NCBI RefSeq assembly: GCF_035084215.1 | Contig: NW_027139359.1 | Location: 124,001-188,000 of the forward strand | Source of the DNA: Heptranchias perlo | Lineage: Eukaryota | Direction of reading: 5' to 3' | Length of the DNA: 64,000 nucleotides | Shown here: in pieces, positions 1-64,000 of the stretch | Layout of the letters: every line of letters begins with the position of its first letter | Position numbering within the stretch: position 1 is the first letter of the stretch | Translations under genes and position numbers: made by a program | Notes under the pieces: generated by a model | Told to the model about the DNA's origin: nothing | The model's input: the letters and a program-made list of their open reading frames with translations, nothing else | The model's database searches: none

Positions 1-47
1 TGATTCCAATCCACCAAGGCCAGATCTCCTTTAAGCTTACTGAAATA

Positions 48-196
48 CGGGTACGGTAGCATAGTGGTTATGTTACGGGACTAACAATCCAAAGGCCTGG
101 ACTAATAATCCAAAAATATTAGTTCAAATACTACCAGGGCAACTGGGGAATATAAATTCAGTTAAGTAAATGAAAATCTGAAATAAAAAAGCTAAT
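48..196 (+). mobile_element. tRNA-derived SINE, 5' part (continues at ~2896 after a CR1 insertion)
   Basis: A-box-like TAGCATAGTGG and degenerate B-box-like AGTTCAAATAC; the sequence resumes at ~2896 with cagtaatggtgaccatgaaact, as in a shark SINE I recall. Confidence 0.6.
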
Positions 197-2895
197 GCAT
201 ACGAATTAAGAGCAGGAGAAGGCCATTCGCCCCCTCGAGCATGCTCTGCCATTTGATAAAATCATGGCTGATCTGATGGTGACCTCAACCTTACTTTCCC
301 GTCTACCTACTATAACCTTTCACTCCCTTGTTAATCAGGAATCTATCGAACTCAGCCTTAAAAAAATTCAATGATCCTGCCTCCACGGCACTCTGGGGAA
401 GGGAGTTCGAAAGACTCACAGGGAAAAAATGTATCCTCATCTCTGTCTTAAATGGGAGACACCTTATTTTTAAACCCCTGGTTCTCGTCTGTCCCACAAG
501 GGGTTACATCCCTTCAGCATCTACCCCTTCTAGTCCCCTCAGGATCATATATGTTTCAATAAGATCACGCCTCATTCGTCTAAACTGAAGCGTACACAGG
601 CCCAACTTGTCCATCCGTTCCTCATAATATAACCCCCTCATCCAAGGAATCAGTCGAATGAACCTTCTCTTAACCGCCTTCAAAGCGATCATTTTTTAAA
701 TAAGGAGACCAAAACTGCACACAGTATTCCAGATGTGCTCTCACCAATGCCCTGTACAAATGTAGCAAAACATCTATACTTTTATATTCCATTCCCCTTG
801 TAATCACTGACAACATTCCATTTGCCTTCCTAATCACTTGCTGCACCTACATGTTAACTTTTTGTGATTCAAGTACTGGATCACCCAGATCCCTCTGTAC
901 CTCAGAGTTCTGCAATCTCTCTCCATTTAAATAATATACTGCTTTTCTATTCCTCTTGCCAAAGTGAACATATTCACATTTTCTCATATTATATTCCATC
1001 TGCCAAATTTTTGCCCACTTACTTAATCTATCTATATCCCTTTGCAGACTCCTTGTGTCCTCTTTACAACTTACTTTCCTATCTACCTTTGTGTCATCAG
1101 CAAATTGAGCAACCATGCATTCGGTCCCTTCATCCAAGTCATTGATATGGATTGTAAATGCTTGAGGTCCAAGCATTAATCCGTGTGGCACTCCACTCCT
1201 TACATCTTACCAACCTGAAAATAACTCATTAATGACTACTCTCTGTTTCCTGTTAGCTAACCAATCCTTTATCCGTGCTAATGCATTACCTCCGACACTA
1301 TGAGCTCTTATTTTGTGTAGTAGCCTTTGATGTGGCACCTTGTCAAAACCTTCTGGCAATCCAAGTACACCACATCCACAGAATCCTCTTCATGCACGTT
1401 GCTTGTGACTTCCTCAAAAACTCTAATAAATTAGTCAAACACGATTTCCCTTTCACAAAGCCATGTTGACTCTGCCTGTTTCATTGAGATTTTCGAAGTG
1501 CCCTGCTATAACCTCCTTAATAATAGATTCTAGCATTTTCCCTGTGACAGATGTTAAGCTGACTGGCCTGTAGTTTTTGTTTTCTGTCTCCCTCCATTCT
1601 TGAATAGAGGAGTTACTTTCGCTATTTTCCAATCTGATGGGACCCTTCCAGAATCTAGGGAATTTTGGAAAATTAACACCAATGTATCTGTTATCTCTGC
1701 AGCCACTTCCTATAAGACCCAGGATGAAGTGCGTCAGGACCTGGGGACTTGTCAGCTTTTAGTTCCAATATTTTTTTCAAAACCCTTTCCCTGGTGATTA
1801 TAAATATTTTACGTTCCTCTCTCCCTTTCACCTATTGATTCACAATTATTTCTGGCACATTATTTGTATCCTCTACATGAAGACAGACACAAAATATCTG
1901 TTCAATGCAGCCGCCATTTCCTTATTCTCCATTATTAATTCCCCAGACTCATTCTCTACAGGACCAACGCTCAGTTTAATTACTCTTTTCCTTTTGAAAT
2001 ACCTGTAGAAACTCTTACTATCTAATTTTATATTTCTAGCTAGCTTTCTCTTGCACTCTAATTTCTCCCTCCTTTTTATTATTTTACTCATTCTTTGCTG
2101 TTTTTCATATTCTGACCAATCTGCTGACCTGCCACTAATCTTCACGGAATTGTATCCTTTTTCTTTCAATTTGATACTATCTTTAACTTCCTCAATTAGC
2201 CACGGATGGTACGTCCTTCCCCGAGAGTCTTTCTTTCTCACTGGAATGTATCTTTGCTGAGTGTTATGAAATATCCCATTAAATGTCTGCCACTGCATCT
2301 CTACTGACTATCCCTTAACCTACGTTCCCAGTTCACTTTAGCCAGCTCTGTCTTAGACTTAATCTTCTCTCCCTCAACCTGAATGCGAATTTAATCATAT
2401 TGTGATCACTGCTACCTAGAGGCTCCTTTACAATTAATTCATTAATTAATCCTGTCTCATTGCACATTACCAGATCTAGAATAGCCTGCTCTCTGATTGG
2501 CTCTATAACGTGCTGCTCTAAGAAATTGTCCCGAAAGCACTCTATGAACTCATCTTCCAGGCTGCCTTTGCTAATTAGATTCTTCCAATCTATATGTAGA
2601 TTAAAATCATACATGATTATCGCCGTTCCTTGCTCACAAGCCCCCATTATTTCATCCTGTACACCCTGTCCTACAGTGTGGTTACTGTTAGGGGGCCTAT
2701 AAAGTACTCCCACAAGTGACTTCTTGCCTTTACTTTTTTTTATCTCTACCTAAACTGATTCTACATCTTGGTCTTTGGAACTAAGGTCATTTCTCTCTAT
2801 TATACTCATGCCACCCTTAATTAACAGAGCTACCCCTCCACCTTTTCTGAGCTTCCTGTCCTTCCGAAATGTCAAGTACCCTTAAATATTCAGGA
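197..2895 (-). mobile_element. CR1-type LINE, 5'-truncated ORF2 (APE endonuclease + RT) with 3' UTR, inactivated
   Basis: Minus-strand ORF pieces GVLYRPPNS, AILDLVMCN...LGSSDHNMI (APE), FADDTK, WQMEYN (RT), RRMRRDLIETY; stops and frameshifts between pieces. Confidence 0.92.
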
Positions 2896-3135
2896 ATATA
2901 CAGTAATGGTGACCATGAAACTACCGGATTATTGTCAAAACCCATCTAGTTCACCAGTGTCCTTTAGGGAAGGAAAACTGCTGTCCTTCGCCGGTCCAGA
3001 CTGTTCGTAACTCCAAACCCAGAGTCACGTGGTTGACTCTTAATTACTCTCTGAAATGGCATGCGGAGTCTTTCAGTCACCTTCTCAAGGGCAATTAGGG
3101 CTGTGCAGTAAATCCACATCCAATGAATAATAACA
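2896..3135 (+). mobile_element. SINE 3' part with LINE-like tail
   Basis: gtcctttagggaaggaaa...gtggttgactcttaa...ttctcaagggcaattaggg; collinear continuation of 48-196. Confidence 0.55.
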
Positions 3136-4117
3136 ATAGCTCTCCCCCGTGATAATTAGAACCTCTGGGGTAGATTTAAACTCTCATCACTGGGCGGGAA
3201 ACTGGCAGGAACCGATTGTCTGTATCTTGAATAGAAAAATCACTACAGATTTCACCTAGATAACGTCCTTGAAACTTATCCTCCAACTTTTCCTCAAATA
3301 GTTTTTAAAAATGTGCAGACTCTCCTGAGAGCTAATGGAAGACAAAGAAAAATATCACTACTGAGTGATGCCTCCTAGGAAAGTAATTAAAACGTGTTTG
3401 CTCACAGTGTATAATTTGAATTGAACTAAGACCGTCACAACCCTGGGCAAAAATCCTAAGTACAAGCCAACGTTTCTGGGAGAGATTGTTTTAAATAAAA
3501 ACAATACAAAATGAATAAATGGAATCATGTAATTGTTCAATATGCTACTTTCGACATTATAATTTTGTTGAAATCTTTATTTGGGACATTAGAAAATTCA
3601 GATGTTCTAAAGTCATTTTCAGCAATGTGTCAGGTAAAAGAGATTTAAACGGCGATGTACGGACTGATGTAACAAGCAGGGCATTTGCGGTGAATCACCC
3701 GATATTCAATTACAGTAACGATCCGAAATTCAACTCCGTTGCCTTCAATCGAACTGAATATAATTTTGTCGCTGCAGCCCAAGAAACGATGTTATCCTAT
3801 AGTGAATTGGCAGCTCGTTTTACAATGCACTTGATGTTCTTTTTGGTTGAAGTACACAGAAAAGGAAATCGGACTCAGTGTGAAACGAGCTACTGATTCG
3901 ATATGTGCTCGTTTCACGCTGCTGGGTAAATTAATTTCACCCTCATTAATTCTGAACTCAGGACTTAAAATTGAGATTGATTTCACAGAGTGAATTTTTG
4001 GAAGCCCATCAAAAGTCTAATGCAATATGGACATTTTAAAAATCGGATATTCCATTGAAAAAGTCTACTTTGGGGCAAGCGAATGGTGCAGATGACATAT
4101 AATCCAAGTTTAGTACT

Positions 4118-4293
4118 GAGAGTGAAATTCACATTCGGCGCATGCAGTAAGTGGTAACTGATCCACCACCGTTTTACACATCCGATTTTCCTTTTTATTA
4201 AATTCCATGGGATGGATAGTCTGGGTCGGTGTACAACGGACGGCCGATCTGTTACTGCTTCTTTTGCACCCACGTGATGAAGAATTTCACCCC
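4118..4293. mobile_element. Palindromic MITE (PIF/Harbinger-like)
   Basis: Terminal inverted repeats gtgaaattc / gaatttcac and inner arms ccgttttacac / gtgtacaacgg. Confidence 0.6.
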
Positions 4294-4624
4294 GTTTTCT
4301 CACTTTCTGATTCCGTAAAATGTCATTGCAAAACAGATCAACGATCAAAGGGGGTAATTTTCATGTTCACTGCCAGGACCTTATTATTAACGGGCTGCAT
4401 GTGTATTGTGTAATATATATTCTTGTATTTTAATCACTTACAATTTGTATTTCGATATGTATTTTTGTAATAATTACCATTCAGTAATAGTTCACATCAG
4501 GTATGTCCAGGCATCGGGACAGATGTTCAAATTATTGCCTGTGTATAAACCTATCAGTCTGGATCTGCTGCCCCTTACAGAATTACACGGAATTTTCGTT
4601 TGCATTAAAATGATCTGTATATTT

Positions 4625-4748
4625 CGGTACTGATTTTATACCTAATGAATGCATCATCTGTGTAATTTCATGCTGACTTTATACCCAATGAATGGACCTC
4701 CTGCATGATTTTATGCTGACTTTATATCTGATGAATGCATCTCCTGTA
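4625..4748. repeat. 43-bp minisatellite, left part
   Basis: tgaatg recurs at 4646, 4689 and 4732 (period 43). Confidence 0.75.
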
Positions 4749-5739
4749 TATCGGTGATTTGGATGAGGGAACCAAGTGTGGTGTTTCAGGGTTTCCTGGC
4801 GAAGCAAGGCTGGGTGGGGTAATGAGTTGTGAGGAGGATGCAAAGAGGTTTCGAGGCAATTTAGACAGGTTGAGTGAGTGGGCAAATACATTGCAGATAC
4901 TGTATAGTGTGGATAAATGTGAAGTAATCCACTTCGGAAGGAAAAACGGAAAGGCAGCGTATTATTTGAATAGTGATAGATTGGGAAAAGTTGATGTGCA
5001 AGGGGACCTGCGTGCCCTTGTACATCAGTCACTGAAATCTGACATGTAATTGCAGCAAGCAGTTAGTAGAGCAGATGGTATGTTGGCCTTCATTGCAGGA
5101 GGAATTGAGTGCAGGAGCAGGGATGTCTTGCTGAGGTTGTACAGGGTCTTGGTGAGACAACACCTGGAGTATTGTGTGCAGTTTTGGGCTCCTTACTTAA
5201 GAAGGGATTTGCTTGCCATGGAGGGAGTGCGGTGAAGTTTGACCAGACAGATTCCTGGGATAGTAGGACTGTCGTATGAGGAGAGATTGGGTCGACTCGG
5301 CCTGTATTCACTTTAGTTCAGGAGAATGAGAGGGGATCTCATTGAAACATATCAAATTCTGACACGACTAGACAGATTGGATACAGGAAGGATGTTTCCC
5401 CTGGCTGGGGGGACCAGAACGGGGGGCGGGGGGGCGGTGGGGGTCACAGTCTCAGGATAAGGAGTAGGACATTTAGGACTGAGATGAGGAGGAATTTCTT
5501 CACTCAGAGGGTGGTGAACCTGTGGAATTCTCTACAACAGAAGGCTGTGGAGGCCAAGTCACTGAATATATTTAATAAGGAGCTAGATATATTTCCAGAC
5601 ACAAAAGGCATCATGGGGTATGGGGAGAGAGAGGAAATATGGTATTGAGATAGAGGATCAGCCACGGTCATATTGAATGGTGGAGCAAGATCGAAGGGCC
5701 GAATGGCCTACTCCTGTTCCTATTTTCTATGTTTCTATG
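4749..5739 (+). mobile_element. CR1 LINE 3' fragment (RT C-terminus + 3' UTR)
   Basis: DLDEGTKC, KCEVIHFGRKN, LYRVLVRQHLEYCVQFWAP; ends in a tttctatg-type tail. Confidence 0.92.
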
Positions 5740-6116
5740 ATTTTATGCTGACGTTATTACACCCAATTAATGTGCCACCTGGATGAGTTTGACCTCCTTT
5801 GATGTGGAATACATCGATTGCATGTATGATTTCGTTTTTAATATTACATTAAATAAATGCACAATCTGCATGCTTTTGTACTAATTGTATCCCGACAGCA
5901 AATATTCTTTGTATGATCTTATTCTGATTGTACACCAAAAGAAAGCAGCCCTTGTATGATTTATACCGATTGTACACGCACACAAAGCAACCGCTGTATG
6001 ATCTTGAACTGATTGTACAACTACAGAAAGCATCCGTTGTGAGATGTTGTACTGATTGAACACCTCCAGAAAGCATCCCCTGTATGATCTCATACCGATT
6101 GTATAACGAGTGAATG
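5740..6116. repeat. 43-bp minisatellite, right part
   Basis: gtatga/gtgaga at 5911, 5954, 5996, 6039 and 6082 (period 42-43); unit related to 4625-4748. Confidence 0.75.
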
Positions 6117-7994
6117 CTCACCTTAAAATATTTTGTATCGACTTCATAACTAGAAATTTACCAACTGGATTTTGTTGTAATGACACTTCACTCAATGAAA
6201 ACACCGCTTTTGTGATTTTGAACCGATTTGATACTTCAATTTTACCCAGGGTAGGAGCAAAAATGCCCAAAGTGATTTTTGACTTTAATTTGTGGAAATG
6301 CCGTTTTATTTGCACAACGTTAATTTTACATTTAACCTAATGGGCTCTTTTTCCTAAATAAATTTCAGGCACAAACTATAGCTTTAAAAGAAAACAATTG
6401 TTTAATACACATTAGAAAAATCTACATTAGAATTCAACAACATCTAAGAATGAGGCACGATTGAGAATTGATTTAACAGCAAGAAGGAAACAAAACCTTC
6501 TGAATTCCCACGATGCAAAACCTTTGGAAATCAAATATATATCTTAGACTAACCCATTAACGAAAGTTTTTACTAATGGTTGGCTCAGACTTGTCGAGAA
6601 GATTTGATGAATGTATTGATGGTCACAGTTGTAGTCTTGCATGGCTTTCTTTTTTTGTCTACTCAGCCATTTCAGAAGCAATTTGCAAGTCTGCATCAAG
6701 GCAAGACCTTGTGAGGGAGAGAGCAGTCATGAAGCCTGGTGAGGTGGCGCCGGAAACGAAGGCGAGGTTGGAGCAGCGAACTGTTGGAGCAGTTCCTCAC
6801 TCACTCTAACTTCCGCTTGGGTCTTTATAAGTCACCATGATTTTGAACCACACCCCTGGGGCTGTGGCCTGTCAACGATCTGCTTCTTCAAATACAACTC
6901 CAAGACTGATTGAGAATTCATTTGTTTCTCTCTGTGTCTCTGATGTAAGCAATTTAAGGAGGCAGTTGTTCAGCCAATCTCCAACCGACCCAGTGTCGAG
7001 GCCTTGATGCTATGTTCCAGTTGCTATGGTGATCTGTCCTTCTCTGTTTGGTCTTTAACGACGTGTAAATTAATAATTCCTTTAATAGTTTTCCCTTCAG
7101 CCTATTGGAACCGATGTTACATCAAACTTTCGTTTATCGCTTCTATTTTTATTATAGTCTCTCATCGTCATTGCTTTGAATAGCCACTGTCAGAAATTCG
7201 TGTTTGTCATAGCTACCGTACTGGATTCGGTGGCATCAGTCAATTCTGTTAGTGGTGTGAGCATCTTACTTTGATGGTAACAAAGAACAGCGCTCTCTAT
7301 CTGCTTGTACAAATAGCGAGACGTGTGGTTTAACAACAGTACCCCATTGTGACAACGAAGCATTTTTCCGCAACTTCCGTCTGTGCGTTTGTTCAATCTC
7401 AATGAAGGCAGACTGAGCAAAATCTTGGCGAGATGAGACTTGCTCTGTAATGTTAAACTCTTTTATTTCCGAGCAAGTGAACATAGAGTGCAAACAGTTA
7501 TGCTTGGATGCACATATTCCCATCAATTGTAGAATAGCAATAAAAAAATTGTCATTTTACTTTCGAACTCGTCCCTCCAATTTTCCATACTTCCAACAGA
7601 TTTTCTGCTGCCTAACTCCCTCTAGCTTTCGCAGCTCGTTCTTTTTTTAAAAAATACCTGAATATACAGTCAGTTTTTTTTTGTCAAACTAAATACACCC
7701 TCCAAGAGCAGAAACCACCAACCTAAATCACCCCTTCTGATTTGAGATGAAGCGAGCTGTCACAGCGATGAACCGTATGGCTCCAGCAGGCTACTTCAGG
7801 TGCTCTGTTGAATTTTAATCTGACCTGCCATCCCTGTCAATTTAACCCCATTGACAGTCAAGTTTATCTCGATAGAAGTATTTATAATATATATCACATA
7901 AAAGTCGTCGCCCCTCCCCATGCCACCCGTTGTGACAAGATCTGTAATAGTGTCAGAGGAGTGGCGAACAACATATGTAATTCCAATTTACAAG

Positions 7995-8600
7995 GGGGAA
8001 TATTTTATTAACCAAGCGAACTATGGACCAGTTACAGTATCGTGGGTGACTTGGAGGATACTAGAACCTTTTCTGTAAGATCATACAATAAAAAATAAAA
8101 TAGGAACAGTTAGCATGGATTGAGAAATGGAAGGACATGTGTAACCATCGTTACTGAATCGTTTGAAGAGATAACAAGTAAAGGCAAAGCAGTGAGTGTG
8201 GTATATATCGACATTGAAAAGACCATCGATAACGAATCTCATCAGAGACTCATGACAAAAGTCAGGCCCTGTGGAGTCAGGGATCATGTCGGAAAATGGA
8301 TTAGAAGATGTGTACAGAACGGAAAAGAGAGTGTCTGAGATAAGGGAAGAATCTTGGACTGGCAGAAAGTGGGAACTGGTGTCCTGCAGGGATCCGGGGA
8401 CCACTGTTTTCACCATAAAGATAAATGATTTGCACTCATAGATTCGAGGTTTTGTGTTCAAATTTTCATATTATACCAAATTGCGGGGTATAGCTTGTAT
8501 GACAGCACCAAACTTTTAGAAGATATAAACAGTCTTTCAGAGCGGAAAATCATTGGGAAATGAAATTCCATAGGGAAACAATGAGGAAAGCAGAGAGGAA
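7995..8600 (+). mobile_element. Old degraded CR1 ORF2 fragment
   Basis: ESFEEITSKG, VVYIDIEK, degenerate GVLQGS motif. Confidence 0.75.
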
Positions 8601-8639
8601 TTAAACAATGTAATTATCAAACAATATAAAAAATAGTAA

Positions 8640-9937
8640 AGTATTCTATCAACACATAAGTAACTAAGCTAAGCGAATCAAAAGATAAACTCTAAGGTAA
8701 TGACTGTGAAATGGCAGAAATATTGAACAGTTGCTTTGCCTCAAGGAGTCGAACACGGTGGACATGACGTTAGTAGAAGATATCAAAAAGGATATTAAGA
8801 CTTGTACGATGGATAAGAAGGAGATAGTTGATAAACAAGACCAACGAAGTTTCGATAAAACTGGTCCAGATGGGTTGCATCCGTGCATATTCAAAGAAGC
8901 TACGGGAGAGATGGAAAAGTCAGTATTACATATGTATAAAAATTCAGTAGAACATGGAATAGTGCCAGAGGACTGGCGGACAACTTATTTGACTCCTATA
9001 TTTAAAAATTCGACCGGATAAATCAAGGCTCGTGTAAATCAGTTACTTAACGATGGTCCTTTAGAATCTTTACTCCAAGATGTAATCGAAAAACAGCTAG
9101 AAACCGAAGATATGGCAAATAACAGTAAGTACGGATATCAAAAGGGAAGGTCATGCTTGACCAAACTTATTCAATTTTTGAAGATGAAACAGAAAGAACA
9201 AACAATGGTAATGCAGAGGAAATAATATCCATGAACTTTCATAAGGCCCGCGATAAGGTACCACATAGTATACTCATGATTAAAGTCAGAGAATATGGGG
9301 TCAAGGGACAAGTAGAAGAATGTAGTAAACTGGCTATAAAACAAAAAGCATAGAGTGGGAGTTAATGGGAGTTACTCAGACTGGCAGATGGTGGGAAGTG
9401 GTGTTCCACAGTGATCGGCGCTGGGACCTCTGTTGTTCACCATTTACATAAACGATCTGTACTCGGAATCGGAAGTACAATATGAAAATTTGCGGATGAC
9501 ACCAAATTGTGGGCATAGCTAATACTGAGAAGACTGCGTCAAAATAGACGAAAAAATTAACAAACTTGTCGAATTTGTTTTTAAATAGCGAATGAATTTC
9601 AATATCTATACACCTTGGAAAACACGAGTCTAAAAGGAATCTCGGGGTCAAATTCACAATCATAAAAAGTAGTAACGTAAGTTGACAAAGTCATAAAAGA
9701 TGCAGCAAAGCAGTGTGGTTCCTTTCTAGAGCAATAGAATTCATAAGCCAAAAAATGTTAAACGTGTACAGAGCCTTGGATAGACCGCACTTAGAGTACT
9801 GCACACAGTTCTGTTCTCCGTATTATAAAAATGGTATAGATGCCTTGGAGCAGGTGCAGAAAATATTTAGAAGCATGATACCAGAATTGAGAGGGTACAA
9901 CTATCAGGAAAGACTGAACACTCTGTTCTTTTCTCTA
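8640..9937 (+). mobile_element. Degraded CR1 ORF2 fragment (same subfamily as 47760-49470)
   Basis: GPDGLHPCIFKE, GIVPEDWR, DKVPH, FADDTK, RPHLEYCTQF. Confidence 0.85.
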
Positions 9938-10502
9938 AATAATTGTTCAATTTCTAAAGCAAGGAAATCCTAGGACCGCACTGCTGTGGAAGGTCAACCC
10001 TTGGACCAGGAGCTCCATGTAATGTTTGGGTTTGACACGAAGACATGTGGAACATACATTGAGAGAACCTACCCTCAGGGGACGCAGCTCAACAAGTATT
10101 GTTCAGTCTTGCCTGTGGTACTGATTATTGGGGGAGAGGCCTACAGCTCACTAAAGAGAACATTAGGCATGTCAGGCCTCTGCTTGATGTGGCTTGCAAG
10201 TAAACTACCGCAGGCACTCAGTAATAAAAGATTGAAAACAAGTCACGTTACAATAATCACATTATGCGCTTCCAGCAATAATAACTTCTAAATCATACAA
10301 AGGTGCTTGGTCCACTGCTATTAGGTCAGATACTTGTCCCTACTGTTCCACATATACCTCCATCACAGCAGATATCCGTGAACGCAGAAATGTGCTGTGC
10401 CTCAAGAGAGATGTGCTTCAAAAGGTAATGGAAGGGGATTGGTTAAAAAGACACGCTGATTTATGGAAGAGCGTCTGCACCTGAAAGACAATGAGAAATG
10501 AT

Positions 10503-10685
10503 GGGGGTGAAATTGAACTTCGGAGGGGACGCAAAACGGAGGTAGCGGATCGGCCGTCAATTATACCCTTCGCCCGATTTTCCTTTCCATTGATTTGAAT
10601 CAAAAGAAAAGTGAAGCGTTGTGTGCAACGGGAATCTATTCAGCAACTACCCGTTTTGTGTCCAACTGAAGTTGAATTTTATCCC
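10503..10685. mobile_element. Palindromic MITE (PIF/Harbinger-like)
   Basis: TIRs ggggtgaaattgaacttc / gaagttgaattttatccc; inner arms gcaaaacgg / ccgttttgt; central tttccattga core. Confidence 0.7.
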
Positions 10686-10739
10686 TGGCAACTTGTTTGA
10701 TGATGAAACTGCCATTTCCCGCCGACAGTGGGAACTGGA

Positions 10740-11500
10740 TAATATTTGTGCTGACAAGCTGCATGAAATATTTGTGCCACATACATTAATGGTAATGACC
10801 GTCTCAACCAAGAGAATGACCAGCCACCTTCCTCTGGCCTTCAATGGCACCACAAGCACTGAGTCCTCCTTTACACACGTCCTTACAGTTAGCATTGATC
10901 AGAAGGTGAATTGGAAAGTCATTTCAACGCCGTGCTACAAGAGCAGCACAGATGATCTCCTGACCATTCACAGCCTCTCCCCCATCTCTATTGCTCAAGT
11001 CAGGATTGTGATGGAACAATCATATTTTGCCTGGATTGGCTTCACCTGTAATAACACTCATGCAGGTCGACACCATGCAGGAGAGAGCTGTTACATTGAC
11101 AGACGCCCTTGTCATTGGACTCAATCTTCACCCCTCCACCACAGGCACACTGTGGTTGCATTATGTACGATCTAGAGGATGCAGTGATAAAACTTACCAA
11201 GGTTGCCAGGGCAGCACCTTCCAACCTTGCAATCTCTGCCTCTATGAGGAACAAGAACAGCAACGTTGAGGATGAACCCTTCACCTCCACGTTCTCGATC
11301 AAGTCACACACTATTCTGAATTGGATATACAGATATCACCGTCCCTTCATCATCTCAGAATTCTCGACCTGACAACATTGTGGGCGCACCATCACGAAGG
11401 ATTACTGAGGTCAAGCAGATGGGTCACCACCACCGTCCCAATACAACGCATGATAGTCAATATGTGCAGGTTTGCCTGCATTTCACACTCCCGAAGAACT
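10740..11500 (+). mobile_element. Degraded 3' part of a second non-LTR retrotransposon family (CR1/L2 group)
   Basis: HLPLAFNGTT, IDQKVNW, AQVRIVMEQSYFAW, LHHRHTVVALCTI resemble an RT C-terminus; same family at 14330-14570, 18500-18730 and 36810-37160. Confidence 0.65.
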
Positions 11501-12753
11501 AAAAAAACAAGACCACGAACTGGAGTATCTATCCCTCATACATTTCAATCTTTCACCTGATGATGGTAAGCACCAGTTGAAAAGAATGCATTGGAACTAA
11601 TGCTATGTTACACACATTGTCTCCAGCTCCATTGAACAGAGTAACCGTTCGTCCAACAGCGCCTCGTCTCTCTCGTCCAAGTTCCCAGTACGGGGCTTTA
11701 TATGAACTGAGCTTACTGTCCAGTCAATGATCATTCAGGGCAGCATATACATTCCAACAGTTCTTTGTAAATGATTGCAGTACAATCCCGTTCTCCCTGC
11801 TTTCAGCACGAAAGCTATGAGTAAGAACAGCTGACTTTGATGCATGGGCAACATGGACAGCAATAATCCATCCAAATGCTCGACTGCAACATTTTACTTT
11901 CCTCCTTTAACCCTCGCAATTTAACTGAAACTCTCAGTGTCCATCCACAAGCGGAAAAAAGGCGCTAGAATTCGTATTAGGCAGTAGCGCAAAACTGGTG
12001 GTAGCGAATCGGCAGCCTGTTTAACATTGTTATATTCAGATCCTGGATATTTCGCCTGTGGGAGGGGCGCCTGTTAATTTCGCCCGCGCGTTGCCTCAAA
12101 ATTCCATATGTTAATTTTAATGGAGAGAAAATCAGGAAGAAAATCAGGCCAATTTTTCGCCAGACGTTCCCATCAGACAGCTCTTACTCCCCAATTCTGA
12201 TGGATATATTTTGGTTAAATAAAGCTTCCCTCTCAAACGCCCCTTAATACCCTCAGTTCTAAGTTTACATTGTGCCGTTCTCAGGGAGGAAACAATAAGT
12301 CGGACCCTGTTTCTTCCATGTCCACGCGGGTCTTGGCGCATTCGCCAAAACCCAACACGATCATGGATGATGTGTGGGGCTTCCCGCTGCGGACAAATGT
12401 CCGGACCCTTTCCGTGTGGACATGATGAAAATTATCTCCATGTTGCCTCATGATGCTGAAACTCTTTGGAGCATATTGGAAGGAGAAGCAAAGAGAAGTA
12501 CCGAGATAAAAGGAAGTTAGTGCTAATCCAGCATCAATAGGCACAGCCGTTGCAACAAATTCTTCAATACATCATTGATAATGTTTGACATGTTTTGCTT
12601 GTGAGACGTGGTCCTGAAAGGATCTACACCAATACTACACAAATAGTCTTACTAAGATATTATATTTTCTCAATAAATCAAAGTAAAATTCTCGACTTTA
12701 ATATTCTAGCTCTGCTGTTCTAGCCTGTTAATGTAAGATAGTGTTCTGCTCGC

Positions 12754-12863
12754 TAATGACTAGTGTAAAAGCAGCTAACTAATCTGTTTGTTCAACGACT
12801 GTGACTAATGTCAGTAATTGGATGACCCAATTGTCCCCCATGAGATCTCACTCAGATATAAAA
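12754..12863 (+). promoter_or_regulatory. Proximal promoter of GPCR gene 1: homeodomain cores, Olf1/EBF-like site, TATA box
   Basis: TAATGA 12754, TAATTG 12815, CAATTG 12828, CCCCATGAGA 12836-12845, TATAAAA 12857-12863 (78 nt before ATG); collinear with the gene 3 promoter. Confidence 0.7.
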
Positions 12864-12934
12864 CACTGGTTGCTGTTTATCAATTTCATCTATTTGTCAA
12901 TCAGACCCACCAGCAAGATCACCTCTCCGAGAAA

Positions 12935-13004
12935 ATGGGATGGCCAGTAACTGTGCAGATCGAAGCAATTTGCTACCCGATTCTTGCGTTGATTGGTGTT
13001 CCTG
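12935..13004 (+). CDS. GPR139/GPR142-related class A GPCR gene 1, coding exon 1 (N-terminus and start of TM1)
   Basis: MGWPVTVQIEAICYPILALIGVP-G, 70 nt, donor G|gtaagc (phase 1) joins in frame to 15903 to give the TM1 motif GVPAN; paralogous exon at 38392-38461. Confidence 0.88.
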
Positions 13005-13589
13005 GTAAGCCATTGTAATCGGTTATTTCCCCTTACGAATACTTATGCATTATTGCTGTTTTTGCCTAACAACAATATATATTCCTTTTCTGATGTGTTT
13101 GATGCTGTCGGTAATTACTGTTATCATTTGAATGAAATACATGCTTCCAGTTTTCAGCATTTTCTTAAAATAAAGAGCTTATAGAAAATAAACTTTCCTG
13201 TGAAAGTTTTAAAATGAGCGATTTTAGCGATTTTTCTTCTCCTTTATTAATGGTTCTTCAGATATTGTTGGTTTTATAGTTTCTGCGCTCCTGCCCTACG
13301 CTGGACAAAGAGGACAATTCTGCACCAATAGCCCATGACTGTTGTGCCCAATTTCTTTCACACCACATTTGAGGTAAAGTGGAGAGTGGATTGTCTGCCA
13401 GTTAACGAACACATCCAATTTTCATTCCAATTGAACGCAATGGGCTGAAAATCGGATGTTCTGTAATAAGTGGTTGAACTGCTGGGTCACTTTACAGATC
13501 AAAGTGACAACCTACACCAGGGGGAATTTTAACCTAACTTTCCTGGCCAGAAACCTTTGTAATCGGTTCGGGCGGCCGTATTGCTTCTT

Positions 13590-14046
13590 GTAGGTTAATT
13601 GTAAACTTTGGGTGATGGTATAAAATGAGCGCTATCACATTAGCCGTCCAATATAAACCCTGCCTGATTTTCTGTTCCATTGATGGAATTGGAAGGACAA
13701 ATCGGACGAGAGGTATAATGGAGAGTGAATTTGATGTCACCCATTCCACACCATCGCCAAAAGTTAAAATTCCCCCCAATGGATGGGAATGTTGGGCGAG
13801 ATGTATAATTGATGGTGAATTAGACATCGCCCGTTGCACAACATTCTCTAAAGTTAAAATTACCACTCATTGATGGGAAAATTGGGCGAAATGTGTAATG
13901 GGTGGTTAATTCAATAACACCCGTTTTACACCATCGTCCAAAGTTAAATTGAACCCCAATGGATAGGAACATTGGAGGAGATGTGTAATGGATGGTGAAT
14001 TCAATATCACCCACTTCACAGCATTTCCCAATGTTAAAAATCCCCC
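13590..14046. repeat. MITE whose right arm is tandemly amplified (4 x 90 bp)
   Basis: aagttaaaat-type motif at 13761, 13851, 13941 and 14031; left arm aactttgggtgatggt pairs with accatcgccaaaagtt. Confidence 0.8.
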
Positions 14047-14066
14047 TGCATGACTTTAGCTTTCAA

Positions 14067-14270
14067 AGGGTGAATTTTCAATTTTACAACTGTGGCAAAA
14101 TGTGCGGTATCTGATAGGCTGTGCAGCTGACAGCCCACTCGACCTTCATTTCCACTGAAGTTAAAGGAAAAAAAACGGTGGTCGAGTGAGGGGAGGCCGG
14201 AGCGTAAAACAGGAAGCAGATCCACTACAAGATGGATTTCTGCCCGGCGGTAAAACTGAAAATTCACCCT
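14067..14270. mobile_element. Palindromic MITE
   Basis: Perfect 14-bp TIR agggtgaattttca (14067-14080) / tgaaaattcaccct (14257-14270). Confidence 0.75.
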
Positions 14271-14329
14271 CAGTGAAATCAATGGAAGGTAAAATCTGTT
14301 GAAATTTGAAAACGGCAGCCTTCTGATCC

Positions 14330-14570
14330 AAGCAGTTGCTCAAAATTATCGCAAAGTCTCATCAACCACCGTGCGGGATGTTGTCAGGTCAGAACTAACA
14401 AAGCCTCACTGGGCATCCAGGAAGCACTGTGGGTCACCACAGCAGCAGAATTGTTTCCCGGCACAATCTGTACTCTCATGGTCCGGTACATCCTTTACTC
14501 CTCCATCATCATCAAGGCTGTAGACCGAGCAGGATTTAATTCTGTCTGTCAGGAGCACCATCAGCCTTTT
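14330..14570 (+). mobile_element. Degraded non-LTR retrotransposon ORF2 fragment
   Basis: cacaatctgtactctcatggtccggtacatcc is similar to 18500-18560. Confidence 0.5.
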
Positions 14571-14699
14571 GTGAGACACAATTTTGTTTCATTTACTGTC
14601 GCTATATGGGAGACGCTAGCAAGGCCACAATTATTGTGCAGTCCTGGTTTCCTGTAAAAGAATTATTGGGCCTTCTTCTTGAACAGCAACTTTTTTACA

Positions 14700-14950
14700 A
14701 CGGTGTTGTTTCGACACCACTTCAGAGGGCATTGACTCGTTTAGGTAGTGGGGGCCATACCGAGCGGGGGTGGTTGATCCCCATCCCCGAAGGGCAGTAG
14801 TAAGCCAAGGGATTTTTTGTGAAATCTGCCATTCTCATTCTTATTTGTTCTTCTTCTGGTGCTAGCACACAGATTACTTCATTAATTGAACGTGTCATGT
14901 TGGGATGTGAACTTCTGACCTCTGGCTGGTGCCAGAATAACTGTACATAC
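14700..14950 (-). mobile_element. Degraded SINE related to 48-196/2896-3135
   Basis: Reverse-strand similarity to the SINE body and B-box region (gggatgtgaac). Confidence 0.4.
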
Positions 14951-15157
14951 CAAATTAACCTTCTGCCCGAATGAAGAATGGGACATCATTCACCATTTTC
15001 CAGCAGTGTTTTATTATGTATTTGTAACTGAAACACATTCCAGATTGAAACATTTTGCTTTTATATTGTACCATAATACCAGGTATCATTGAGAAACGTA
15101 ACCAAGTTGTTTGCAGAGAGCGCAGCACTAAGATCGGAATATGGTAGTGGTTTTAAT

Positions 15158-15330
15158 GGGAGTAATTTTAGATTTGGGCGTTAGAGTAAAATGGGCAATA
15201 TCGAATGTGCTCGCATCATTTTTTTCTTCAATTGACTTCAATGGCAAGGAAAATCGGAAGTAGTGTATGAAGGACGGCTATTTTGATATCGACCATTTTT
15301 CTTTATCTCCGAAAGATAAAATGATCTCCA
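15158..15330. mobile_element. Palindromic MITE
   Basis: Degenerate TIRs ggagtaattttag / ataaaatgatctcc; central attgacttcaatgg. Confidence 0.6.
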
Positions 15331-15464
15331 ATGTGTTTGTCAATTCGAGCAGATGGGGTATTACATTGTGAATTCTATTATCGCATGATTAGGTAACAAT
15401 GCAATATCAATCGGATTATTTGTAATAACGGTATATGGACTGTACAGTTGGTTCACGACAACAT

Positions 15465-15618
15465 GGGGGTAAGTTCAACTTTAGTGACAGCATAAACCTG
15501 ACAAAATCAGATCAGTCGCCCACTGAACTCAATGGAAAGGATTCGGAAGTAGTGTGTGTACTGGCCAGCGAATTCGATGTCCGCCGGTTTACACTACCAC
15601 TAAAGTTGAAATTATCCA
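15465..15618. mobile_element. Palindromic MITE
   Basis: ttcaactttagtg / cactaaagttgaa inverted repeat; central cactgaactcaatgg. Confidence 0.65.
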
Positions 15619-15902
15619 TAATATGTGTTCCTCAATTGTTTGTGACGACCTTTGCAAGTAAGTGAGTGTAAATTGACGTAATCTGGGCAATTCCCTCCAT
15701 ACAAATTCAAAAAATAAATTAGAAAACTTCTGACCATAAAGTATTCGTCTTACCAGAATTTGAGCTTTCATAAGCTGTAGAAAACGCTTAGGTTCAGTGA
15801 CAGGAACAGAAAATAAAACATCACTGTGATTTTACACACAGTGCTAACCGTTGTCTTTCGTCAACACTAAATAATTTCGGCGTTGTGTTTCTTGTTTTGC
15901 AG

Positions 15903-16807
15903 CTAATTTAATGACGATTGTGATTCTCTCCAGGGGAAAGTGCGGTCTCTCCAAATGCATCACTCGCTATCTGGTTGCCATGGCAACGGCCGATCTACTG
16001 GTCATAATATTTGATGTGATACTGTATGCGATCAACGATATTTATTTCCCATATTCATTCCTGAACTACACTTGTGTCTGCAGAATCAATCTCCCTCTGA
16101 TTTATTTTGCCATTGATTGCTCAGTGTGGTTAACAGTGACTTTCACCTTGGATCGCTTTGTAGCCATTTGTTGCCGGAATTTGAGAACTAAATATTGTAC
16201 CGAAAAAACCGCCGCTCTGGTTATAGTGACAGTTTGTGGACTGAGCTTTTTAGAAAATCTTCCAATTTATTTTATATTTGAACCCAGTGAAATAATTGAC
16301 AACACCTCGTGGTTCTGTAATGTTCAGTCAAACTTTTATACCTCTCCCGCCTGGATAGCCTACCTCTGGTTAGACAGTATTTTAACCCCATTTGCTCCAT
16401 TCGTTTTGATTTTCCTCCTCAATGCTTTGACCATCAGGCATATTTTAGCAGCTAATATTATCCGTAGGGGACTGCAAGGTAACAATGGTGAGAATCAAAA
16501 TGATCCAGAGATGAGGAATCGAAGAAAATCGATCATCTTACTACTCGCCATTTCTGGCAATTTTGTACTGTTGTGGATGCTAACTCTGATGTATTACATG
16601 TGTGTACAAATTGCAGACTCGCAGTTTTTGCAGACAGATTACACCGACTCTTTCACTAGCATGGAAAAAGCAGGTTATCTGCTGCAGCGGTTCAGTTCCT
16701 GCAGTAACACAATTATTTATGCAGTGGCTCAAACTAAATTCAGAGAGGAATTAATGAATACGGTTAAAAGTCCATTTACTTTAATTATTAAGTTAATGAA
16801 ACACTGA
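15903..16807 (+). CDS. GPR139/GPR142-related class A GPCR gene 1, exon 2 (TM1 to C-terminus); intact, 324 aa with exon 1
   Basis: Acceptor ttgttttgcag| then (G)CT AAT TTA ATG; seven hydrophobic segments; ATADLL (D2.50), C3.25, DRF, TPFAPF, FVLLWM, NTIIY, helix 8 KFREEL; no stops. Confidence 0.93.
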
Positions 16808-17589
16808 TACGAACCAGGTTGTTCCATAGCTGACAAGAACATTATTGGGCCACAATTATACATTTCCAATTCATTGCAAATTGCCCAATATCGGGTAGAT
16901 TTTCAATCCAAATGAGCGTTCTATGCTGGGCGAGTGATCAGCATCATCATTTACCACCCACACAGTGAAAGTGGAAATCTACCCCTGGGATACTCATTGG
17001 AGACAGGAAATGTTGCTCTTTTCCGATGAGGTGGCGAAATTGTCTTTGCCAGTCCTCTGAGGAAGAGCTTTCCCATTAGTCCCACTCCCGTTCTGTTTCC
17101 TCATTGCCTTGTAATTTTTGTCCCTTTTAATTAGATATCCGCTTCTCTTTTGAATGGTTTTCGCCAGGAGCGCGAAATGGGCGATAGTGCTCAAAAATCT
17201 TTTCCATGACAAATAAAAACTCTCATCGTATGAAAAGGAATGCGGTTTCCCTATTGCCCGTTTCGGTCTCCTGCTGAAGACCCATTCCCACCCCCAATGT
17301 TTGTGTTCACAAAGTATTCATCTGCACAGTGGGGTAAATCTCTTTACGGTATAACTCATCCTATTCAATACGTCAAAAATTTTTGCACACCAGGAGCGGC
17401 AGAGAACTCGATTGGCACTCCATGGGTTGCCAACTGAGACTGGGATGGGACGAAGCCTTTTGACAGATTCTCACTCAGTTGAGTTCCCAATCCGGTGAAG
17501 CCCGGACTCCAAGGGTGCTGGTTAATGCGAAACATCCAATGTAAATGCAGCATTAGAAATGTTGTTACCCATCGACCCTGCTATCCTAC

Positions 17590-18500
17590 TCGCTGTTAAT
17601 TATAATTCCAAGCTTTGTGTGATGCACAAATTGTGAAATGATGCCCTTTATCCCCAATTGCAGACCATAATGTATATCAAAAAGAGCAGTGGTCCCAATA
17701 CCGACCCCTGGGGACACCAATGCACACTTCCCTCCATTCATTACTACTCTCTCCTTTCTGTCCCTCAGCGAATATCGAATCATTGCTGCCACTGCCCGTT
17801 TAATCCCATGGGCGTCAATTTTTCGAGCAACTCTATTATGTTGTACTTTTCAAAGGCTTTTTGAAATTCCACATCCACAACATGAACTGCACTAATTTCA
17901 TCAAAACTCTCCGTTATTTCATGGAAGAACTCAATCAAGTTAGTCAGACACGATTTGACTTCAACAAATCTGTGTTGGTTTTCATTTGTTAACCCACGTC
18001 CTTCCAAGTGACAATCAATTTTGTCCAAATTATTGTCTCTAGAAGTTCCCCAGCTCTGATGTTAGGCTGACTAGCCTGTAGCCACCTGCTTTATCCCTCA
18101 CCCCTTTTTTGAACAGGGTTGTAACATTTGCAAACCCTATAATCCTCTGGTACCGCTCCCGTGTCCTAGGAAGATTGAAAGATTGTGGCGAGACCTTCCA
18201 CTATCTCCATCCTTACTTCACCCAGTAACGCAGGATGCATCCTATCCGGACTGGGTGACTTTTCTACCTTGAGCGCTGCAAATCATTTAAGTACTTCATT
18301 TTTATCTATTTTTGTCGTATCCAATTTCTCTGCCCTCTCCTCCTTGGAAGCAACCTCCTCTTTAGTGAAGACAGATGCAAAATACACCTTTAGTACCGCA
18401 GCCATGCCCCTGCCTCCATAAGAAGATCTCCTTTTTGGAAACTAATCGGCCACACTCTTCCATTAAGAACCCATTAACTATTTATATATTGATTAATAAC
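17590..18500 (-). mobile_element. Degraded CR1 ORF2 fragment
   Basis: NQHRFVEVKSCLTNLIEFF, EFQKAF on the minus strand. Confidence 0.85.
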
Positions 18501-18730
18501 ATTGTATTCCATCACAATCTGTAACCTCATGGCCCGGCATATCCTTCACTCTACTATTAACACCAAGGCAGGGGATCAACCCTGGTTCAATCAGCAGTGT
18601 AGAAGAGCATGCCAGCAGCAGCAAAAGGCGTGCCTAAACAAGAGGAGACAGCCTGGTGAAGCTACAACACAGGATTACATGCATGCTAAAGAGTGAAAGC
18701 AGCATGCTATAGACAGAGCTAAGCGATCCC
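18500..18730 (+). mobile_element. Non-LTR retrotransposon ORF2 fragment
   Basis: TICNLMARHI...GDQPWFNQQCRRACQ, the PW motif after the APE domain. Confidence 0.65.
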
Positions 18731-19623
18731 CTTTTAACACATGTTACTGGGCACTACTTATGTATTATAAATATCTATCTCGATGTTACAAGGAGGCAGC
18801 GAAACTTCCTCGGACTGGGGCCTCATTGCAATAGTTCTCGGCCATTATAAGTGAGCCACATGTCGAATAGGCCTTTAAAATATGTCCATAAGTTGCATTG
18901 TAATATACGTGTTTCTAATAATTACTTTGAACTGGTATTTTACTGACACCACATCCAGTATATCCAGTCATCCATGTGCCAAACTGCTATAATGTGATCG
19001 ATGCCGGCTGTTTACAACTGATTGCGAGTCCGGTGAGAAATTCTTCCTGATTACATTGTGGCTTAACACAATGTGGCACAGAGTCGCCTTCACCAACACT
19101 CACCGGGACTCGTACTGGGCCAACACCATTACAGTGGCTTCCATCTGTTTCCTCACCCACCATGTGATGCGTCACATTGTCAGTCCTGTCATTACACAAA
19201 TAAACGGTGCAATGTTGCACCATTCAGGTTATTTGTAATAAAGGCGCCAGGTCTGTTTGAACGATGCACATTCTCATTCAAGTTCGTTGGAGTAAACCCG
19301 TAGGGTCTGTATGCATGTTGTTCCACAATATCTGTATTTCCTACCATATTGGGGGACATTTACAACAAAGCAGATATAGATTGAATAAATTCCAGCAAAG
19401 CACTCTGATCCATAATGTCACTTTTCCTATCTCTGGGTGGAATATATTAATGCTTCTAGATACAGATTTGTATTCATCTGTAAATATTCTCTTAATTAAC
19501 ATCGAGACGGATCGGCTTGAGCGAAAACAAGTACAATCCACTATAATATTATTCATGCTTAAACAATGATAATCCTTTTGTGGTGGGAATAAATAATATT
19601 TACTATTTTGCTCTTTCTTGCAG

Positions 19624-20538
19624 CTAATGTAATGACAATTGTGATTCTCTCCAGAGGAAAGTGCGGCCTCTCCAAATGCATAACTCGTTACCTGGTTGCC
19701 ATGGCAGCGGCGGATCTACTGTTCATCAGAGTTAATGTAATACTGTGTGAGATTAATAATAATTATTTTCCAAATTCATTTCTGAACTACACTCCTGTCT
19801 GCAGTTTGATTCTTACCCTGTCTTTTGCTGCCATTGATTGTTCCGTCTGGTTAACAGTCTCTTTCACCTTTGATCGATTTGTGGCCATTTGTTGCCGGAA
19901 GCTGAGACTCAAATATTGCACCGAAAAAACCGCGGCTGTCGTTATAGCAACGGTGTGTGGGCTGAGCTTCGTACAAAACATTCCGCTGTATTTTATATTT
20001 GAACCGCAGAAATTAATTATCAATGAAGATTGGCTCTGTATTGTAAAATTAAGCGTCTATACCTCACCCGTGTGGATAGCAATCTCCTGGTTTGACATTG
20101 TTTTAACCCCATTCGCTCCATTTGTTTGGATTTTGTTATTCAATGCTCTGACCATCAGGCAGATTCTGGTGACGAGTAGAGTTAGGAAGGAACTCAGGTG
20201 CAATAACAGTCGTGAGAATCACACAGATCCAGAGATGGAGACCCGAAGAAAATCCATCATTTTACTGCTCAGCATCTCTTGCAGCTTTATATTGTTATGG
20301 GTCATAACTTTAGCAGATTTTATCTGTGTACAAATTGTAGACTTTCAATTTATATTCACAGATTACAGTGACTCTCTCACCATCATGGAGGAAACTGGGG
20401 TATATGATTCAGAGTTTGAATTGTTGCACCAACACAATTATTTATGCAGTAGGGCAGAATAAATTCAGAGGCGAGCTGAAGGATGTGATTAAGTATCCCT
20501 TCGATCGAATTATTAAGTTTGTGAAATTATTGAAATAA
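19624..20538 (+). pseudogene. GPR139-related GPCR copy 2, main exon, with a +1 frameshift before TM7 (or a homopolymer assembly error)
   Basis: Acceptor tttcttgcag| CT AAT GTA ATG; open through TM6; extra G in GGGG 20397-20400; the shifted frame gives GYMIQSLNCCTNTIIYAVGQNKFRGELKDVIKYPF...TAA at 20538. Confidence 0.88.
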
Positions 20539-21469
20539 CTGATCTCAGTTCTGACTTAAATCAGCCCTTAGATTGTCCAATAGCAATCACGTATACTATC
20601 TAATTCCATTTGCTGTTGTTCGGCATTTTAACATGACGATCGATCTAACAATCTGCTTATCTATCTATCTATATCTAATTGATGAATTTTGTCCAGGGCA
20701 CTGAAAGGACTCTGGATTCTTTTTGATCAGTGCTACTGGTTCTGTAACATAATTCCAAAGAATCATACACCCCATCTGTTTTACATGACTTCCAGATTAA
20801 CAGCGCCTCTCATACTACAGTGCTGCACTGTATTGTCAGTCTGGACCGGGGATTGGCTCAGGGAAAGCAGGCTGCACAGTTAACCAAGTTCACTTATATG
20901 CTGACACCTTGTTTATCCTTTTGGATGAATGGCTTAATTCTTATGTGCTTATTAAGTTAAGTCTTGGTGCGATAACTTTCGATGAATTAAAAAGCAAGAT
21001 GGAGGCTAAATGCTTTTCAAAATTATTTTGAGCAATTTTGTTAAGTTCAATTTCTTCTCACCGTATGTTGTTTGCTGAATCTTTGCTCCCTGTTTGTTGA
21101 TAATGTTCCAATGTCTTCAAGTAATCAGCATTGTTCCTTTAACAGTAAGGTGGGAAGCAGTCACGGCTCCGAGCCACCGTTATAACTATAAGTACTGAGT
21201 TAGCCCTTGGGGAGAGGATGTGGCCTGGGTTGTAGGCTGACTATTGTTTCACAGCTGCTGCCATTGTCGATTGGGGGAGTTAACCGGTGAGGGGCACAAA
21301 ATGGGAGAGCGAGTTCGGAGACTAACATCAGAAAGTGGGTTGAGATTTGGCTCAGGTAAAAAGAAATCAACATTCCACAAAATTGAAGCAGACCAGCGCC
21401 TCCTACCTTGAAATTGAAATATTGGAACTGGGAGGACGGAAGGCTGAGTCGAGAGTGAGGATATTGGAA

Positions 21470-22190
21470 ATGCAATCCTGACAGCTTAAAGCGTTCACTC
21501 AGACATGATCACTATGTGTGAAACCAGGCATGTTAAAAGGTGTAATCGAATGTGTGAGGTGACACTTCCTATAAGATAGTTAAAGGAATAGTGAGGCCGA
21601 ATTGGGACAAAGAAGACAATCTTCTTGTGGAGGTAGAAGGCATGACTGAGGTACTGTATGAATACTTTGTATCTGTCTTCACAAAAGAGGATGACGGTAA
21701 TGTCGCAGTAATGGTGGAGGGAGTCGATATATTGGGATTGGATACAAATAGATAGAAAGGAAGCACTAAAAAAAACTTTCAACCCTCATAGTTAACAACT
21801 CACTCAGTCCAGATGAGCTGCATCCTCTGTTGCTGAGGGAAGCAAGGGTGGAAATAGCAGAAGCTCTGACCACAATCTTACAATTCTCCTTGAATACGGG
21901 AGCGGTACCAGAGGACAGGAGGATTGCAAATGTTTCACCCCAGTCCAAAAGAGGAGAGGGATAAACCTGGTAACTACAGGCCAATCAGTCTAACGTCAGT
22001 CGTGGGAAAACTACAAAAGACCATTGTCAAGGACAAAATTAATTCTTACTTGGAGAAGCATGAATTAATAAGGGACAACAAGCATGGACTTGTTAAAGAC
22101 CTATCGTGTCTGCTTAACCTGATTGAGCTCTTTGATGAAGTGTCAGAGTCTGTTGATGAAGGTAGTGCAGTCGGTATTGTATATAAGGGG
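21470..22190 (+). mobile_element. CR1 ORF2 internal fragment
   Basis: PGNYRPISLTSVVGKL, HGLVKDLSCLLNLIELFDEV. Confidence 0.85.
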
Positions 22191-22639
22191 GTTAAATTCG
22201 ATAACCCCTGAATGTGGTCTCGGGGGTCACGGTGCGCAATTAACCCACACTCGGCCGTTCCGATGCAGGCAGCATGTGAGGTTCACTTCCCTGATTCCAG
22301 CGCGAGCAGCCAGGCCTCGCTGCGTTGTTCAGAGACTTCTCACCAGAAAGGGGATCCAGATATCGTGAGAGTGGCTCGCAGCTCTTAACGGCAGTCTGCA
22401 CCTCTTAAAGGCAGCCTGCACATCTTATTCGCAAAAAAATGAGATACAGGTCCGCACGGAGACTGAATGGAGATCAGACATTGCACACATAAAATACAGG
22501 TGCAGGTTCCATTCCTATGTTTATGAACTGTTGAGCGATGTTAAAACATTGAATGAAGATTGCGCACTGCTAAATCCCACATCCCCCAATCTGCACTCCA
22601 GACCTCACCAATATGCCGATCTGAGTTGGTACCAGGCCT

Positions 22640-22870
22640 GCTAGAAAGCGCGCACCAAGGTTCTCTGATGATGCACTAGAGGCCTTGGCGCAAGAGGTGG
22701 ACAGAAAGAGGGGCATCATATATCTACAGGTGGGGGTTGGGGGAAACAGGACATTCAGACATATATCCAAGAGGCAGTGGGAGGCATTCAATGCCAGGAA
22801 CATAGCACCATGAACATGGATGCAGTGAAGGAAGAGGTTCAATGCTTTGACACGAGTGGTCAAGAATGAG
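22640..22870 (+). mobile_element. PIF/Harbinger relic, Myb/SANT DNA-binding ORF remnant
   Basis: Translation RKRAPRFSDDALEALAQEVDRKRGII...KRQWEA...TWMQ*RKRFNALTRVVK with stops. Confidence 0.7.
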
Positions 22871-23209
22871 GTAAACTCTGCAAGGTGCATCTCCTACCAA
22901 CTGCACAACCAGCCGCATGTACTGCTCCATGCAGTACAACCCCATCACCCATCTCACACCAAACTCTTTCAATCGGTATTCAACGCTTCCAATCAGATGC
23001 TTCCTCTCACTCTTACACATTACAACTGTTGCAAACCTCACAACTACAACTCACAGGTCATACACACTGGCAGCTATTCAATCATGACAGACATATCAAA
23101 CAAACATCCTGCAGGACATTCACGGACATACGACCCGCTTTCTTGCAGGAGAAGTTGGCACATAATGGGATGCAGCAAGTGGCAGTGATGTTTACACCCT
23201 CGATCGTGT

Positions 23210-23460
23210 TCCGCCATTCCATGGTTGATCTGTGACCTAACTCCATATATCCGCCTTAGCCCAATATCCCTTAATAACCTTGGTTAACAAAAATCTATTA
23301 ATCTCAGAATTAAAATTCACAATTGAGCTCGCATCAACTGCAGTTTTCAAAAGAGCGTACTGAACTTCTACCACCCGTTGCATGTAGATTAATATCCTAA
23401 CTTCACTCCTGCAAGTCCTGGCTTTAAATTTTAGGCTATGTCCCCAAGTCCTAGTATTCA
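23210..23460 (-). mobile_element. CR1 3' end fragment
   Basis: TRTWGHSLKF...QRVVEV...KGYWAKADIWS. Confidence 0.8.
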
Positions 23461-23629
23461 AGTAGAGGAGACCTCCAAAAACAGATACAAATGCTTCAAC
23501 AGCCAGAGGCAATAATCCAACAACTAAGCTGTAAATCCTGCATGGTCGCTCTAAAGAACGGTGATCCGGGCGGGAAGCGGGGATGGGGGGTCCTCCAGGA
23601 GGGTTCAAGAGCAGAGGGACCTGGGAGGC

Positions 23630-23870
23630 ATATTCAGAAATTTTTGAAGGTGGCACGGCAAGTTGCCAATGTGGTTAAGAAAGTGTATGGGATAATTGGC
23701 GTTTTATTTAGGGGCACTGAATACAAAAATAAGGAAGTCATGCTAAACCTTTACAGATCAGCTGCAGTATTGTGTGCAATTCTTCACCCACACTTTAGGG
23801 AGGATGTCAAAGGCTTGGAGAGGGGAAAAGGGAAGTTGCCAGGATGATATTAGGGATGAGCGACTTCAGA
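23630..23870 (+). mobile_element. CR1 RT C-terminal fragment
   Basis: LKVARQVANVVKKVYG...RGTEYKNKEVMLNLY. Confidence 0.75.
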
Positions 23871-25144
23871 TTTGTGGAAAGATTTGCGGGTTACTGCCGA
23901 AGTCACGACAGGAAATGAGGAGAACTGCCATGAAAATTCTACCCCAGAAAATTATGTAGTTGGCATGAAAAAATGATTAAACTGATGGATCAATAGCAAA
24001 GGGGTACCATGGTAAAGGGGCACACCAACAAATCAAGAAATGAATGGAACAATGGGCACCAGTGAACTAATAATTCTCCTAGTCAGTAGGCAAAAGCACA
24101 AATCAAGATTTGATGGAACAAAGAGACACCAGGATAGCAGTGAATTAATGAACCATTGGGCACCAATGAATAATGGTCCCTTCCTCCTATTCTTGCATTT
24201 GCTTGAAGCTCCTTCGGTCGCTACCAGCTTTCGTTAGTGTTACCAGCTGATATTTTTGGAAATGCTGAGGGATGATTATATATTTTCTGACTGTAGAAAT
24301 AAATTAAAGAACTTAGTGTTTTTTTTTAGCTAAAACACAAATGAGGCTGTTAGGTTGCTAAAGCCCGTAAACCATTCATTCTTACGATCCCCGTACTTTA
24401 AAATTCAACGTGTGGCCTATCCATCACAAAGAAAGGTAGCAAAGCTCCCAGAGAAAATTAGGGGTGGAGTTAATTAGTTGGTGTAGCAGGGAGGAGGACG
24501 GGACGATTCAGTGGCGTGGGATTTATATCATGGTAGTGGGTTCAGGGTGATGGTGGGATCAGAGGTCATGATAGAGTTAGTGATCATGGTGGGCATAGCA
24601 TTAGAGATCACACGCCAGGGTATGTGAGATCTGAGGGATCAATGGGTCAGAGGTCATGGCAAATGTTTTAAGAGGGGCATGACTTCCAACGCGGCAGGCT
24701 CAAGCGAAACCACTTTCCCACCAGGATGGATAGCCGTACTGATAATTGGGCAACCAGCCACCTTGCCAACATGGAAAGCTAACGTTCGTCCAGGGCCAGA
24801 GGGATATTAGGTTGATTAGATGGTCGGAAATAGCAGGGGACACCTGTAAACGGACAAGAGGGCATAAAACTTGAAAATCAGAACTGAAAATGTGGCGTTG
24901 GGAAACAGATTGAAATTCTCGCGTCTGTACCCTAGTGGCCGAGACCTGCAAGTACAACCTACCTCATTTCATTACAAATATTGTCAAAGGATGCTTCACT
25001 GTCAAAGGTTGACAAATACTGACGTTAGAAAGAACACGCGAAATCATAACTCGTACACTGGAAGAACACATCACAAGCAAGCATTTTAATGATACGTGGA
25101 TATATTGAAACATTGTCAACTGTATTGTTATAATATTAAAATAA

Positions 25145-25560
25145 GAACAACAATTTGCATTCATATAGCGCCTTTAACGTAGTAAAACGTCCGAAGGTGC
25201 TTCAGAGGAGCGATTATCGGACAAAATTTGGAAACAAGCCACATAAGCAGATATTAGGACAGTTGACAAAAGGCTTCATCAAAGAGCTAGGTTTTAAGCA
25301 GCGTCTTGAAGGAGGGGAGAGTGGTAGAGATGTTTCGGGATGGAATTCCAGAGCTTAGTGCATGGCCAGCAGAGGGCACGACTGCCGATGGTGGGGAGAT
25401 TAAAAGCGGGGATGCGCAGGAGGCCAGAATTTGAGGAATGCAAGATCTCAGAGATCTGTCGGGCTGGAGGACATTACAGAGATGGGGATGGTGAGGCGAG
25501 AGCATTGAATGAGTAGAGTCTATTGGTAACAAAGGCATGGATGAGGGTTTCAGCAGCAGA
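25145..25560 (-). mobile_element. L2-type LINE 3' end
   Basis: Starts with acaacaatttgcattcatatagcgcc (reverse of an L2-like tail); minus-strand RSLRS...SFKTLLKT; similar to 43045. Confidence 0.7.
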
Positions 25561-25807
25561 TTACAATTACAAGTGGATTTAGAGAACTTACCGACGTGGA
25601 CTTTTGCAGAATTTTAGTTGTGTTGGTGTTGTTATTCTGTGAAAGCAATTATTGATCGGTTTAGTCATTTCCAAAAGGTGCACCTAACGTAATAAACAGA
25701 GGCCACAAAAACATTCGGGATTCTAACGGCGTTTACTCTGGGTTGGGAAGATATAACTAGTTTGCAATTTGTGTGAAGTCAATTATCAGACTGCTCTGTG
25801 ACCTTAA

Positions 25808-26712
25808 CTATTTAATTAATTTAATGATTAGATCCAAAGGATACTTAATTTCATGCTTTAACTCCGTTCTGAATTTTGTCTGGGCCACTGCATAAATAAA
25901 TGTATTTGTACAGGGACTGAGAAGCTGCAGCATATACCCGGTCTGTTCCATGATGATGAGAGGGTGACTGTAGTCATTGTAGAAATGCTGAGCATCTGTA
26001 ACTTTTACACAAATGAAATATACAGTGGCTATCATCCATAGCAGTAGAAAACTGGCCGATATGGCAACCAGTAAAATAATGGATTTTCTTCTGTTCTTTA
26101 CCTCTGGGTCATTTTGATTCTCACCACTGTTGCTACCTCGAAGTGTCTTGCGGATTTTACTGACCACTAAAATGTGTCTGATGGTCAGAGCATTGAACAG
26201 AAAAATCAGGAAGAATGGAGCGAATGGTGTTAAAATGCTGTCCATCCAAGAATATGCTACCCACGCACGTACGGAATAGAAACTTGACTTTAAAGAGCAG
26301 TACCACGATACATCGTTAACTATTTTCCCAGGTTCAAAAACAAAATAGATCGGGGTGTTCTCCAAAACGCTCAGCACACACACTGCTGCTATGACGACAA
26401 TCGCAGTTTTTTCCGTGCAATATCTGAGTCTCAGCTTCTGGCAACAAATGGCCACAAATCGATCAAAGGTGAAAGAGACCGTTAACCAGACGGAACAATC
26501 AATAGCAGCAAAACCCAGGATGTGTTTCAGGCTACAAATAAGAGTGTAGTTCGGGAATGAATTTGGGAAATACATGTCATTAATCTCATACAGTATTACA
26601 TTAAATATCAGGACCAACAGATCTGCTACTGCCATGGCCACCAGGTAACGGGTGATGCATTTGGAGAGACCACACGTTCCACGGGAGAGAATCACAATCG
26701 TGAATAAGTTGG
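25808..26712 (-). CDS. GPR139-related GPCR gene 3, exon 2; intact, 324 aa with exon 1 at 38392-38461
   Basis: Acceptor tttttcatgcag| CC AAC TTA TTC ACG; 905 nt like gene 1 exon 2; AVADLL, DRF, TPFAPF, FLLLWM, NTFIY, KFRTEL; no stops. Confidence 0.93.
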
Positions 26713-27174
26713 CTGCATGAAAAAGGAAAGAAAGTGACCTGATATATTATACTGACAACAAAAGGCTCAACAGTACGAAATTATTTTTTTATATAAAATC
26801 AATGCTGATTGTTTTTCACTAAACTGATTCTCATTCTGCATTAATTGACATGCGAATCCCGAGAGGTTAAATATTTTTAGCCCTTAATCAGATAAATTAC
26901 TTTGTGATTCACCTCAAAGGAAAAGATTGCCCCTGTGGAATAAAATGGTTTTCTGTCGTTTACATCAATCTGTAGGTATCTCGATGCACAGATCGTTTCA
27001 TGCACAATGAGGGACACACACGTATAGTTTAAATTCCAAAGAAACCCTGGCTAGATTTTCCTCCATGGCCGGGTCAGCACACGAAGTGTAATGGGAATGC
27101 ACTTCCTGTGGGGGAACGTAATCGGGTAATCCGACAGTGACTGATCCCATTTGCCCCAACCAACCCATTCATTA

Positions 27175-28822
27175 CTGTGGGTGGACTACCAATGCTATCA
27201 TTAGAGAAACGTTACTAGGCAAACTAATGGGTCTAAAGGCTGACAAGTTCCCTGGACATGATGGCTTTCATCCGAGGGTCTTAAAGGAAGTGGCTACCGA
27301 CATAGTCGATGCATCGGTTGTAATCTTCCAGAATTCACTAGAGTCTAGAAAGGTCCCAGCATATTGGAAAACGGAAAACGTAACATCCCTCTTCAAGAAG
27401 GGAGTGAGACAGAAAGCAGGTAACTATAGACCAGTTAGCCTAACATCTGTCATTGGGAAAATGCTAGAATCCATTATTAAGGAAGTAGGAGCTGGATATT
27501 TGGAGACTCATAATACAATCAAGGAGAGTTAACGTGGCATTATGAAGGGGAAATCGTGTCGGATAATTTGTTAGAGCTCTTTGAGGAAGTAACGGGCAGG
27601 GTGGATAAAGGGGAACCAATGGATGCAGTATATTTGGATTTCCAAAAGGCATTCGATAAGGTGCCACATAAAATATTACTGCACAAGATAAGAGTTCATG
27701 GTGTTGGGGGTAATATACTGGCATAGGCAGAGGATTGGCTAACTAACAGAAAACAAAGAGTCGGGCGATAAGGGTCAATTTCAAAATGGCAACCTGTAAC
27801 TAGTGGGGTGCCGAAGGGCTCAGTGCTGGGGCCTCAACTATTTACAATATATATCAATGACTTGGATGAAGGAACAGAGTGTCTCGTGGCCAAATTTGCT
27901 AATGATACAAAGATAGCTGGAAAAGCAAGTTGTGATGAGCTCACAGAGTGAGTGCAAAGAGATATTGACAGGTTGAGTGAATGGGCAAAAATTTGGCAGA
28001 TGGAATATAATGTGGGAAAATGTGAAGTCATCCACTTTGGAGGAAAAATAAAAGAGGAAAATATTATTTGAATGGAGAAATACTACAAAATGCTGCGGTA
28101 CAGAGGGATCTGGGTGTCCTCCTACATGAAACACAAGAAGTCAACATACAGTTGCAGCAGGTTATCCGGAAGGCAAACGAAATTTTTGCCTTTATTTCGA
28201 GGGGGTTAGAATATAAAAGCAGGGAAGTCATGCCAAATGTACAGGGTGCTGGTGAGACCACACCTGGAGTACTGCATACAGTTCTGGTGCCGTTATTTAA
28301 GGAAGGACATACTTGCATTGGAGGCAGTTCAGAGAAGGTTCACTAGGTTGATTCCGGGTATGGAACGGTTGACTTATGAGGAAAGATTGAACAGGTTGGG
28401 TCTATACTCATTGGAGTTTAGAAGAATGAGAGGAGATCTTTTTGAAGCATACAAGACTCTGAGGGGACTCGATAGGGTAAATGCTGAGAGGATGTTATCC
28501 CTCATGGGGGAATCTAAAACTAGGGGGCATAGTCTCAGATTAAGCGGTCGCCCGTTTAAGACGGAAATGAGGAGGAATTTTGTTCTCCCAGAGGTTCGTG
28601 AATCTTTGGAATTCTTCACCCCAAAAAGCTGTGGAGGCTTGAATACATTCAAGGCTGAGTTAGACAAATTTTTGATCAGCAAGGGATTCAAAGGATATGG
28701 GGAAAAGGCGGGAAATTGGAGTTGAGGTAAAAATCAGTTGAGCCATGATCTCATTGAATGGCGGAGCAGGCGCGAGGGGCCGGATGGCCCTCTCCTGCTC
28801 CTACCTCATATAGTCTTATGAT
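27175..28822 (+). mobile_element. CR1 LINE, 5'-truncated (RT + 3' UTR), in the gene 3 intron
   Basis: PGHDGFHPRVLKE, GNYRPVSLTS, RPHLEYCIQFW, RRMRGDL; 3' UTR and tail to ~28820. Confidence 0.93.
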
Positions 28823-28979
28823 GTATTAACGACACCCATTGACAAACTATCTTAGCAGGTGGGGAAAGAAAAACGTAGTTGCTGTTCTGTGAAAGTGGTT
28901 ATTGCGTCTAACAAACCTGGAAGAGCCATTCAAATGACGGAATTCAATGGCGTGCCAGGAAATGTCGGAATTAGGTTTT

Positions 28980-29200
28980 TGGGGCTGGAGAGCCTCAAAG
29001 TTTTCAGAAGCATCAGTGGAAATCTTACTGCAAGGAATATGAGGAACATGATTTCTGGAATGAAGGGCAGGACATCCACGATGTCTACGGTGATAGCTGA
29101 ATGGAATAGGTAACCATGGCAGCGACTGATTTCCCCTGGTTGTCCGAGAATGGGAAACCAATCTTATAAGAATTTGAATGACCTCAGCGCGTTAGTCAGG
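28980..29200 (+). mobile_element. PIF/Harbinger Myb/SANT ORF remnant
   Basis: RASKFSEASVEILLQ...Q..KNLNDL pattern parallels 22640-22870. Confidence 0.45.
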
Positions 29201-29944
29201 GGAAGAGGAGACAGAACTTACTTCAAACAAGATCTCCTTTAGAACAGAGTTGGCTTTCATCTTTGCGTGCCACACTAATTATATCATCCCCGTTATGGAC
29301 CGGAAGGATGAGATTTTTTATGCCCCCAGTCTTACAATATTTACTTTGGTTTCATTCCCTGTAATGTTTTTGCCACATTTCTTTACGGGAACGAATGTTC
29401 ACTTACACCGAAGTGAGACGAGGGCAGGACTCTAAAGATTCCCTCCTCTCATCTCACTGGAGCAGAAAGCCCTGGAATTGCTCGACAGGAAGCAGGAGGT
29501 GTATTGCCAGCTGCAGGTTGGTAATTGTCCAACTGTACTCTTCTTCTTTTCAGCTGCACAAATACTACCTCAAAACATCCAGAAGGCTAAAGCTCCCAAC
29601 TCGCTCTGAAAGTGTTCTGACCACTGGCCATCTCTGCAGTTCCTGCGAACCTTTCTTCTTTATATATCATAATAGGAAAACTAGAGACAAGTAAAATAGA
29701 ATGTGCCTGAAGAAGACGGTGCCTCATTTTCATCACCACCCAACTCCAGTCACTTTCTCACCCACGAAAACACTAGTGCAGGCACAATACCCAGGAGGGC
29801 CTAGTCAGTGACAGTGAGGGGCAGGCACGAAGCACCAAGCACGAATGGTATATTGGCGATAGAGGCAGCACCTGAGAACCTGATCATTGTCGTCAGGAGG
29901 GGCAGCAGGTAGCTGCACTCATTTGACTAACCTCTGGACTTGGA

Positions 29945-32900
29945 TCTCATAATTGTTGCCTGAATACTGGTGAGGGTGAGAGTTCCTTTGAAGGAAAGCA
30001 GCCGGAGCCAACAACATAGTAACATGGCACAGCTGTACAGGGCAGGGGAAGGAGAAATGTCAGGACATCAATAGTGACATGGGGATTCTATATTTAGGGG
30101 AGCAAACAGGCGTTTCTGTGGCCGCAGACGTGATTCCAGAATGGTATATTGCCTCCCTGGTGCCAAGGTCAAGGATGACACTGAGCGGCTGCAGTACATT
30201 CTGGGGGGAGGGGGATGAGGGTGAACAGCCAGAGGTCGTGGACGATATCGGTACCAACGACATAGGTAGAAAGAGGGATGAGGTCCTGCAGGCAGATAAG
30301 GAATTAGGAAAGAGATTAATAAGCAGGACCTCCAGGGTAGTAATCTCCAGATTATTCCTAGTGCCATGCGCTAGTGAGTATAGAAATAGGAGAATAGAGC
30401 AGATGAATGTGTGCCTGGAGAGATGGTGCAGGAGGGAGGGCTTTAGATTTCTGGGGCATTGGGACCGGTTCAGGGGGAGTTGGGAAATGTACAAGACGGA
30501 CGGGTTGCACCTCAACAGTGGCAGGGCCAATATCTTTGCGGGGAGATTGGCTTGTGCTGTTGGGGAGGGTATATACTAACTTGGTAGGGGGGTGGAAACT
30601 TGAGAGGAGATTCAGAAGGGAGAGTAACAAAGCTGGAAGCAGAAGGGAGAAAAGTAGTATGTGAAATTGGAAGTCAGTAGAAACAAAGGCCAGCAGCAAA
30701 TAAGGTCAAAATTGGAAAAAATGTTTAAAAAAGCAAAATTAAAGGCACTTTACCTGAGTGCATGCAGCATTCGCAACAAGGTAGATGAATTGATAGCACA
30801 AATAGAAGTAAATGGTATGATCTCATTGCCATTACCGAGGCGTGGCTGCAGGGTGTCCAAGGCTGTGAACTGAACATTCATGGATATTCGACATTTAGGA
30901 ATGACAGGCAAAAAGGAAAGGAGGTGGGGTAGCGCTGTTAAGAAAGGATGAGATCAGTTCGACAGTGTGAAAGGATCTTGGCTGAGAAGATCAAATGCAG
31001 AATCAGTTTGGGCGGAGCGAAGAAAGATCAAGGGGCAGAAAACATTGGTGCGAGTTTTTTATAGGCCACCAAACAGTAGTGGTAATCTAGTGCATGTTAT
31101 AAAGCAGGAAATTAGAAGTGCATATAACAAGGGTAATACAATGATCATGTGGGACTTTACATATAGATTGGGCAAACCAAATAACCAACAAATACTGTGG
31201 AGGACGAATTTCTGGAATGTATACGAGATGGTTTTCTAGATCAGTATGTTGAGGAACCAACTAGGGAATAGGCTATTTTAGATCTAGTATTGAGCAATGA
31301 GAAAGGATAATTAATAGTGTTGTTGTAAAAGAGCTCTTAGGGAGGAGTGACCATAATATGATAGAATTCTTCAATAAGTTTGAAAGTGATGTCGTTCAAT
31401 ACGAAACTATGGCTGTAATTGTAAACAAAGGAAACTACGAAGGTATGAGGCTCAACTTGGCTGTGGTTTATTGGGGAACTACATTAAAAGGCATGATGGT
31501 AGGCAGGCAATGGCTAACATTTAAAGAATTAATAAACAATTTGCAACAAATATATATCGCTTTAAGGAACAAAAACTCAACATGAAAAGTGGTCCAACCG
31601 TGGCTAACAAGAGAAGTTAAATATAGTATTAAATCAAAGGAAGAGGAATATAAAGTTGCCAGAAAAAGCAGTAAGCCTGAGGATTGGGATCCTATTAGAA
31701 TACAACAAAGGAGAACCAAGAAATTAATCAAGAAAGGGAAATAGAATATGAGAGTATACTAGCGAGAAACATAAAAATGGACTGTAAAAGTTTCTAAAGG
31801 TATGTAAAAAGGAAAAGGCTGGTAAAGGCAAATGGGAGTCCCTTACAGACAGAAATTGGATAATTTTTAATGAGTAATAAGGAAATGGCAGAGAAATTAA
31901 ACAAATACCTTGCTTCTGTCTTCACGGGAGAAGACACAAAAATCTCCCAGAAATATAAGAGTACAAAGAGGCTGGTGAGAATGAGGAGCTGAAAGAAATT
32001 AGTATTAGTAAAAAAAAAACAGCACTAGAGAAATTAATAGGATCTGATGATCTACATCCCAGGGCTTTGAAAGAAGTGGCTATAGAGGTCGTGAATGCAT
32101 AGCTTGTCATCTTCCAAAATTCGATAGATTCTGGAATGGTTCCTGCAGATTGGAGTGTAGCAAATGTAACCGCACTATTTAAGAAATGAGGGAGAGAGAA
32201 AACAGGGAACTACAGACCTGTTAGCCTGACATCAATAGTCGGCAAAATGCTAGAATCTATTCTGAAGAATGTGGTAATAGGACACTTAGAAAATAATAAA
32301 AGGATTTGACAGAGTCAACATGGGTTTATGAAATGGATATCATTTTTTACAAACCTAGTGGAGTTCTTTGAGGATGTCACTCTTAGAATAGATAATGGGG
32401 AACAAGTGGATGCGGTGTATTTGGATTTTCAGAAGGCATTCGATAAGGTCCCACCCAGGAGATTGGTGAACAAAGTTAGAGCACATGGGATTAAGGTAAT
32501 ATACTGGCATGGATTGAGAATTGGTTCACAAACGGAAAACAGAGAGTAGGAATAAACGGGTCTTCTTCATGTTGGCAGACTGTGACTAGTGAGGTATTGC
32601 AGGGATCGGTTCTTGGGCCCCAGCTTTTCATAACCTGTATTTATGATTTGGATGAGCGGACCAAATGTAATATTTCCAAGTTTGCTGATGTTAAAAAAAT
32701 GGGTGGGAATGTGAGTTGCTAGGAGGATGCAAAGAGGCTTCAAGGCGATAGAGACAGGCTAAATGAGTAGGCAAAACATGGCAGATGGAATATAATGTGA
32801 TCTTATCCACTTTGATAAGAAAAACAGGAATGCAGATTTTTTTTTAATGGTGAGAGATTGGGAAATGTTGATGTGCAAAGGGACCTGGATGTCCTTGATC

Positions 32901-33880
32901 ATGAGTCACTGAAAGCTAAGATGCAGGTGCAGCAAGACATTAGGAAGGAAAATCGAATGTTGGCATTTATAACAAAAGGATTTGAGTACAGGTGTAAAGA
33001 TGCCTTACTGCAATTATGCAGGGCCTTGGTGAAACCGCACCTGGGGTAATGGGTACAATTTTGGTTTCCTAACATAAGAATGGACGTACTTTCCATGGAG
33101 GGGGTGCAACGAAAGCTCACCAGACTGATTCCTGGGATGGCGAGATTTTCGTTTAAGAAGATATTGATTGACTAGGCGTGTATTCTGTAGAGTTTAAAAG
33201 AATGAGAGTAGATCTCATTGAAATATACAAAATTCTTACAGGGCTCGACAGGTTAGATTCAGGGAGGATGTTTCCGCTGGCTGGGGAGACTAGAACCAGG
33301 GGATCACAGTCTCAGAATAAGGGGTAGGCCATTTAGGACTGATGCGAGGAGAAATTTCTTTACTCAGAGGGTGGTGAATCTTTGGTATTCTCTCCCCAGA
33401 GCCAGACCTTTCAGGAGCGAGATTAGAAAACATTTCTACACACAAAGGGTTGTAGAAGGTTGGAACGCTCTTCCACAAACGGCAATTGATACTAGCTCAA
33501 TTGCTAAATTTAAATCTGAGATAGATAGCTTTTTGGCAACCAAAGGCATTAAGGGATATGGGCCAAAGGCAGGTATATGGAGCTAGATCACAGATCAGCC
33601 ATGATCTTATCAAATGGCGGAGCAGGCACGAGGGGCTGAATGGTCTACTCATGTTCTTATATTCCTATGTTCCTATATTCACTGGAGGCTCAGTCATTGA
33701 GTACATTCAAAACAGCGATCGATAGATTTCTAGATATTAATGGCATCAAGGGATATGGTGATAGTGCAGGAAAATGAATTTGAGGTGGAAGATCAGCCAT
33801 GATCTTGTTGAATAGCAGAGCAGGCTCGAGGGGCCGGGTGACCTACTTCTACTCCTGTTTCTCATGTCCTTATGTTCTCA
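29945..33880 (+). mobile_element. Near full-length CR1 LINE (SGNH-esterase ORF1 + APE-RT ORF2), inactivated, with a second CR1 3' fragment nested at ~33401-33675
   Basis: ORF1 IGTNDIG...TDGLHLN; ORF2 [30 protein letters not shown]; the tail is interrupted at ctctccccagag and resumes at tggaggctcagtc. Confidence 0.93.
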
Positions 33881-34880
33881 AAGGAAGGATGGCAGCAGAG
33901 CATCAAACGCATGAAGGCGGCATTCGGGAACTCAGTTGGGGAAGGACATGAATTTCATTTGTGGTACCATTGCAAAGCTATAGAGTAAACTCTGTAGAAC
34001 CCCATAATTTCGTAATGGAAAATATGACTGCCATCTTCGACACCTTCGGGAACAGAGCAGAGAGATCGTGCTCTCAGGGCCTCCACTAAATGCTACTATT
34101 TGGTTCACTTTTCCTGAGGGTGAAAGCAGATTAACAGCCCAGCATGTGTGGCCTGGCAGGAGCAAACATGAAGGATGATGCTGTCTCTCAGGAGGATTCA
34201 GCTAGTCAGCCTTCATTCAACCCCCTCTTAGATCGCTGTATGTGGCAATCATTAGGCAGGGGCAGGTTCTCCTTGCTTTGACATTGGAGATGAAACCACC
34301 ATCTGATCCCTCATGGTTCATAGCTGTGATCAGGCAAAGGCTACTTCAGTTCCAGGGAGCTCTTGCTGGGAGGCGTCAGCTATCAACTTCTGAACCCTTT
34401 GGCACTGAGTGAGCGATGCAGATAAGTATGATGACGGACATTAAGTAATGAAGAGCGTAGTTGCTAAGGATAAGCAATGTGGAAGTAAGAAAAGTATATA
34501 TTAGTGCACTGGTTTTATTAAATTAATATTTCCACTGAAATTATTTATTGTGACTGATTACTGGGAGAGTGTTGTAATGCAAGGGAGAAAGAACATGGAC
34601 ATGCTTCAGACATGATGCTTGTGCTACAAAATCACCAGTGAGAATGTGATTGAGATAAAGCTGTTGTCATGAGGGTCACGAAAATTGTAGCGCTGTTAAT
34701 GCTTACAGTTTGGTCATTATTCAGGTGAAGTTGTTGCTAATGAGCTGTTGTCGCCATTGTGCATGACCAGCCAACTCTTTATCAGGCTCCAACTAGTACT
34801 CTGGCTCTGTGTCATCAGTCTGCTGACCCTGATTGCCTGGAGCTTCATCCATGACATCTTCGGACTCATTGGGTTGTTGA

Positions 34881-35030
34881 CGCATTGTGTAATATGCAGC
34901 AGAGCAACGTGATATAAGATACTCACGATGGTCTGTACCACAGGCTATCTCGGCACCTGAAGATTGCGTTCAGAATGCGAGTGGTCTACTCCACAATCAT
35001 CCTCGTAGCGCCATGAGCTTTATTGCATCT
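34881..35030 (-). mobile_element. Harbinger (HARBI1-like) DDE transposase C-terminal remnant
   Basis: Minus-strand translation RCNKAHGATRMIVE*TTRILNAIFRCRDSLWYRPS*VSYITLLCCILHN fits the N.AH..TR..VE...LK..FRCL...CC.LHN pattern. Confidence 0.78.
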
Positions 35031-35255
35031 TACCTTGTGGAGTGTCTTACATATCGTAGCAGAATCGTGAGTTCATGATGCAGAGAGTCGTCCTTAGGAG
35101 TAGCCATCTGGACAGAGGCTTTTCACCTCTGAACTGTACGGGAATGGTCTCATCCAATACTACGGAGCCACAAAACAATTCAATGTGAACAATAAATATC
35201 TCTGCAATTCAAGGTGAAATAACTTAAGGAGATTGGTTAGAGTGTTTCCTAAACT

Positions 35256-35581
35256 GGCTCCTAAATTCCTGGGGGGGGGGGGGGGGGAGGTGGGAGGAGA
35301 AAGCAAGTTATGCAGGGGGCGGTGGGGGCCGGGGGTGGAAGTTGCGGAGTAAGCCAGTTTTGCCAGCAGAAGGCCGTTTTTTATGTTGTTAAATTCCGAT
35401 GTAAGCGGCAGATGCAAGAAGCATCTGTCTCCTCGGACATGACGTGAGTCAGATAGGTGGGACTGGTTGCCATTGCAGCCCTCGCGCCAGGTCCGCCCTC
35501 AATGTGCTGAACGGAAAATACACCTGGATTAGGGACCTAATTCCATCTAGCGAAATTCCGTTCAAGTTGGAATTTCGGGCC
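35256..35581. mobile_element. MITE containing a G17 run
   Basis: Ends ggctcctaaattcc / ggaatttcgggcc; poly-G 35271-35287. Confidence 0.45.
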
Positions 35582-36524
35582 TAATGTCAATTTCGTGAAG
35601 GCAATCAATCTCAGAGTGACCGACTGAAATTCGTCAAGCGGCTCCAAAGAAACGACTCAGCATTTTATTTCAATTTAAATTCTTCAGAAACAACTACCCC
35701 TCCAATGTTGCAATAAGGTGGCACATTAACTGTCCTGGCCCTTTGTGGGGCAGATGAGCAGAGTAACATAAATGGCGCATGCATCAACCACCTTTGTGTA
35801 AATGACATCATCCACAGGAGGCCATCCCTGGCCCAGACTGGCTGCCAGAAATGCCACCTCACTGCTTGTCCAGTGGTGGAGCAGGACATGAGCAATCTCG
35901 GATCTAATATTTACATTTGGAAGTCAATCAGAATAAAAAGGGCACCTGCTTCTCTCTCGCCAAGCCTATCACATCGTGCCTGAGTCCGTGGGTCCACCTA
36001 CATGACAATGAGAAAATGAAACACGCTCACACAACATCTGGGTCAAAAGTGCTACCATTCCAATGTGTGCCGTCTTCTCCAAGGATACCTGTAATCAATC
36101 TGGGAAGCCAACATGCATTGCCATGGATTTCCATAGTCACCACGAGCCTCCCTATTTATGTCGCTGGCTCATTCTAACCCAACACTACAATATCAGCTTA
36201 TGAATTGACCACGGATATATCAAAAAGCTGAGTGAAGCATCATTCAGGACGGCGAGCAATGTATGTTCCTTTCCTAATGAGCAGGAGCATAAGTATAACA
36301 TAGCTCACCAAGCTTCCTGCATTTCCAGATTTGATAAATAACAGTCCAGGACCGATAGCACCTGCTGGCCAGCAGTGCCCTGTTTGCTATACAATCACAT
36401 TACTTCCGTTCTCACCTATTAATCTGCCACAACTGCTGCGACCTCCTGAATCTAATTCATTGCATCACCCAGGATATGCGAAGAGGAGATGCTGCTTGAA
36501 ATCTTCGGTGAGTTTGACTCACAA

Positions 36525-36718
36525 GAGTAGATTGTCATCTTCACCGCCTGGGTGGCAATCTGGTGGAATGGTTCCCCTCCCCAATCCCCCCGTTGTAGAA
36601 ACTGCTCGATTTCCATTCCAAGGTTTCAAATGGAATAAAAATCGGTTGCTTCTTATATGGGGTGGACCATCTGCTCTGCCAGATCACTAACCAGGAGGTG
36701 AAGATGAAAATCTGCCCC
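36525..36718. mobile_element. Palindromic MITE
   Basis: gtagattgtcatcttcaccgcctgg / ccaggaggtgaagatgaaaatctgc long imperfect inverted repeat. Confidence 0.75.
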
Positions 36719-36809
36719 AAATTGTTGTATCTACTCTTCTAGATCTACAATGACAGACAAATTGGCAGATGTTGAATTGTGCTGCTAACTTTCTCAAGGA
36801 GCTACGGCA

Positions 36810-37160
36810 TCTAGGTGGCTGGTCCAGTTAAGTTTCTGGTCAATGATGACCCCAGGCTATTGATGGTGCGAGACTTGGTGATGGTAGTGCTATTGAATGT
36901 CAAGGGAAGGTGGTTTGGTTCTCTCTTGTTAAAGATGGACATCGCCTGGCACTTGCGTGGCGCTATTGGCTCGTTACCAGCCCACCCTTGGATGTTGTCC
37001 ATATCTTGCTGCAAGCAGGCATGGACTCATTCATTATCTGAGGAATTTTGAATGGAGCTGAACACTGTGCAACTAGTCCAATTTCTAACATGATGGTGGC
37101 AAAGTCATTGACGAAGTAGCTGAAGATAGCTGGGCCTACATGATACCCAAATGACAAACA
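36810..37160 (-). mobile_element. Non-LTR retrotransposon RT fragment (family of 10740-11500)
   Basis: GPAIFSYFVND, MQQDMDNIQGWA...KCQAMSIFNKREPNHLPLTFN. Confidence 0.75.
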
Positions 37161-38391
37161 TACATCTGATACAAGGGTTGCTTTTTCAAGTGAAAATGTT
37201 CCTTGCAGGAATTTTATTCAATTACAAGTTATGCAGCTAAATGCAATCTACCTTTGTAAATTTCCTGTAAATAGAAGGTTCCTTGAGCATCTGGACAGCT
37301 GTCCTCCTAACTATGGTGTCGGATCTGGTTTCCCTCATGAAAGTCTTGTTGCATCTTTTCGAAGAAAGGTGCCATGTGAACGGAAAATCGCAACCATTCC
37401 ACATGGAACATTATATCCAGGTATTTCTTTGCGAATTATTCTGTAAATACTGTGCTCTGTGTACTTACAAGTACTGGTCCTAGAACCCAAACAAAAAGGA
37501 ATGTTCCCTTTCAGTCTCAGCAGCAATTCTGTGCAATAGATGCCCGGCTAAATATCCAAACCCTGCAGTGAGCGTGTTTCTCTCCCCGTGTCCAATTTGA
37601 ACAGGGAGTGCTTCATTGTTATTTCAGTCAGCGGGCCTGGAAGTATCCTGCAATTTCTCCACGAACTTTTCAATGGTCCCACCACCACTTCATAAGACCA
37701 CAAAATTAACCTTATAGACAGAGAAATATAACTCACTTATACATGCCACAACATTCGACATTTAATTACTTATAAGAACCTATAACTACGAAAAACGCAG
37801 GAAAAGAGAGAGTCCTACCCCTTGTACCAGAGCCGTATCAGTACTGTTCATTGACAGTTCACACATATATATCAGGACCATTTTGCTCATGGAAGTATAA
37901 TTATTCACACTGAGAGTAGTATGAATTACATTTTTTTAAATATTGTTTTTCTGCTCCCCTGAATGGAATAATGAAAATCATAAACTCATAAATGAATATT
38001 TAATATGTGATGGGTACACTTCGTCTGGATAGATCTAAATTGTTCATTGGGCATTTTTTAACGTTAACATTTACCAATTTATTTTAAATAGCTCAGCTAT
38101 TAAATAAAAATATTGTTCGGAATTTCAAGGATCTTCTCCTGAATAAAGGAGAATAAAATCAGTAAAATTGCTGATTTTCAAGTTTAAGAGAAAATTGCAC
38201 TTTCTCTCAGCTAAGTCCATTGAGAATGTTTTGGAAACTGAAGGGAGTGTTTTCATTGAGCTGATTCAATCAGTAACAAAATATCAAACATATCACAACA
38301 TACAGATGTTATTATTAGGCAGGCAGAAAGGGCTGCAATTCAGTTAACGACTGACATTGCTAAAAAAAAATAATGGTGCATAGTGACTTAC

Positions 38392-38461
38392 CAGGAACAC
38401 CAACAACTGCAAGAATAGGATAGTAAATTTCTTCTATCTGAGCAATTATTGGCCGCCCCAT
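38392..38461 (-). CDS. GPCR gene 3, coding exon 1
   Basis: Reverse complement encodes MGRPIIAQIEEIYYPILAVVGVP-G, 70 nt, donor G|gtaagt, phase 1; paralogue of 12935-13004; implies an 11.7-kb intron. Confidence 0.88.
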
Positions 38462-38532
38462 TCGTCCGATAGGTGATGTTATCTGTTGGTTTGAATGACA
38501 GGCAGATGAGTTGGCTTCAAAGCTACCGTTGA

Positions 38533-38568
38533 TTTATACTTGTGAAATGTCCCAAGTGAGGCAATTAG
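38533..38568 (-). promoter_or_regulatory. Proximal promoter of GPCR gene 3: homeodomain site, Olf1/EBF-like site, TATA box
   Basis: Minus strand: TAATTG (38567-38562), 2 nt, TCACTTGGGA (38559-38550), TATAAA (38538-38533, 77 nt before ATG). Confidence 0.7.
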
Positions 38569-39426
38569 GTTAGACCACCTTTTACATTATTCACAGACAT
38601 ATGAACAAACAGACTCGCGGCTGTTTCTATTTCTACTTTGATCAGGGAATGAAACATCGTATCGACATTTCCCCATGGCATTAATTTCGAAACTAAATAC
38701 AAGAATAAGAGTTTGATTCTGTTGAGAATAACATGTTTTGAAACCAATAATTTTGTAGCCATGAGGCAGATCACTCGAGGACGGGACCTTTCATAGAGTT
38801 TCTCAAGTCACCAAATTACACCTTTGAAGAATCAAGGGCACTAACTTACATGAGATTAACACGATCTAGATTTTAGATACATATAGAATATATGTTGCTT
38901 TTTGTTTATTTTAAATGAACCATCCTGCTCAGCTTACGTATCAGGAATGTCTCAAGATGCATGAGATCAAAGTACCTCCATAGATACATTCAGGGAGCAA
39001 TACTAGTGTCTTGGGCAGTGCTTGAGGTAAGGCTTTTTGCCCACATGCCGACTCCCTGGCAGCCTATTTATTTTACTCAGGCCAGCTCACAGAACAAATT
39101 GTGCATGGCAGTAAGAAACCATTGAACTGGGGTGAAGAAATTGTATGTAATCAAAAAGGATGCTGCAACTTAAAGGAAAGTAGATGCATCTACGAAGACA
39201 TAAATTGGAAAATCCTTGTTAAAGGCTACATGGGGAAAAATGGTGACTACCAACACAATGTAAATATCGACTATGCGATAGATTGAAAAATGAAGGAGCG
39301 CGACAGAAGCTTGCTGGCTAGTGAGATGAAAGAATTGCTGCACTTAGATGGGTGAGAAGAGGTCTCCCTATTCCCAGGACAACAGTAAAATTTCCAGGGA
39401 GCAGTTCGTGGTCAGGTTGACAAAGT

Positions 39427-39614
39427 GGGGATGAAATTAGTCTTTGATAGTACAGCGTAAAGGACAACGGCGAATCTGCAGCCCATGTTACACTGCACCC
39501 GATTTTCTTTTTCATTGAAATCAATGGGAAAAAAATAGGTCGAGTGCGCTGTAACATGGCTGCCGATTTGCTATCGCTTGTTTTCTCAGACTGCCAATCA
39601 CCAATTTCAGGTCC
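39427..39614. mobile_element. Palindromic MITE
   Basis: tgaaatt / aatttca ends, catgttaca / tgtaacatg arms, central cattgaaatcaatg. Confidence 0.65.
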
Positions 39615-40159
39615 TGTGTGCACCAGTCACAAGTCTTGGGAACAAATGCAGAAGAATGGATGGGATGAATTTTCACTGTTGCCACTGGGCGAAATACGGG
39701 CGGTAGTATGTCCGTCTACCATTTAACACACTGCCCAATTTTCATTTCTATTGACGATTTTCTATTGCCCGTTTTTCATCCAAAGATAAAAGTTAACATT
39801 AACCTGTGTGTGATATTTGGTCCACTGATGGGGTGTAAATCACTGGCTGATCCATGACTGCTAATTTTCTGCCAGTAAATGTGACAATTCACCAATATTT
39901 CTTCTTGGAGTTGCCCATGTACGTCTGTCTAAGACCCCTTTGACAAACGGCATTTGAAGGAAAGGATTTACTATACACCCTTTAAAAAAGACATTTGAAC
40001 ACCTGCAAACACGGTAATGTGGTAAATTGTGTTCTAACAAGTCCTGTTCTCCCCTCAGTGACTCTGATGACATTGGAGAAGTACGAATTTCGGTATCGAA
40101 TGCATTGTGCTGCAGATAGTTAACTAGATTATTAAATAAATCAGCGAGATGGATCATTT

Positions 40160-41130
40160 TGAGTGTAAAGCGTTGTCAGTCTTTCAAAACAAATAGGCTT
40201 TTGGAAACACAAGCTTTTCAATGCAGCAGGGGTAACGTAAGAAAAGGGATATATCAAAGGCTTCGGATAGGGAAAACAATGATAGGTGTGAAAAAGCATT
40301 GGCCCTTTCATTCCCATCTGGTAGTCTTTTCAAAGAACTGGGAATTGTAAAACACCAGATGGTATTGCATTCAGCATATGGGCAAATGGTATAACGAATG
40401 GATTTGAAGCCAATGAAACAATCAAAAATTGGAGACTTCAGGACCATTACGAATGTCTGTGCACAGAAATGAAAGGGGCTATCTCGACATGAAAGGCAAT
40501 GACGGGGAATAGTAAAGGGGCCTTTTACGTTCCATGGTTTGAGCAAATGGTCTTTTCTTCATCAAAAGGGTCTCTGGTCACATGATCAAAGCCTAAACAG
40601 TCAATCATTGAGGTATGTTAATGATTGAGGCATATCAACAGGGAGCGATTGGTCAAAAAATTGACCCTTCCCAATCCTACGTCCTATTGGTAAAAAAAAG
40701 CAATATAAATAGAAAACTTTGAGAGAAGAACATTCTCTTCACCAGCCAGCACTCACAAGGAACGCACACTGCAGTTGGACATCACGCAAGAAGAAGAGGA
40801 ACTCGAGGATTGGAGAGCTGATCAACCTTCAGGCCCGATGAGCAAAAGCCTTGGTTTAAAGGTTGAATATGTATTAATAATTTGCCTGATGTGTTTATGA
40901 ATTATTAAGTCATTACATTTTAACGTTGTGAATTATTAAGTGTATACCGGAATTTTATGGAGGAAAGTTGTTTGTATGGTTTGATTTTGCTTAATGAATG
41001 CTCGTATAAATGATAACATCATTAAATAATTACTGTTGATCAACGAAACTACCGTGAGTGCGGGTGACTTTCTTTGCTTGACTATTCGTCCAAGTGTCCA
41101 AGAATCACAGGAAATAAGGAATTCCCTACA
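40160..41130 (+). mobile_element. Possible solo LTR
   Basis: TG...CA-like ends, several CCAAT/ATTGG boxes followed by TATAAATA near 40704, AT-rich 3' part; no target-site duplication or primer-binding site seen. Confidence 0.3.
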
Positions 41131-41485
41131 TAATACCATTTGCCGAGTCAATGACCACATATGGAGACTGCATAATGTTACCAGGCAATCTGTTGCACGC
41201 TTAGTGCTGGCCCATTACGAGTTCTCACACAGCCTTGACGCTATGTGATTACTCACCATGCATTGCCGTAGAGCACATATCACAGTTAGAACTGACGGTG
41301 TAAAACGTTTTCCCAATTATATCCTCATTGGAATTCGTGTGTTGTAACACAATACAATGTAACACAACGCAATGCAACACAACCTAGCTTCATGATGCAG
41401 GTCGCTTTATGAAATCCATGGTGGTCTCCAGTTTTGGCACGTCTTGGGACTGTTTATCTGCTCCGTAAACTTGCAAGACGGGAAA

Positions 41486-41613
41486 CTTGATGAAAGGTCA
41501 TCAAGCTGAAAAGTTAACTTTGTTTCTCTCTCCACATTTGCTGCCTGGCGTGCTGAGTGTTCCATCATTTCATGTTTTAACTTCAGATTTTCAGCATCCA
41601 ATGTATTTTGCTT
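41486..41613 (+). mobile_element. Penelope-like element terminal fragment with a decayed hammerhead-ribozyme core
   Basis: cttgatgaaaggtcatcaagctgaaaagttaactttgtttctctctccac...gctgcctgg..tgctgagt resembles the CTGATGA...GAAAC terminal motif of vertebrate Penelope-like elements. Confidence 0.6.
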
Positions 41614-41772
41614 GTGTTGAAGATAGGAAGACTGCTCCGTTTACAAAACATGTCATCTAATTCTGGGGAACAGGCTCAAACTTTCGGAAAGCTCAGAAAT
41701 AAAAAGTCCTTGACTCCTTTGAGAATTCTGATGTACAACCGCACAACTAACACTAAGAGCATACACATATTC

Positions 41773-41946
41773 ATTTTAACCTAACCTGCCTCGATGCGAA
41801 TGGGGCGACATCGGATCGGACGCTCGATTTACACCCTGTCCAATTTTATGCTCCATTCACTTTAGTGGCGTGGAAAATCGAACGACGTGTAAATCGGGCA
41901 TCCGACTCGAACCGAGACGTTCGCACCAGGTGTGTTAGGTTAAAAT
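41773..41946. mobile_element. Palindromic MITE
   Basis: Perfect 13-bp IR attttaacctaac / gttaggttaaaat and 10-bp inner IR cgatttacac / gtgtaaatcg. Confidence 0.8.
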
Positions 41947-41959
41947 TGTGGCTGTAAAC

Positions 41960-42130
41960 ATCAGGTTCCAAAAGTATGTTGATGACATCCAGATCTGCCT
42001 CTCTGCCACCTCTCCCGATCTCTTCAATGCCTCGGTGTTGTCAGACTGTTTGCATCCTAGAGGAGGCATAGTTTCCTGCAAGTAAACATTGGAAAGACTG
42101 GGGACATCCTCAACAGTCCTTGTTACAAAC
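41960..42130 (+). mobile_element. L2 RT fragment
   Basis: YVDDIQICLS, a degenerate YADDTQLYLS motif. Confidence 0.5.
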
Positions 42131-43044
42131 TCCTCATTCATTGCGTTTTTAATATATATTACATTCTTCAAGAAAAGAATAAAGAATTCTGGGTATACAT
42201 GATGACGACTGTCAAAGCATCTTAAGTACTCACAAACATGGACTCATCAATATCACCAAGGAATTCTATGGACGATAACAGACTTAGCGAGCTGTATTAC
42301 AAAGTTCTTAAGGTTGACATATCAGCCATTGCTCACATAAACACATTGCCTGGGAATATTTGTGCAGAATCGAAGAAAGCCGATGCAATCAAATTAAATA
42401 CCACTTGCATTAATTGAAGGAAAAATAAATCCTGAAGTTGGAAGCCGCGTTAGGAATTTGTTGGTTTTGGTTCCTTCAGCATTTGCCCGATACATTATTA
42501 TGTATTCACAAAACAATTTTATACGCTGTTATCACAGCATTTCGATGTAAACATAAACTTACGTTCCCTTTTAATCAATTAAAATGCCTAATTATAACCT
42601 GGTCTAATGTTGGGTTTCCAGCCAGTTCTCATAGTTTGCCTAGTATTCCAGTTGCACGGCAGTCTAATCTACTTCAATTTCTTGGGTAGGACCTGTCCCC
42701 AATTGTTTCGATTTAGATTCAGAAGGCCACATTTTTACAACTCTCTCCTTTCTTCCCTCTCTCATACCATCTCAATAAAGTTAACACTAATGGATTGCCT
42801 GTCCCATTTCTCGCAGTAAGTTGGATAACTTATTAATTACAATGATACGAACATTTAACAATGTAATGCACAATGTTTTCTTTTGTAACAGGAAAGTGCT
42901 TACATTTTGAGAGGATTCTAGTTGAGTGTAAAAGATTGTCTTAAGCAAAACTGTGTGCTTCTAAGGTGGAGCTGTGTTTCATCTATCCTGTCCTATTAAG
43001 GTTAAAGTCTAACTCGGATAGAGCAGAAATCTGGTCTTCGAACT

Positions 43045-44260
43045 CTCAACAACAACTTGGATTTATAAAACGTCCCAAGGCGCTTCACAACAGCGTAAAC
43101 AGACAAATATTGATACCGAGACAAAGAAGGTGAAATTGGAGACGTGACTAAAACCTTGTTCAAAGAGATAGGTTTTCACCAGAGTATTAAAGGAGGAGAG
43201 AGAGGTGGAGACGCGATGAGGTTTTGGGAGGGAATTCCCGAGCTTAGGGCCCAGGCAGCTAAAGGCAGAACCGCAAATGGTTGGGGCAAAGTAAGTGGGG
43301 GATGCACAAGAGTCCAGAATTGGAGGAATGCCGAGTTCTAGAAGGGCTATCGGGCTGGAGGAGGTTACAGAGATAGGGATGGACGAGGTTATGGACGGAT
43401 TTGAAAATGGAGAAAGTAAATTGTAAAATCAAGGCTTTTGTGGACCCGGAGCCAGTGTCGGTCAGAGAGCACAGGGGTGATGGGGGAACGTGACTTGGTG
43501 CAAGTTAGGACATCGGTAACAGAGGTATGGATTAGCTAAAGTTTCCGGAGGGTGCAAGGTGGTGGTCGACCAGGAGATCAATGGAATAGTCGAGTACGGA
43601 GGTATCAAAAGCATGAATTAATGATTTGCAGGAGATGGGCTGAGGCAAGGGCGGAGATGGGCATCATTATGGAGATGGAAGTAAGTGGCCTTTGTAATGG
43701 AAAGGATTGAGGGTGAGAAACTCAGCTCCGAGTCTAATTCGACGATAGATGTGGCGAATAGCCCTATTTGGTCTGAGACTGTGGCCAAGAAGGGGGTGCA
43801 ATTGATGGCTACGGACCGGAATTTGTCACGGGGGCCGACGACAATGGCTTTAGACTTCCCAATGTTTAATTAGAGTAAATATCTACTCATCTAGGAGTGG
43901 ATGTCAGACAAGCACACTGACAACACAGAGGCAGTGAAAGGATAGAGAGAATGAGTGGTGAGCGAGAGCTCAGTATCGCGAGCATACATGTGGAACCCGA
44001 CGTTGTGTCTTTGGATGACGTCACTGAGGGGCAGCATGTGGATGATAAATGGGAGGCTTCCAATGATTGATCCTTTGTGGACTCCAGTGGTAATAGTGCA
44101 GGGGCGAGAAGCGAAGCAATTGTTGGAGATCCTCTGTCTACGACTGGATAGGTGATATTAGAACCTCAGTGTGACTGATAGCAGTCACACTGGGCTGGGC
44201 AACAGGTGAGAGGCTTTGGAACAATTCGGTTTGGTCAACCTTGACAAAGGCTGCTGGAAA
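43045..44260 (-). mobile_element. L2-type LINE 3' portion, degraded
   Basis: (caa)n tail then aaaacgtcccaaggcgcttcaca; gcatacatgtggaaccc (reverse of a GFHMYA RT motif) at ~43982. Confidence 0.75.
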
Positions 44261-44379
44261 GCATCGTGCACAAACATCGAGAGAAAGTGTTCACCTCAGG
44301 GTACTCAACCATTCCCTGTGGGAATGATGCTCTCGAAAGAGGATGAGGATAAAGTACCAAAGATATGAGGAAAATTAAA

Positions 44380-45660
44380 AATCAATCAAGTGGAGCAACG
44401 TACTAGATTTAATATCAGTAAAAAGAGTAATGGCAAAAATAATGAGATTGAAGATAAACAAATCCTTAACACCTGATGGTTTCCACCCCAGAGTAATAAA
44501 AAGCGTAGGAGATGAATTTGTAGATGCGTCAGTCATGATCTTCCAAAATCCTACTGATTCAGGATTTGTACCCTTGGAATTGGAGACAACCTTTTGACAT
44601 GGGGAGGGAATTGATTCGGTGGTAGTAGACAGAGAGTAGGGATGATGGGTATGCACTCCAATTGGTGGGGTGTGAATAGTGGTGTTCCCCAGGAATCTTT
44701 AATGGGGACGAAGCTTTTCACTATATTTATAAATAACTTGGATGAAAGAATAGAGAGCCGTATACCAAGTGTGCTGACGACACTAAGTTAAGTAGCACAG
44801 TAAGTATTGTAGATGGGAGCAGAAAGTTGCAAAGCGACACTAACAAATTCAGTGATTGGGCAAAACTGTGGCAGATGCAGTTGAACGTTGGAAAACATTA
44901 TTCATTTTGGACCTAAGAGAGATAGATTAGAATAAGTTCTAAATGGTGAGAAGTTAGCAACTGTGGAGCAGCAGAGAGATTTTGAGGTTCATGCACAAAA
45001 ATCACTAAAAATTAGTAGACAGGTACAAAAAGATAATTTAAAACGCTAATGAAATATTAGCCTTCATCTCAACGGGGCTGGAATACAAAGGATGGAGGTT
45101 GTGCTACCGATGTGTAACGACCTGTTTAGACCGCATCTGGAGCATTGTGTTCAGTTGTGGAAACTGCACCTCAGGAGGGGTATTTTGTTGTTTGAGGGGG
45201 TGCAGCGCAGGTTCACCAAAATGATAACGGAGCTAAAAAGGTAATATTATGAGGGAAGGTTCCATAGACCAGGTTCGTATTCACCCGAATATAGAAGATT
45301 AAAGGGTGATAAAATTGAAGTGTTACGATATTTGAAAGATTCGATAGGGTAGATGGAGATAAATTACTTGCACTGGTGGGCAGTACACGGCGAGAGGACA
45401 TAACCTTAAATGTGGAGCTAGGCTGTTCGGAGCTGGTGTCAGGAAACATTTCTTCACACAAAGGGCCGTGAGATTCCAGACACTGTTAAGGTCAGGTCAA
45501 TTGAATTTCAAAACTGAGATTGATAGACTTTTGTTTGTCAAAGGTTTAAGTGTTAAGGAGCCGAGGCAGGTAAATGGACTTAATATTCAGATAATCTAAT
45601 TGAATGGCGGAACAGTTTCAAGGGGATGGAATGGCTTACTCATGTCCCTATGTTTATGTT
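44380..45660 (+). mobile_element. Degraded CR1 ORF2 + 3' UTR with an internal deletion
   Basis: PDGFHPRV, GVPQES, ADDTK, RPHLEHCVQLW motifs; tail cctatgtttatgttcct. Confidence 0.85.
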
Positions 45661-45889
45661 CCTTTTGGGGTTGGAGAAGAATCTCAAGTTTTTTCCACCC
45701 AAACGGCATGCGTTTTTTTCACTTTTAAATGACTCTCCCACGTTCTTGTATCGCAGGTGGTTTGCATGGTGAATGTGGGGTTGGAGATGGAGTTGGCAAA
45801 GTGTGGAAGGTACACGATGGCATTGTGGGATAGTTTTGATGGATGAGCTAATCTTTCCTGCCGTATTCATTTTCATATTGCAATATGAG

Positions 45890-48800
45890 CTTTCAGCACA
45901 GAGCGTGGTAAGAGTTGGGTGAATGTATTAAACGGAGTGACTCGATAAACAGAGTGACGAGGGGAATTTGGCGAAAGTGGGTATTAGGTGCAGAGGCGGA
46001 AGGAAGTGCAAAGTAAGTTAAACCGAGGGGCAACGGTAAATAATCAATACATAAATAAACAATCAGTGTCATTAATTAGATCTAAAGAGGTCAAATTAAA
46101 AATAAATAAATAAAGGCTACCAACATTAAATGGTTCTGAATTGTGTTAAATAAAAATATGGTATATATAAAAAATTAATAGGATTTAAGCCGATACCAAA
46201 TAAAGAAGTTAATATACAAAATAACAAGACTGATTAGTCACAAATTATTTTAAAATTAGGGTAAATCCCTTTACTAAATATAATCTAGAATTGAAGTAAT
46301 TTTATTATATCCAGAATTAAATCACTACTAATAATAAATAAATAAATAAATAATTAAGCACTGGGAATGGCAGAGGAGGCTTTGTGTTGGTACTGTGCTA
46401 TGTGGGAGTTTGTGGACAGTGAGACCGTCCTGGATTTCCATACCTGCAGGAAATGTGAGACACTCCAGCTCAGAGTCCTTGTGCCAGAGTGCGAGTTATA
46501 GGCACTCTGACATGTAAGAGAGAGAGGGAGGAATTTTTGGATAGTTTACTCCAGGTTACAGTTACACCTCAGGGGAAAGCGCAGGTGTAGGAAAGGGAGA
46601 GTGTGATTGTTAGTCAGCAATGTAATGGAAGTCAAGGGGAGGTAGAGAAGGAAATCCCACAAAAACCTGTCCTATCCAAACGGTACAATGTTTATTATAT
46701 CCAGAATTAAATTACTACTAATAATAAATAAATAAATAAAACTAACTATCTGTCAGGATAATGTTGCACGCTGCGGGGTGGACAGCAGAATGCTGAGAAT
46801 GGCATCGTGGAACAGGAAGCAGTCCAAGGGGGGAGGAACAGAATAGAAAGTTTGTAGTCATTGGGCAGTCAATAATTAAGGAATAGAAAGCGTCCTCTAC
46901 AGTAACGATCGAATGTCATGGAGGACGTGTTAACCAGTTGGTGCAAGGGTTCAGGGTATCTCGGAGAAACTGGAGAGGAACATGGAAAGTGAGTGGGAAG
47001 AACCAGTTGTCGTGGTCCATGTTGGGACCAATAATTTAGGGAAGTAAATGGAAAAGGTCCGGCTAAGAGAGTGTCGGAAATTAGGAATTAATTTGAAAAC
47101 AGGACCTAACGGGTGGTAATTTAGTGATTACTACCCGACCCACGAGCTAATTGTCTTAGGGATAGACAGCTCAGAAAGGTGAATGCGTTGCTGAAAGACT
47201 GGTGTGGGAAGGAGGGGTTCTTTTAATAGGACACTGGCGATAGTAATGGGGCAGGATGGAGCCATACTGCTGGGATGCACTCCACCTGAACCGGAATGGG
47301 ACCAGTGTCCTCGCAGAAAGGATAAATAGTGCTGTGGATAGGACATTAGTCTACTAAGAAGGGGTGGGGTGGGGGGGATCTGGTGAAAATAACATAAGTC
47401 TGAAGATAAAAGAAATAGGAGATGAGAGTAAAGGTCAGACCAAGGTAAGGTATAAGATTAATATAAACGGTCAAGGTACAAATGCAGTTATAGAACGTAA
47501 GTACAAAATGATTGATAAAAATAAAGTGAGGGCAACAGTACTTAAAAACAAAGTACATTGCTTGTACAGCATTCCGAAACAAAAGGGGGGAACTGCAGAC
47601 AATAATTCTTAGCGAGGACCTGGTGTAATGAAGATAACTAAGGCATGGCTACACAAAGAACAGGATTGGCAGTTAATAATTGCGGGACATAATGTATTTA
47701 GACAAAATAAAAATCAGGAAAGGGATAGGGCCACTAGGGGATGCACAACATAAACTCACAGATAACGACAGCGAAATGGCAGAAATATTGAATAGTTGCT
47801 TTGCCTCTGTATTTAACAGGGAGACTTACAAGGTAGGCATGATATAAGAAGGAAAGATTAAAAAGATATAAAGATATTTTAGAAAGGTGGGACAAAACTG
47901 ATAATCTATTCAATCTTAGAGAGGATTAAAACCTCTGATCAGGATGAATTGCATCCGCACATATTAAAAGAAGTTAGGGAAGAGTTAGCAGAGGCACTTG
48001 AACATATATATGAAAATAAATCAGAAAAGGGCATAGTGCCAAAGGACTGGTGGACAGCTAATATTATTGCTATAACTACAAAGGGAAATAGAACAAATCC
48101 AGGGAACTACAGACCAGTTAGCTTAACATCAGTGGTAGGAAAGATACTGGAACCTTTACTGAAAGATTTAATAGATAAACATTTAGGAAACGAAAATATA
48201 ATAAAGATTAGTCAGCACGGATTTCCAAAGGGAAAGTCGTGCTTTACCAATCTTATTGAATTCTTTGAAGAAGCAACAGAAAGAGTAGATATGGGCAATT
48301 CAGTAGATGTGATGTATTTGGTTTTTCAAATGGCCTTCGGTAAGGAACCTCATTGCAGATGTACTGCATGTGGAGTCAGGGGACAGGTATCAGAATGGAT
48401 AGCGTTGGGAACATAACAGGAAACAGAGAGTAGGGGTTAAGTGTAGCTACCCAGACTGGCAAAATATGGTAATTGGTATTCCTCAGGAATCGGTGCTGAG
48501 GCCGCTGTTGTTCACAATTTACATTAACAGATTGGACTCGGGAATCGGAAGTACAATTTCAAAATTAGCATACAACAACAAATTGGAGGGTATAGTTAAT
48601 ACAACGGGAGGTTGCGTCAAAATGCAAGAAGACATTGATAAACTTACAGAATGGGCGTGTGATTGGCAACTGAATTTCAATACAGGTAAGTGTGAGGTGG
48701 TGCATTTTGGTAGGAAGTATAAGGAGGCCACATATTGCTTGGATAATAAGAGTCTTCATGGGGCAGAGGAGCAAAGGGATCTCAGGTTAGAGGTGCACAC

Positions 48801-49470
48801 ATCACTAAAAGCAACGACGCAGGTTAAAAAGGCCATAAAAAAGTCAAACCTAGCACTGGGATTTATTTCTAGGGGGATAGATTTGAAAAGCAGAGAATAT
48901 ATGTTAAATTTGTATGGAACCTTAGTTAGAGCACACTTGGAGTACTGTGCACAGTTCTGGTCTTCATATTATGAAAAGGATATAGAGCCACTGGTGAAGG
49001 TGCAAACAAGATTCACAAGGATAATACCAGACCTGATGGGATACCCTTATTGGAAAAAGATGAACAGGCTCTTTTCTCTAGAAAAGAAAAAGGTGAGGGA
49101 TGACCTGATCGAGGTCTTTAAGGTAATGAAGGGGTTTGATCGGGAAGATGTAGAGAAAATGTTTCCTCTTGTGGGTGAGTCCAGAATCAGAGGTCACAAT
49201 TAAAATATCGTCGCCAATACATCCAATAGGCAATTCAGGAGAAACTTCTTTACCCAAAGAGTGATACAGATGTGGAATGCGCAACCATAAGGAGTAGATG
49301 AGGCAAATAGCACAGATGCATTTAAAGGGAAGCTTGATAAGCACACGCGAGACAAAGGAATAGAAGGGTATGCTGATCGGGGGAGGTGAAATAGGGAGGG
49401 AGGAGGCTCGACTGGAGCATAAACACCAGCATAGACCAGTTGGGCCAAATGGCCTGTTTCTGTGCTGTAG
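45890..49470 (+). mobile_element. Near full-length CR1 (5' UTR, zinc-finger + esterase ORF1, partly deleted ORF2)
   Basis: ORF1 from ~46367 MAEEALCWYCAMWEF...HTCRKC, VVVHVGTNNLG, LHLNRNG; ORF2 NPGNYRPVSLTS, SQHGFPKGKSC, RAHLEYCAQFW; 3' UTR to ~49470. Confidence 0.9.
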
Positions 49471-51020
49471 ACTCGAAGTAACTCGATGTATTTTCGACAC
49501 CTTATAGAGGTTGCAGTTTTCTGCACCCCATTTTATCAAAGATGTAGGAGCTATGGAAGAGCTGATGGTCACAATTCTCGAGACTTTATGACGGATATTC
49601 ATTTTGGATCAAGTTCACCAGTCACTCCCCAATGACGAGGCAAAATATTTTCTGCCCAATATCGAGATAAACTTTTGCATGGCACAGATTCAGATGACAA
49701 TCTAATTTATTTTACATATAATAATCTTTGAACAATGTACAGATTTCCAGTGAGAACCGTCAGTTTCCCTATTTCCACAATTATGAAAAAATAATTTCAA
49801 ATTGCTAAGTCACTAAATATAGACGTACGTCTCCAGCTAAGCTTTTGAAATCCAAACTTGTTCAAAGTTAAAACATGGGAACCTTGTTGCTGCTTCTGTG
49901 AAAGCACAGATCACTCATGCTTGAGAGAGACAGAGAGAGAGAAAGCCACTTGTGCACTGTCCTTTCAAGTGAATAAAATGGGGCCTTAATCCACCAATCT
50001 TTCAATCACAGTCATTACCCCGAAGGAGAACACCTCCCCGTTGTTGATTGTGTAAGATGCTTTCCAATATCTGCTTCAACCAAGACCCAGCCCACACTGT
50101 GACCAGAATGGAGCAATAGCTGGCCCCTCTGCAATACCTGAGCGTTAGAAATTCGTCTTGACGGTAGCGCAAAATAGTTGTTATCACTTCGGCAGCCCTT
50201 TGTACGCCCGGCCCCAAATTCAGTCTGTTAACCTCAATGTAACCCCTTTGTGCGACCACCAAAGGTGGATTTTCATCCCAAAGTCTCTGGAGTTAGCAAA
50301 CGTCTGCCACATAAAATCCCAACACTAACTCTGTACTGTCAAGCTCTAGAAATGTCCTTCCATTGCTCCAAAATCCAGCACCTTCTCATGGTCAGCTGGA
50401 CACCATGAAAATGATGAAGTTAATGTAAAGTAAAATTGGGTGAGGTATGTAATGGGCAACCAATCTGCTACCGCCTGTTTTGCGCCTCCGTCAGTGTTGA
50501 ATTTGACTCCCATAATAGTGCCTACCATCTTCTCGTGTCCTGGGCTTTAGAAAAGAAACATTGACCTATTGGGGATGTCGATCATGAACTATTGCAAACT
50601 CTTTTGTCACCAACACAGAAAACACAGAGTTTTCACGTTTCCTCGGAAAACGGGCGGTAACGAATTGGCCATCTGTTTTACACCCCTTCTGATTTTCATT
50701 TCCATTGGCTTAATGGAGTGCAGAATCAGACGGGCTTTAAAATGGGAGTCCTGCCCAACCAGTCCTGCCTCACGGTTTATGTTTACATGGCGGCTCATAA
50801 ATCGCCTTGGATTATTTTAATCCTTTGCATTGTCTGATTTTCTTTTCCATAGATGGTCCATGGAAAGTAAAATAACATGGAGTGTAAAAGTGGCGCACAA
50901 TCTGAACACAACATTATCTAGAAACTGTGTTATGTGACATTTTTTCCCTGAAAGAACATATCCTCCAAATAATTCTGAGGTTTAACACTTGGATGTAGCT
51001 TTTCTGTATTAAAGTAATAT

Positions 51021-51205
51021 GGATTAGATATTCGTTCTGGATAGAAGCGCAAAATGGACGGTATTGCGTGGGCCGCCAGTTTTATGTCCCACCCGATATT
51101 CAGATCCTTTGAAATCAATGGATCTGAGTATTGTGTGGGGCGTATAACGGGCGGCTGGTATGATACCGCCAGTTTTGCGCTACCGCCAAGTCGAATTTCG
51201 ACCCC
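51021..51205. mobile_element. Palindromic MITE (related copies at ~50620-50820 and ~51330-51470)
   Basis: agcgcaaaa / ttttgcgct arms; central cagatcctttgaaatcaatggatctg. Confidence 0.7.
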
Positions 51206-51522
51206 AATGCAAAGATTGGGAAAGAATACCTGACTTCAAAATTTAGCCAAATACCTCGTAACCTCTAACCCACTTCACCTCGACAAAATAAGTCCTAATT
51301 CTGTGTATGCAACACAACAGGAATAGTAGATATAGAAGTTCATCTTGGATGGTAGCACAAAATAGGTTCTATCAGATCGGCCGCCTGTTATACGGGCAAT
51401 GGGACTGAATATTGGGCAGCGAGTAGAACACACGGCCGTTGCGCTATTGAACAAGGCGAATTTCTACCCCATAATTTACTGGACGGAGTTGCATTGAGGT
51501 CAGTTTAATTAGAATCAACAAT

Positions 51523-52390
51523 TTAGTATTTAATTAATTTTACAATTAGAGACAGGAGTACTGAATCATACTCGTCAGTTCCTCTCTGAATTTTAATCAG
51601 AGCCATTGTACAGATCATCGTGATTGTGCAGGATCTGAAAAGCTGATGAATATATCCGGTTTGTTCCATGATGGTAAAAGGGTCAATGTAATTTTTGTGG
51701 AAAATGGGAGTATCTATAATGTGTATATATATGTAATGTATAAACATTACCATCTACAACAGTATGAAAGTACCGGATATGGCCAGCGGTAGCGTTATGA
51801 ATTTCTCAGCCTCTGCGTCCTTATGATTGTCGCCATTGTTGATACCCCGCAGTCCCCTTGTGATTCTGCTGGTCAGGAGTATGTGCCTGATGGTCACAAC
51901 GTTGAACAGCAAAATTAAAACAAATGGAGCAAATGAGGTTAAAATACTTCCTAACCACAAAAAAGCGACCCACCCCTGTGTGGTGTCGAAGCTTGAAGTT
52001 ATGTAGTAGGGCCACGGCACCTTGACAATTAATTCCTGAGGTGCTTATATAAAATATTCCAGAATAATTTCTGCAAAACTCAGTCCACACGCGATTCCTA
52101 TAACCAAAGCCGCAGTATTTACATTACAACATTTTGTTGTCAATTTCTGGCAACAAATGGCCACAAAACGATTAAATGTGAAAGAATAGTTAACCAGACT
52201 GCAAGAGCAAGAGGAAGAATGAGACTGCAGACAGGAGTGTAGTTCGGGAATGAATTGGGAAAATAGGCATCGTTAATCTCATACTGGATTACATTAAACA
52301 TCCGATACCGTGGCCAACAGGTAACGGGTGATGCAGTTAGAGAGGCTGTCCTTTCCACAACAAAGAATGCAATTGTCAAAAAAAAAATAG
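51523..52390 (-). pseudogene. GPR139-related GPCR copy 4, decayed main exon
   Basis: Acceptor ttttttgcag|; fragments CITRYL, YFPNSFPNYTPVCSLIL, SILTSFAPFVLILLFN, DPFTIMEQTGY in different frames; several frameshifts and deletions. Confidence 0.9.
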
Positions 52391-52495
52391 CTGCAAAAAA
52401 GGGGGAAAGTCAAATTAGTAATTACATACATAAAGAAAAAAATGATAAGTTTGAGAATATTTTCCATTTTCTTTGCTCTGTTGATCAAAACATTT

Positions 52496-52670
52496 GGGGC
52501 AATTTTAACCTCACCCACCCGTCGGGAATACGGCGAGCTGGGGTGTGACGTTGTTTTTACACCCCCCCTCCCCCAACCCCGATTGGATAATAATATTGGA
52601 CGGATGTAAATCCGGTGCTTCATTCGATCCCTGTGGTTTCTCGCCCGGCGAGTTCGGTTAAAAATACCCT
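52496..52670. mobile_element. Palindromic MITE
   Basis: ggggcaattttaacc / ggttaaaaataccc TIRs. Confidence 0.7.
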
Positions 52671-53957
52671 CATTGCTCTATCTGATAGTCAGGCAAATCC
52701 TGAGAAGGTAAACCTCCTCATCAATACACAGCAGCAAAATATGAATTACCTCAGGAGAGAGTGAAAGAGATACTGGTCCAGAATATTAAGATTTGTACCA
52801 TTTACATCAACGTTCGGCTGCAGTCCATAGAAGGAACATTGGGGCAGATTCATGACATTTTCACCTGGGTTTATGCATTATCTTCGCAGATTGCGGAGAG
52901 GAAGTTTGGAGGGACAGAATTGCGCCTGATTTTCTTTCTGTTCAAATGATTGCCCACCTTGATTACCGAGATCCCCAACCAAAACCTCTTCGGACTCATT
53001 AATATTGCAAGTGTACAAACAGCAGAAATATGCATATTGCAGCAGAGGACAGTGGTAAGAAATAGGAACAGGAGTGGGCTATACGGTCCCACGAGCCTGC
53101 TCTGCCATTCATAAGATCATGGCTGATCTTCTACCTCAATACCATTACCACCCGATCCCCATAGCCCTTGATTCCCTCAGTGTCCAAGAATCTGCCGATC
53201 TCAGTCGTCAATATATTCAACGACTGAGCATCCACAGACCTCTGGAGTAGAGATTTCCAAAGATTCCCAACAATTTGAGTCAAGAAAATTTTCCTCATCT
53301 CGGTCCTAATGGAAAATTTGGGAGGAGATTTGAAAGAAACATTCTCATGAGGGGTTTAGATAAAGTAAATATAAAGAAACTGTTCCCATTGGCGGAAGGG
53401 TCGAGAAACAGGACACAGATTTAAGGTGCATGGCAAAAGAACGAAATGCGACTTGAGGAAGAATTCTTTTATGCAGCGAGTAGTTGTGATCCGGAATGTT
53501 CTGCCTGAAAGGATGGTGGAAGTAGATTCATTCATGGCTTTCAAAAAGGAATTGGATTAATACTTGGAGGGAAAAAGTGCAGGGCTACGAGAAATGAGTG
53601 GGGGAATGTAACTAACTGGATTGCTGTTATAAAGAGCCAGCACAGGTCCGATGGGCCGATTGGCCTCATTCTGTGCTGTAACCAATCTATGATTTTATGA
53701 TTCTAAATGGACGACCACTTATCTTGAGACTATGACCCCTAGTTCTAGACTCTCCAGCCAAGGCAAACAGCCTCTCAGCATTTTCCTGTCAAGCCCTCGA
53801 GGAATTATATACGTTTCAATGAGATCACGTCACATTCTGGTAAACTCCAGAGAATATAAGCCAATTCTACTCAATCTCTCCTCACCTGACAACCCTCTCA
53901 TCCCAGGAATCGTACTAGTGAACCTACGTTGCACCCATTCTAAGGCAAGTATTTCCC

Positions 53958-54920
53958 TCCTTAAAGTGGCGCTTACATTTTGATTTTGTCACCGCTCGTA
54001 ATCCAGTGGAACCAGCTACTCGACTTGAGGACCCATCGGAGATAATTACTTGGACTGGGGCAGACCAAACAGGTGTGGACACATTCAGCTGGGATCTGCC
54101 CATAATGCTGTTTCCAACCAATCCTATGCTTGCATCTTATGTGTCACAGTGTTCACCTTCTAATTCCATCAGTATTCGAACTTTATTATTTTCTCTTCAG
54201 CTGAGGAGTGGTACTTTGGAAAGTTTACAACCACTGGATTTAAAATGTTTGGATTTTAATAACCATCAATGTTACAACAGTAACAAATGGAAGGGCAAGG
54301 AATGAAACCGCCATAGATTTTCCAACTACATCAGTTCTTGCACTGCTAATCAGGGGTTACTAAATATATCACAATGTGCGACACCAGAACATTGCTGTGC
54401 AGAAGTGAGCAGTAATGGCTTATGGAAAGAAATGTGAAGAGAGGGATTTGTGGTGACCACATTTTCTCCAATGAATTACATTGAAAGGGCTCGGAGGGAA
54501 AACATCCAACTTCCCCATTTTCTTATATATGTTTGAAAACTGTCGATCCAAAAATTGCTTAAATTTGAAACTGACTGATCCGAAGATTCTGTCTTCAGTG
54601 GAAGTACTTTAAACACACAAAGTTGTGTTTATGGCTCTTGATCTATGATGGTTGTGAAGTATGAGCTTACAATTAAATCGTTGAAATGCACTTTTTATTT
54701 TGCAGTGTTTTTTAATGTAGATAGTCTGAAGCCCACGATTAGGGAGTACTGCAAATTCACATACTTCTGTGCTCATTGAAGTTCCTATGTGTGTAACTTT
54801 TAACACATGCTGCACATTCACAGATAGTTTGCTGCTCTTGAGAATTCTACATTTTGTACTAAAGGTACATTTTATTCATTGTATAATAAAACATCAATAA
54901 ATCCTGTTAATCTAAAAAAA
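53958..54920 (+). pseudogene. RGP1: 5'-truncated retrocopy of the RGP1 (RAB6A GEF complex partner 1) mRNA 3' end: last ~73 codons + 3' UTR + poly(A) remnant
   Basis: SLKWRLHFDFVTARNPVEP...TWTGADQTGVDTFSWDLPIMLFPTNPMLASY...SNSISI matches the vertebrate RGP1 C-terminus as I recall it; CGA at the expected stop (54177-54179); AATAAA at 54885 and 54896; A7 at 54914-54920. Confidence 0.88.
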
Positions 54921-54982
54921 GGGCACAGTCACGATGGGACGAATGGCCTCCTTCTGTGCCGTAAATTTCTACGATTCTATGA
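54921..54982 (+). mobile_element. CR1 extreme 3' tail fused to the RGP1 retrocopy
   Basis: gggcacagtcacgatgggacgaatggcctccttctgtgccgtaaatttctacgattctatga; same tail type as 53640-53703. Confidence 0.85.
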
Positions 54983-57900
54983 TACTGTTCCTTCGGTAAG
55001 GAGACCAAAACTGTACACTGTACTCCAGGTGTGATCTCACCCGAGCTCCATATAATTGCAGCAAGCCCTCGTGACTCTTCTATTCCAACCTCTTTCCAAA
55101 TAAGGCGAACATACCATTTGCCTTCCTAATTGCTTGCTGTACCTACATGTTAAATTTCAGTGATTCATGTGCAAGGAGCCCCAAATCCCTCTGGCTTCCA
55201 ACATTTCTACGTCTCTCACCATTTAAAAAATATTTTGCTTTTCTATTCTTCCTGCCAAAGTGGATAATTTCACATTTCCCTACATTATACTCCACCTGCC
55301 ACCTTCGGGCCCACTGACTTAACCTGTCTATTTAACTTTGCAGCCTCTTGGCATCCTTCTGGCAGCTTACCTTTCCACCTAGCTTTGCCGTGAAAACGTT
55401 TTTATAGAATAGTTATGATCTGAATTCGATGCTTGAAAGGGTGGTGGAAGCAGATTCAACTGTGGCTTTCAAAATGGAAATGGACAAATACTTGAAGAGA
55501 AAAAATGCGGAAAGTGTGGGTAAATGGAACTAGCACGGGCTCGATGGCTAGCAAATCCTCTGGACCTGATGGCCTACATCCTAGGGTTTTAAAACAGGTG
55601 GATGCAGAGATATTGGATGCAAATTTGGGTACACTCTGTTCAATTTACACTCTGTCCCCTCATCTAAGTCATTGATATATATTAGAAACAGCTGAGGCCC
55701 AAATACTGATCCTTGCGGCACCCCACTAGTTACAACCTGCCAACCCAAAAATGACCCGTTTATTCCTACTCTCTGTTTTCTCTCCATGAACCAATCCTCA
55801 ATCCACGCTAATACATTATCCCCTAATACATGAGCCCTAATCTTGTGTAACAACTTCTTGTGTGGCATCTTATCGAATGCCTTTTGAAAATCTATACGTA
55901 CCTTATCCATTGGTTTCCCCTTGAGCTGCATCCTGAAAAAATTCTAATAGATTTGTCAAACACAATTTCCCTCTCATAAAACCGTGCTAACGTTGTCCAA
56001 TCATATTACGATTTTCTTAGTGTTCAGTTGCTACGTCCTTAATAATTATTAAATCCCTAATAAGAATCTAGCATTTTCCCTACTACTGATGGCAGGCGAA
56101 CTGGCCGAGAGTTCCCTGTTTTCTCTTTCTCTCCTTTCTTGAATAGCAGGGTTACATTTGCTACCTTCCAATCCATGGGGAATTCTGGAAGATCAAAACC
56201 AATGCATCAACTATCTCTGCAGCCACCTCTTTAAAACCCTAGGATGAATGTCATCAGGTCCAGGGGATTTGGCGGTTTCTAATATCATTAATTTCTCCAG
56301 TACTTTTTCTTTACTAATCTTAATTACTTCAAGTTCCTCACTCTCATTAGACGTTTAGTTCCCCACTATTTCCGGTATGTTTTTTCTGTCTTCTACCGTG
56401 AAGAGCGGTTCAAAATGTTTATTTAACATCTCTGCCATTTTCTTATTCCCCATTATAACTTCTCCTGTCTCTTCCTCGAAGGGATCAACGTTTACTTTCG
56501 CTAGACTCTTTCCTGTTTTCATACTTGTAGAATCTCTTACAATCTGTTTTATTATGTCTTGCTAGTTGACTCTCATATTCAATTTTCTCCCTCTTCATCA
56601 ATTTCTCGGTCATCCTTTGCTTATTCCTAAAACCCTCCCAACCCTGAGGCATCCTACTCTTTTTGGCAGCATTAAAAGCCTTTTTTAAAATCTTATACTA
56701 TCCTTAACTTCTTTGGTTGCCCATGGTTGAATGACTTTTCACTTGGAATTTTTAGAATTATGAATTATTTATTTAAATGTTTCCCATTGCTTATCTATCA
56801 TCACATCTTTTAATCTAATTTTCCATCTACCTTAGCCAACTCGCACCTTATACTTTCGTAATTTTGTTTAAATGTGAGACCCTAGTTTCAGACTTAACCG
56901 GGTCACTCACAAACTCAATGTGATATTCTATCATATTATGATCACTCTTCCCCAAAGGATCCTTAACTATAAAATTACGAATTAACCTTCTCTCATGACA
57001 CAATACTAGGTTCTCGGATGGGGCACACATGTCGACATGGCACATGGGCGCCGGGGGACGTTGATATCAGGTGGAGGAAATTGTGTGAATCGGCAGTGGC
57101 ACAAATGCAGCTCTAGGTCAATTTTCCTCTGCTTCACACAAGAAACAGATCACAAAGCAGTCATTAAAATGATGAATATACAGCCCCCTATCCCTGCATT
57201 AGAAATAACCTAATAATAATGCAGTACAACGTTTGAGAAGGTAATGTTAGGATTCACAATGTTATACTCCAGCTCGTGGTTTCCAAAAACAAATGAAAAC
57301 TTTGGCAATGAATGCATGTGCTTGTTCTTTCTAAGAAAACATGTAGATGATAAGAACACCAATTAGCCTGCTCTTGGCCGACACCAAGAATGTAAATTGA
57401 GACAAACTGCATCGTCATTCCCTGAATTTCTGTATATTAGCTTTAGTCGAAGCAAAATCATGGCCAACCTGCGCGCAATTTTCGGATATGTGCTTTCGCC
57501 TTGTGCCAGAATTGGATGTTTTGCATATTTAACATGACTTAGGATTACCATTGGTGATTTGCATCCAGCCACAACATAATAGTGAAACATTTCACTTTGT
57601 AATGTTCTGCAATTACAAACAGGTTGAATCATATATATTACAGCATAGTGGGAGATGAGGGAGAGACAGCTGCTCCAGGCATCGACAAAGGAGACTGTGG
57701 CAATGAAGCAGATATAGAACGTTTAGGCTAGATCGTCCAGTGATGAAGAATCTTTCTACTTATTCGACAAAGCAACATTAATACTAAAGAGAAATAGAAA
57801 TGTGCCCAAAGCATGATTTCCTGCCTTTTTGGCAGCGCTGTTAGTTATTTAAGTTCTTTTTGATTTGGCTTAAGGGAAGCCCTATCCGTGAGGTAAGTGT

Positions 57901-58949
57901 TAAAGGAAACACTATTTTTTTCTTACCCATTTGTCTTTAAAGATGCCATTACTAGTGTTTGACGTTGTTTTCGACGTGGTGAAATAAATATATTTATCCA
58001 ATTTCTGGATGGTTCGGTTTATCTCCCCACCCATCGGTGACTGTTTCTTTTCAGTATTCCATCAATGTCGATAAGTTATTGGAAATCTCACTGTATGTGA
58101 GGCGCTATGAAACTTCAGTAAACAAAAACAGATGACACAAGATGGCAAGCAAAAATGATCTAATCCAATAGCAACTCTTGTGGGAGTTTAGGAAAACGCA
58201 AAGCAAGTAAACAGAGAGTCCTGTGCAAGTTACGGTTAAATTGCTGATGAGTATTGGTTCAAATGTTCCTCAAACACATTGGCCTACAATTCCTGAACAT
58301 AAGAGGAGGATACAAGTTAGACAGAAGAGGGGTGGTGGAAATTTGGGGGTAATGCATTTTGCCGAGGGTCACCATTTCTAAATTTTACGTTATTAAATTT
58401 AAACTGCAGGAAACAGGGGCAATAAGCGCCAATCCATTCCTCATGCCGTCCCTGACACTGATTGTATGTAATTCTCCTTGATCAGCCGATTCACTTTATA
58501 TAGGCGAGCACATGGCACATACTGGGTCTGGCACTGGGAACGCCCAGAATGAGGTTAGTGGAAGAAATTACTTGAAATTGCATTGTGGGCAATGAAAAGG
58601 AAGTGACCAGTTAAAGATGTGTGGAAGATAAATTGGGAACGAAAAAGCTTTTATTCTGGTTGTGCATGAAAACAAGTCTTTGCGGGATCAAGAGAAGCAA
58701 AAAGGAAGAATGCTCCACTGAGTCACAAAGGAAAGGGTTCCCCTGCCATGGAATCCCCCCTTCCCTTCCGCAAGACCCTTCTGAAAGCTCTTCCGTGCTA
58801 CTTGCATGGAAACTGGCTGGTCGCCAAAATCCATCTGATCTTTGCCTGCCGTCATATGCTCTGCATTCCCTTCCTATCCAGAATGAGCGGCAAATGTCCC
58901 AGCAGCATTTGAATGTCGCCTAAGAGTTAAAATACCCGTGCTTGAAAGT

Positions 58950-60355
58950 TAGAACATAAGAACATAAGAGATAGGAGCATGAGTAGGCCATTTGGTCCTT
59001 CGAGCCTGCTCCGCCCTTCAATGAGATCATGGCTGATCTGATTCTGGTCTTAACGCACTTTCCCGCCTCTTCCCCATATCTCTTGACTCCCTTGCTGATC
59101 AAAAATCTGTCTAACTCAGCCTTGAATATATTCAATGACTCAGCCTCCACCGCTCTCTGGGGCAAAGACTTCCAAAGGTTCACAACCCCCTGAAAGAAGA
59201 AATTTCTCCTCATCTCCGTCTTAAATGGACGACTCCTTATTCTGAGTCTGTGCCCCCTAGTTCTCGATTCCTCTATGAGGGGAAACATCCTCTCAGTATT
59301 TAACATGTCAAGCCCCCTCAGAATCTTATATGTTTCAATAAGATCTCCTCTCATTCTTCTAAACTCCAGTCAGCCCAACCTGCTCAATCTTTCTTCATAA
59401 GAAAACCCTTCCACACCCGGAATCAACCGAGTGAACTTTCTCTGAACCGCCTCCAATGCTAGTATGTCCTTCCTTTAATAAGGGGACCAAAACTGTACGC
59501 AGTACTCTAGGTGTGGTCTCACCAGCACCCTGTACAGTTGTAGCAAGACTTCCCTGCTTTTATAATCCATTCCCCTTGAAATAAAGGCCAATATTCCATT
59601 TGCCTTCCCAATTACCTGCTGCACCTGTTTACCACCTTTTTGTGTTTCATATACGAGGACACCCAAATCTCTCTGTACTGGAGCATTTTGTAGTCTTTCT
59701 CCATTTATATAATATTTTGCTTTTTTATTCTTCCTACCAAAGTGGATGACTTCACATTTTCCCACATTATACTCCATCTGCCAAATGTTTGCCCACTCAC
59801 TTAACCTATCGATATCCCTTTGCAGTCACTTTGACTCCTATCTTTGTGTCATCAGCAAATGTGGCCACAGTCCACTCGCTTCCTTCATCCAAGTTATTGA
59901 TATAGATTGTAAATAGTTGAGCTCCCAGCACTGATCCCTGCGGCACCCCACTAGTTATAGATTGCCATCCTGAAAATGACCCCTTTATCCCGACTCTCTG
60001 TTTTCTGTTCGTTAGCCAACCTTCTATCCATGCTGATGTGTTACCCCAACACCATGAGCTCTTACCTTGTGTTGTAACCTTTTAGGTGGCTCCTTATAGA
60101 ATACCTTTTGGAAATCCAAATACACTACATCTACCTGTTCCCCTTTATCCACCCTGCTCGTTACTTCTTCAAATAACTCTGATAAATTTGTCAAACACGA
60201 TTTCCCTTTCATAAAAGCATGTTGACTCTCCATGATTATATTATGAGTCTCCAAATGTCCTCCTACGACTTCTTTAATAATCGATTCTAGCATTTTCTCA
60301 TTGACAGATGTTAGGCTAACTGGTCTATAGTTACTTGCTTTTTGTCTCCCCCCTG
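58950..60355 (-). mobile_element. CR1 LINE, 5'-truncated, relatively young
   Basis: SNYRPVSLTS, YLDFQK, RPHLEYCVQFWSP, MRGDLIETY; (aacataag)n tail at ~58952. Confidence 0.93.
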
Positions 60356-60779
60356 TTAAGTCAGTGAGTGCATTTGATACTTGCCTTGGCCCCAGTCTGC
60401 CTGCAACCACGGTCTGGGTTAAAATCCCTGTGTCTTCACTTGAAATAATATTAGTGACAATCGGTAATATTCATACAGACTGTATATTTCGTAATGATAA
60501 CTTTAATTATTAATTTCTGCGGTGGATCCTCAATCTACCGCTATAACTTTGGCAGAAGATCAGCGGTAAACCCAATCAAATGTCGGGAATGATCATTGAA
60601 TTTTTTAAAAGCCTGATGAAGTAAAAAAATACCTTGAGCATCCAATTTTAATGGTGCATTAGCATAGCTTTAGGATTCAAATGATTCTAACGGGCTTAGG
60701 GAACACAATAGTGGTCAGAGCAAACAATTACGTGTGCGCAAAACTCATAGGAAGGGGAGAATTAAAGTGGCTGGAAAAA

Positions 60780-61160
60780 CCGGGTGACAACAATTCTAAA
60801 TCCCTTCAGAGAGTCTCAACATACATCTCAAGAGACTGTCCAAAGCTTGGTCACCAGGATGCAGTCCAAGGAGGGTCCTAAACGAGGTGGAGCTGCGAAG
60901 AAGTTTACAAAAGGGAGTTCCAGAGAGTAGGAAGGGGGCAGTCCGAGGCACAACTGCTGTTATTGAGGTGAAGAGAGGGCGTTGCACCATGAGTGTAATC
61001 AGAGAAACAGGAGGGTATAAATTCATCTTGGGCGGTAAAGAATGGGTACTGTTACAGGTGTGTGATCTCTCTCCTGAGATTTTTCATTCTGCACGCCATC
61101 CAGACAATGGTAAAGGTTCAGATAGTAAAGATAGAAATCTATACTAAGGGCCTGTTTGAA
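60780..61160 (-). mobile_element. Degraded L2-like 3' fragment
   Basis: agggagttccagag and flanking purine-rich motifs resemble 25300-25400 and 43200-43300. Confidence 0.4.
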
Positions 61161-61407
61161 ACGAAAATCAGGCAACAGTAAAATGGGCAGCCCATTCGCA
61201 ACAATACATTTTTCACGCAAGGAAAATTGACCTCAGCGAGATGTAAATTTTCTCTTTGGCCTCGTGTGTGGTAAAGCGACGGGGCTGATAGCGCTCCCAA
61301 TGTCGAATCCTCATTTATTTCGATTGAAAATCTACCCCTAGTGCTTTGGGAAAGTAAAATAGTGGCCCAATGTGTCTTTAGTCAACTATGGAACAATCCT
61401 GTTCCCA

Positions 61408-62312
61408 TCAATGTTTCATTAAGTTAATAATTAAAGTGAAGGGACTTTTAACCGTATTCACTAACTCCTCTCTGAACTTGGTCTGAACCACTGCATAGAT
61501 AATGGTGTTGGTACACGAACTGAACCGCTGCAGCAGGTATCCTGTTTGTTACATGATAGTGAAAGGGTCGGTGTAATCTGTCTGCAAAAACTGCGAGTCT
61601 GCAATTTGTACACACATGTAATACATCAGAGTTAGCATCCACAACAGTACAAAATTGCCAGATATGGCGAGTAGAAAGATGATGGATTTTCTTCGATTCC
61701 TCATCTCTGGATCATTTTGATTCTCACCATTGTTGCCTTGTAATCCCTTTCGGATAATATTAGCTGCTAAAATATGCCTGATAGTCAAAGCATTGAGGAG
61801 CAAAATCAAAACGAATGGAGCAAATGGGGTTAAAATACTGTCTAACCAGAGATAGGCTATCCCGGCGGGAGAGGTATAAAAGCTTGACTGAGCTTTACAG
61901 AACCACCAGGTGCTGTCAATTACTTCCAGGGGTTCATACGTAAACCACATCGGAACATTTTCTAAAAAGCTCAGTCCACAAACTGTCACTATAACCGTAG
62001 CGGCGGTTTTATCTGTACAATATTTAGTTCTCAAATTCCGGCAACAAATGGCTACAAAACGATCAAAGGCAAAAGTCACGGTTAACCAGACGGAGCAATC
62101 AATGGCAAAATAAATCAGAGGGAGATTGATTCTGCAGACAGAAGTGTAGTTCAGGAATGAATATGGGAAATAAATATCTTTGATCCCATACAAGATTACA
62201 TCAAATATCATGACAAGCAGATCCGCTATTGCCATGGCAACCAGATAGCGAGTGATGCATTTGGAGAGACCGCACGTTCCCCGGGAAAGAATCACAATCG
62301 TCATTAAATTAG
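61408..62312 (-). pseudogene. GPR139-related GPCR copy 5 main exon (closest paralogue of gene 1) with one in-frame TAA before TM7; exon 1 probably beyond the window
   Basis: Acceptor ttttgtag| CT AAT TTA ATG; 905 nt like gene 1; TAA at 61551-61549 where paralogues encode Glu; the frame continues QTGYLLQRFSSCTNTIIYAV...LMKH-TGA. Confidence 0.9.
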
Positions 62313-63299
62313 CTACAAAAGAAAGAAAATGATGCGGAAATTACTCATTGTAGACAGGGGTAGGCCAGGTGGGGAAGACCCCAATAACTTTAATAACATT
62401 ATTAAACATTTCTTAATATTAAAGACACTTATACATATTAAAACTAAGAATCCGCAATATAAGCAGGTTCTAAGAGTTCATATGAGGCAAAATTAAAACT
62501 TGTGAACAAACATTACTGGACCACTAATCTACACGGACAGACATGGCATGTTCCAGGCACAGATCCAAGCAGTTAGGAGATGACCAGAAGACTGACTGGA
62601 TAAAAAAGACTAATAGAGAAGGTATGAGAAAAGATGAGATAGTAAGGTACAAACCGTAATAAACTAATGGTAGTCTCGTGAAGGTGCAATTAAGAGGATT
62701 ACATAATTTACAAATGATTTAATGGGTTAATATTTTATGTATATTCAAATATAACCAGAACGTTTTGATATGTTATCATTAGTTTAGCAAGACGTCACGA
62801 AAACTATACAACACACAAAAGCTTAAGCGGGGGTTGAACTTCGAGCTTCGACCAGTGTAAACACATCAGAACAAATCTTTCTGATGACTCCCCAGTTGGG
62901 TAATTTCCTGTACCAATAATCTCATGGTCACTGTAGGTAGTGGGTGGGTAATATGAATAAAAAGCAGTAAACTGGCGTCTCATTGTTTCCTAGTTTTCGA
63001 GCTTGTTTAAAGGGGTCTGGATACTGATTATCCTGTAAAAAAACTCAATTTATATTTAGCCTATTAGAGGGCAAAAACCTAAAAGGCATAAGAAAGGGTT
63101 GAGCAGTGTGTGTAAAATCACATCAACATGTATATTTCTGGTCCTGTCGCTTAACCCATGCTTTATCATTTGAATTATTTCAACCAAACAATAAACTGAT
63201 GTGGAATTGAGTGATTTTTTCCAGAGTCGAACAATTTATTTCCACTTAGTTCAAAAGCTGGTCACAACCAATTCAGGGAACACGGGTGAGAGAGGGGGA

Positions 63300-63475
63300 G
63301 GGATAATTCTAACGTTGGCCACCGTGTAAAACGGGCGATATCGGATCCACCCCCATTATACCCAACTTTCCTTTCCATTGACTTCACTGGGATGTAAAAT
63401 CAGGAGAGCTGTATAACCTGAGGCCGATCTGTTACCCTCCGGTCTGCACTATCACCTAAACTTCAAATAATTCCC
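63300..63475. mobile_element. Palindromic MITE
   Basis: gggataatt / aataattccc ends; central tttccattgacttcactgg. Confidence 0.6.
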
Positions 63476-63559
63476 GTGTTGTCGTGGATCAGCAGTGCGG
63501 ACAATGGGGTGAAATTCGACTTGGGCGGGAACTTCAATGGAACTAAATATCGGGTGAGG

Positions 63560-64000
63560 CAAGAATTTTTTGAGGAGGTAACAAGGAAGGTCGATGAGGA
63601 AAGTGCGTTTGATGTACTCCACGTAGATTTTAGCAAGGCTTTTGACAAGGTCCCACATGGCAAACTGGTCAAAAAAGTAAAAGCCCAGGGATCTAAGGGA
63701 AGGTGGCAAGTTGGATCCAAAATTGCCTTAGTGGCAGGAAGCAAAGGGTAATTGTCGATGTGTGTTTTTGTGACTGGAAGGCCGTTTCCAGTGGGGTTCC
63801 ACAATGCTCAGTACTCGGTCCGTTGCTTTTTGTGATATATATTAATGATTTAAACTTAAATGTAGGGGGCATGATTAAGAAGTTTGCAGATGATACAAAA
63901 GTTGGCCGTGTGGTTGATAGTGAGGAGGAAAGCTGCAGACTGCAGGAAGATTTCAATGGACTGGTCAGGTGGGCAGAAAAGTGGCAAAGGGAATGCAATC
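63560..64000 (+). mobile_element. CR1 RT fragment running off the window end
   Basis: EFFEEVT, DFSKAFDKVPH, SGVPQCSVLGP, KFADDTK. Confidence 0.9.

Follow-up and report, generated by a model that had tools for sequence, protein, structure and literature searches.

A probable compact promoter of fixed order, with EBF-like, homeodomain-like and TATA elements, at two GPR139-like receptor genes of the shark Heptranchias perlo

Two intact receptor genes of Heptranchias perlo, gene 1 and gene 3, carry in front of their coding sequence the same series of elements in a fixed order: block A, block B, a homeodomain-like (HD) hexamer, an Olf1/EBF-like (O/E) site, a TATA box, a CA at +31, a short untranslated region and a 70-nt coding exon (Table 1). 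This order has been kept in both genes despite their silent-site identity having fallen to 53%. We suggest, giving the proposal an even chance, that the arrangement represents a compact EBF/homeodomain/TATA sensory-neuron promoter, which a subfamily of GPR139-like receptors in elasmobranchs received from a single ancestral gene. As far as the DNA itself can indicate, the EBF site is probable, its homeodomain partner is less certain and the case for the TATA/initiator pair is good. The promoter motifs are of a known kind and carry modest weight at n = 2, and it is the receptor family behind them that is the interesting object.

The window, by which we mean the whole 64-kb stretch of shark DNA analysed, is rich in retro-element fragments. 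The exon of 0.9 kb that specifies the greater part of a class A GPCR is present in five copies and the short first coding exon in two; searches of the 64-kb window with BLAST and with an exon-1 profile built from 61 of 120 relatives detected no family promoters or first exons beyond those of gene 1 and gene 3. Both genes encode intact proteins of 324 aa, which are identical at 212/323 positions, and the introns, both GT-AG, measure 2898 nt in gene 1 and 11679 nt in gene 3. Three of the five exon-2 copies are broken: 19624-20526 (+) by a frameshift, 51526-52390 (-) by multiple breaks and 61411-62312 (-) by one in-frame stop. Neither of the first two is accompanied by its own exon 1 or promoter, and the copy at 19624-20526, which follows gene 1 in the same orientation at a distance of 2.8 kb, could once have been under the gene 1 promoter. 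The copy at 61411-62312 shows 91% identity to gene 1 exon 2, and its exon 1 would fall outside the window. Intron 1 of gene 1 contains a tandem repeat at 13699-14046 (90-nt period, 3.9 copies, 72% matches), and an Rfam search of 12400-13400 gave 0 matches.

Table 1. Features of genes 1 and 3 in the window. Negative numbers are positions relative to the ATG.
Gene	Feature	Sequence	Position	Strand	Remarks
1	TAAT hexamer	TAATGA	12754..12759	+	gene 1 only; without counterpart in gene 3 alignment
1	Block A	TCTGTTTGTTCA	12783..12794	+	12/12 identical with gene 3
1	Block B	CTGTGAnTAATGT	12799..12811	+	12/13 identical with gene 3; TAAT core kept in both
1	TAAT hexamer	TAATTG	12815..12820	+	-120; gene 1 only; without counterpart in gene 3 alignment
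1	Homeodomain-like hexamer	CAATTG	12828..12833	+	-107; one mismatch to TAATTG, without TAAT core
1	O/E-like site	CCCCATGAGA	12836..12845	+	-99; 6/8 informative EBF bases; pyrimidine/purine pattern 8/8
1	TATA box	TATAAAA	12857..12863	+	-78; 6/6 with gene 3
1	Predicted initiator	TCATCT	12886..12891	+	predicted +1 at 12888
1	Predicted 5′ UTR		12888..12934	+	about 47 nt
1	Coding exon 1		12935..13004	+	70 nt; ATG 12935; GT donor at 13005
1	Exon 2		15903..16807	+	spliced ORF 324 aa, 7tm_1
3	Block A		38602..38613	-	counterpart of gene 1 block A
3	Block B		38584..38596	-	counterpart of gene 1 block B
3	Homeodomain site	TAATTG	38562..38567	-	-106
3	O/E-like site	TCACTTGGGA	38550..38559	-	-98; 7/8 informative EBF bases
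3	TATA box	TATAAA	38533..38538	-	-77
3	Predicted initiator	TCATCT	38504..38509	-	predicted +1 at 38507
3	Coding exon 1		38392..38461	-	70 nt; ATG 38461
3	Exon 2		25808..26712	-	spliced ORF 324 aa, 7tm_1

Every motif that an earlier note on this DNA had placed at the two receptor promoters was recovered at its correct coordinates on re-scanning. The identical order of HD-like, O/E-like and TATA elements and the 2-nt spacer between HD and O/E hold in genes 1 and 3, and the 5′ UTRs, described as collinear, are identical at 32/48 positions. The HD and O/E sites lie 21–29 nt 5′ of the TATA box, and in both genes an O/E-like site is found within 300 nt upstream of the inferred start. The two O/E-like sites differ at 4/10 bases, and at each of the 8 informative EBF bases the consensus base is present in either the gene 1 or the gene 3 copy. 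The homeodomain side is less uniform than had been claimed: the gene 1 hexamer CAATTG, taken as a TAATNN site, contains no TAATNN on either strand, and the extra TAATTG and TAATGA of gene 1, though present, are absent from the gene 3 alignment. Homeodomain hexamers near the O/E site are TAATTG at -106 in gene 3 and at -120 in gene 1, together with the TAATGT of block B, which is common to both genes. Such hexamers are frequent, with 276 in 64 kb, and sites of the quality of the gene 3 O/E site number 14 in 64 kb. Two pairs of TAATTA with an O/E-like site, at 3143-3158 (-) and 54031-54048 (-), are isolated and far from any exon 1; they could be chance occurrences or candidate enhancers of the cluster.

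The core promoter is the firmest part of the assignment. Both genes have a CA whose A lies 31 nt after the first T of the TATA box, and ~30 nt is the usual distance from TATA to the start, which is why we place the starts at 12888 and 38507. TBP/TFIID would very probably use the TATA box and begin transcription at these positions. Alternatively, the stretch could be the 3′ end of an intron within the 5′ UTR, with the AG before TATAAA as acceptor, block B as branch point and the promoter farther upstream, but we regard this as highly improbable. An AG does adjoin TATAAA in both copies, the NCBI model P0009 splices in at exactly that AG of gene 1, and 5′-UTR exons exist in 37/39 mouse V1R genes (PMC3247230; here and below, statements from the literature refer to the accessible parts of the papers cited). 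However, T makes up 25–30% of the candidate acceptors compared with 55–60% of each of the five true acceptors of exon 2, the position of the AG shifts by one base from one gene to the other while TATAAA and the CA at +31 are fixed, and the upstream exon of P0009 is a retro-element fragment, so that the model is most likely an annotation artefact. That exon is 51/52 identical to 8710-9021 and related to an RVT_1 ORF. P0009, a Heptranchias perlo model with 99% identity to gene 1 exon 2, joins 8710-9021 to 12854-12934 (+) and makes promoter and UTR coding.

How far the promoters are conserved beyond simple descent was judged against two backgrounds, the gene 1/gene 3 identity at four-fold sites (42/79, 0.53) and that upstream of -180 (90/150, 0.60), with an aligner baseline of 0.49 identity on 200 unrelated windows. 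The promoter alignment runs from about -330 into intron 1, where homology continues at ~59% and thus shows how much sequence survives by descent. The region -152..-1 is identical at 100/152 positions (P 0.0009–0.08 depending on background). Within it, identity is 5/6 for HD, 6/10 for O/E, 6/6 for TATA and 22/35 from HD to TATA, and the TATA box is the sole part of the module nominally above background (P 0.02–0.05). The description of the module as conserved is thus not borne out at base level, with 22/35 and 6/10 against a background of 53–60%; when the motifs were compared with their surroundings, HD, O/E and the whole module gave P 0.14–0.63, in a comparison of low power with its n = 2 paralogues. 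The likeness of the promoter pair, again n = 2, is partly due to the common descent of the genes. On the intronic side the homology extends ~240 nt, over 13005-13250 (+) and 38142-38391 (-), and includes a well-kept pyrimidine-rich block near 13210-13250, a possible intronic element.

The most constrained promoter bases are instead those of blocks A and B, neither of which is an O/E site. Block A, linker and block B together (-152..-124) are identical at 26/29 positions, with a scan-corrected P of 0.003–0.035; block A alone is not significant (scan-corrected P 0.07–0.25). The two blocks form the best-conserved upstream element and the only upstream stretch above background after scan correction, and they were absent from the module of the earlier note. 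Block A occurs in 2 copies only in the 64-kb window and the two-block motif only at these two promoters, and the blocks offer a sharper genome-wide probe for family promoters than the HD, O/E and TATA motifs. Block A presumably resembles a forkhead/Sox site, and block B reads TGAnTAAT with a TAAT core, which we take to be of homeodomain type.

The strength of the blocks bears on an alternative that we consider unlikely but that deserves weighing, namely that the HD and O/E likeness is an incidental residue of ancestry, that blocks A and B set the tissue and that the genes act outside the nose, in gut, skin, taste or immune cells. It is the blocks, at 26/29, that exceed background while the O/E site, at 6/10, equals it; the HD and O/E pair was picked after looking, and the ~59% homology persists into intron 1 by descent. 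On the other hand, a pre-named pair this good is rare both in simulations and among possible motif pairs. OR enhancers are reported to contain Foxj2 sites (PMC5318403), and block A is therefore no argument against olfaction. In simulated descendants of a random ancestor, an EBF-like site this good arose in both copies in 312–724/40000 cases, and together with an adjacent HD-like site (gap 0–3) in 1–20/40000. In the real promoter pair, the motifs fitting both promoters at the same stringency were 4 of 256 palindromic 4-N2-4 motifs, EBF among them, 142 of 2048 hexamers and 41 of 524288 adjacent pairs; the thresholds of both analyses were taken from the observed sites, so all these figures flatter the result. 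The OMP probe in a published probe table displays this EBF palindrome. With one mismatch allowed, the pattern fitted to both sites has 2 matches in the window and 12/100 shuffles reach 2, so the signal fades quickly. Given cut-offs derived from the observed sites and a pair selected post hoc, the rarity of the HD/O/E combination amounts to moderate evidence, and chance is the less likely source of the O/E likeness at both promoters.

In the mechanism that we propose, an EBF-family dimer would bind 21 nt upstream of the TATA box with the help of a homeodomain protein on the adjoining site, and further assistance would come from factors of forkhead/Sox and homeodomain type bound to blocks A and B; we find this slightly more probable than its contrary. 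Lhx2 as the protein on the HD site is a guess. EBF and homeodomain factors are active in many neurons and other cells. Through this promoter the genes would be expressed in neurons of the olfactory or another chemosensory system, with the expanded family acting as a receptor repertoire for water-borne ligands, a proposal with close to an even chance. The olfactory part of this reading draws more on how the gene family behaves than on the motifs.

Known olfactory promoters provide a measure of the motifs. HD and O/E motifs are established in mouse OR promoters (PMC12547500), and O/E-like sites were present in 39/39 V1R promoters examined (PMC3247230), so microvillous-type receptor genes use O/E too; catshark olfactory neurons are microvillous and their known receptor repertoire is small (PMC10116579). 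A strong Lhx2/Ebf composite occurs in 35/63 Greek Islands and is enriched there relative to promoters (PMC5608512, PMC7804114), it has a 1-bp spacer (PMC11643329), and 3805 co-bound EBF/Lhx2 sites genome-wide entered the mouse analysis (PMC5608512). Among OR promoters with an Ebf motif, an Lhx2 motif lies within 3 bp in 11/521 (PMC5608512 source data). The premise that adjacent homeodomain and O/E sites mark olfactory receptor promoters and enhancers therefore stands for the occurrence of both motifs in promoters, but their adjacency is a trait of enhancers. As in the shark promoters, the composite of Greek Islands and the J-element consists of an HD hexamer followed directly by a degenerate EBF site of pyrimidine-NN-purine form. 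It differs from them in being an intergenic enhancer with a 1-nt spacer, compared with a 2-nt spacer in a promoter, and its TAAT core is present in TAATTG of gene 3 and not in CAATTG of gene 1. Read in the 1-nt register the shark sites match EBF at 4/8 and 3/8 bases, and in the 2-nt register at 6/8 and 7/8; one readable composite probe fits Y4N2R4 in both registers, and the difference in spacing rests on the parse of its authors. With a match in the 2-nt register only and a promoter position, the shark element falls outside the composite class and may work as an olfactory receptor promoter; it would then function like the proximal promoter of an OR or V1R gene, without being a Greek-Island composite.

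Mouse OR promoters (M71, MOR23) share with the shark promoters HD and O/E-like sites within ~100 nt of the start, AT-richness (GC 0.36–0.38) and association with clustered GPCR genes. They are, however, usually without TATA (PMC5318403), which the shark promoters have at a fixed distance, and HD and O/E abut in the shark promoters but in only the 11/521 mouse OR promoters mentioned above. The shark genes are also not ORs and, unlike mouse OR genes, have a coding first exon. Mouse V1R promoters resemble the shark ones in their O/E-like sites near the start and in homology within a subfamily, whereas the V1Rs themselves are a receptor family unrelated to the shark genes and have mostly non-coding first exons (PMC3247230).

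The receptor family is large. At E≤1e-10 we found 2194 related proteins among 3206 candidates, and the best 120 of these 2194 include 116 named elasmobranch proteins, mostly ‘probable GPR139’, with 36 from H. perlo, of which 16 are recorded on a contig of the same length as that of P0009; the protein of gene 3 is not among these best 120, nor is any with an OR, TAAR, V1R or V2R name. In Pfam, 7tm_1 was the sole domain above the cut-off, the best match of solved structure (PDB) is GPR139 (43 bits, E 3.2e-10), and in the ESM Atlas several clusters of chordate proteins bear this automatic name as well. Judged by sequence, genes 1 and 3 are not OR, TAAR, V1R or V2R genes. GPR139/GPR142 and the ‘orphan 139-like’ receptors (GPR210A/B) are class A 7tm_1 proteins like those of the shark, but the shark family stands apart by its 43 bits to GPR139, its massive expansion in elasmobranchs and a nearest group that consists of a separate gene of amphibians and a sturgeon. 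A quick tree of 64 rows, which left out three possible GPR139/GPR142 orthologues and contained no named GPR139/GPR142 sequence, groups gene 3 with whale shark, zebra shark and electric ray proteins with a support of 100. Since this clade holds a ray protein and two carpet-shark proteins, the split between genes 1 and 3 appears to predate that between sharks and rays. The nearest outside row in the tree is P0225, an amphibian gene. Its matches comprise 20/25 amphibian rows, one per species, with 1 sturgeon and 4 elasmobranch rows, and the amphibian/sturgeon gene has 32–33% identity to the shark proteins. The family has undergone a huge expansion in elasmobranchs, and amphibians appear to have a single copy; both the closer amphibian gene and the low score argue against one-to-one orthology with mammalian GPR139. 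P0225 and P0268-P0287 represent a conserved GPR139-like gene, for which Xenopus is a tractable model for ligand and expression.

In an entropy profile of 85 shark proteins, variability peaks, in our reading, in the outer halves of TM3 and TM6/ECL3. Variability of the outer halves is common to many GPCR families. Taken together, tandem expansion, gene death and pocket-side variability would fit a chemoreceptor repertoire. It is rather improbable that EBF and the homeodomain factor act here in non-olfactory neurons and that the genes encode neuromodulatory receptors like their distant relatives GPR139 and GPR142. Mammalian GPR139 is a brain receptor, and GPR139 is also the best solved-structure match. 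EBF and Lhx2, moreover, co-bind thousands of non-OR sites (PMC5608512). Yet dozens of tandem paralogues and frequent gene death would be unusual for receptors of one endogenous ligand, and the score to GPR139 is only 43 bits. A term search of the main text of the catshark habenula transcriptome paper (PMC11589584) found no ‘gpr’, which is a weak point against the neuromodulatory role.

The chemosensory reading leads to a broader proposal, to which we incline slightly less than to its opposite: elasmobranchs may possess a fifth olfactory receptor family, GPR139-like, with dozens to hundreds of tandem genes and a compact TATA promoter combining an ancient EBF/homeodomain code with a family-specific upstream block. 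Sharks have large noses and few known smell receptors, and OR, TAAR and V1R repertoires are tiny there and mostly unexpressed (PMC10116579). The missing shark repertoire has an obvious candidate in a large GPCR expansion whose promoter is of olfactory type. If true, this would revise the view of a small, V2R-only smell repertoire in sharks and would date the EBF/homeodomain code back to the base of the jawed vertebrates. In the open-access literature we found no description of the shark GPR139-like expansion or of its olfactory expression. The accessible parts of PMC6504862 and PMC5207463 treat GPR139-like orphan subtypes in fishes and mention no shark expansion, and those of PMC8455134, PMC12294341 and PMC13113109 hold nothing further on the family or its expression. 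The main text of a catshark sensory-organ paper (PMC11979771) contains no ‘gpr’, and its top-50 list for ‘brain & olfactory epithelium’ contains no GPCR, a weak negative because single receptor genes are rare transcripts. Shark genomes and olfactory RNA-seq that already exist would allow an inexpensive test of the olfactory idea.

Annotated relatives offer one further view of family promoters, through N-terminal extensions in which upstream DNA may have been translated. A search with the in-frame upstream translation of gene 1 returned only P0009, 1/8 candidates. Of the 36 extensions listed, the 16 long ones were read by back-translation: 6/16 are TATA-compatible and 1/16, P0215, is also O/E-compatible. 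The residues of the P0215 extension are compatible with a perfect O/E site that precedes TATAAA by 22 nt, a distance similar to the 21 nt of genes 1 and 3, as happened in 1/300 shuffles with a distance window chosen after seeing P0215. Collinearity with the UTRs of genes 1 and 3 is clear only for P0009 among 12 extensions tested and is marginal for P0215 (score 18.1 against a random maximum of 16.5). The residues of P0215 leave no space for an abutting HD site, and the protein is closest to another subfamily than that of genes 1 and 3. As a third promoter example it is a weak lead; if real, it would favour O/E and TATA as the family constant, with HD adjacency optional. The long N-terminal extensions of P0165, P0181, P0210, P0228, P0233, P0243, P0245, P0247, P0250 and P0252, all of one subfamily, carry repeated W-N-V-T-T-M-D-Q-like units, possibly a glycosylated repeat ectodomain.

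Follow-up and report, generated by a model that had tools for sequence, protein, structure and literature searches.

A large family of class A receptor genes in Heptranchias perlo and its possible role as a repertoire of chemical sensors

GPR139 and GPR142 are class A orphan receptors, and GPR139 is activated by L-Trp and L-Phe. The ligand anchors of GPR139 named in PMC12775434 are E3.32, R6.51, N7.39 (7x38) and D2.61. Cartilaginous fishes have been described as GPCR-poor (PMC8455134), and the known chemoreceptor sets of sharks are small: 65 genes in catshark, and about 65 reported for cartilaginous fishes, despite their large olfactory organs (PMC6368271). The family considered here resembles the OR, TAAR, V1R/ORA and T2R receptors (V2R in sharks) in its clustered birth-and-death arrays, short N-terminus, constant inner face, variable pocket and shared promoter, but it belongs to an unrelated GPCR lineage (Pfam 7tm_1 only) and has an intron inside TM1. 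We found no description of it in the literature searched. The supplements of PMC8455134 (24 files) and PMC13188829 (8 files) held no GPR139-type match, the former containing only human GPR142 in an orthogroup list. Members of the family are filed under the automatic label "probable GPR139".

The window, that is, the whole 64-kb stretch of H. perlo DNA that was analysed, contains five class A GPCR main exons (Table 1). They represent two complete two-exon genes (A and C), two copies with one lesion each and no exon 1 (B and E), and one decayed copy (D). All five exons lie where the original prediction placed them, and the intracellular motifs and TM3 variants (RINLPLIYF, SLILTLSFA and SLKHILGFA) quoted there were also recovered, as was the very short N-terminus, since TM1 begins about 5 residues past the Met. 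The full protein of gene A has 324 aa, and the intron of gene C is 11.7 kb long. The search of the window with the exon-1 profile yielded first exons for A and C only, and none for B or E. Copy B is a pseudogene; all four assembly copies listed have the same 289-aa frame. Copy E sits inside a 2.46-kb partial tandem duplicate (about 61342–63801, 96.5%) of the next copy past the window edge. As B and E have no exon 1, we considered a common first exon serving alternative main exons. This was rejected because exon 1 and the main exon are paired 1:1 in 12/12 full-length genes of contig C42, and because E is a partial duplicate.

Table 1. Features of the receptor genes in the window
Feature	Position	Strand	Description
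Gene A, shared family promoter module	12785..12862	+	TGTTTGTTCA box, TGACTGT-like, CTAAT, O/E-like site, TATA box
Gene A, exon 1	12935..13004	+	Met, short N-terminus, first half of TM1; directly followed by GTAAG donor; phase-1 intron; exon-1 profile match
Gene A, main exon	15903..16807	+	open
Copy B, main exon	19624..~20529	+	1-nt insertion near 20390; no exon 1
Gene C, main exon	25808..26712	-	open
Gene C, exon 1	38392..38461	-	directly followed by GTAAG donor; exon-1 profile match
Gene C, shared family promoter module	38534..38611	-	
Copy D, main exon	51525..~52398	-	decayed: stops, frameshifts, deletions
Copy E, main exon	~61408..62312	-	single TAA at 61551; no exon 1

The exact spliced junction was found in 3/3 RNA runs of one sample (tissue unrecorded), and all three runs contained spliced transcripts together with many paralogous contigs. 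Thus, at least one family member is spliced in this sample. The halves of the junction pattern match 16/19 exon-1 ends and 98/126 main-exon starts. Retrocopies as the origin of the junction were rejected: there were no matches to an intronless junction, and no intronless copy was found. Proteins P0091 and P0116 read through the intron and hence say nothing on splicing. For gene A of the window, no RNA source was listed, which counts neither for nor against its expression.

The members of the family are class A (rhodopsin-like) GPCRs. The Pfam scan gave 7tm_1 (PF00001) above the cut-off in 4/4 proteins scanned, as the sole profile at E<=0.001; at this threshold, neither the OR, TAAR, V1R, T2R and V2R profiles nor 7TM_GPCR_Srw gave a match. 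The structure model of the relative P0004 has seven helices and helix 8 (pLDDT 88), and every listed match in the fold search is a class A receptor. Among 126 members, D2.50, R3.50 and Y7.53 are present in all, P5.50 in 123, C3.25 in 124 and C45.50 in 123. P6.50 and P7.50, usual in class A but not obligatory, occur in three and two members, respectively.

The original prediction regarded the family as related to GPR139, and there are several likenesses: the name of the best database hit, the GPR139 structure 7vug as the top fold match (22% identity), and the TM7 proline missing in GPR139, GPR142 and the family. The acceptor position of the phase-1 intron before N1.50 is also the same in the family, GPR139, GPR142 and the C5 and C30 paralogs, which indicates shared ancestry, not orthology. 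The phylogeny was reconstructed with a careful LG+G4 tree of 33 rows and a quick mixture-model tree of 72 rows (row C10 being dropped as too short), which have the same topology. A joint clade of the family with GPR139 and GPR142 was rejected (AU p=6.8e-5; 33 rows, LG+G4), true GPR139 and GPR142 are each a single gene elsewhere in the assembly (C25 and C26), and in sequence the family matches them no more closely than it matches the V1a receptor (E 8e-8). Judged from these sequence comparisons, the family members are not orthologs of GPR139 or GPR142 and form a separate lineage. The argument from the amino-acid pharmacology of GPR139 is not supported. Its anchors are lost: none of the 126 members has E3.32 or D2.61, 13 have R6.51 and 5 have N7.39, and E3.32, R6.51 and N7.39 are never combined in one member, not even in pairs; the family differs from both receptors in E3.32, D2.61 and P6.50.

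This loss bears on the suggestion that gut and endocrine cells use the receptors to sense internal nutrients or metabolites, which would extend amino-acid sensing of the GPR142 type. The common intron position and the GPR139 fold match are in its favor, as are promoter elements which we take to be FOX-like and CACTTGA (NKX2-like). Given the missing anchors, and given that thousands of positively selected copies would exceed the need for a few nutrients, we consider it quite unlikely.

The sister group of the family is a gene labelled "probable GPR139" that amphibians and sturgeon have in one copy (the P0231 group, support 100/99). Together with the TMEM183A-linked and C5/Engraulis paralogs, these lineages form one clade at 100/97. 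We found no known ligand for the P0231 group or for either set of paralogs, and no mammal or bird is among the matches listed. The motif DPEM..RR.SI.LL is shared by the P0231 group and the family, but bony vertebrates have approximately one 90% cluster per species, compared to thousands of loci in this shark. The nearest invertebrate look-alikes by language-model features (0.96–0.98) and database names are FMRFamide-receptor-like, sex-peptide-receptor and nematode srw proteins. With no Pfam Srw match, this resemblance exists at the feature level only, and the invertebrate rows fall outside the vertebrate clade in the 33-row tree.

The window's five copies are a small part of the family, which comprises 2,400 or more copies in this assembly. 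The TM3 motif has 2,492 exact matches and the independent TM7 motif 2,421, with no matches for the controls in either case, and there are 1,503 first exons with an intact splice donor. The lineage-expanded birth-and-death family anticipated from the window is therefore real, and far larger than the window alone could show; it is clustered, with births and pseudogenes, as expected of a chemoreceptor repertoire. Main exons are open in 34/40 motif-picked copies and in 21/31 copies from contiguous stretches. Many copies are near-identical, so the distinct receptor types probably number hundreds. Members are found in sharks, rays and chimaera.

We considered whether the count is mostly an assembly artefact caused by uncollapsed haplotypes, the true family having at most a few hundred loci. 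Indeed, the region of the window recurs on contigs C42, C1080, C1192 and C627 at 95–100% protein identity, 948/1,043 copies of the largest subfamily are on smaller contigs, and contig C1317 repeats itself at an offset of exactly 3,999,424 bases. However, diploidy accounts for at most two copies, and one gene has 29 copies at >= 98% among 40 scored. A gene on C1275 has one copy at 99% and one at 97%, the others being at 93% or below, and the 126 sampled genes fall into 112 types at 98% and 71 types at 90%. Many members are also present in many other elasmobranch annotations. We therefore regard an artefact of this kind as very unlikely.

The 29 near-identical copies, together with a four-gene repeat unit of about 190 kb visible on contig C2, would also suit passive amplification, in which unstable segmental-duplication arrays carry the genes along and leave most copies as redundant receptors for one endogenous ligand that drift and serve no repertoire. 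The pattern of selection is informative here. It was assessed by pairwise counts and likelihood site models. In 54 disjoint pairs, omega is 0.27–0.32 for the inner TM and 0.9–1.1 for the pocket and loops. The class-average pocket value near 1 could indicate drift; the inner core, in contrast, is under purifying selection, and the AG acceptor is retained in 149/150 open exons. In two big subfamilies, M8 is preferred over M8a (2dL 358 and 212; at most 2 in four null simulations), with omega of 4.7 and 4.6 at 12% and 10.5% of sites. Selected sites of the largest subfamily include 14/31 pocket, 4/58 other outer-TM and 0/40 intracellular-loop positions (p=4e-5). Drift or conversion tracts would not produce sites that track the pocket-facing side of the helices, and subfamilies are common to sharks and rays. 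Passive amplification is thus an unlikely explanation.

Positive selection at pocket and extracellular-loop positions in the two big subfamilies provides the excess of amino-acid change at pocket sites that the original prediction called for. The contrast between inside and outside noted in the window also holds across the family: entropy averages 2.21 bits over 31 pocket positions and 1.53 over 58 other outer-TM positions (p=2e-4), compared to 0.71 in the inner TM and 1.04 in the intracellular loops. Among 126 genes, 103 distinct 19-site pocket signatures are found. The ligand face is thus diversified and the transducer face conserved, weakly so in the window's own clade, where omega is 1.9 at 5.6% of sites and pocket enrichment is not significant (p=0.12). 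For the C38/C3 subfamily, the signal comes from the loops rather than the pocket (4/31 pocket vs 4/58 other outer-TM positions, p=0.28).

A single promoter layout is present in 25/25 promoters recovered. One 19-nt promoter form has 269 matches, mostly within family clusters, and one match in the control. The O/E-like site was fitted only after the sequences had been seen, and the homeodomain and O/E pair occurs in just 3/25 promoters.

Fast-changing ligand-facing surfaces combined with a fixed signalling core suggest that the family is likely an undescribed set of chemical sensors. Our best reading, to which we assign a probability of roughly 45%, is that the receptors form a sensory repertoire in which a fast-changing pocket would give each member its own range of waterborne peptides or amino-acid derivatives. 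All members would signal via one G-protein pathway, since the invariant intracellular face suggests a shared transducer. A route through Go or Gq and PLC/TRPC2 would be in keeping with shark olfactory neurons. The ECL2 hairpin, selection in the outer vestibule and peptide-receptor ancestry point to peptide-like ligands, and the shared promoter to a common cell type; expression is predicted in the nose, taste buds or solitary chemosensory cells. The weak selection in the window's own clade, the loop-only signal of C38/C3, the post hoc O/E-like site and the rare homeodomain and O/E pair count against the sensory reading. So does the combination of omega above 4 with 30-fold near-identical amplification, which is commoner in immune and defence receptors than in odorant receptors. 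Further, the olfactory neurons of catshark have already been accounted for as a V2R-dominated Go/TRPC2 population (PMC10116579), and there was no GPCR among the top 50 genes of a brain-plus-olfactory library, which for a large family is weak counterevidence (PMC11979771).

An extracellular face under strong positive selection and fast gene amplification also lead to the main and serious rival, an immune or barrier sentinel repertoire, which we hold to be somewhat unlikely. It would work like MRGPR/MAS or formyl-peptide receptors, which are clustered in particular lineages and positively selected at their ligand face; the short N-terminus and clustered arrays of MRGPRs resemble the family and favor this parallel. 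The cells in question would be granulocytes, mast-like cells or nociceptive neurons sensing microbial, parasite or venom peptides. The transcripts and paralogous contigs in all runs of the one RNA sample would agree with this. MAS1 and its relatives are reported absent from cartilaginous fishes, which would leave the sentinel niche open (PMC8455134). The family is far larger than MRGPR/MAS. On the other hand, kinship with MRGPRs was not seen among 15 sequence matches or the listed top-50 fold matches. One small supplement (4,750 characters) of a shark spleen single-nucleus study gave no match, a weak argument against sentinels (PMC10529500).

If the sensory reading is correct, cartilaginous fishes may possess a further vertebrate chemoreceptor family, whose origin would be an orphan lineage of peptide receptors with one copy in amphibians and sturgeon. 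We tentatively propose that in this shark its gene number would rival that of the largest odorant-receptor repertoires of mammals, and that it would underlie much of smell or taste. The long-standing puzzle of keen shark smell with few receptors becomes directly testable. If the family is immune instead, it would add a large innate-sensing repertoire to those known from the oldest lineage that has adaptive immunity. Whatever its function, more than 2,400 loci with strong ligand-face selection overturn the view of cartilaginous fishes as GPCR-poor (PMC8455134).

Five paralogous receptor main exons were recovered in the window by six-frame translation and tblastn, confirming the original prediction of two intact copies (A and C), two copies with one lesion each (B and E) and one decayed copy (D). 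No first exon was found for copy B, and copy E lies within a 2.46-kb tandem duplicate that matches the next copy, outside the window, at 96.5%. The closest named protein (99%) belongs to Heptranchias perlo, a shark. In the database, gene A is modelled as a protein of 402 aa (P0001) whose 78-residue extension at the N-terminus derives in part from a LINE-like fragment (window 8710–9018) and is probably a mis-annotation; the intron of this gene contains a degenerate tandem repeat with a period of ~90 bases (window 13699–14047). The remainder of the window we take to be mostly LINE-like reverse-transcriptase fragments. Pfam 7tm_1 was the sole match in four of four proteins. P0004, a full-length relative, is modelled (pLDDT 88) with seven helices, followed by helix 8, and with a hairpin in ECL2; the best fold match of this model is GPR139, with peptide receptors close behind.

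Receptor copies in the window
Feature	Window positions	Strand	Remark
Gene A exon 1	12935–13004	+	GTAAG donor
Gene A main exon	15903–16807	+	open frame
Copy B main exon	from 19624	+	1-nt insertion near 20390
Gene C main exon	26712–25808	−	open frame
Gene C exon 1	38461–38392	−	GTAAG donor
Copy D main exon			decayed
Copy E main exon	from 62312	−	single TAA

The searches for further copies covered the 3.25-Gb assembly, in which the window is C1192:124001–188000. At first look the protein search produced 4,605 candidates, and all 130 that were scored were at least 57% identical. Pattern counts over the assembly yielded 2,492 exact matches for a 29-nt TM3 pattern, 2,421 for a 32-nt TM7 pattern and 1,503 matches for a pattern of exon 1 plus donor, with zero matches for each control. 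In the listed part of contig C2 the TM3 and TM7 patterns marked 86 and 79 places, 71 of them common (hand count; recall ~0.9), and the TM3 recall among genes chosen without the pattern was 61/93. Given these recalls, we estimate the number of main exons in the assembly at ~2,800–3,800. The frame was open in 34 of 40 motif-picked copies on contigs C2 and C3 (11 of these being seen only to about codon 288) and in 21 of 31 copies from four contiguous stretches, remnants counted. The AG acceptor was kept in 149 of 150 open exons, a set that included three rows of single-copy relatives dropped from the later sample.

Redundancy of the assembly counts against this headline number, and the copy count could be mostly artefactual, which we consider very improbable. 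The window region is found again on contigs C42, C1080 and C627, and of the 1,043 copies in the largest subfamily, 948 are on contigs with numbers of 284 or higher. For one gene, 29 of the 40 copies scored were at ≥98%; another has just one copy at 99% and one at 97%. Contig C1317 carries a self-repeat displaced by 4.0 Mb (exactly 3,999,424 bases; six pairs of matches, e.g. 2427582 and 6427006, 1247082 and 5246506), reflecting either a very recent 4-Mb duplication or assembly duplication. Merging at 99.5% DNA identity reduced 147 copies to 126 genes, which represent 112 types at 98%, 71 at 90% and 28 at 80% protein identity. Since this sample is a biased subset of thousands, the number of distinct receptor types can be given as an estimate, probably hundreds. 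Three local arrangements were observed: a ~190-kb unit carrying four family genes, two on each strand, repeated many times on C2 at 2.9–5.7 Mb as judged from match spacing; a 3.1-kb tandem array of about seven copies (96–98% identity) inside the C38 cluster at 7.169–7.196 Mb (L079–L081); and two retrovirus-like elements, whose long frames resemble gag, pol and env, between receptor genes on C1275 at 2.49–2.54 Mb (L196–L200).

Named proteins among the best 120 of 2,135 matches come from sharks and rays throughout, and a chimaera has a family member (P0128). The annotation of Chiloscyllium punctatum places one family member in a cluster with a RING-domain protein (P0166 cluster), possibly through a fusion or mis-join. 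True GPR139 and GPR142 are represented by one locus each, on C25 and C26, and human GPR139 is no better a match to gene A than the V1a receptor is. In both trees the sister of the family is a gene that amphibians and sturgeon have in about one copy per species (support 100/99); the family also clusters with two other single-copy jawed-vertebrate paralogs, TMEM183A-linked and C5/Engraulis. In the assembly, orphan receptors of this clade occur as single copies at C30:14.08 Mb (L134) and C5:114.75 Mb (L103); both have relatives among bony fish, amphibians and reptiles, and all bear the label 'probable GPR139'. A joint clade of the family with GPR139 and GPR142 was rejected (p-AU 6.8e-5, LG+G4; long branches may affect this result). 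A phase-1 intron before N1.50 is common to all five lineages. According to PMC12775434, the ligand of GPR139 is anchored by E3.32, D2.61, R6.51 and N7.39. Among the 126 family genes these residues occur in 0, 0, 13 and 5, respectively. Given the separate clade and the lost anchors, the name GPR139 is, on sequence grounds, a best-hit label, and the sensing of Trp and Phe reported for GPR139 (PMC5430874) is not transferable to the family; the argument from GPR139 pharmacology is not supported.

Generic residue numbers were assigned from motifs, and 31 pocket positions were fixed from general class A knowledge ahead of the tests. Entropy was highest in the pocket (2.21) and extracellular loops (2.00), intermediate in other outer TM positions (1.53) and lowest in intracellular loops (1.04) and inner TM positions (0.71), in agreement with the predicted constant inner face and variable pocket. 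Pairwise omega in 54 disjoint pairs was 0.27–0.32 for inner TM and 0.9–1.1 for pocket and loops. Site models M8 and M8a were compared in our own implementation (fixed relative branch lengths, 4–5 beta classes), for which 2dL stayed at ≤2 in four null simulations and a positive signal was recovered when simulated. For the largest subfamily (33 genes) 2dL was 358, with omega 4.7 at 12% of sites; selected sites comprised 14/31 pocket, 11/45 loop, 4/58 other outer-TM and 0/40 intracellular-loop positions. The C38/C3 subfamily (28 genes; 2dL 212, omega 4.6) had selected sites chiefly in loops (14/45), and the window clade (32 genes; 2dL 15, omega 1.9) had four. The predicted excess of change at pocket sites holds for the largest subfamily, with no enrichment in the C38/C3 subfamily and no significant one in the window clade. 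All 126 genes together gave 2dL 164 and omega 1.8 (pocket 10/31 vs other outer-TM 2/58). The M8 omegas come from models without gene conversion and multi-nucleotide changes, both able to inflate them, and dS is somewhat higher in the variable parts. Because the selected sites are restricted to helix positions that face the pocket, conversion tracts are unlikely to be the only cause of the signal. Passive amplification of the family seems improbable.

The 25 promoters recovered, from four clusters, have one fixed layout: a TGTTTGTTCA-like box, TGACTGT, CTAAT, a TCACTTGAG/TCAGTGGAG-like element and a TATA box. A single 19-nt form matched 269 times, against once in the control, and most places among the matches listed are in family clusters. 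The promoter elements are similar to FOX, homeodomain, and O/E or NKX2 sites. The O/E-like pattern was fitted post hoc and an adjacent homeodomain and O/E-like pair occurs in just 3/25 promoters; hence the apparent likeness to mouse OR enhancers, marked by adjacent Lhx2/Ebf sites (PMC5608512), can serve only as a lead. Three runs of one sample, presumed by guess to be RNA and of unrecorded tissue, were compared with a C2 member of the largest subfamily. Each run contained a contig (depth 36–73) that omits 2,150 bases, exactly the intron 1118–3267; the skipped bases are shifted by three, as expected of a paralog ending in CCAG. The assembly yielded no copy without the intron. This shows that at least one family member is spliced, the window's own genes lying outside this evidence. 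Intron stretches were covered too, so the runs include DNA or unspliced RNA and their depth is unable to rank expression.

No description of the family was found in the literature searched, which included only a minority of subscription papers, and the family is unmentioned in the available parts of PMC10620051, PMC12294341 and bioRxiv 10.64898/2026.08.31.747588; its genes are present in public annotations under automatic names. Our tentative reading, with a probability of about 0.45, is a sensory repertoire for peptides or amino-acid derivatives. In catshark, all olfactory neurons are positive for Go and TRPC2, and the known repertoire is V2R-dominated (PMC10116579, PMC6368271, PMC11979771), which is compatible with a sensory role without showing it. 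The strength of selection and the amplification support an immune or barrier sentinel repertoire, as does the absence of MAS-related receptors from cartilaginous fishes reported in PMC8455134; we regard this as the main rival, less likely than the sensory reading. Gut sensing appears quite improbable and, like passive amplification and an artefactual count, ranks below both. We conclude that the family is a real, very large and apparently undescribed receptor repertoire from a new lineage, with a putative function. As a sensory repertoire, its shared promoter would define one cell type expressing family members, and the invariant inner face would couple them to one G-protein pathway. The pocket and vestibule would differ between members, and the ligands may be peptides or amino-acid derivatives, as the ECL2 hairpin and the descent from peptide receptors suggest.

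What the first reader, a model, noticed from the sequence alone, without database searches (positions are those of the whole stretch)
53951..54993. RGP1 mRNA retrocopy fused through its poly(A) to a CR1 3' tail
Seen: a ~1-kb insert splits an older minus-strand CR1. In order it has RGP1 C-terminal codons, ~740 nt of 3' UTR, two AATAAA, A7, then directly the last ~60 nt of a CR1 in the same orientation. The 5' junction overlaps the host in tcctt(aaa), which also encodes RGP1 Ser-Leu-Lys. A degenerate duplication flanks the insert (atttccctcctt / atactgttcctt). Established: CR1-type LINEs recognise their own 3' tail and rarely copy poly(A) mRNAs, unlike L1. Inference: the CR1 reverse transcriptase started on its own tail and switched template to a cellular mRNA, or copied a ligated RNA. 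This would be a route to retrogenes in CR1-dominated genomes.
Basis: partly seen in the sequence, partly recalled or inferred. Interest (0 to 1): 0.75.

Follow-up and report, generated by a model that had tools for sequence, protein, structure and literature searches.

The report
RGP1 retrocopy carrying a CR1 tail
A dead copy of the last exon of the housekeeping gene RGP1 is joined through a short A-run to the tail of a CR1-type jumping gene, and the two seem to have been pasted in as one piece, which hints at how an enzyme that normally copies only its own RNA can copy a messenger RNA.

Summary
The structure is real. A CR1-like host is split by the RGP1 last exon (53958-54176), 734 nt of 3' UTR, two AATAAA, A7, one G and a ~62-67-nt CR1-type tail. 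Contigs from public runs bridge the A7-tail joint. They also show a parent-like RGP1 about 10% diverged, whose contig runs 377 letters beyond 54869 with no listed joint into the tail; those letters were not shown. Corrections: the 12-nt duplication is weak (7 of 12); the real one is 5-7 nt and overlaps RGP1 Ser-Leu. The insert starts 1-2 nt from the last exon's start, so it has no splice joint and 'spliced mRNA' is unproven. The CR1 part starts at the foot of the tail hairpin. The target is not L1-like. A same-family CR1 250 nt away left a similar 5-8-nt footprint. Best reading: one CR1-primed insertion with a template switch onto an oligoadenylated RGP1 RNA (0.55; any single CR1-driven event about 0.8). 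It resembles U6/L2 and mRNA/L1 chimeras, with an mRNA 3' end as the partner. It is one old dead locus, later duplicated with its flank. Generality is untested.

The parts
53056..53313 (-). 3' end of the host CR1-like LINE (tail family A)
   Evidence: 74% to 58965-59229 and other window paralogues
53314..53704 (+). Separate 5'-truncated CR1-like insert of the same tail family (B) as the chimera; internal control with a 5-8-nt duplication overlapping its tail repeat
   Evidence: ORF2 end, E 8e-14; hairpin z -2.17
53703..53963 (-). Host CR1-like LINE, left flank; last 6-7 nt shared with RGP1
   Evidence: 70-73% to four full-length paralogue matches; junction alignments
53958..53963 (+). 5' microhomology TCCTTA = left copy of the target duplication = RGP1 Ser-Leu codons; 2 nt inside the last exon
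   Evidence: host family continues GGTAAGG after 53963 (table 7)
53958..54176 (+). RGP1 last-exon coding part, 73 codons, decayed; stop position 54177-54179 reads CGA
54180..54913 (+). RGP1 3' UTR with AATAAA at 54885 and 54896; parent-like match shown for 54180-54260 and 54710-54869 only
   Evidence: (X2 records 9 and 14)
54914..54921 (+). A7 plus one G: presumed poly(A) remnant and switch point
   Evidence: CR1 contigs stop matching at 54922/54923 (table 7)
54922..54988 (+). CR1-type 3' tail: 7-bp lower stem 54922-54928/54954-54960, decayed inner hairpin, octamer repeats to 54983 (a degenerate third unit may reach 54988)
54988..54994 (+). Right copy of the target duplication (core TCCTT 54989-54993)
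54988..55388 (-). Host CR1-like LINE, right flank; resumes at about 55645 with an RT domain
   Evidence: RVT_1, E 1.4e-12

Best explanation
One target-primed insertion made by a CR1-type LINE protein. (1) ORF2p bound its own 3' hairpin, nicked inside an older antisense CR1 copy and primed on the tail repeat [inferred from anatomy; hairpin recognition is shown for zebrafish L2 elements, PMC4176376]. (2) After copying the repeats and the hairpin (about 62-67 nt) it left its template at the foot of the stem and continued on a polyadenylated or oligoadenylated RGP1 transcript, leaving A7 and one extra base [inferred]. (3) It copied about 960 nt, the whole last exon; the cDNA end annealed to the 5-7-nt target overhang through TCCTTA, giving a short duplication hidden in microhomology [footprint shown, order inferred]. 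(4) The copy decayed to about 10% from the parent and was later duplicated with its flank, to about three copies, in a GPCR cluster [divergence and versions shown in one sample; segmental origin inferred]. It has no function that I can see.
For: Both ends meet the same host site: the tail abuts TTCCTT directly, with no A-run or second duplication, and the RGP1 5' end overlaps the same bases. TCCTTA occurs once in 53957-54921. A same-family CR1 250 nt away left a 5-8-nt duplication overlapping its tail repeat. Platypus U6-L2 chimeras have 1-9-bp duplications and a short L2 part (PMC4476161 section 10); ZfL2-1 makes ~5-bp duplications with annealed 5' ends (PMC4245944 passages). The target has no A-run: 3 A in the first 15 nt. 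X2 record 9 (31 differences in 291) is parent-like: of 11 amino-acid changes from its 15 listed letters, 9 restore the elasmobranch residue. X2 record 14 (16 differences in 160, similar depth) goes on for 377 letters beyond 54869, and table 5, which was not cut, lists no joint from it into the tail. CR1 contigs stop matching at 54922/54923 (899 and 357 loose ends in X1), so A7 is not decayed CR1 of the same age.
Against: The parent's letters after 54869 were not displayed (256 loose ends and 30,841 pieces were cut), so 54870-54921, which holds both AATAAA and A7, is not shown to be parental, and A7 is not shown to be non-genomic. That record 14 belongs to the same locus as record 9 rests on similar depth and divergence. 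No splice joint is present. A7 is short for a poly(A) tail. The duplication could be 0 nt, since the left copy can be read as RGP1. All run data come from one sample. No orthologue or second chimera was seen. A 62-nt tail cannot tell a LINE RNA from a SINE sharing that tail. The tail as it stands does not fold better than shuffles (z -0.82).
Confidence: 0.55

Rival explanations
1. RNA-level fusion first: the RGP1 RNA's oligo(A) end was joined to a CR1 RNA fragment cut at the foot of the hairpin, and the fused RNA was then retrotransposed as a normal CR1 substrate.
For: The CR1 part starts within 1 nt of the base of the lower stem, i.e. it is the complete minimal recognition element, as this route requires. 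RNA ligation before reverse transcription is described for U6/L1 (10.1101/2025.02.02.635956 passages).
Against: Recalled: the RtcB route needs a cyclic-phosphate 3' end as on U6, whereas poly(A) ends are 3'-OH. The stem-foot coincidence is one case, noticed after the fact.
Confidence: 0.13
2. Tail in cis: a CR1 stub once sat (or sits) just behind the RGP1 poly(A) site, and a read-through transcript ending in that stub was mobilised. A7 would then be genomic.
For: A7 is short; the full hairpin is present; CR1 tails are very abundant (13,586-15,698 records laid per DNA run, most on the CR1 parts). The parent's letters after 54869 were not seen.
Against: Loss from the parent would need an extra event.
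Confidence: 0.12
3. Two events: an ordinary poly(A)-primed retrocopy (L1/Tx1 type), then a tiny CR1 insertion exactly between its A-tail and the flank.
For: CR1 inserts are dense here: the same host carries two more same-strand fragments. Cartilaginous fishes have many retrocopies (14,081; bioRxiv 10.64898/2026.06.26.734816 passages). An unchecked note describes a chance neighbour case (e1-7811802).
Against: Needs base-exact landing. There is no second duplication and no A left of the flank. The target is pyrimidine-rich with no A-run for poly(A) priming, and the duplication is 7 nt or less.
Confidence: 0.12
4. DNA capture: a very short CR1 insertion gained about 960 nt of genomic RGP1 last exon as 5' filler during joining.
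For: No intron-loss evidence. 5' extra nucleotides are common for L2 elements (PMC2666801, PMC4245944 passages).
Against: Those fillers are mostly from flanking DNA. The captured piece ends in A7, 12 nt after AATAAA, which fits an RNA end.
Confidence: 0.08

Closest known systems
U6-L2 / U6-Mon-1 chimeras of platypus, U6-LINE chimeras of Anolis, one tentative U6-CR1 in turkey (Doucet et al. 2015, PMC4476161; section 10 and passages read)
   Same: 5'-truncated cellular RNA directly upstream of a short 3' piece of a stringent LINE, same strand, 1-9-bp duplication, explained by template switching.
   Different: The partner here is the 3' end of a protein-coding transcript with AATAAA and an A-run, not an snRNA; that paper says switching seems restricted to a few snRNAs.
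Human mRNA/LINE-1 chimeric insertions (Law and Burns, bioRxiv 10.1101/2025.02.02.635956; abstract and passages read)
   Same: mRNA-derived sequence 5' of a LINE, one duplication around both.
   Different: 15 of their 17 map to transcript starts, mostly on near-full-length L1, often at splice sites; L1 copies poly(A) RNA anyway. Here it is the last exon with its A-run on a 62-nt tail of a CR1-type element. 'CR1' has 0 occurrences in that text.
LTR-mediated chimeric retrocopies (Tan et al. 2016, PMC5131818; passages read)
   Same: mRNA piece captured by a template switch of a retroelement RT outside mammals, with microsimilarity at joints.
   Different: Flanked by LTR element on both sides, no poly(A); here one non-LTR tail on the 3' side only.
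SINEs with LINE-derived tails, e.g. HE1/HER1 of sharks and rays (table in PMC3747384; original paper not read)
   Same: Foreign head plus the LINE recognition tail; template switching is a proposed origin.
   Different: No internal promoter recognised and no independent copies: the versions seen share the left flank.

Membership tests
Processed pseudogene (retrocopy) | Intron loss across an exon-exon joint | tested here: inconclusive
   Isoforms P0038, P0037 and P0027 diverge just before the Ser, placing the last exon's start 2 nt before 53958; no joint lies in the insert
Processed pseudogene (retrocopy) | Non-genomic A-tail 10-30 nt after a poly(A) signal | tested here: inconclusive
   Spacing met, 12 and 23 nt, unique among 28 A-runs; the parent's letters at this place were not displayed
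Processed pseudogene (retrocopy) | Away from the parent, with a separate intact parent | tested here: met
   No other RGP1 exon in the window; parent-like contig about 10% diverged restores 9 of 11 residues
Template-switch chimeric retrocopy | Cellular RNA fused directly, same strand, to a LINE 3' end | tested here: met
   joint bridged by X1 record 5
Template-switch chimeric retrocopy | One target duplication around both parts, none between | tested here: met
   5-7 nt, overlapping the 5' microhomology, so 0 nt cannot be excluded; control insert 5-8 nt
Template-switch chimeric retrocopy | Parent locus lacks the LINE tail | tested here: inconclusive
   Favoured: 377 unlaid letters downstream and no listed joint; letters not seen
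Template-switch chimeric retrocopy | Both parts arrive together across species (empty orthologous site) | not testable with these tools
   No genome held; all holders are one sample
L1-type poly(A)-primed retrocopy | A-tail abuts an A-rich target with a longer duplication | tested here: not met
   The tail intervenes; flank starts TTCCTT, 3 A in 15; L1 makes ~15-bp duplications in DT40 (PMC4245944)
SINE | Copies at independent sites | tested here: not met
   X1 records 1 and 2 both include the left host flank; no other flank listed (tables cut)
CR1 clade (tail donor) | RT phylogeny; 3' hairpin plus octamer repeat | tested here: inconclusive
   Hairpin and repeat seen; neighbour with this tail encodes an ORF2 end. 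The CR1 label rests on recalled tail motifs; no tree was built, CR1 versus L2 not tested

The most novel reading that the evidence does not exclude
Tail-tagging is a recurring route in elasmobranchs: CR1 RT regularly lets go at the foot of its own recognition hairpin and jumps to the short A-tail of (pre-)mRNAs, so a real share of shark and ray retrocopies end in A-run + complete CR1 hairpin. Such copies carry the cis signal for re-mobilisation. They are missed because the tail is masked as a separate repeat and pipelines such as RCPedia require an exon joint (methods passage).
Probability: 0.2. Interest if true: 0.75.

Novelty: new variant of a known kind. Interest (0 to 1): 0.5.

Why it matters
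Reviews hold that CR1's recognition of its own tail limits which RNAs can be retrocopied (PMC5470649 passages, citing Suh 2015, which I did not read). Yet a 2026 survey counts 14,081 retrocopies in cartilaginous fishes and says CR1 or Tx1 'sustained retroduplication', with no mechanism in the passages I saw. This locus offers a concrete, countable signature (AATAAA, short A-run, CR1 hairpin, 5-8-nt duplication) that turns that question into a one-day genome screen. As a single dead copy it has no organismal importance.

Tried and rejected
No own genome was held, so no BLAST to the parent and no genome-wide screen. Pfam on the short peptide: 0 families for 2 of 2. No RNA holder listed. The two RNA-guess runs laid gave no depth on the RGP1 part; taken as no evidence. 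I laid 4 of the 7 listed runs. A 21-nt UTR pattern in metagenome contigs: 0 matches. RGP1 protein in metagenome contigs: 2 of 210 candidates confirmed, N-terminal residues only, not used. Rejected: the 12-nt duplication. Rejected: A7 as decayed CR1, since family contigs read AAAGAGCC there, 4 of 8 matching by eye. Rejected: trans-splicing from the donor-like site of the antisense host at 54995 to the last exon, because the left joint holds only one TCCTTA where splicing would give two. Rejected: re-mobilisation, because versions share the flank. The other 7 tail cores in the window are preceded by element-like sequence, none by an A-run. Literature: 10 searches listed no paper whose title or abstract start describes mRNA 3' ends fused to CR1 tails. 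The library lacks most subscription papers (Buzdin 2003/2007, Suh 2015, Ichiyanagi and Okada 2008, Ogiwara 1999 not read), and I opened no supplements; Supplementary Note 1 of the VGP retrocopy preprint may bear on novelty.
Full report
Setting. The window holds a cluster of rhodopsin-family GPCR genes (3 of 3 tested ORFs hit 7tm_1) among many CR1-like LINE fragments. It is not the RGP1 locus: tblastn with shark RGP1 finds only residues 315-387 at 53958-54176 (E 9e-30), other hits E>=2. The host is probably an elasmobranch: the best protein hit is Mustelus, and the parent-like contig has K at codon 37, where 9 of 9 elasmobranch proteins have K and 3 of 3 amphibian ones Q. No genome was held.

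Observation. All named parts are present: RGP1 C-terminal codons, 734 nt of UTR, AATAAA at 54885 and 54896, A7 at 54914-54920, a G, then a CR1-type tail from 54922. The peptide shares 53-55 of 73 residues with nine elasmobranch proteins that share 66-73 among themselves, and the stop reads CGA, so this is a decayed copy. Both flanks continue one minus-strand LINE. Only 1 of 28 A>=7 runs in the window has a poly(A) signal 8-30 nt upstream.

Target site. Paralogues read ...TCCTTCCTTA then (G/A)..TAAGG across the site (table 7). The right flank resumes at TTCCTTC (54988-54994); the left ends CTCCTTA (53957-53963). The duplication is therefore 5-7 nt and coincides with the RGP1 Ser-Leu codons, so it cannot be separated from 5' microhomology. 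A 390-nt fragment of the same tail family splits the same host at 53314-53704 with a 5-8-nt duplication overlapping its tail repeat, which gives the family's footprint. The site has no A-run for poly(A) priming.

First, isoforms that retain or skip at the last acceptor (P0038, P0037, P0027) place the last exon's start 2 nt before 53958 (inferred from protein only). The insert is thus the whole last exon and has no splice joint: a spliced mRNA and a cleaved, polyadenylated pre-mRNA fit equally. Second, the CR1 part begins at the 5' base of a 7-bp stem (54922-54928 with 54954-54960) found in both the minimum-energy and centroid folds; related tails in the window have one more pair and fold well (z -2.17 and -3.32), a family-A tail gave -1.17, and this copy alone is not significant (z -0.82 and 0.16). 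Each coincidence is a single, after-the-fact observation.

Run data (4 of 7 listed runs laid, all one sample, contigs only). (a) X1 record 5 covers 54070-54959 with 5 differences, bridging the A7-tail joint by 38 letters. (b) X2 record 9 covers 53970-54260 with 31 differences. I tested the 15 listed letters of the 31: they touch 13 codons, 2 silently; 9 of the other 11 restore the elasmobranch residue and 2 do not. This is the functional parent or very near it. (c) X2 record 14, 537 letters at similar depth, is laid on 54710-54869 with 16 differences. Record coordinates run on the record's own strand, as judged from all listed tail records, so its 377 unlaid letters lie downstream of 54869. 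No joint from it into the tail is listed in the uncut table 5. A tail inherited from the parent should be about 90% alike and pass the 80% threshold. This favours 'parent has no tail', but the letters were not displayed, and 54870-54921 is not shown to be parental. (d) CR1 contigs stop matching at 54922/54923; the family reads ...TTTCAAAGAGCC upstream, so a 3-4-nt A/AAAG microhomology with the A-run is possible only if 4 nt were later lost. (e) At least three versions of the insert exist (X1 records 2 and 3, X2 record 11), and collapsed depth is 2.9-3.1 times the parent-like contigs in X2 (depth is a weak measure). The versions that reach the left flank include it, which suggests later segmental duplication and not re-mobilisation.

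Mechanism. The simplest account is one CR1-primed event: priming on the tail repeat, copying of the hairpin, a switch to an A-tailed RGP1 RNA, and 5' joining by annealing at TCCTTA. Shown: the anatomy, the single shared site, the family-typical footprint, a separate parent. Inferred: the order, the switch itself, and the non-genomic nature of A7. I give 0.55 to a switch, 0.13 to prior RNA fusion and 0.12 to a tail in cis (together about 0.8 for one CR1-driven insertion of an RNA), 0.12 to two events and 0.08 to DNA filler.

Comparison. It works like the U6-L2 chimeras of platypus (PMC4476161, section 10 read) and parallels human mRNA/L1 chimeras (10.1101/2025.02.02.635956, abstract and passages) and LTR-mediated retrocopies (PMC5131818, passages). 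Stringent tail recognition is shown for zebrafish L2 elements (PMC4176376, passages) and stated for CR1 in a review (PMC5470649, passages). Also seen as passages only: PMC2666801, PMC4245944, PMC3747384, PMC7245038, 10.64898/2026.06.26.734816, 10.1101/2025.10.14.682431. Membership among template-switch chimeras is met on fusion and duplication, inconclusive on the parent, untested on co-arrival. It fails the L1-type and SINE tests. Ten searches listed no description of an mRNA poly(A) end fused to a CR1 tail, within a library that lacks most subscription papers. Earlier scan notes mention 7SK-CR1 and ZFYVE1 pre-mRNA-CR1 fusions and one chance neighbour case; these are unchecked leads, not support.

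Verdict. Real, probably a single CR1-made chimera; a new variant of a known kind. Interest 0.5: one old dead locus, but a sharp signature for testing how CR1-rich genomes obtain retrocopies.

Noticed in passing
window 53314-53704 (+): Same-family CR1 3' fragment splitting the same host, with a 5-8-nt duplication overlapping its tail repeat; used as control.
   Followed up: yes
window ~55390-55550 (+): Another same-strand fragment of an ORF2 end (79% to 53478-53580) interrupting the host; its tail looks incomplete.
   Followed up: partly
window 15875-16807, 19593-20462, 25808-26746, 61549-62340: Cluster of related GPCR ORFs; three tested hit 7tm_1, 19593-20462 was not tested.
   Followed up: partly
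window ~51600-52470 (-): By eye, a further GPCR-like copy with breaks, just left of the host CR1.
   Followed up: no
window 53937-54096: At least three sequence versions of the insert in one sample, pointing to segmental duplication within the cluster.
   Followed up: partly
window 54993-55001 (+): The antisense host carries a splice-donor-like site right at the insertion point; splicing was considered and rejected.
   Followed up: yes
window 55552-55621 and 56203-56271: A 70-nt inverted match (87%) within the host region.
   Followed up: no
window 54922-54983: table 5 lists contigs that go back from about 54980 to 54922-54941, i.e. tandem CR1 tails elsewhere in the genome, two of them restarting at the stem foot (54922, 54923).
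   Followed up: no
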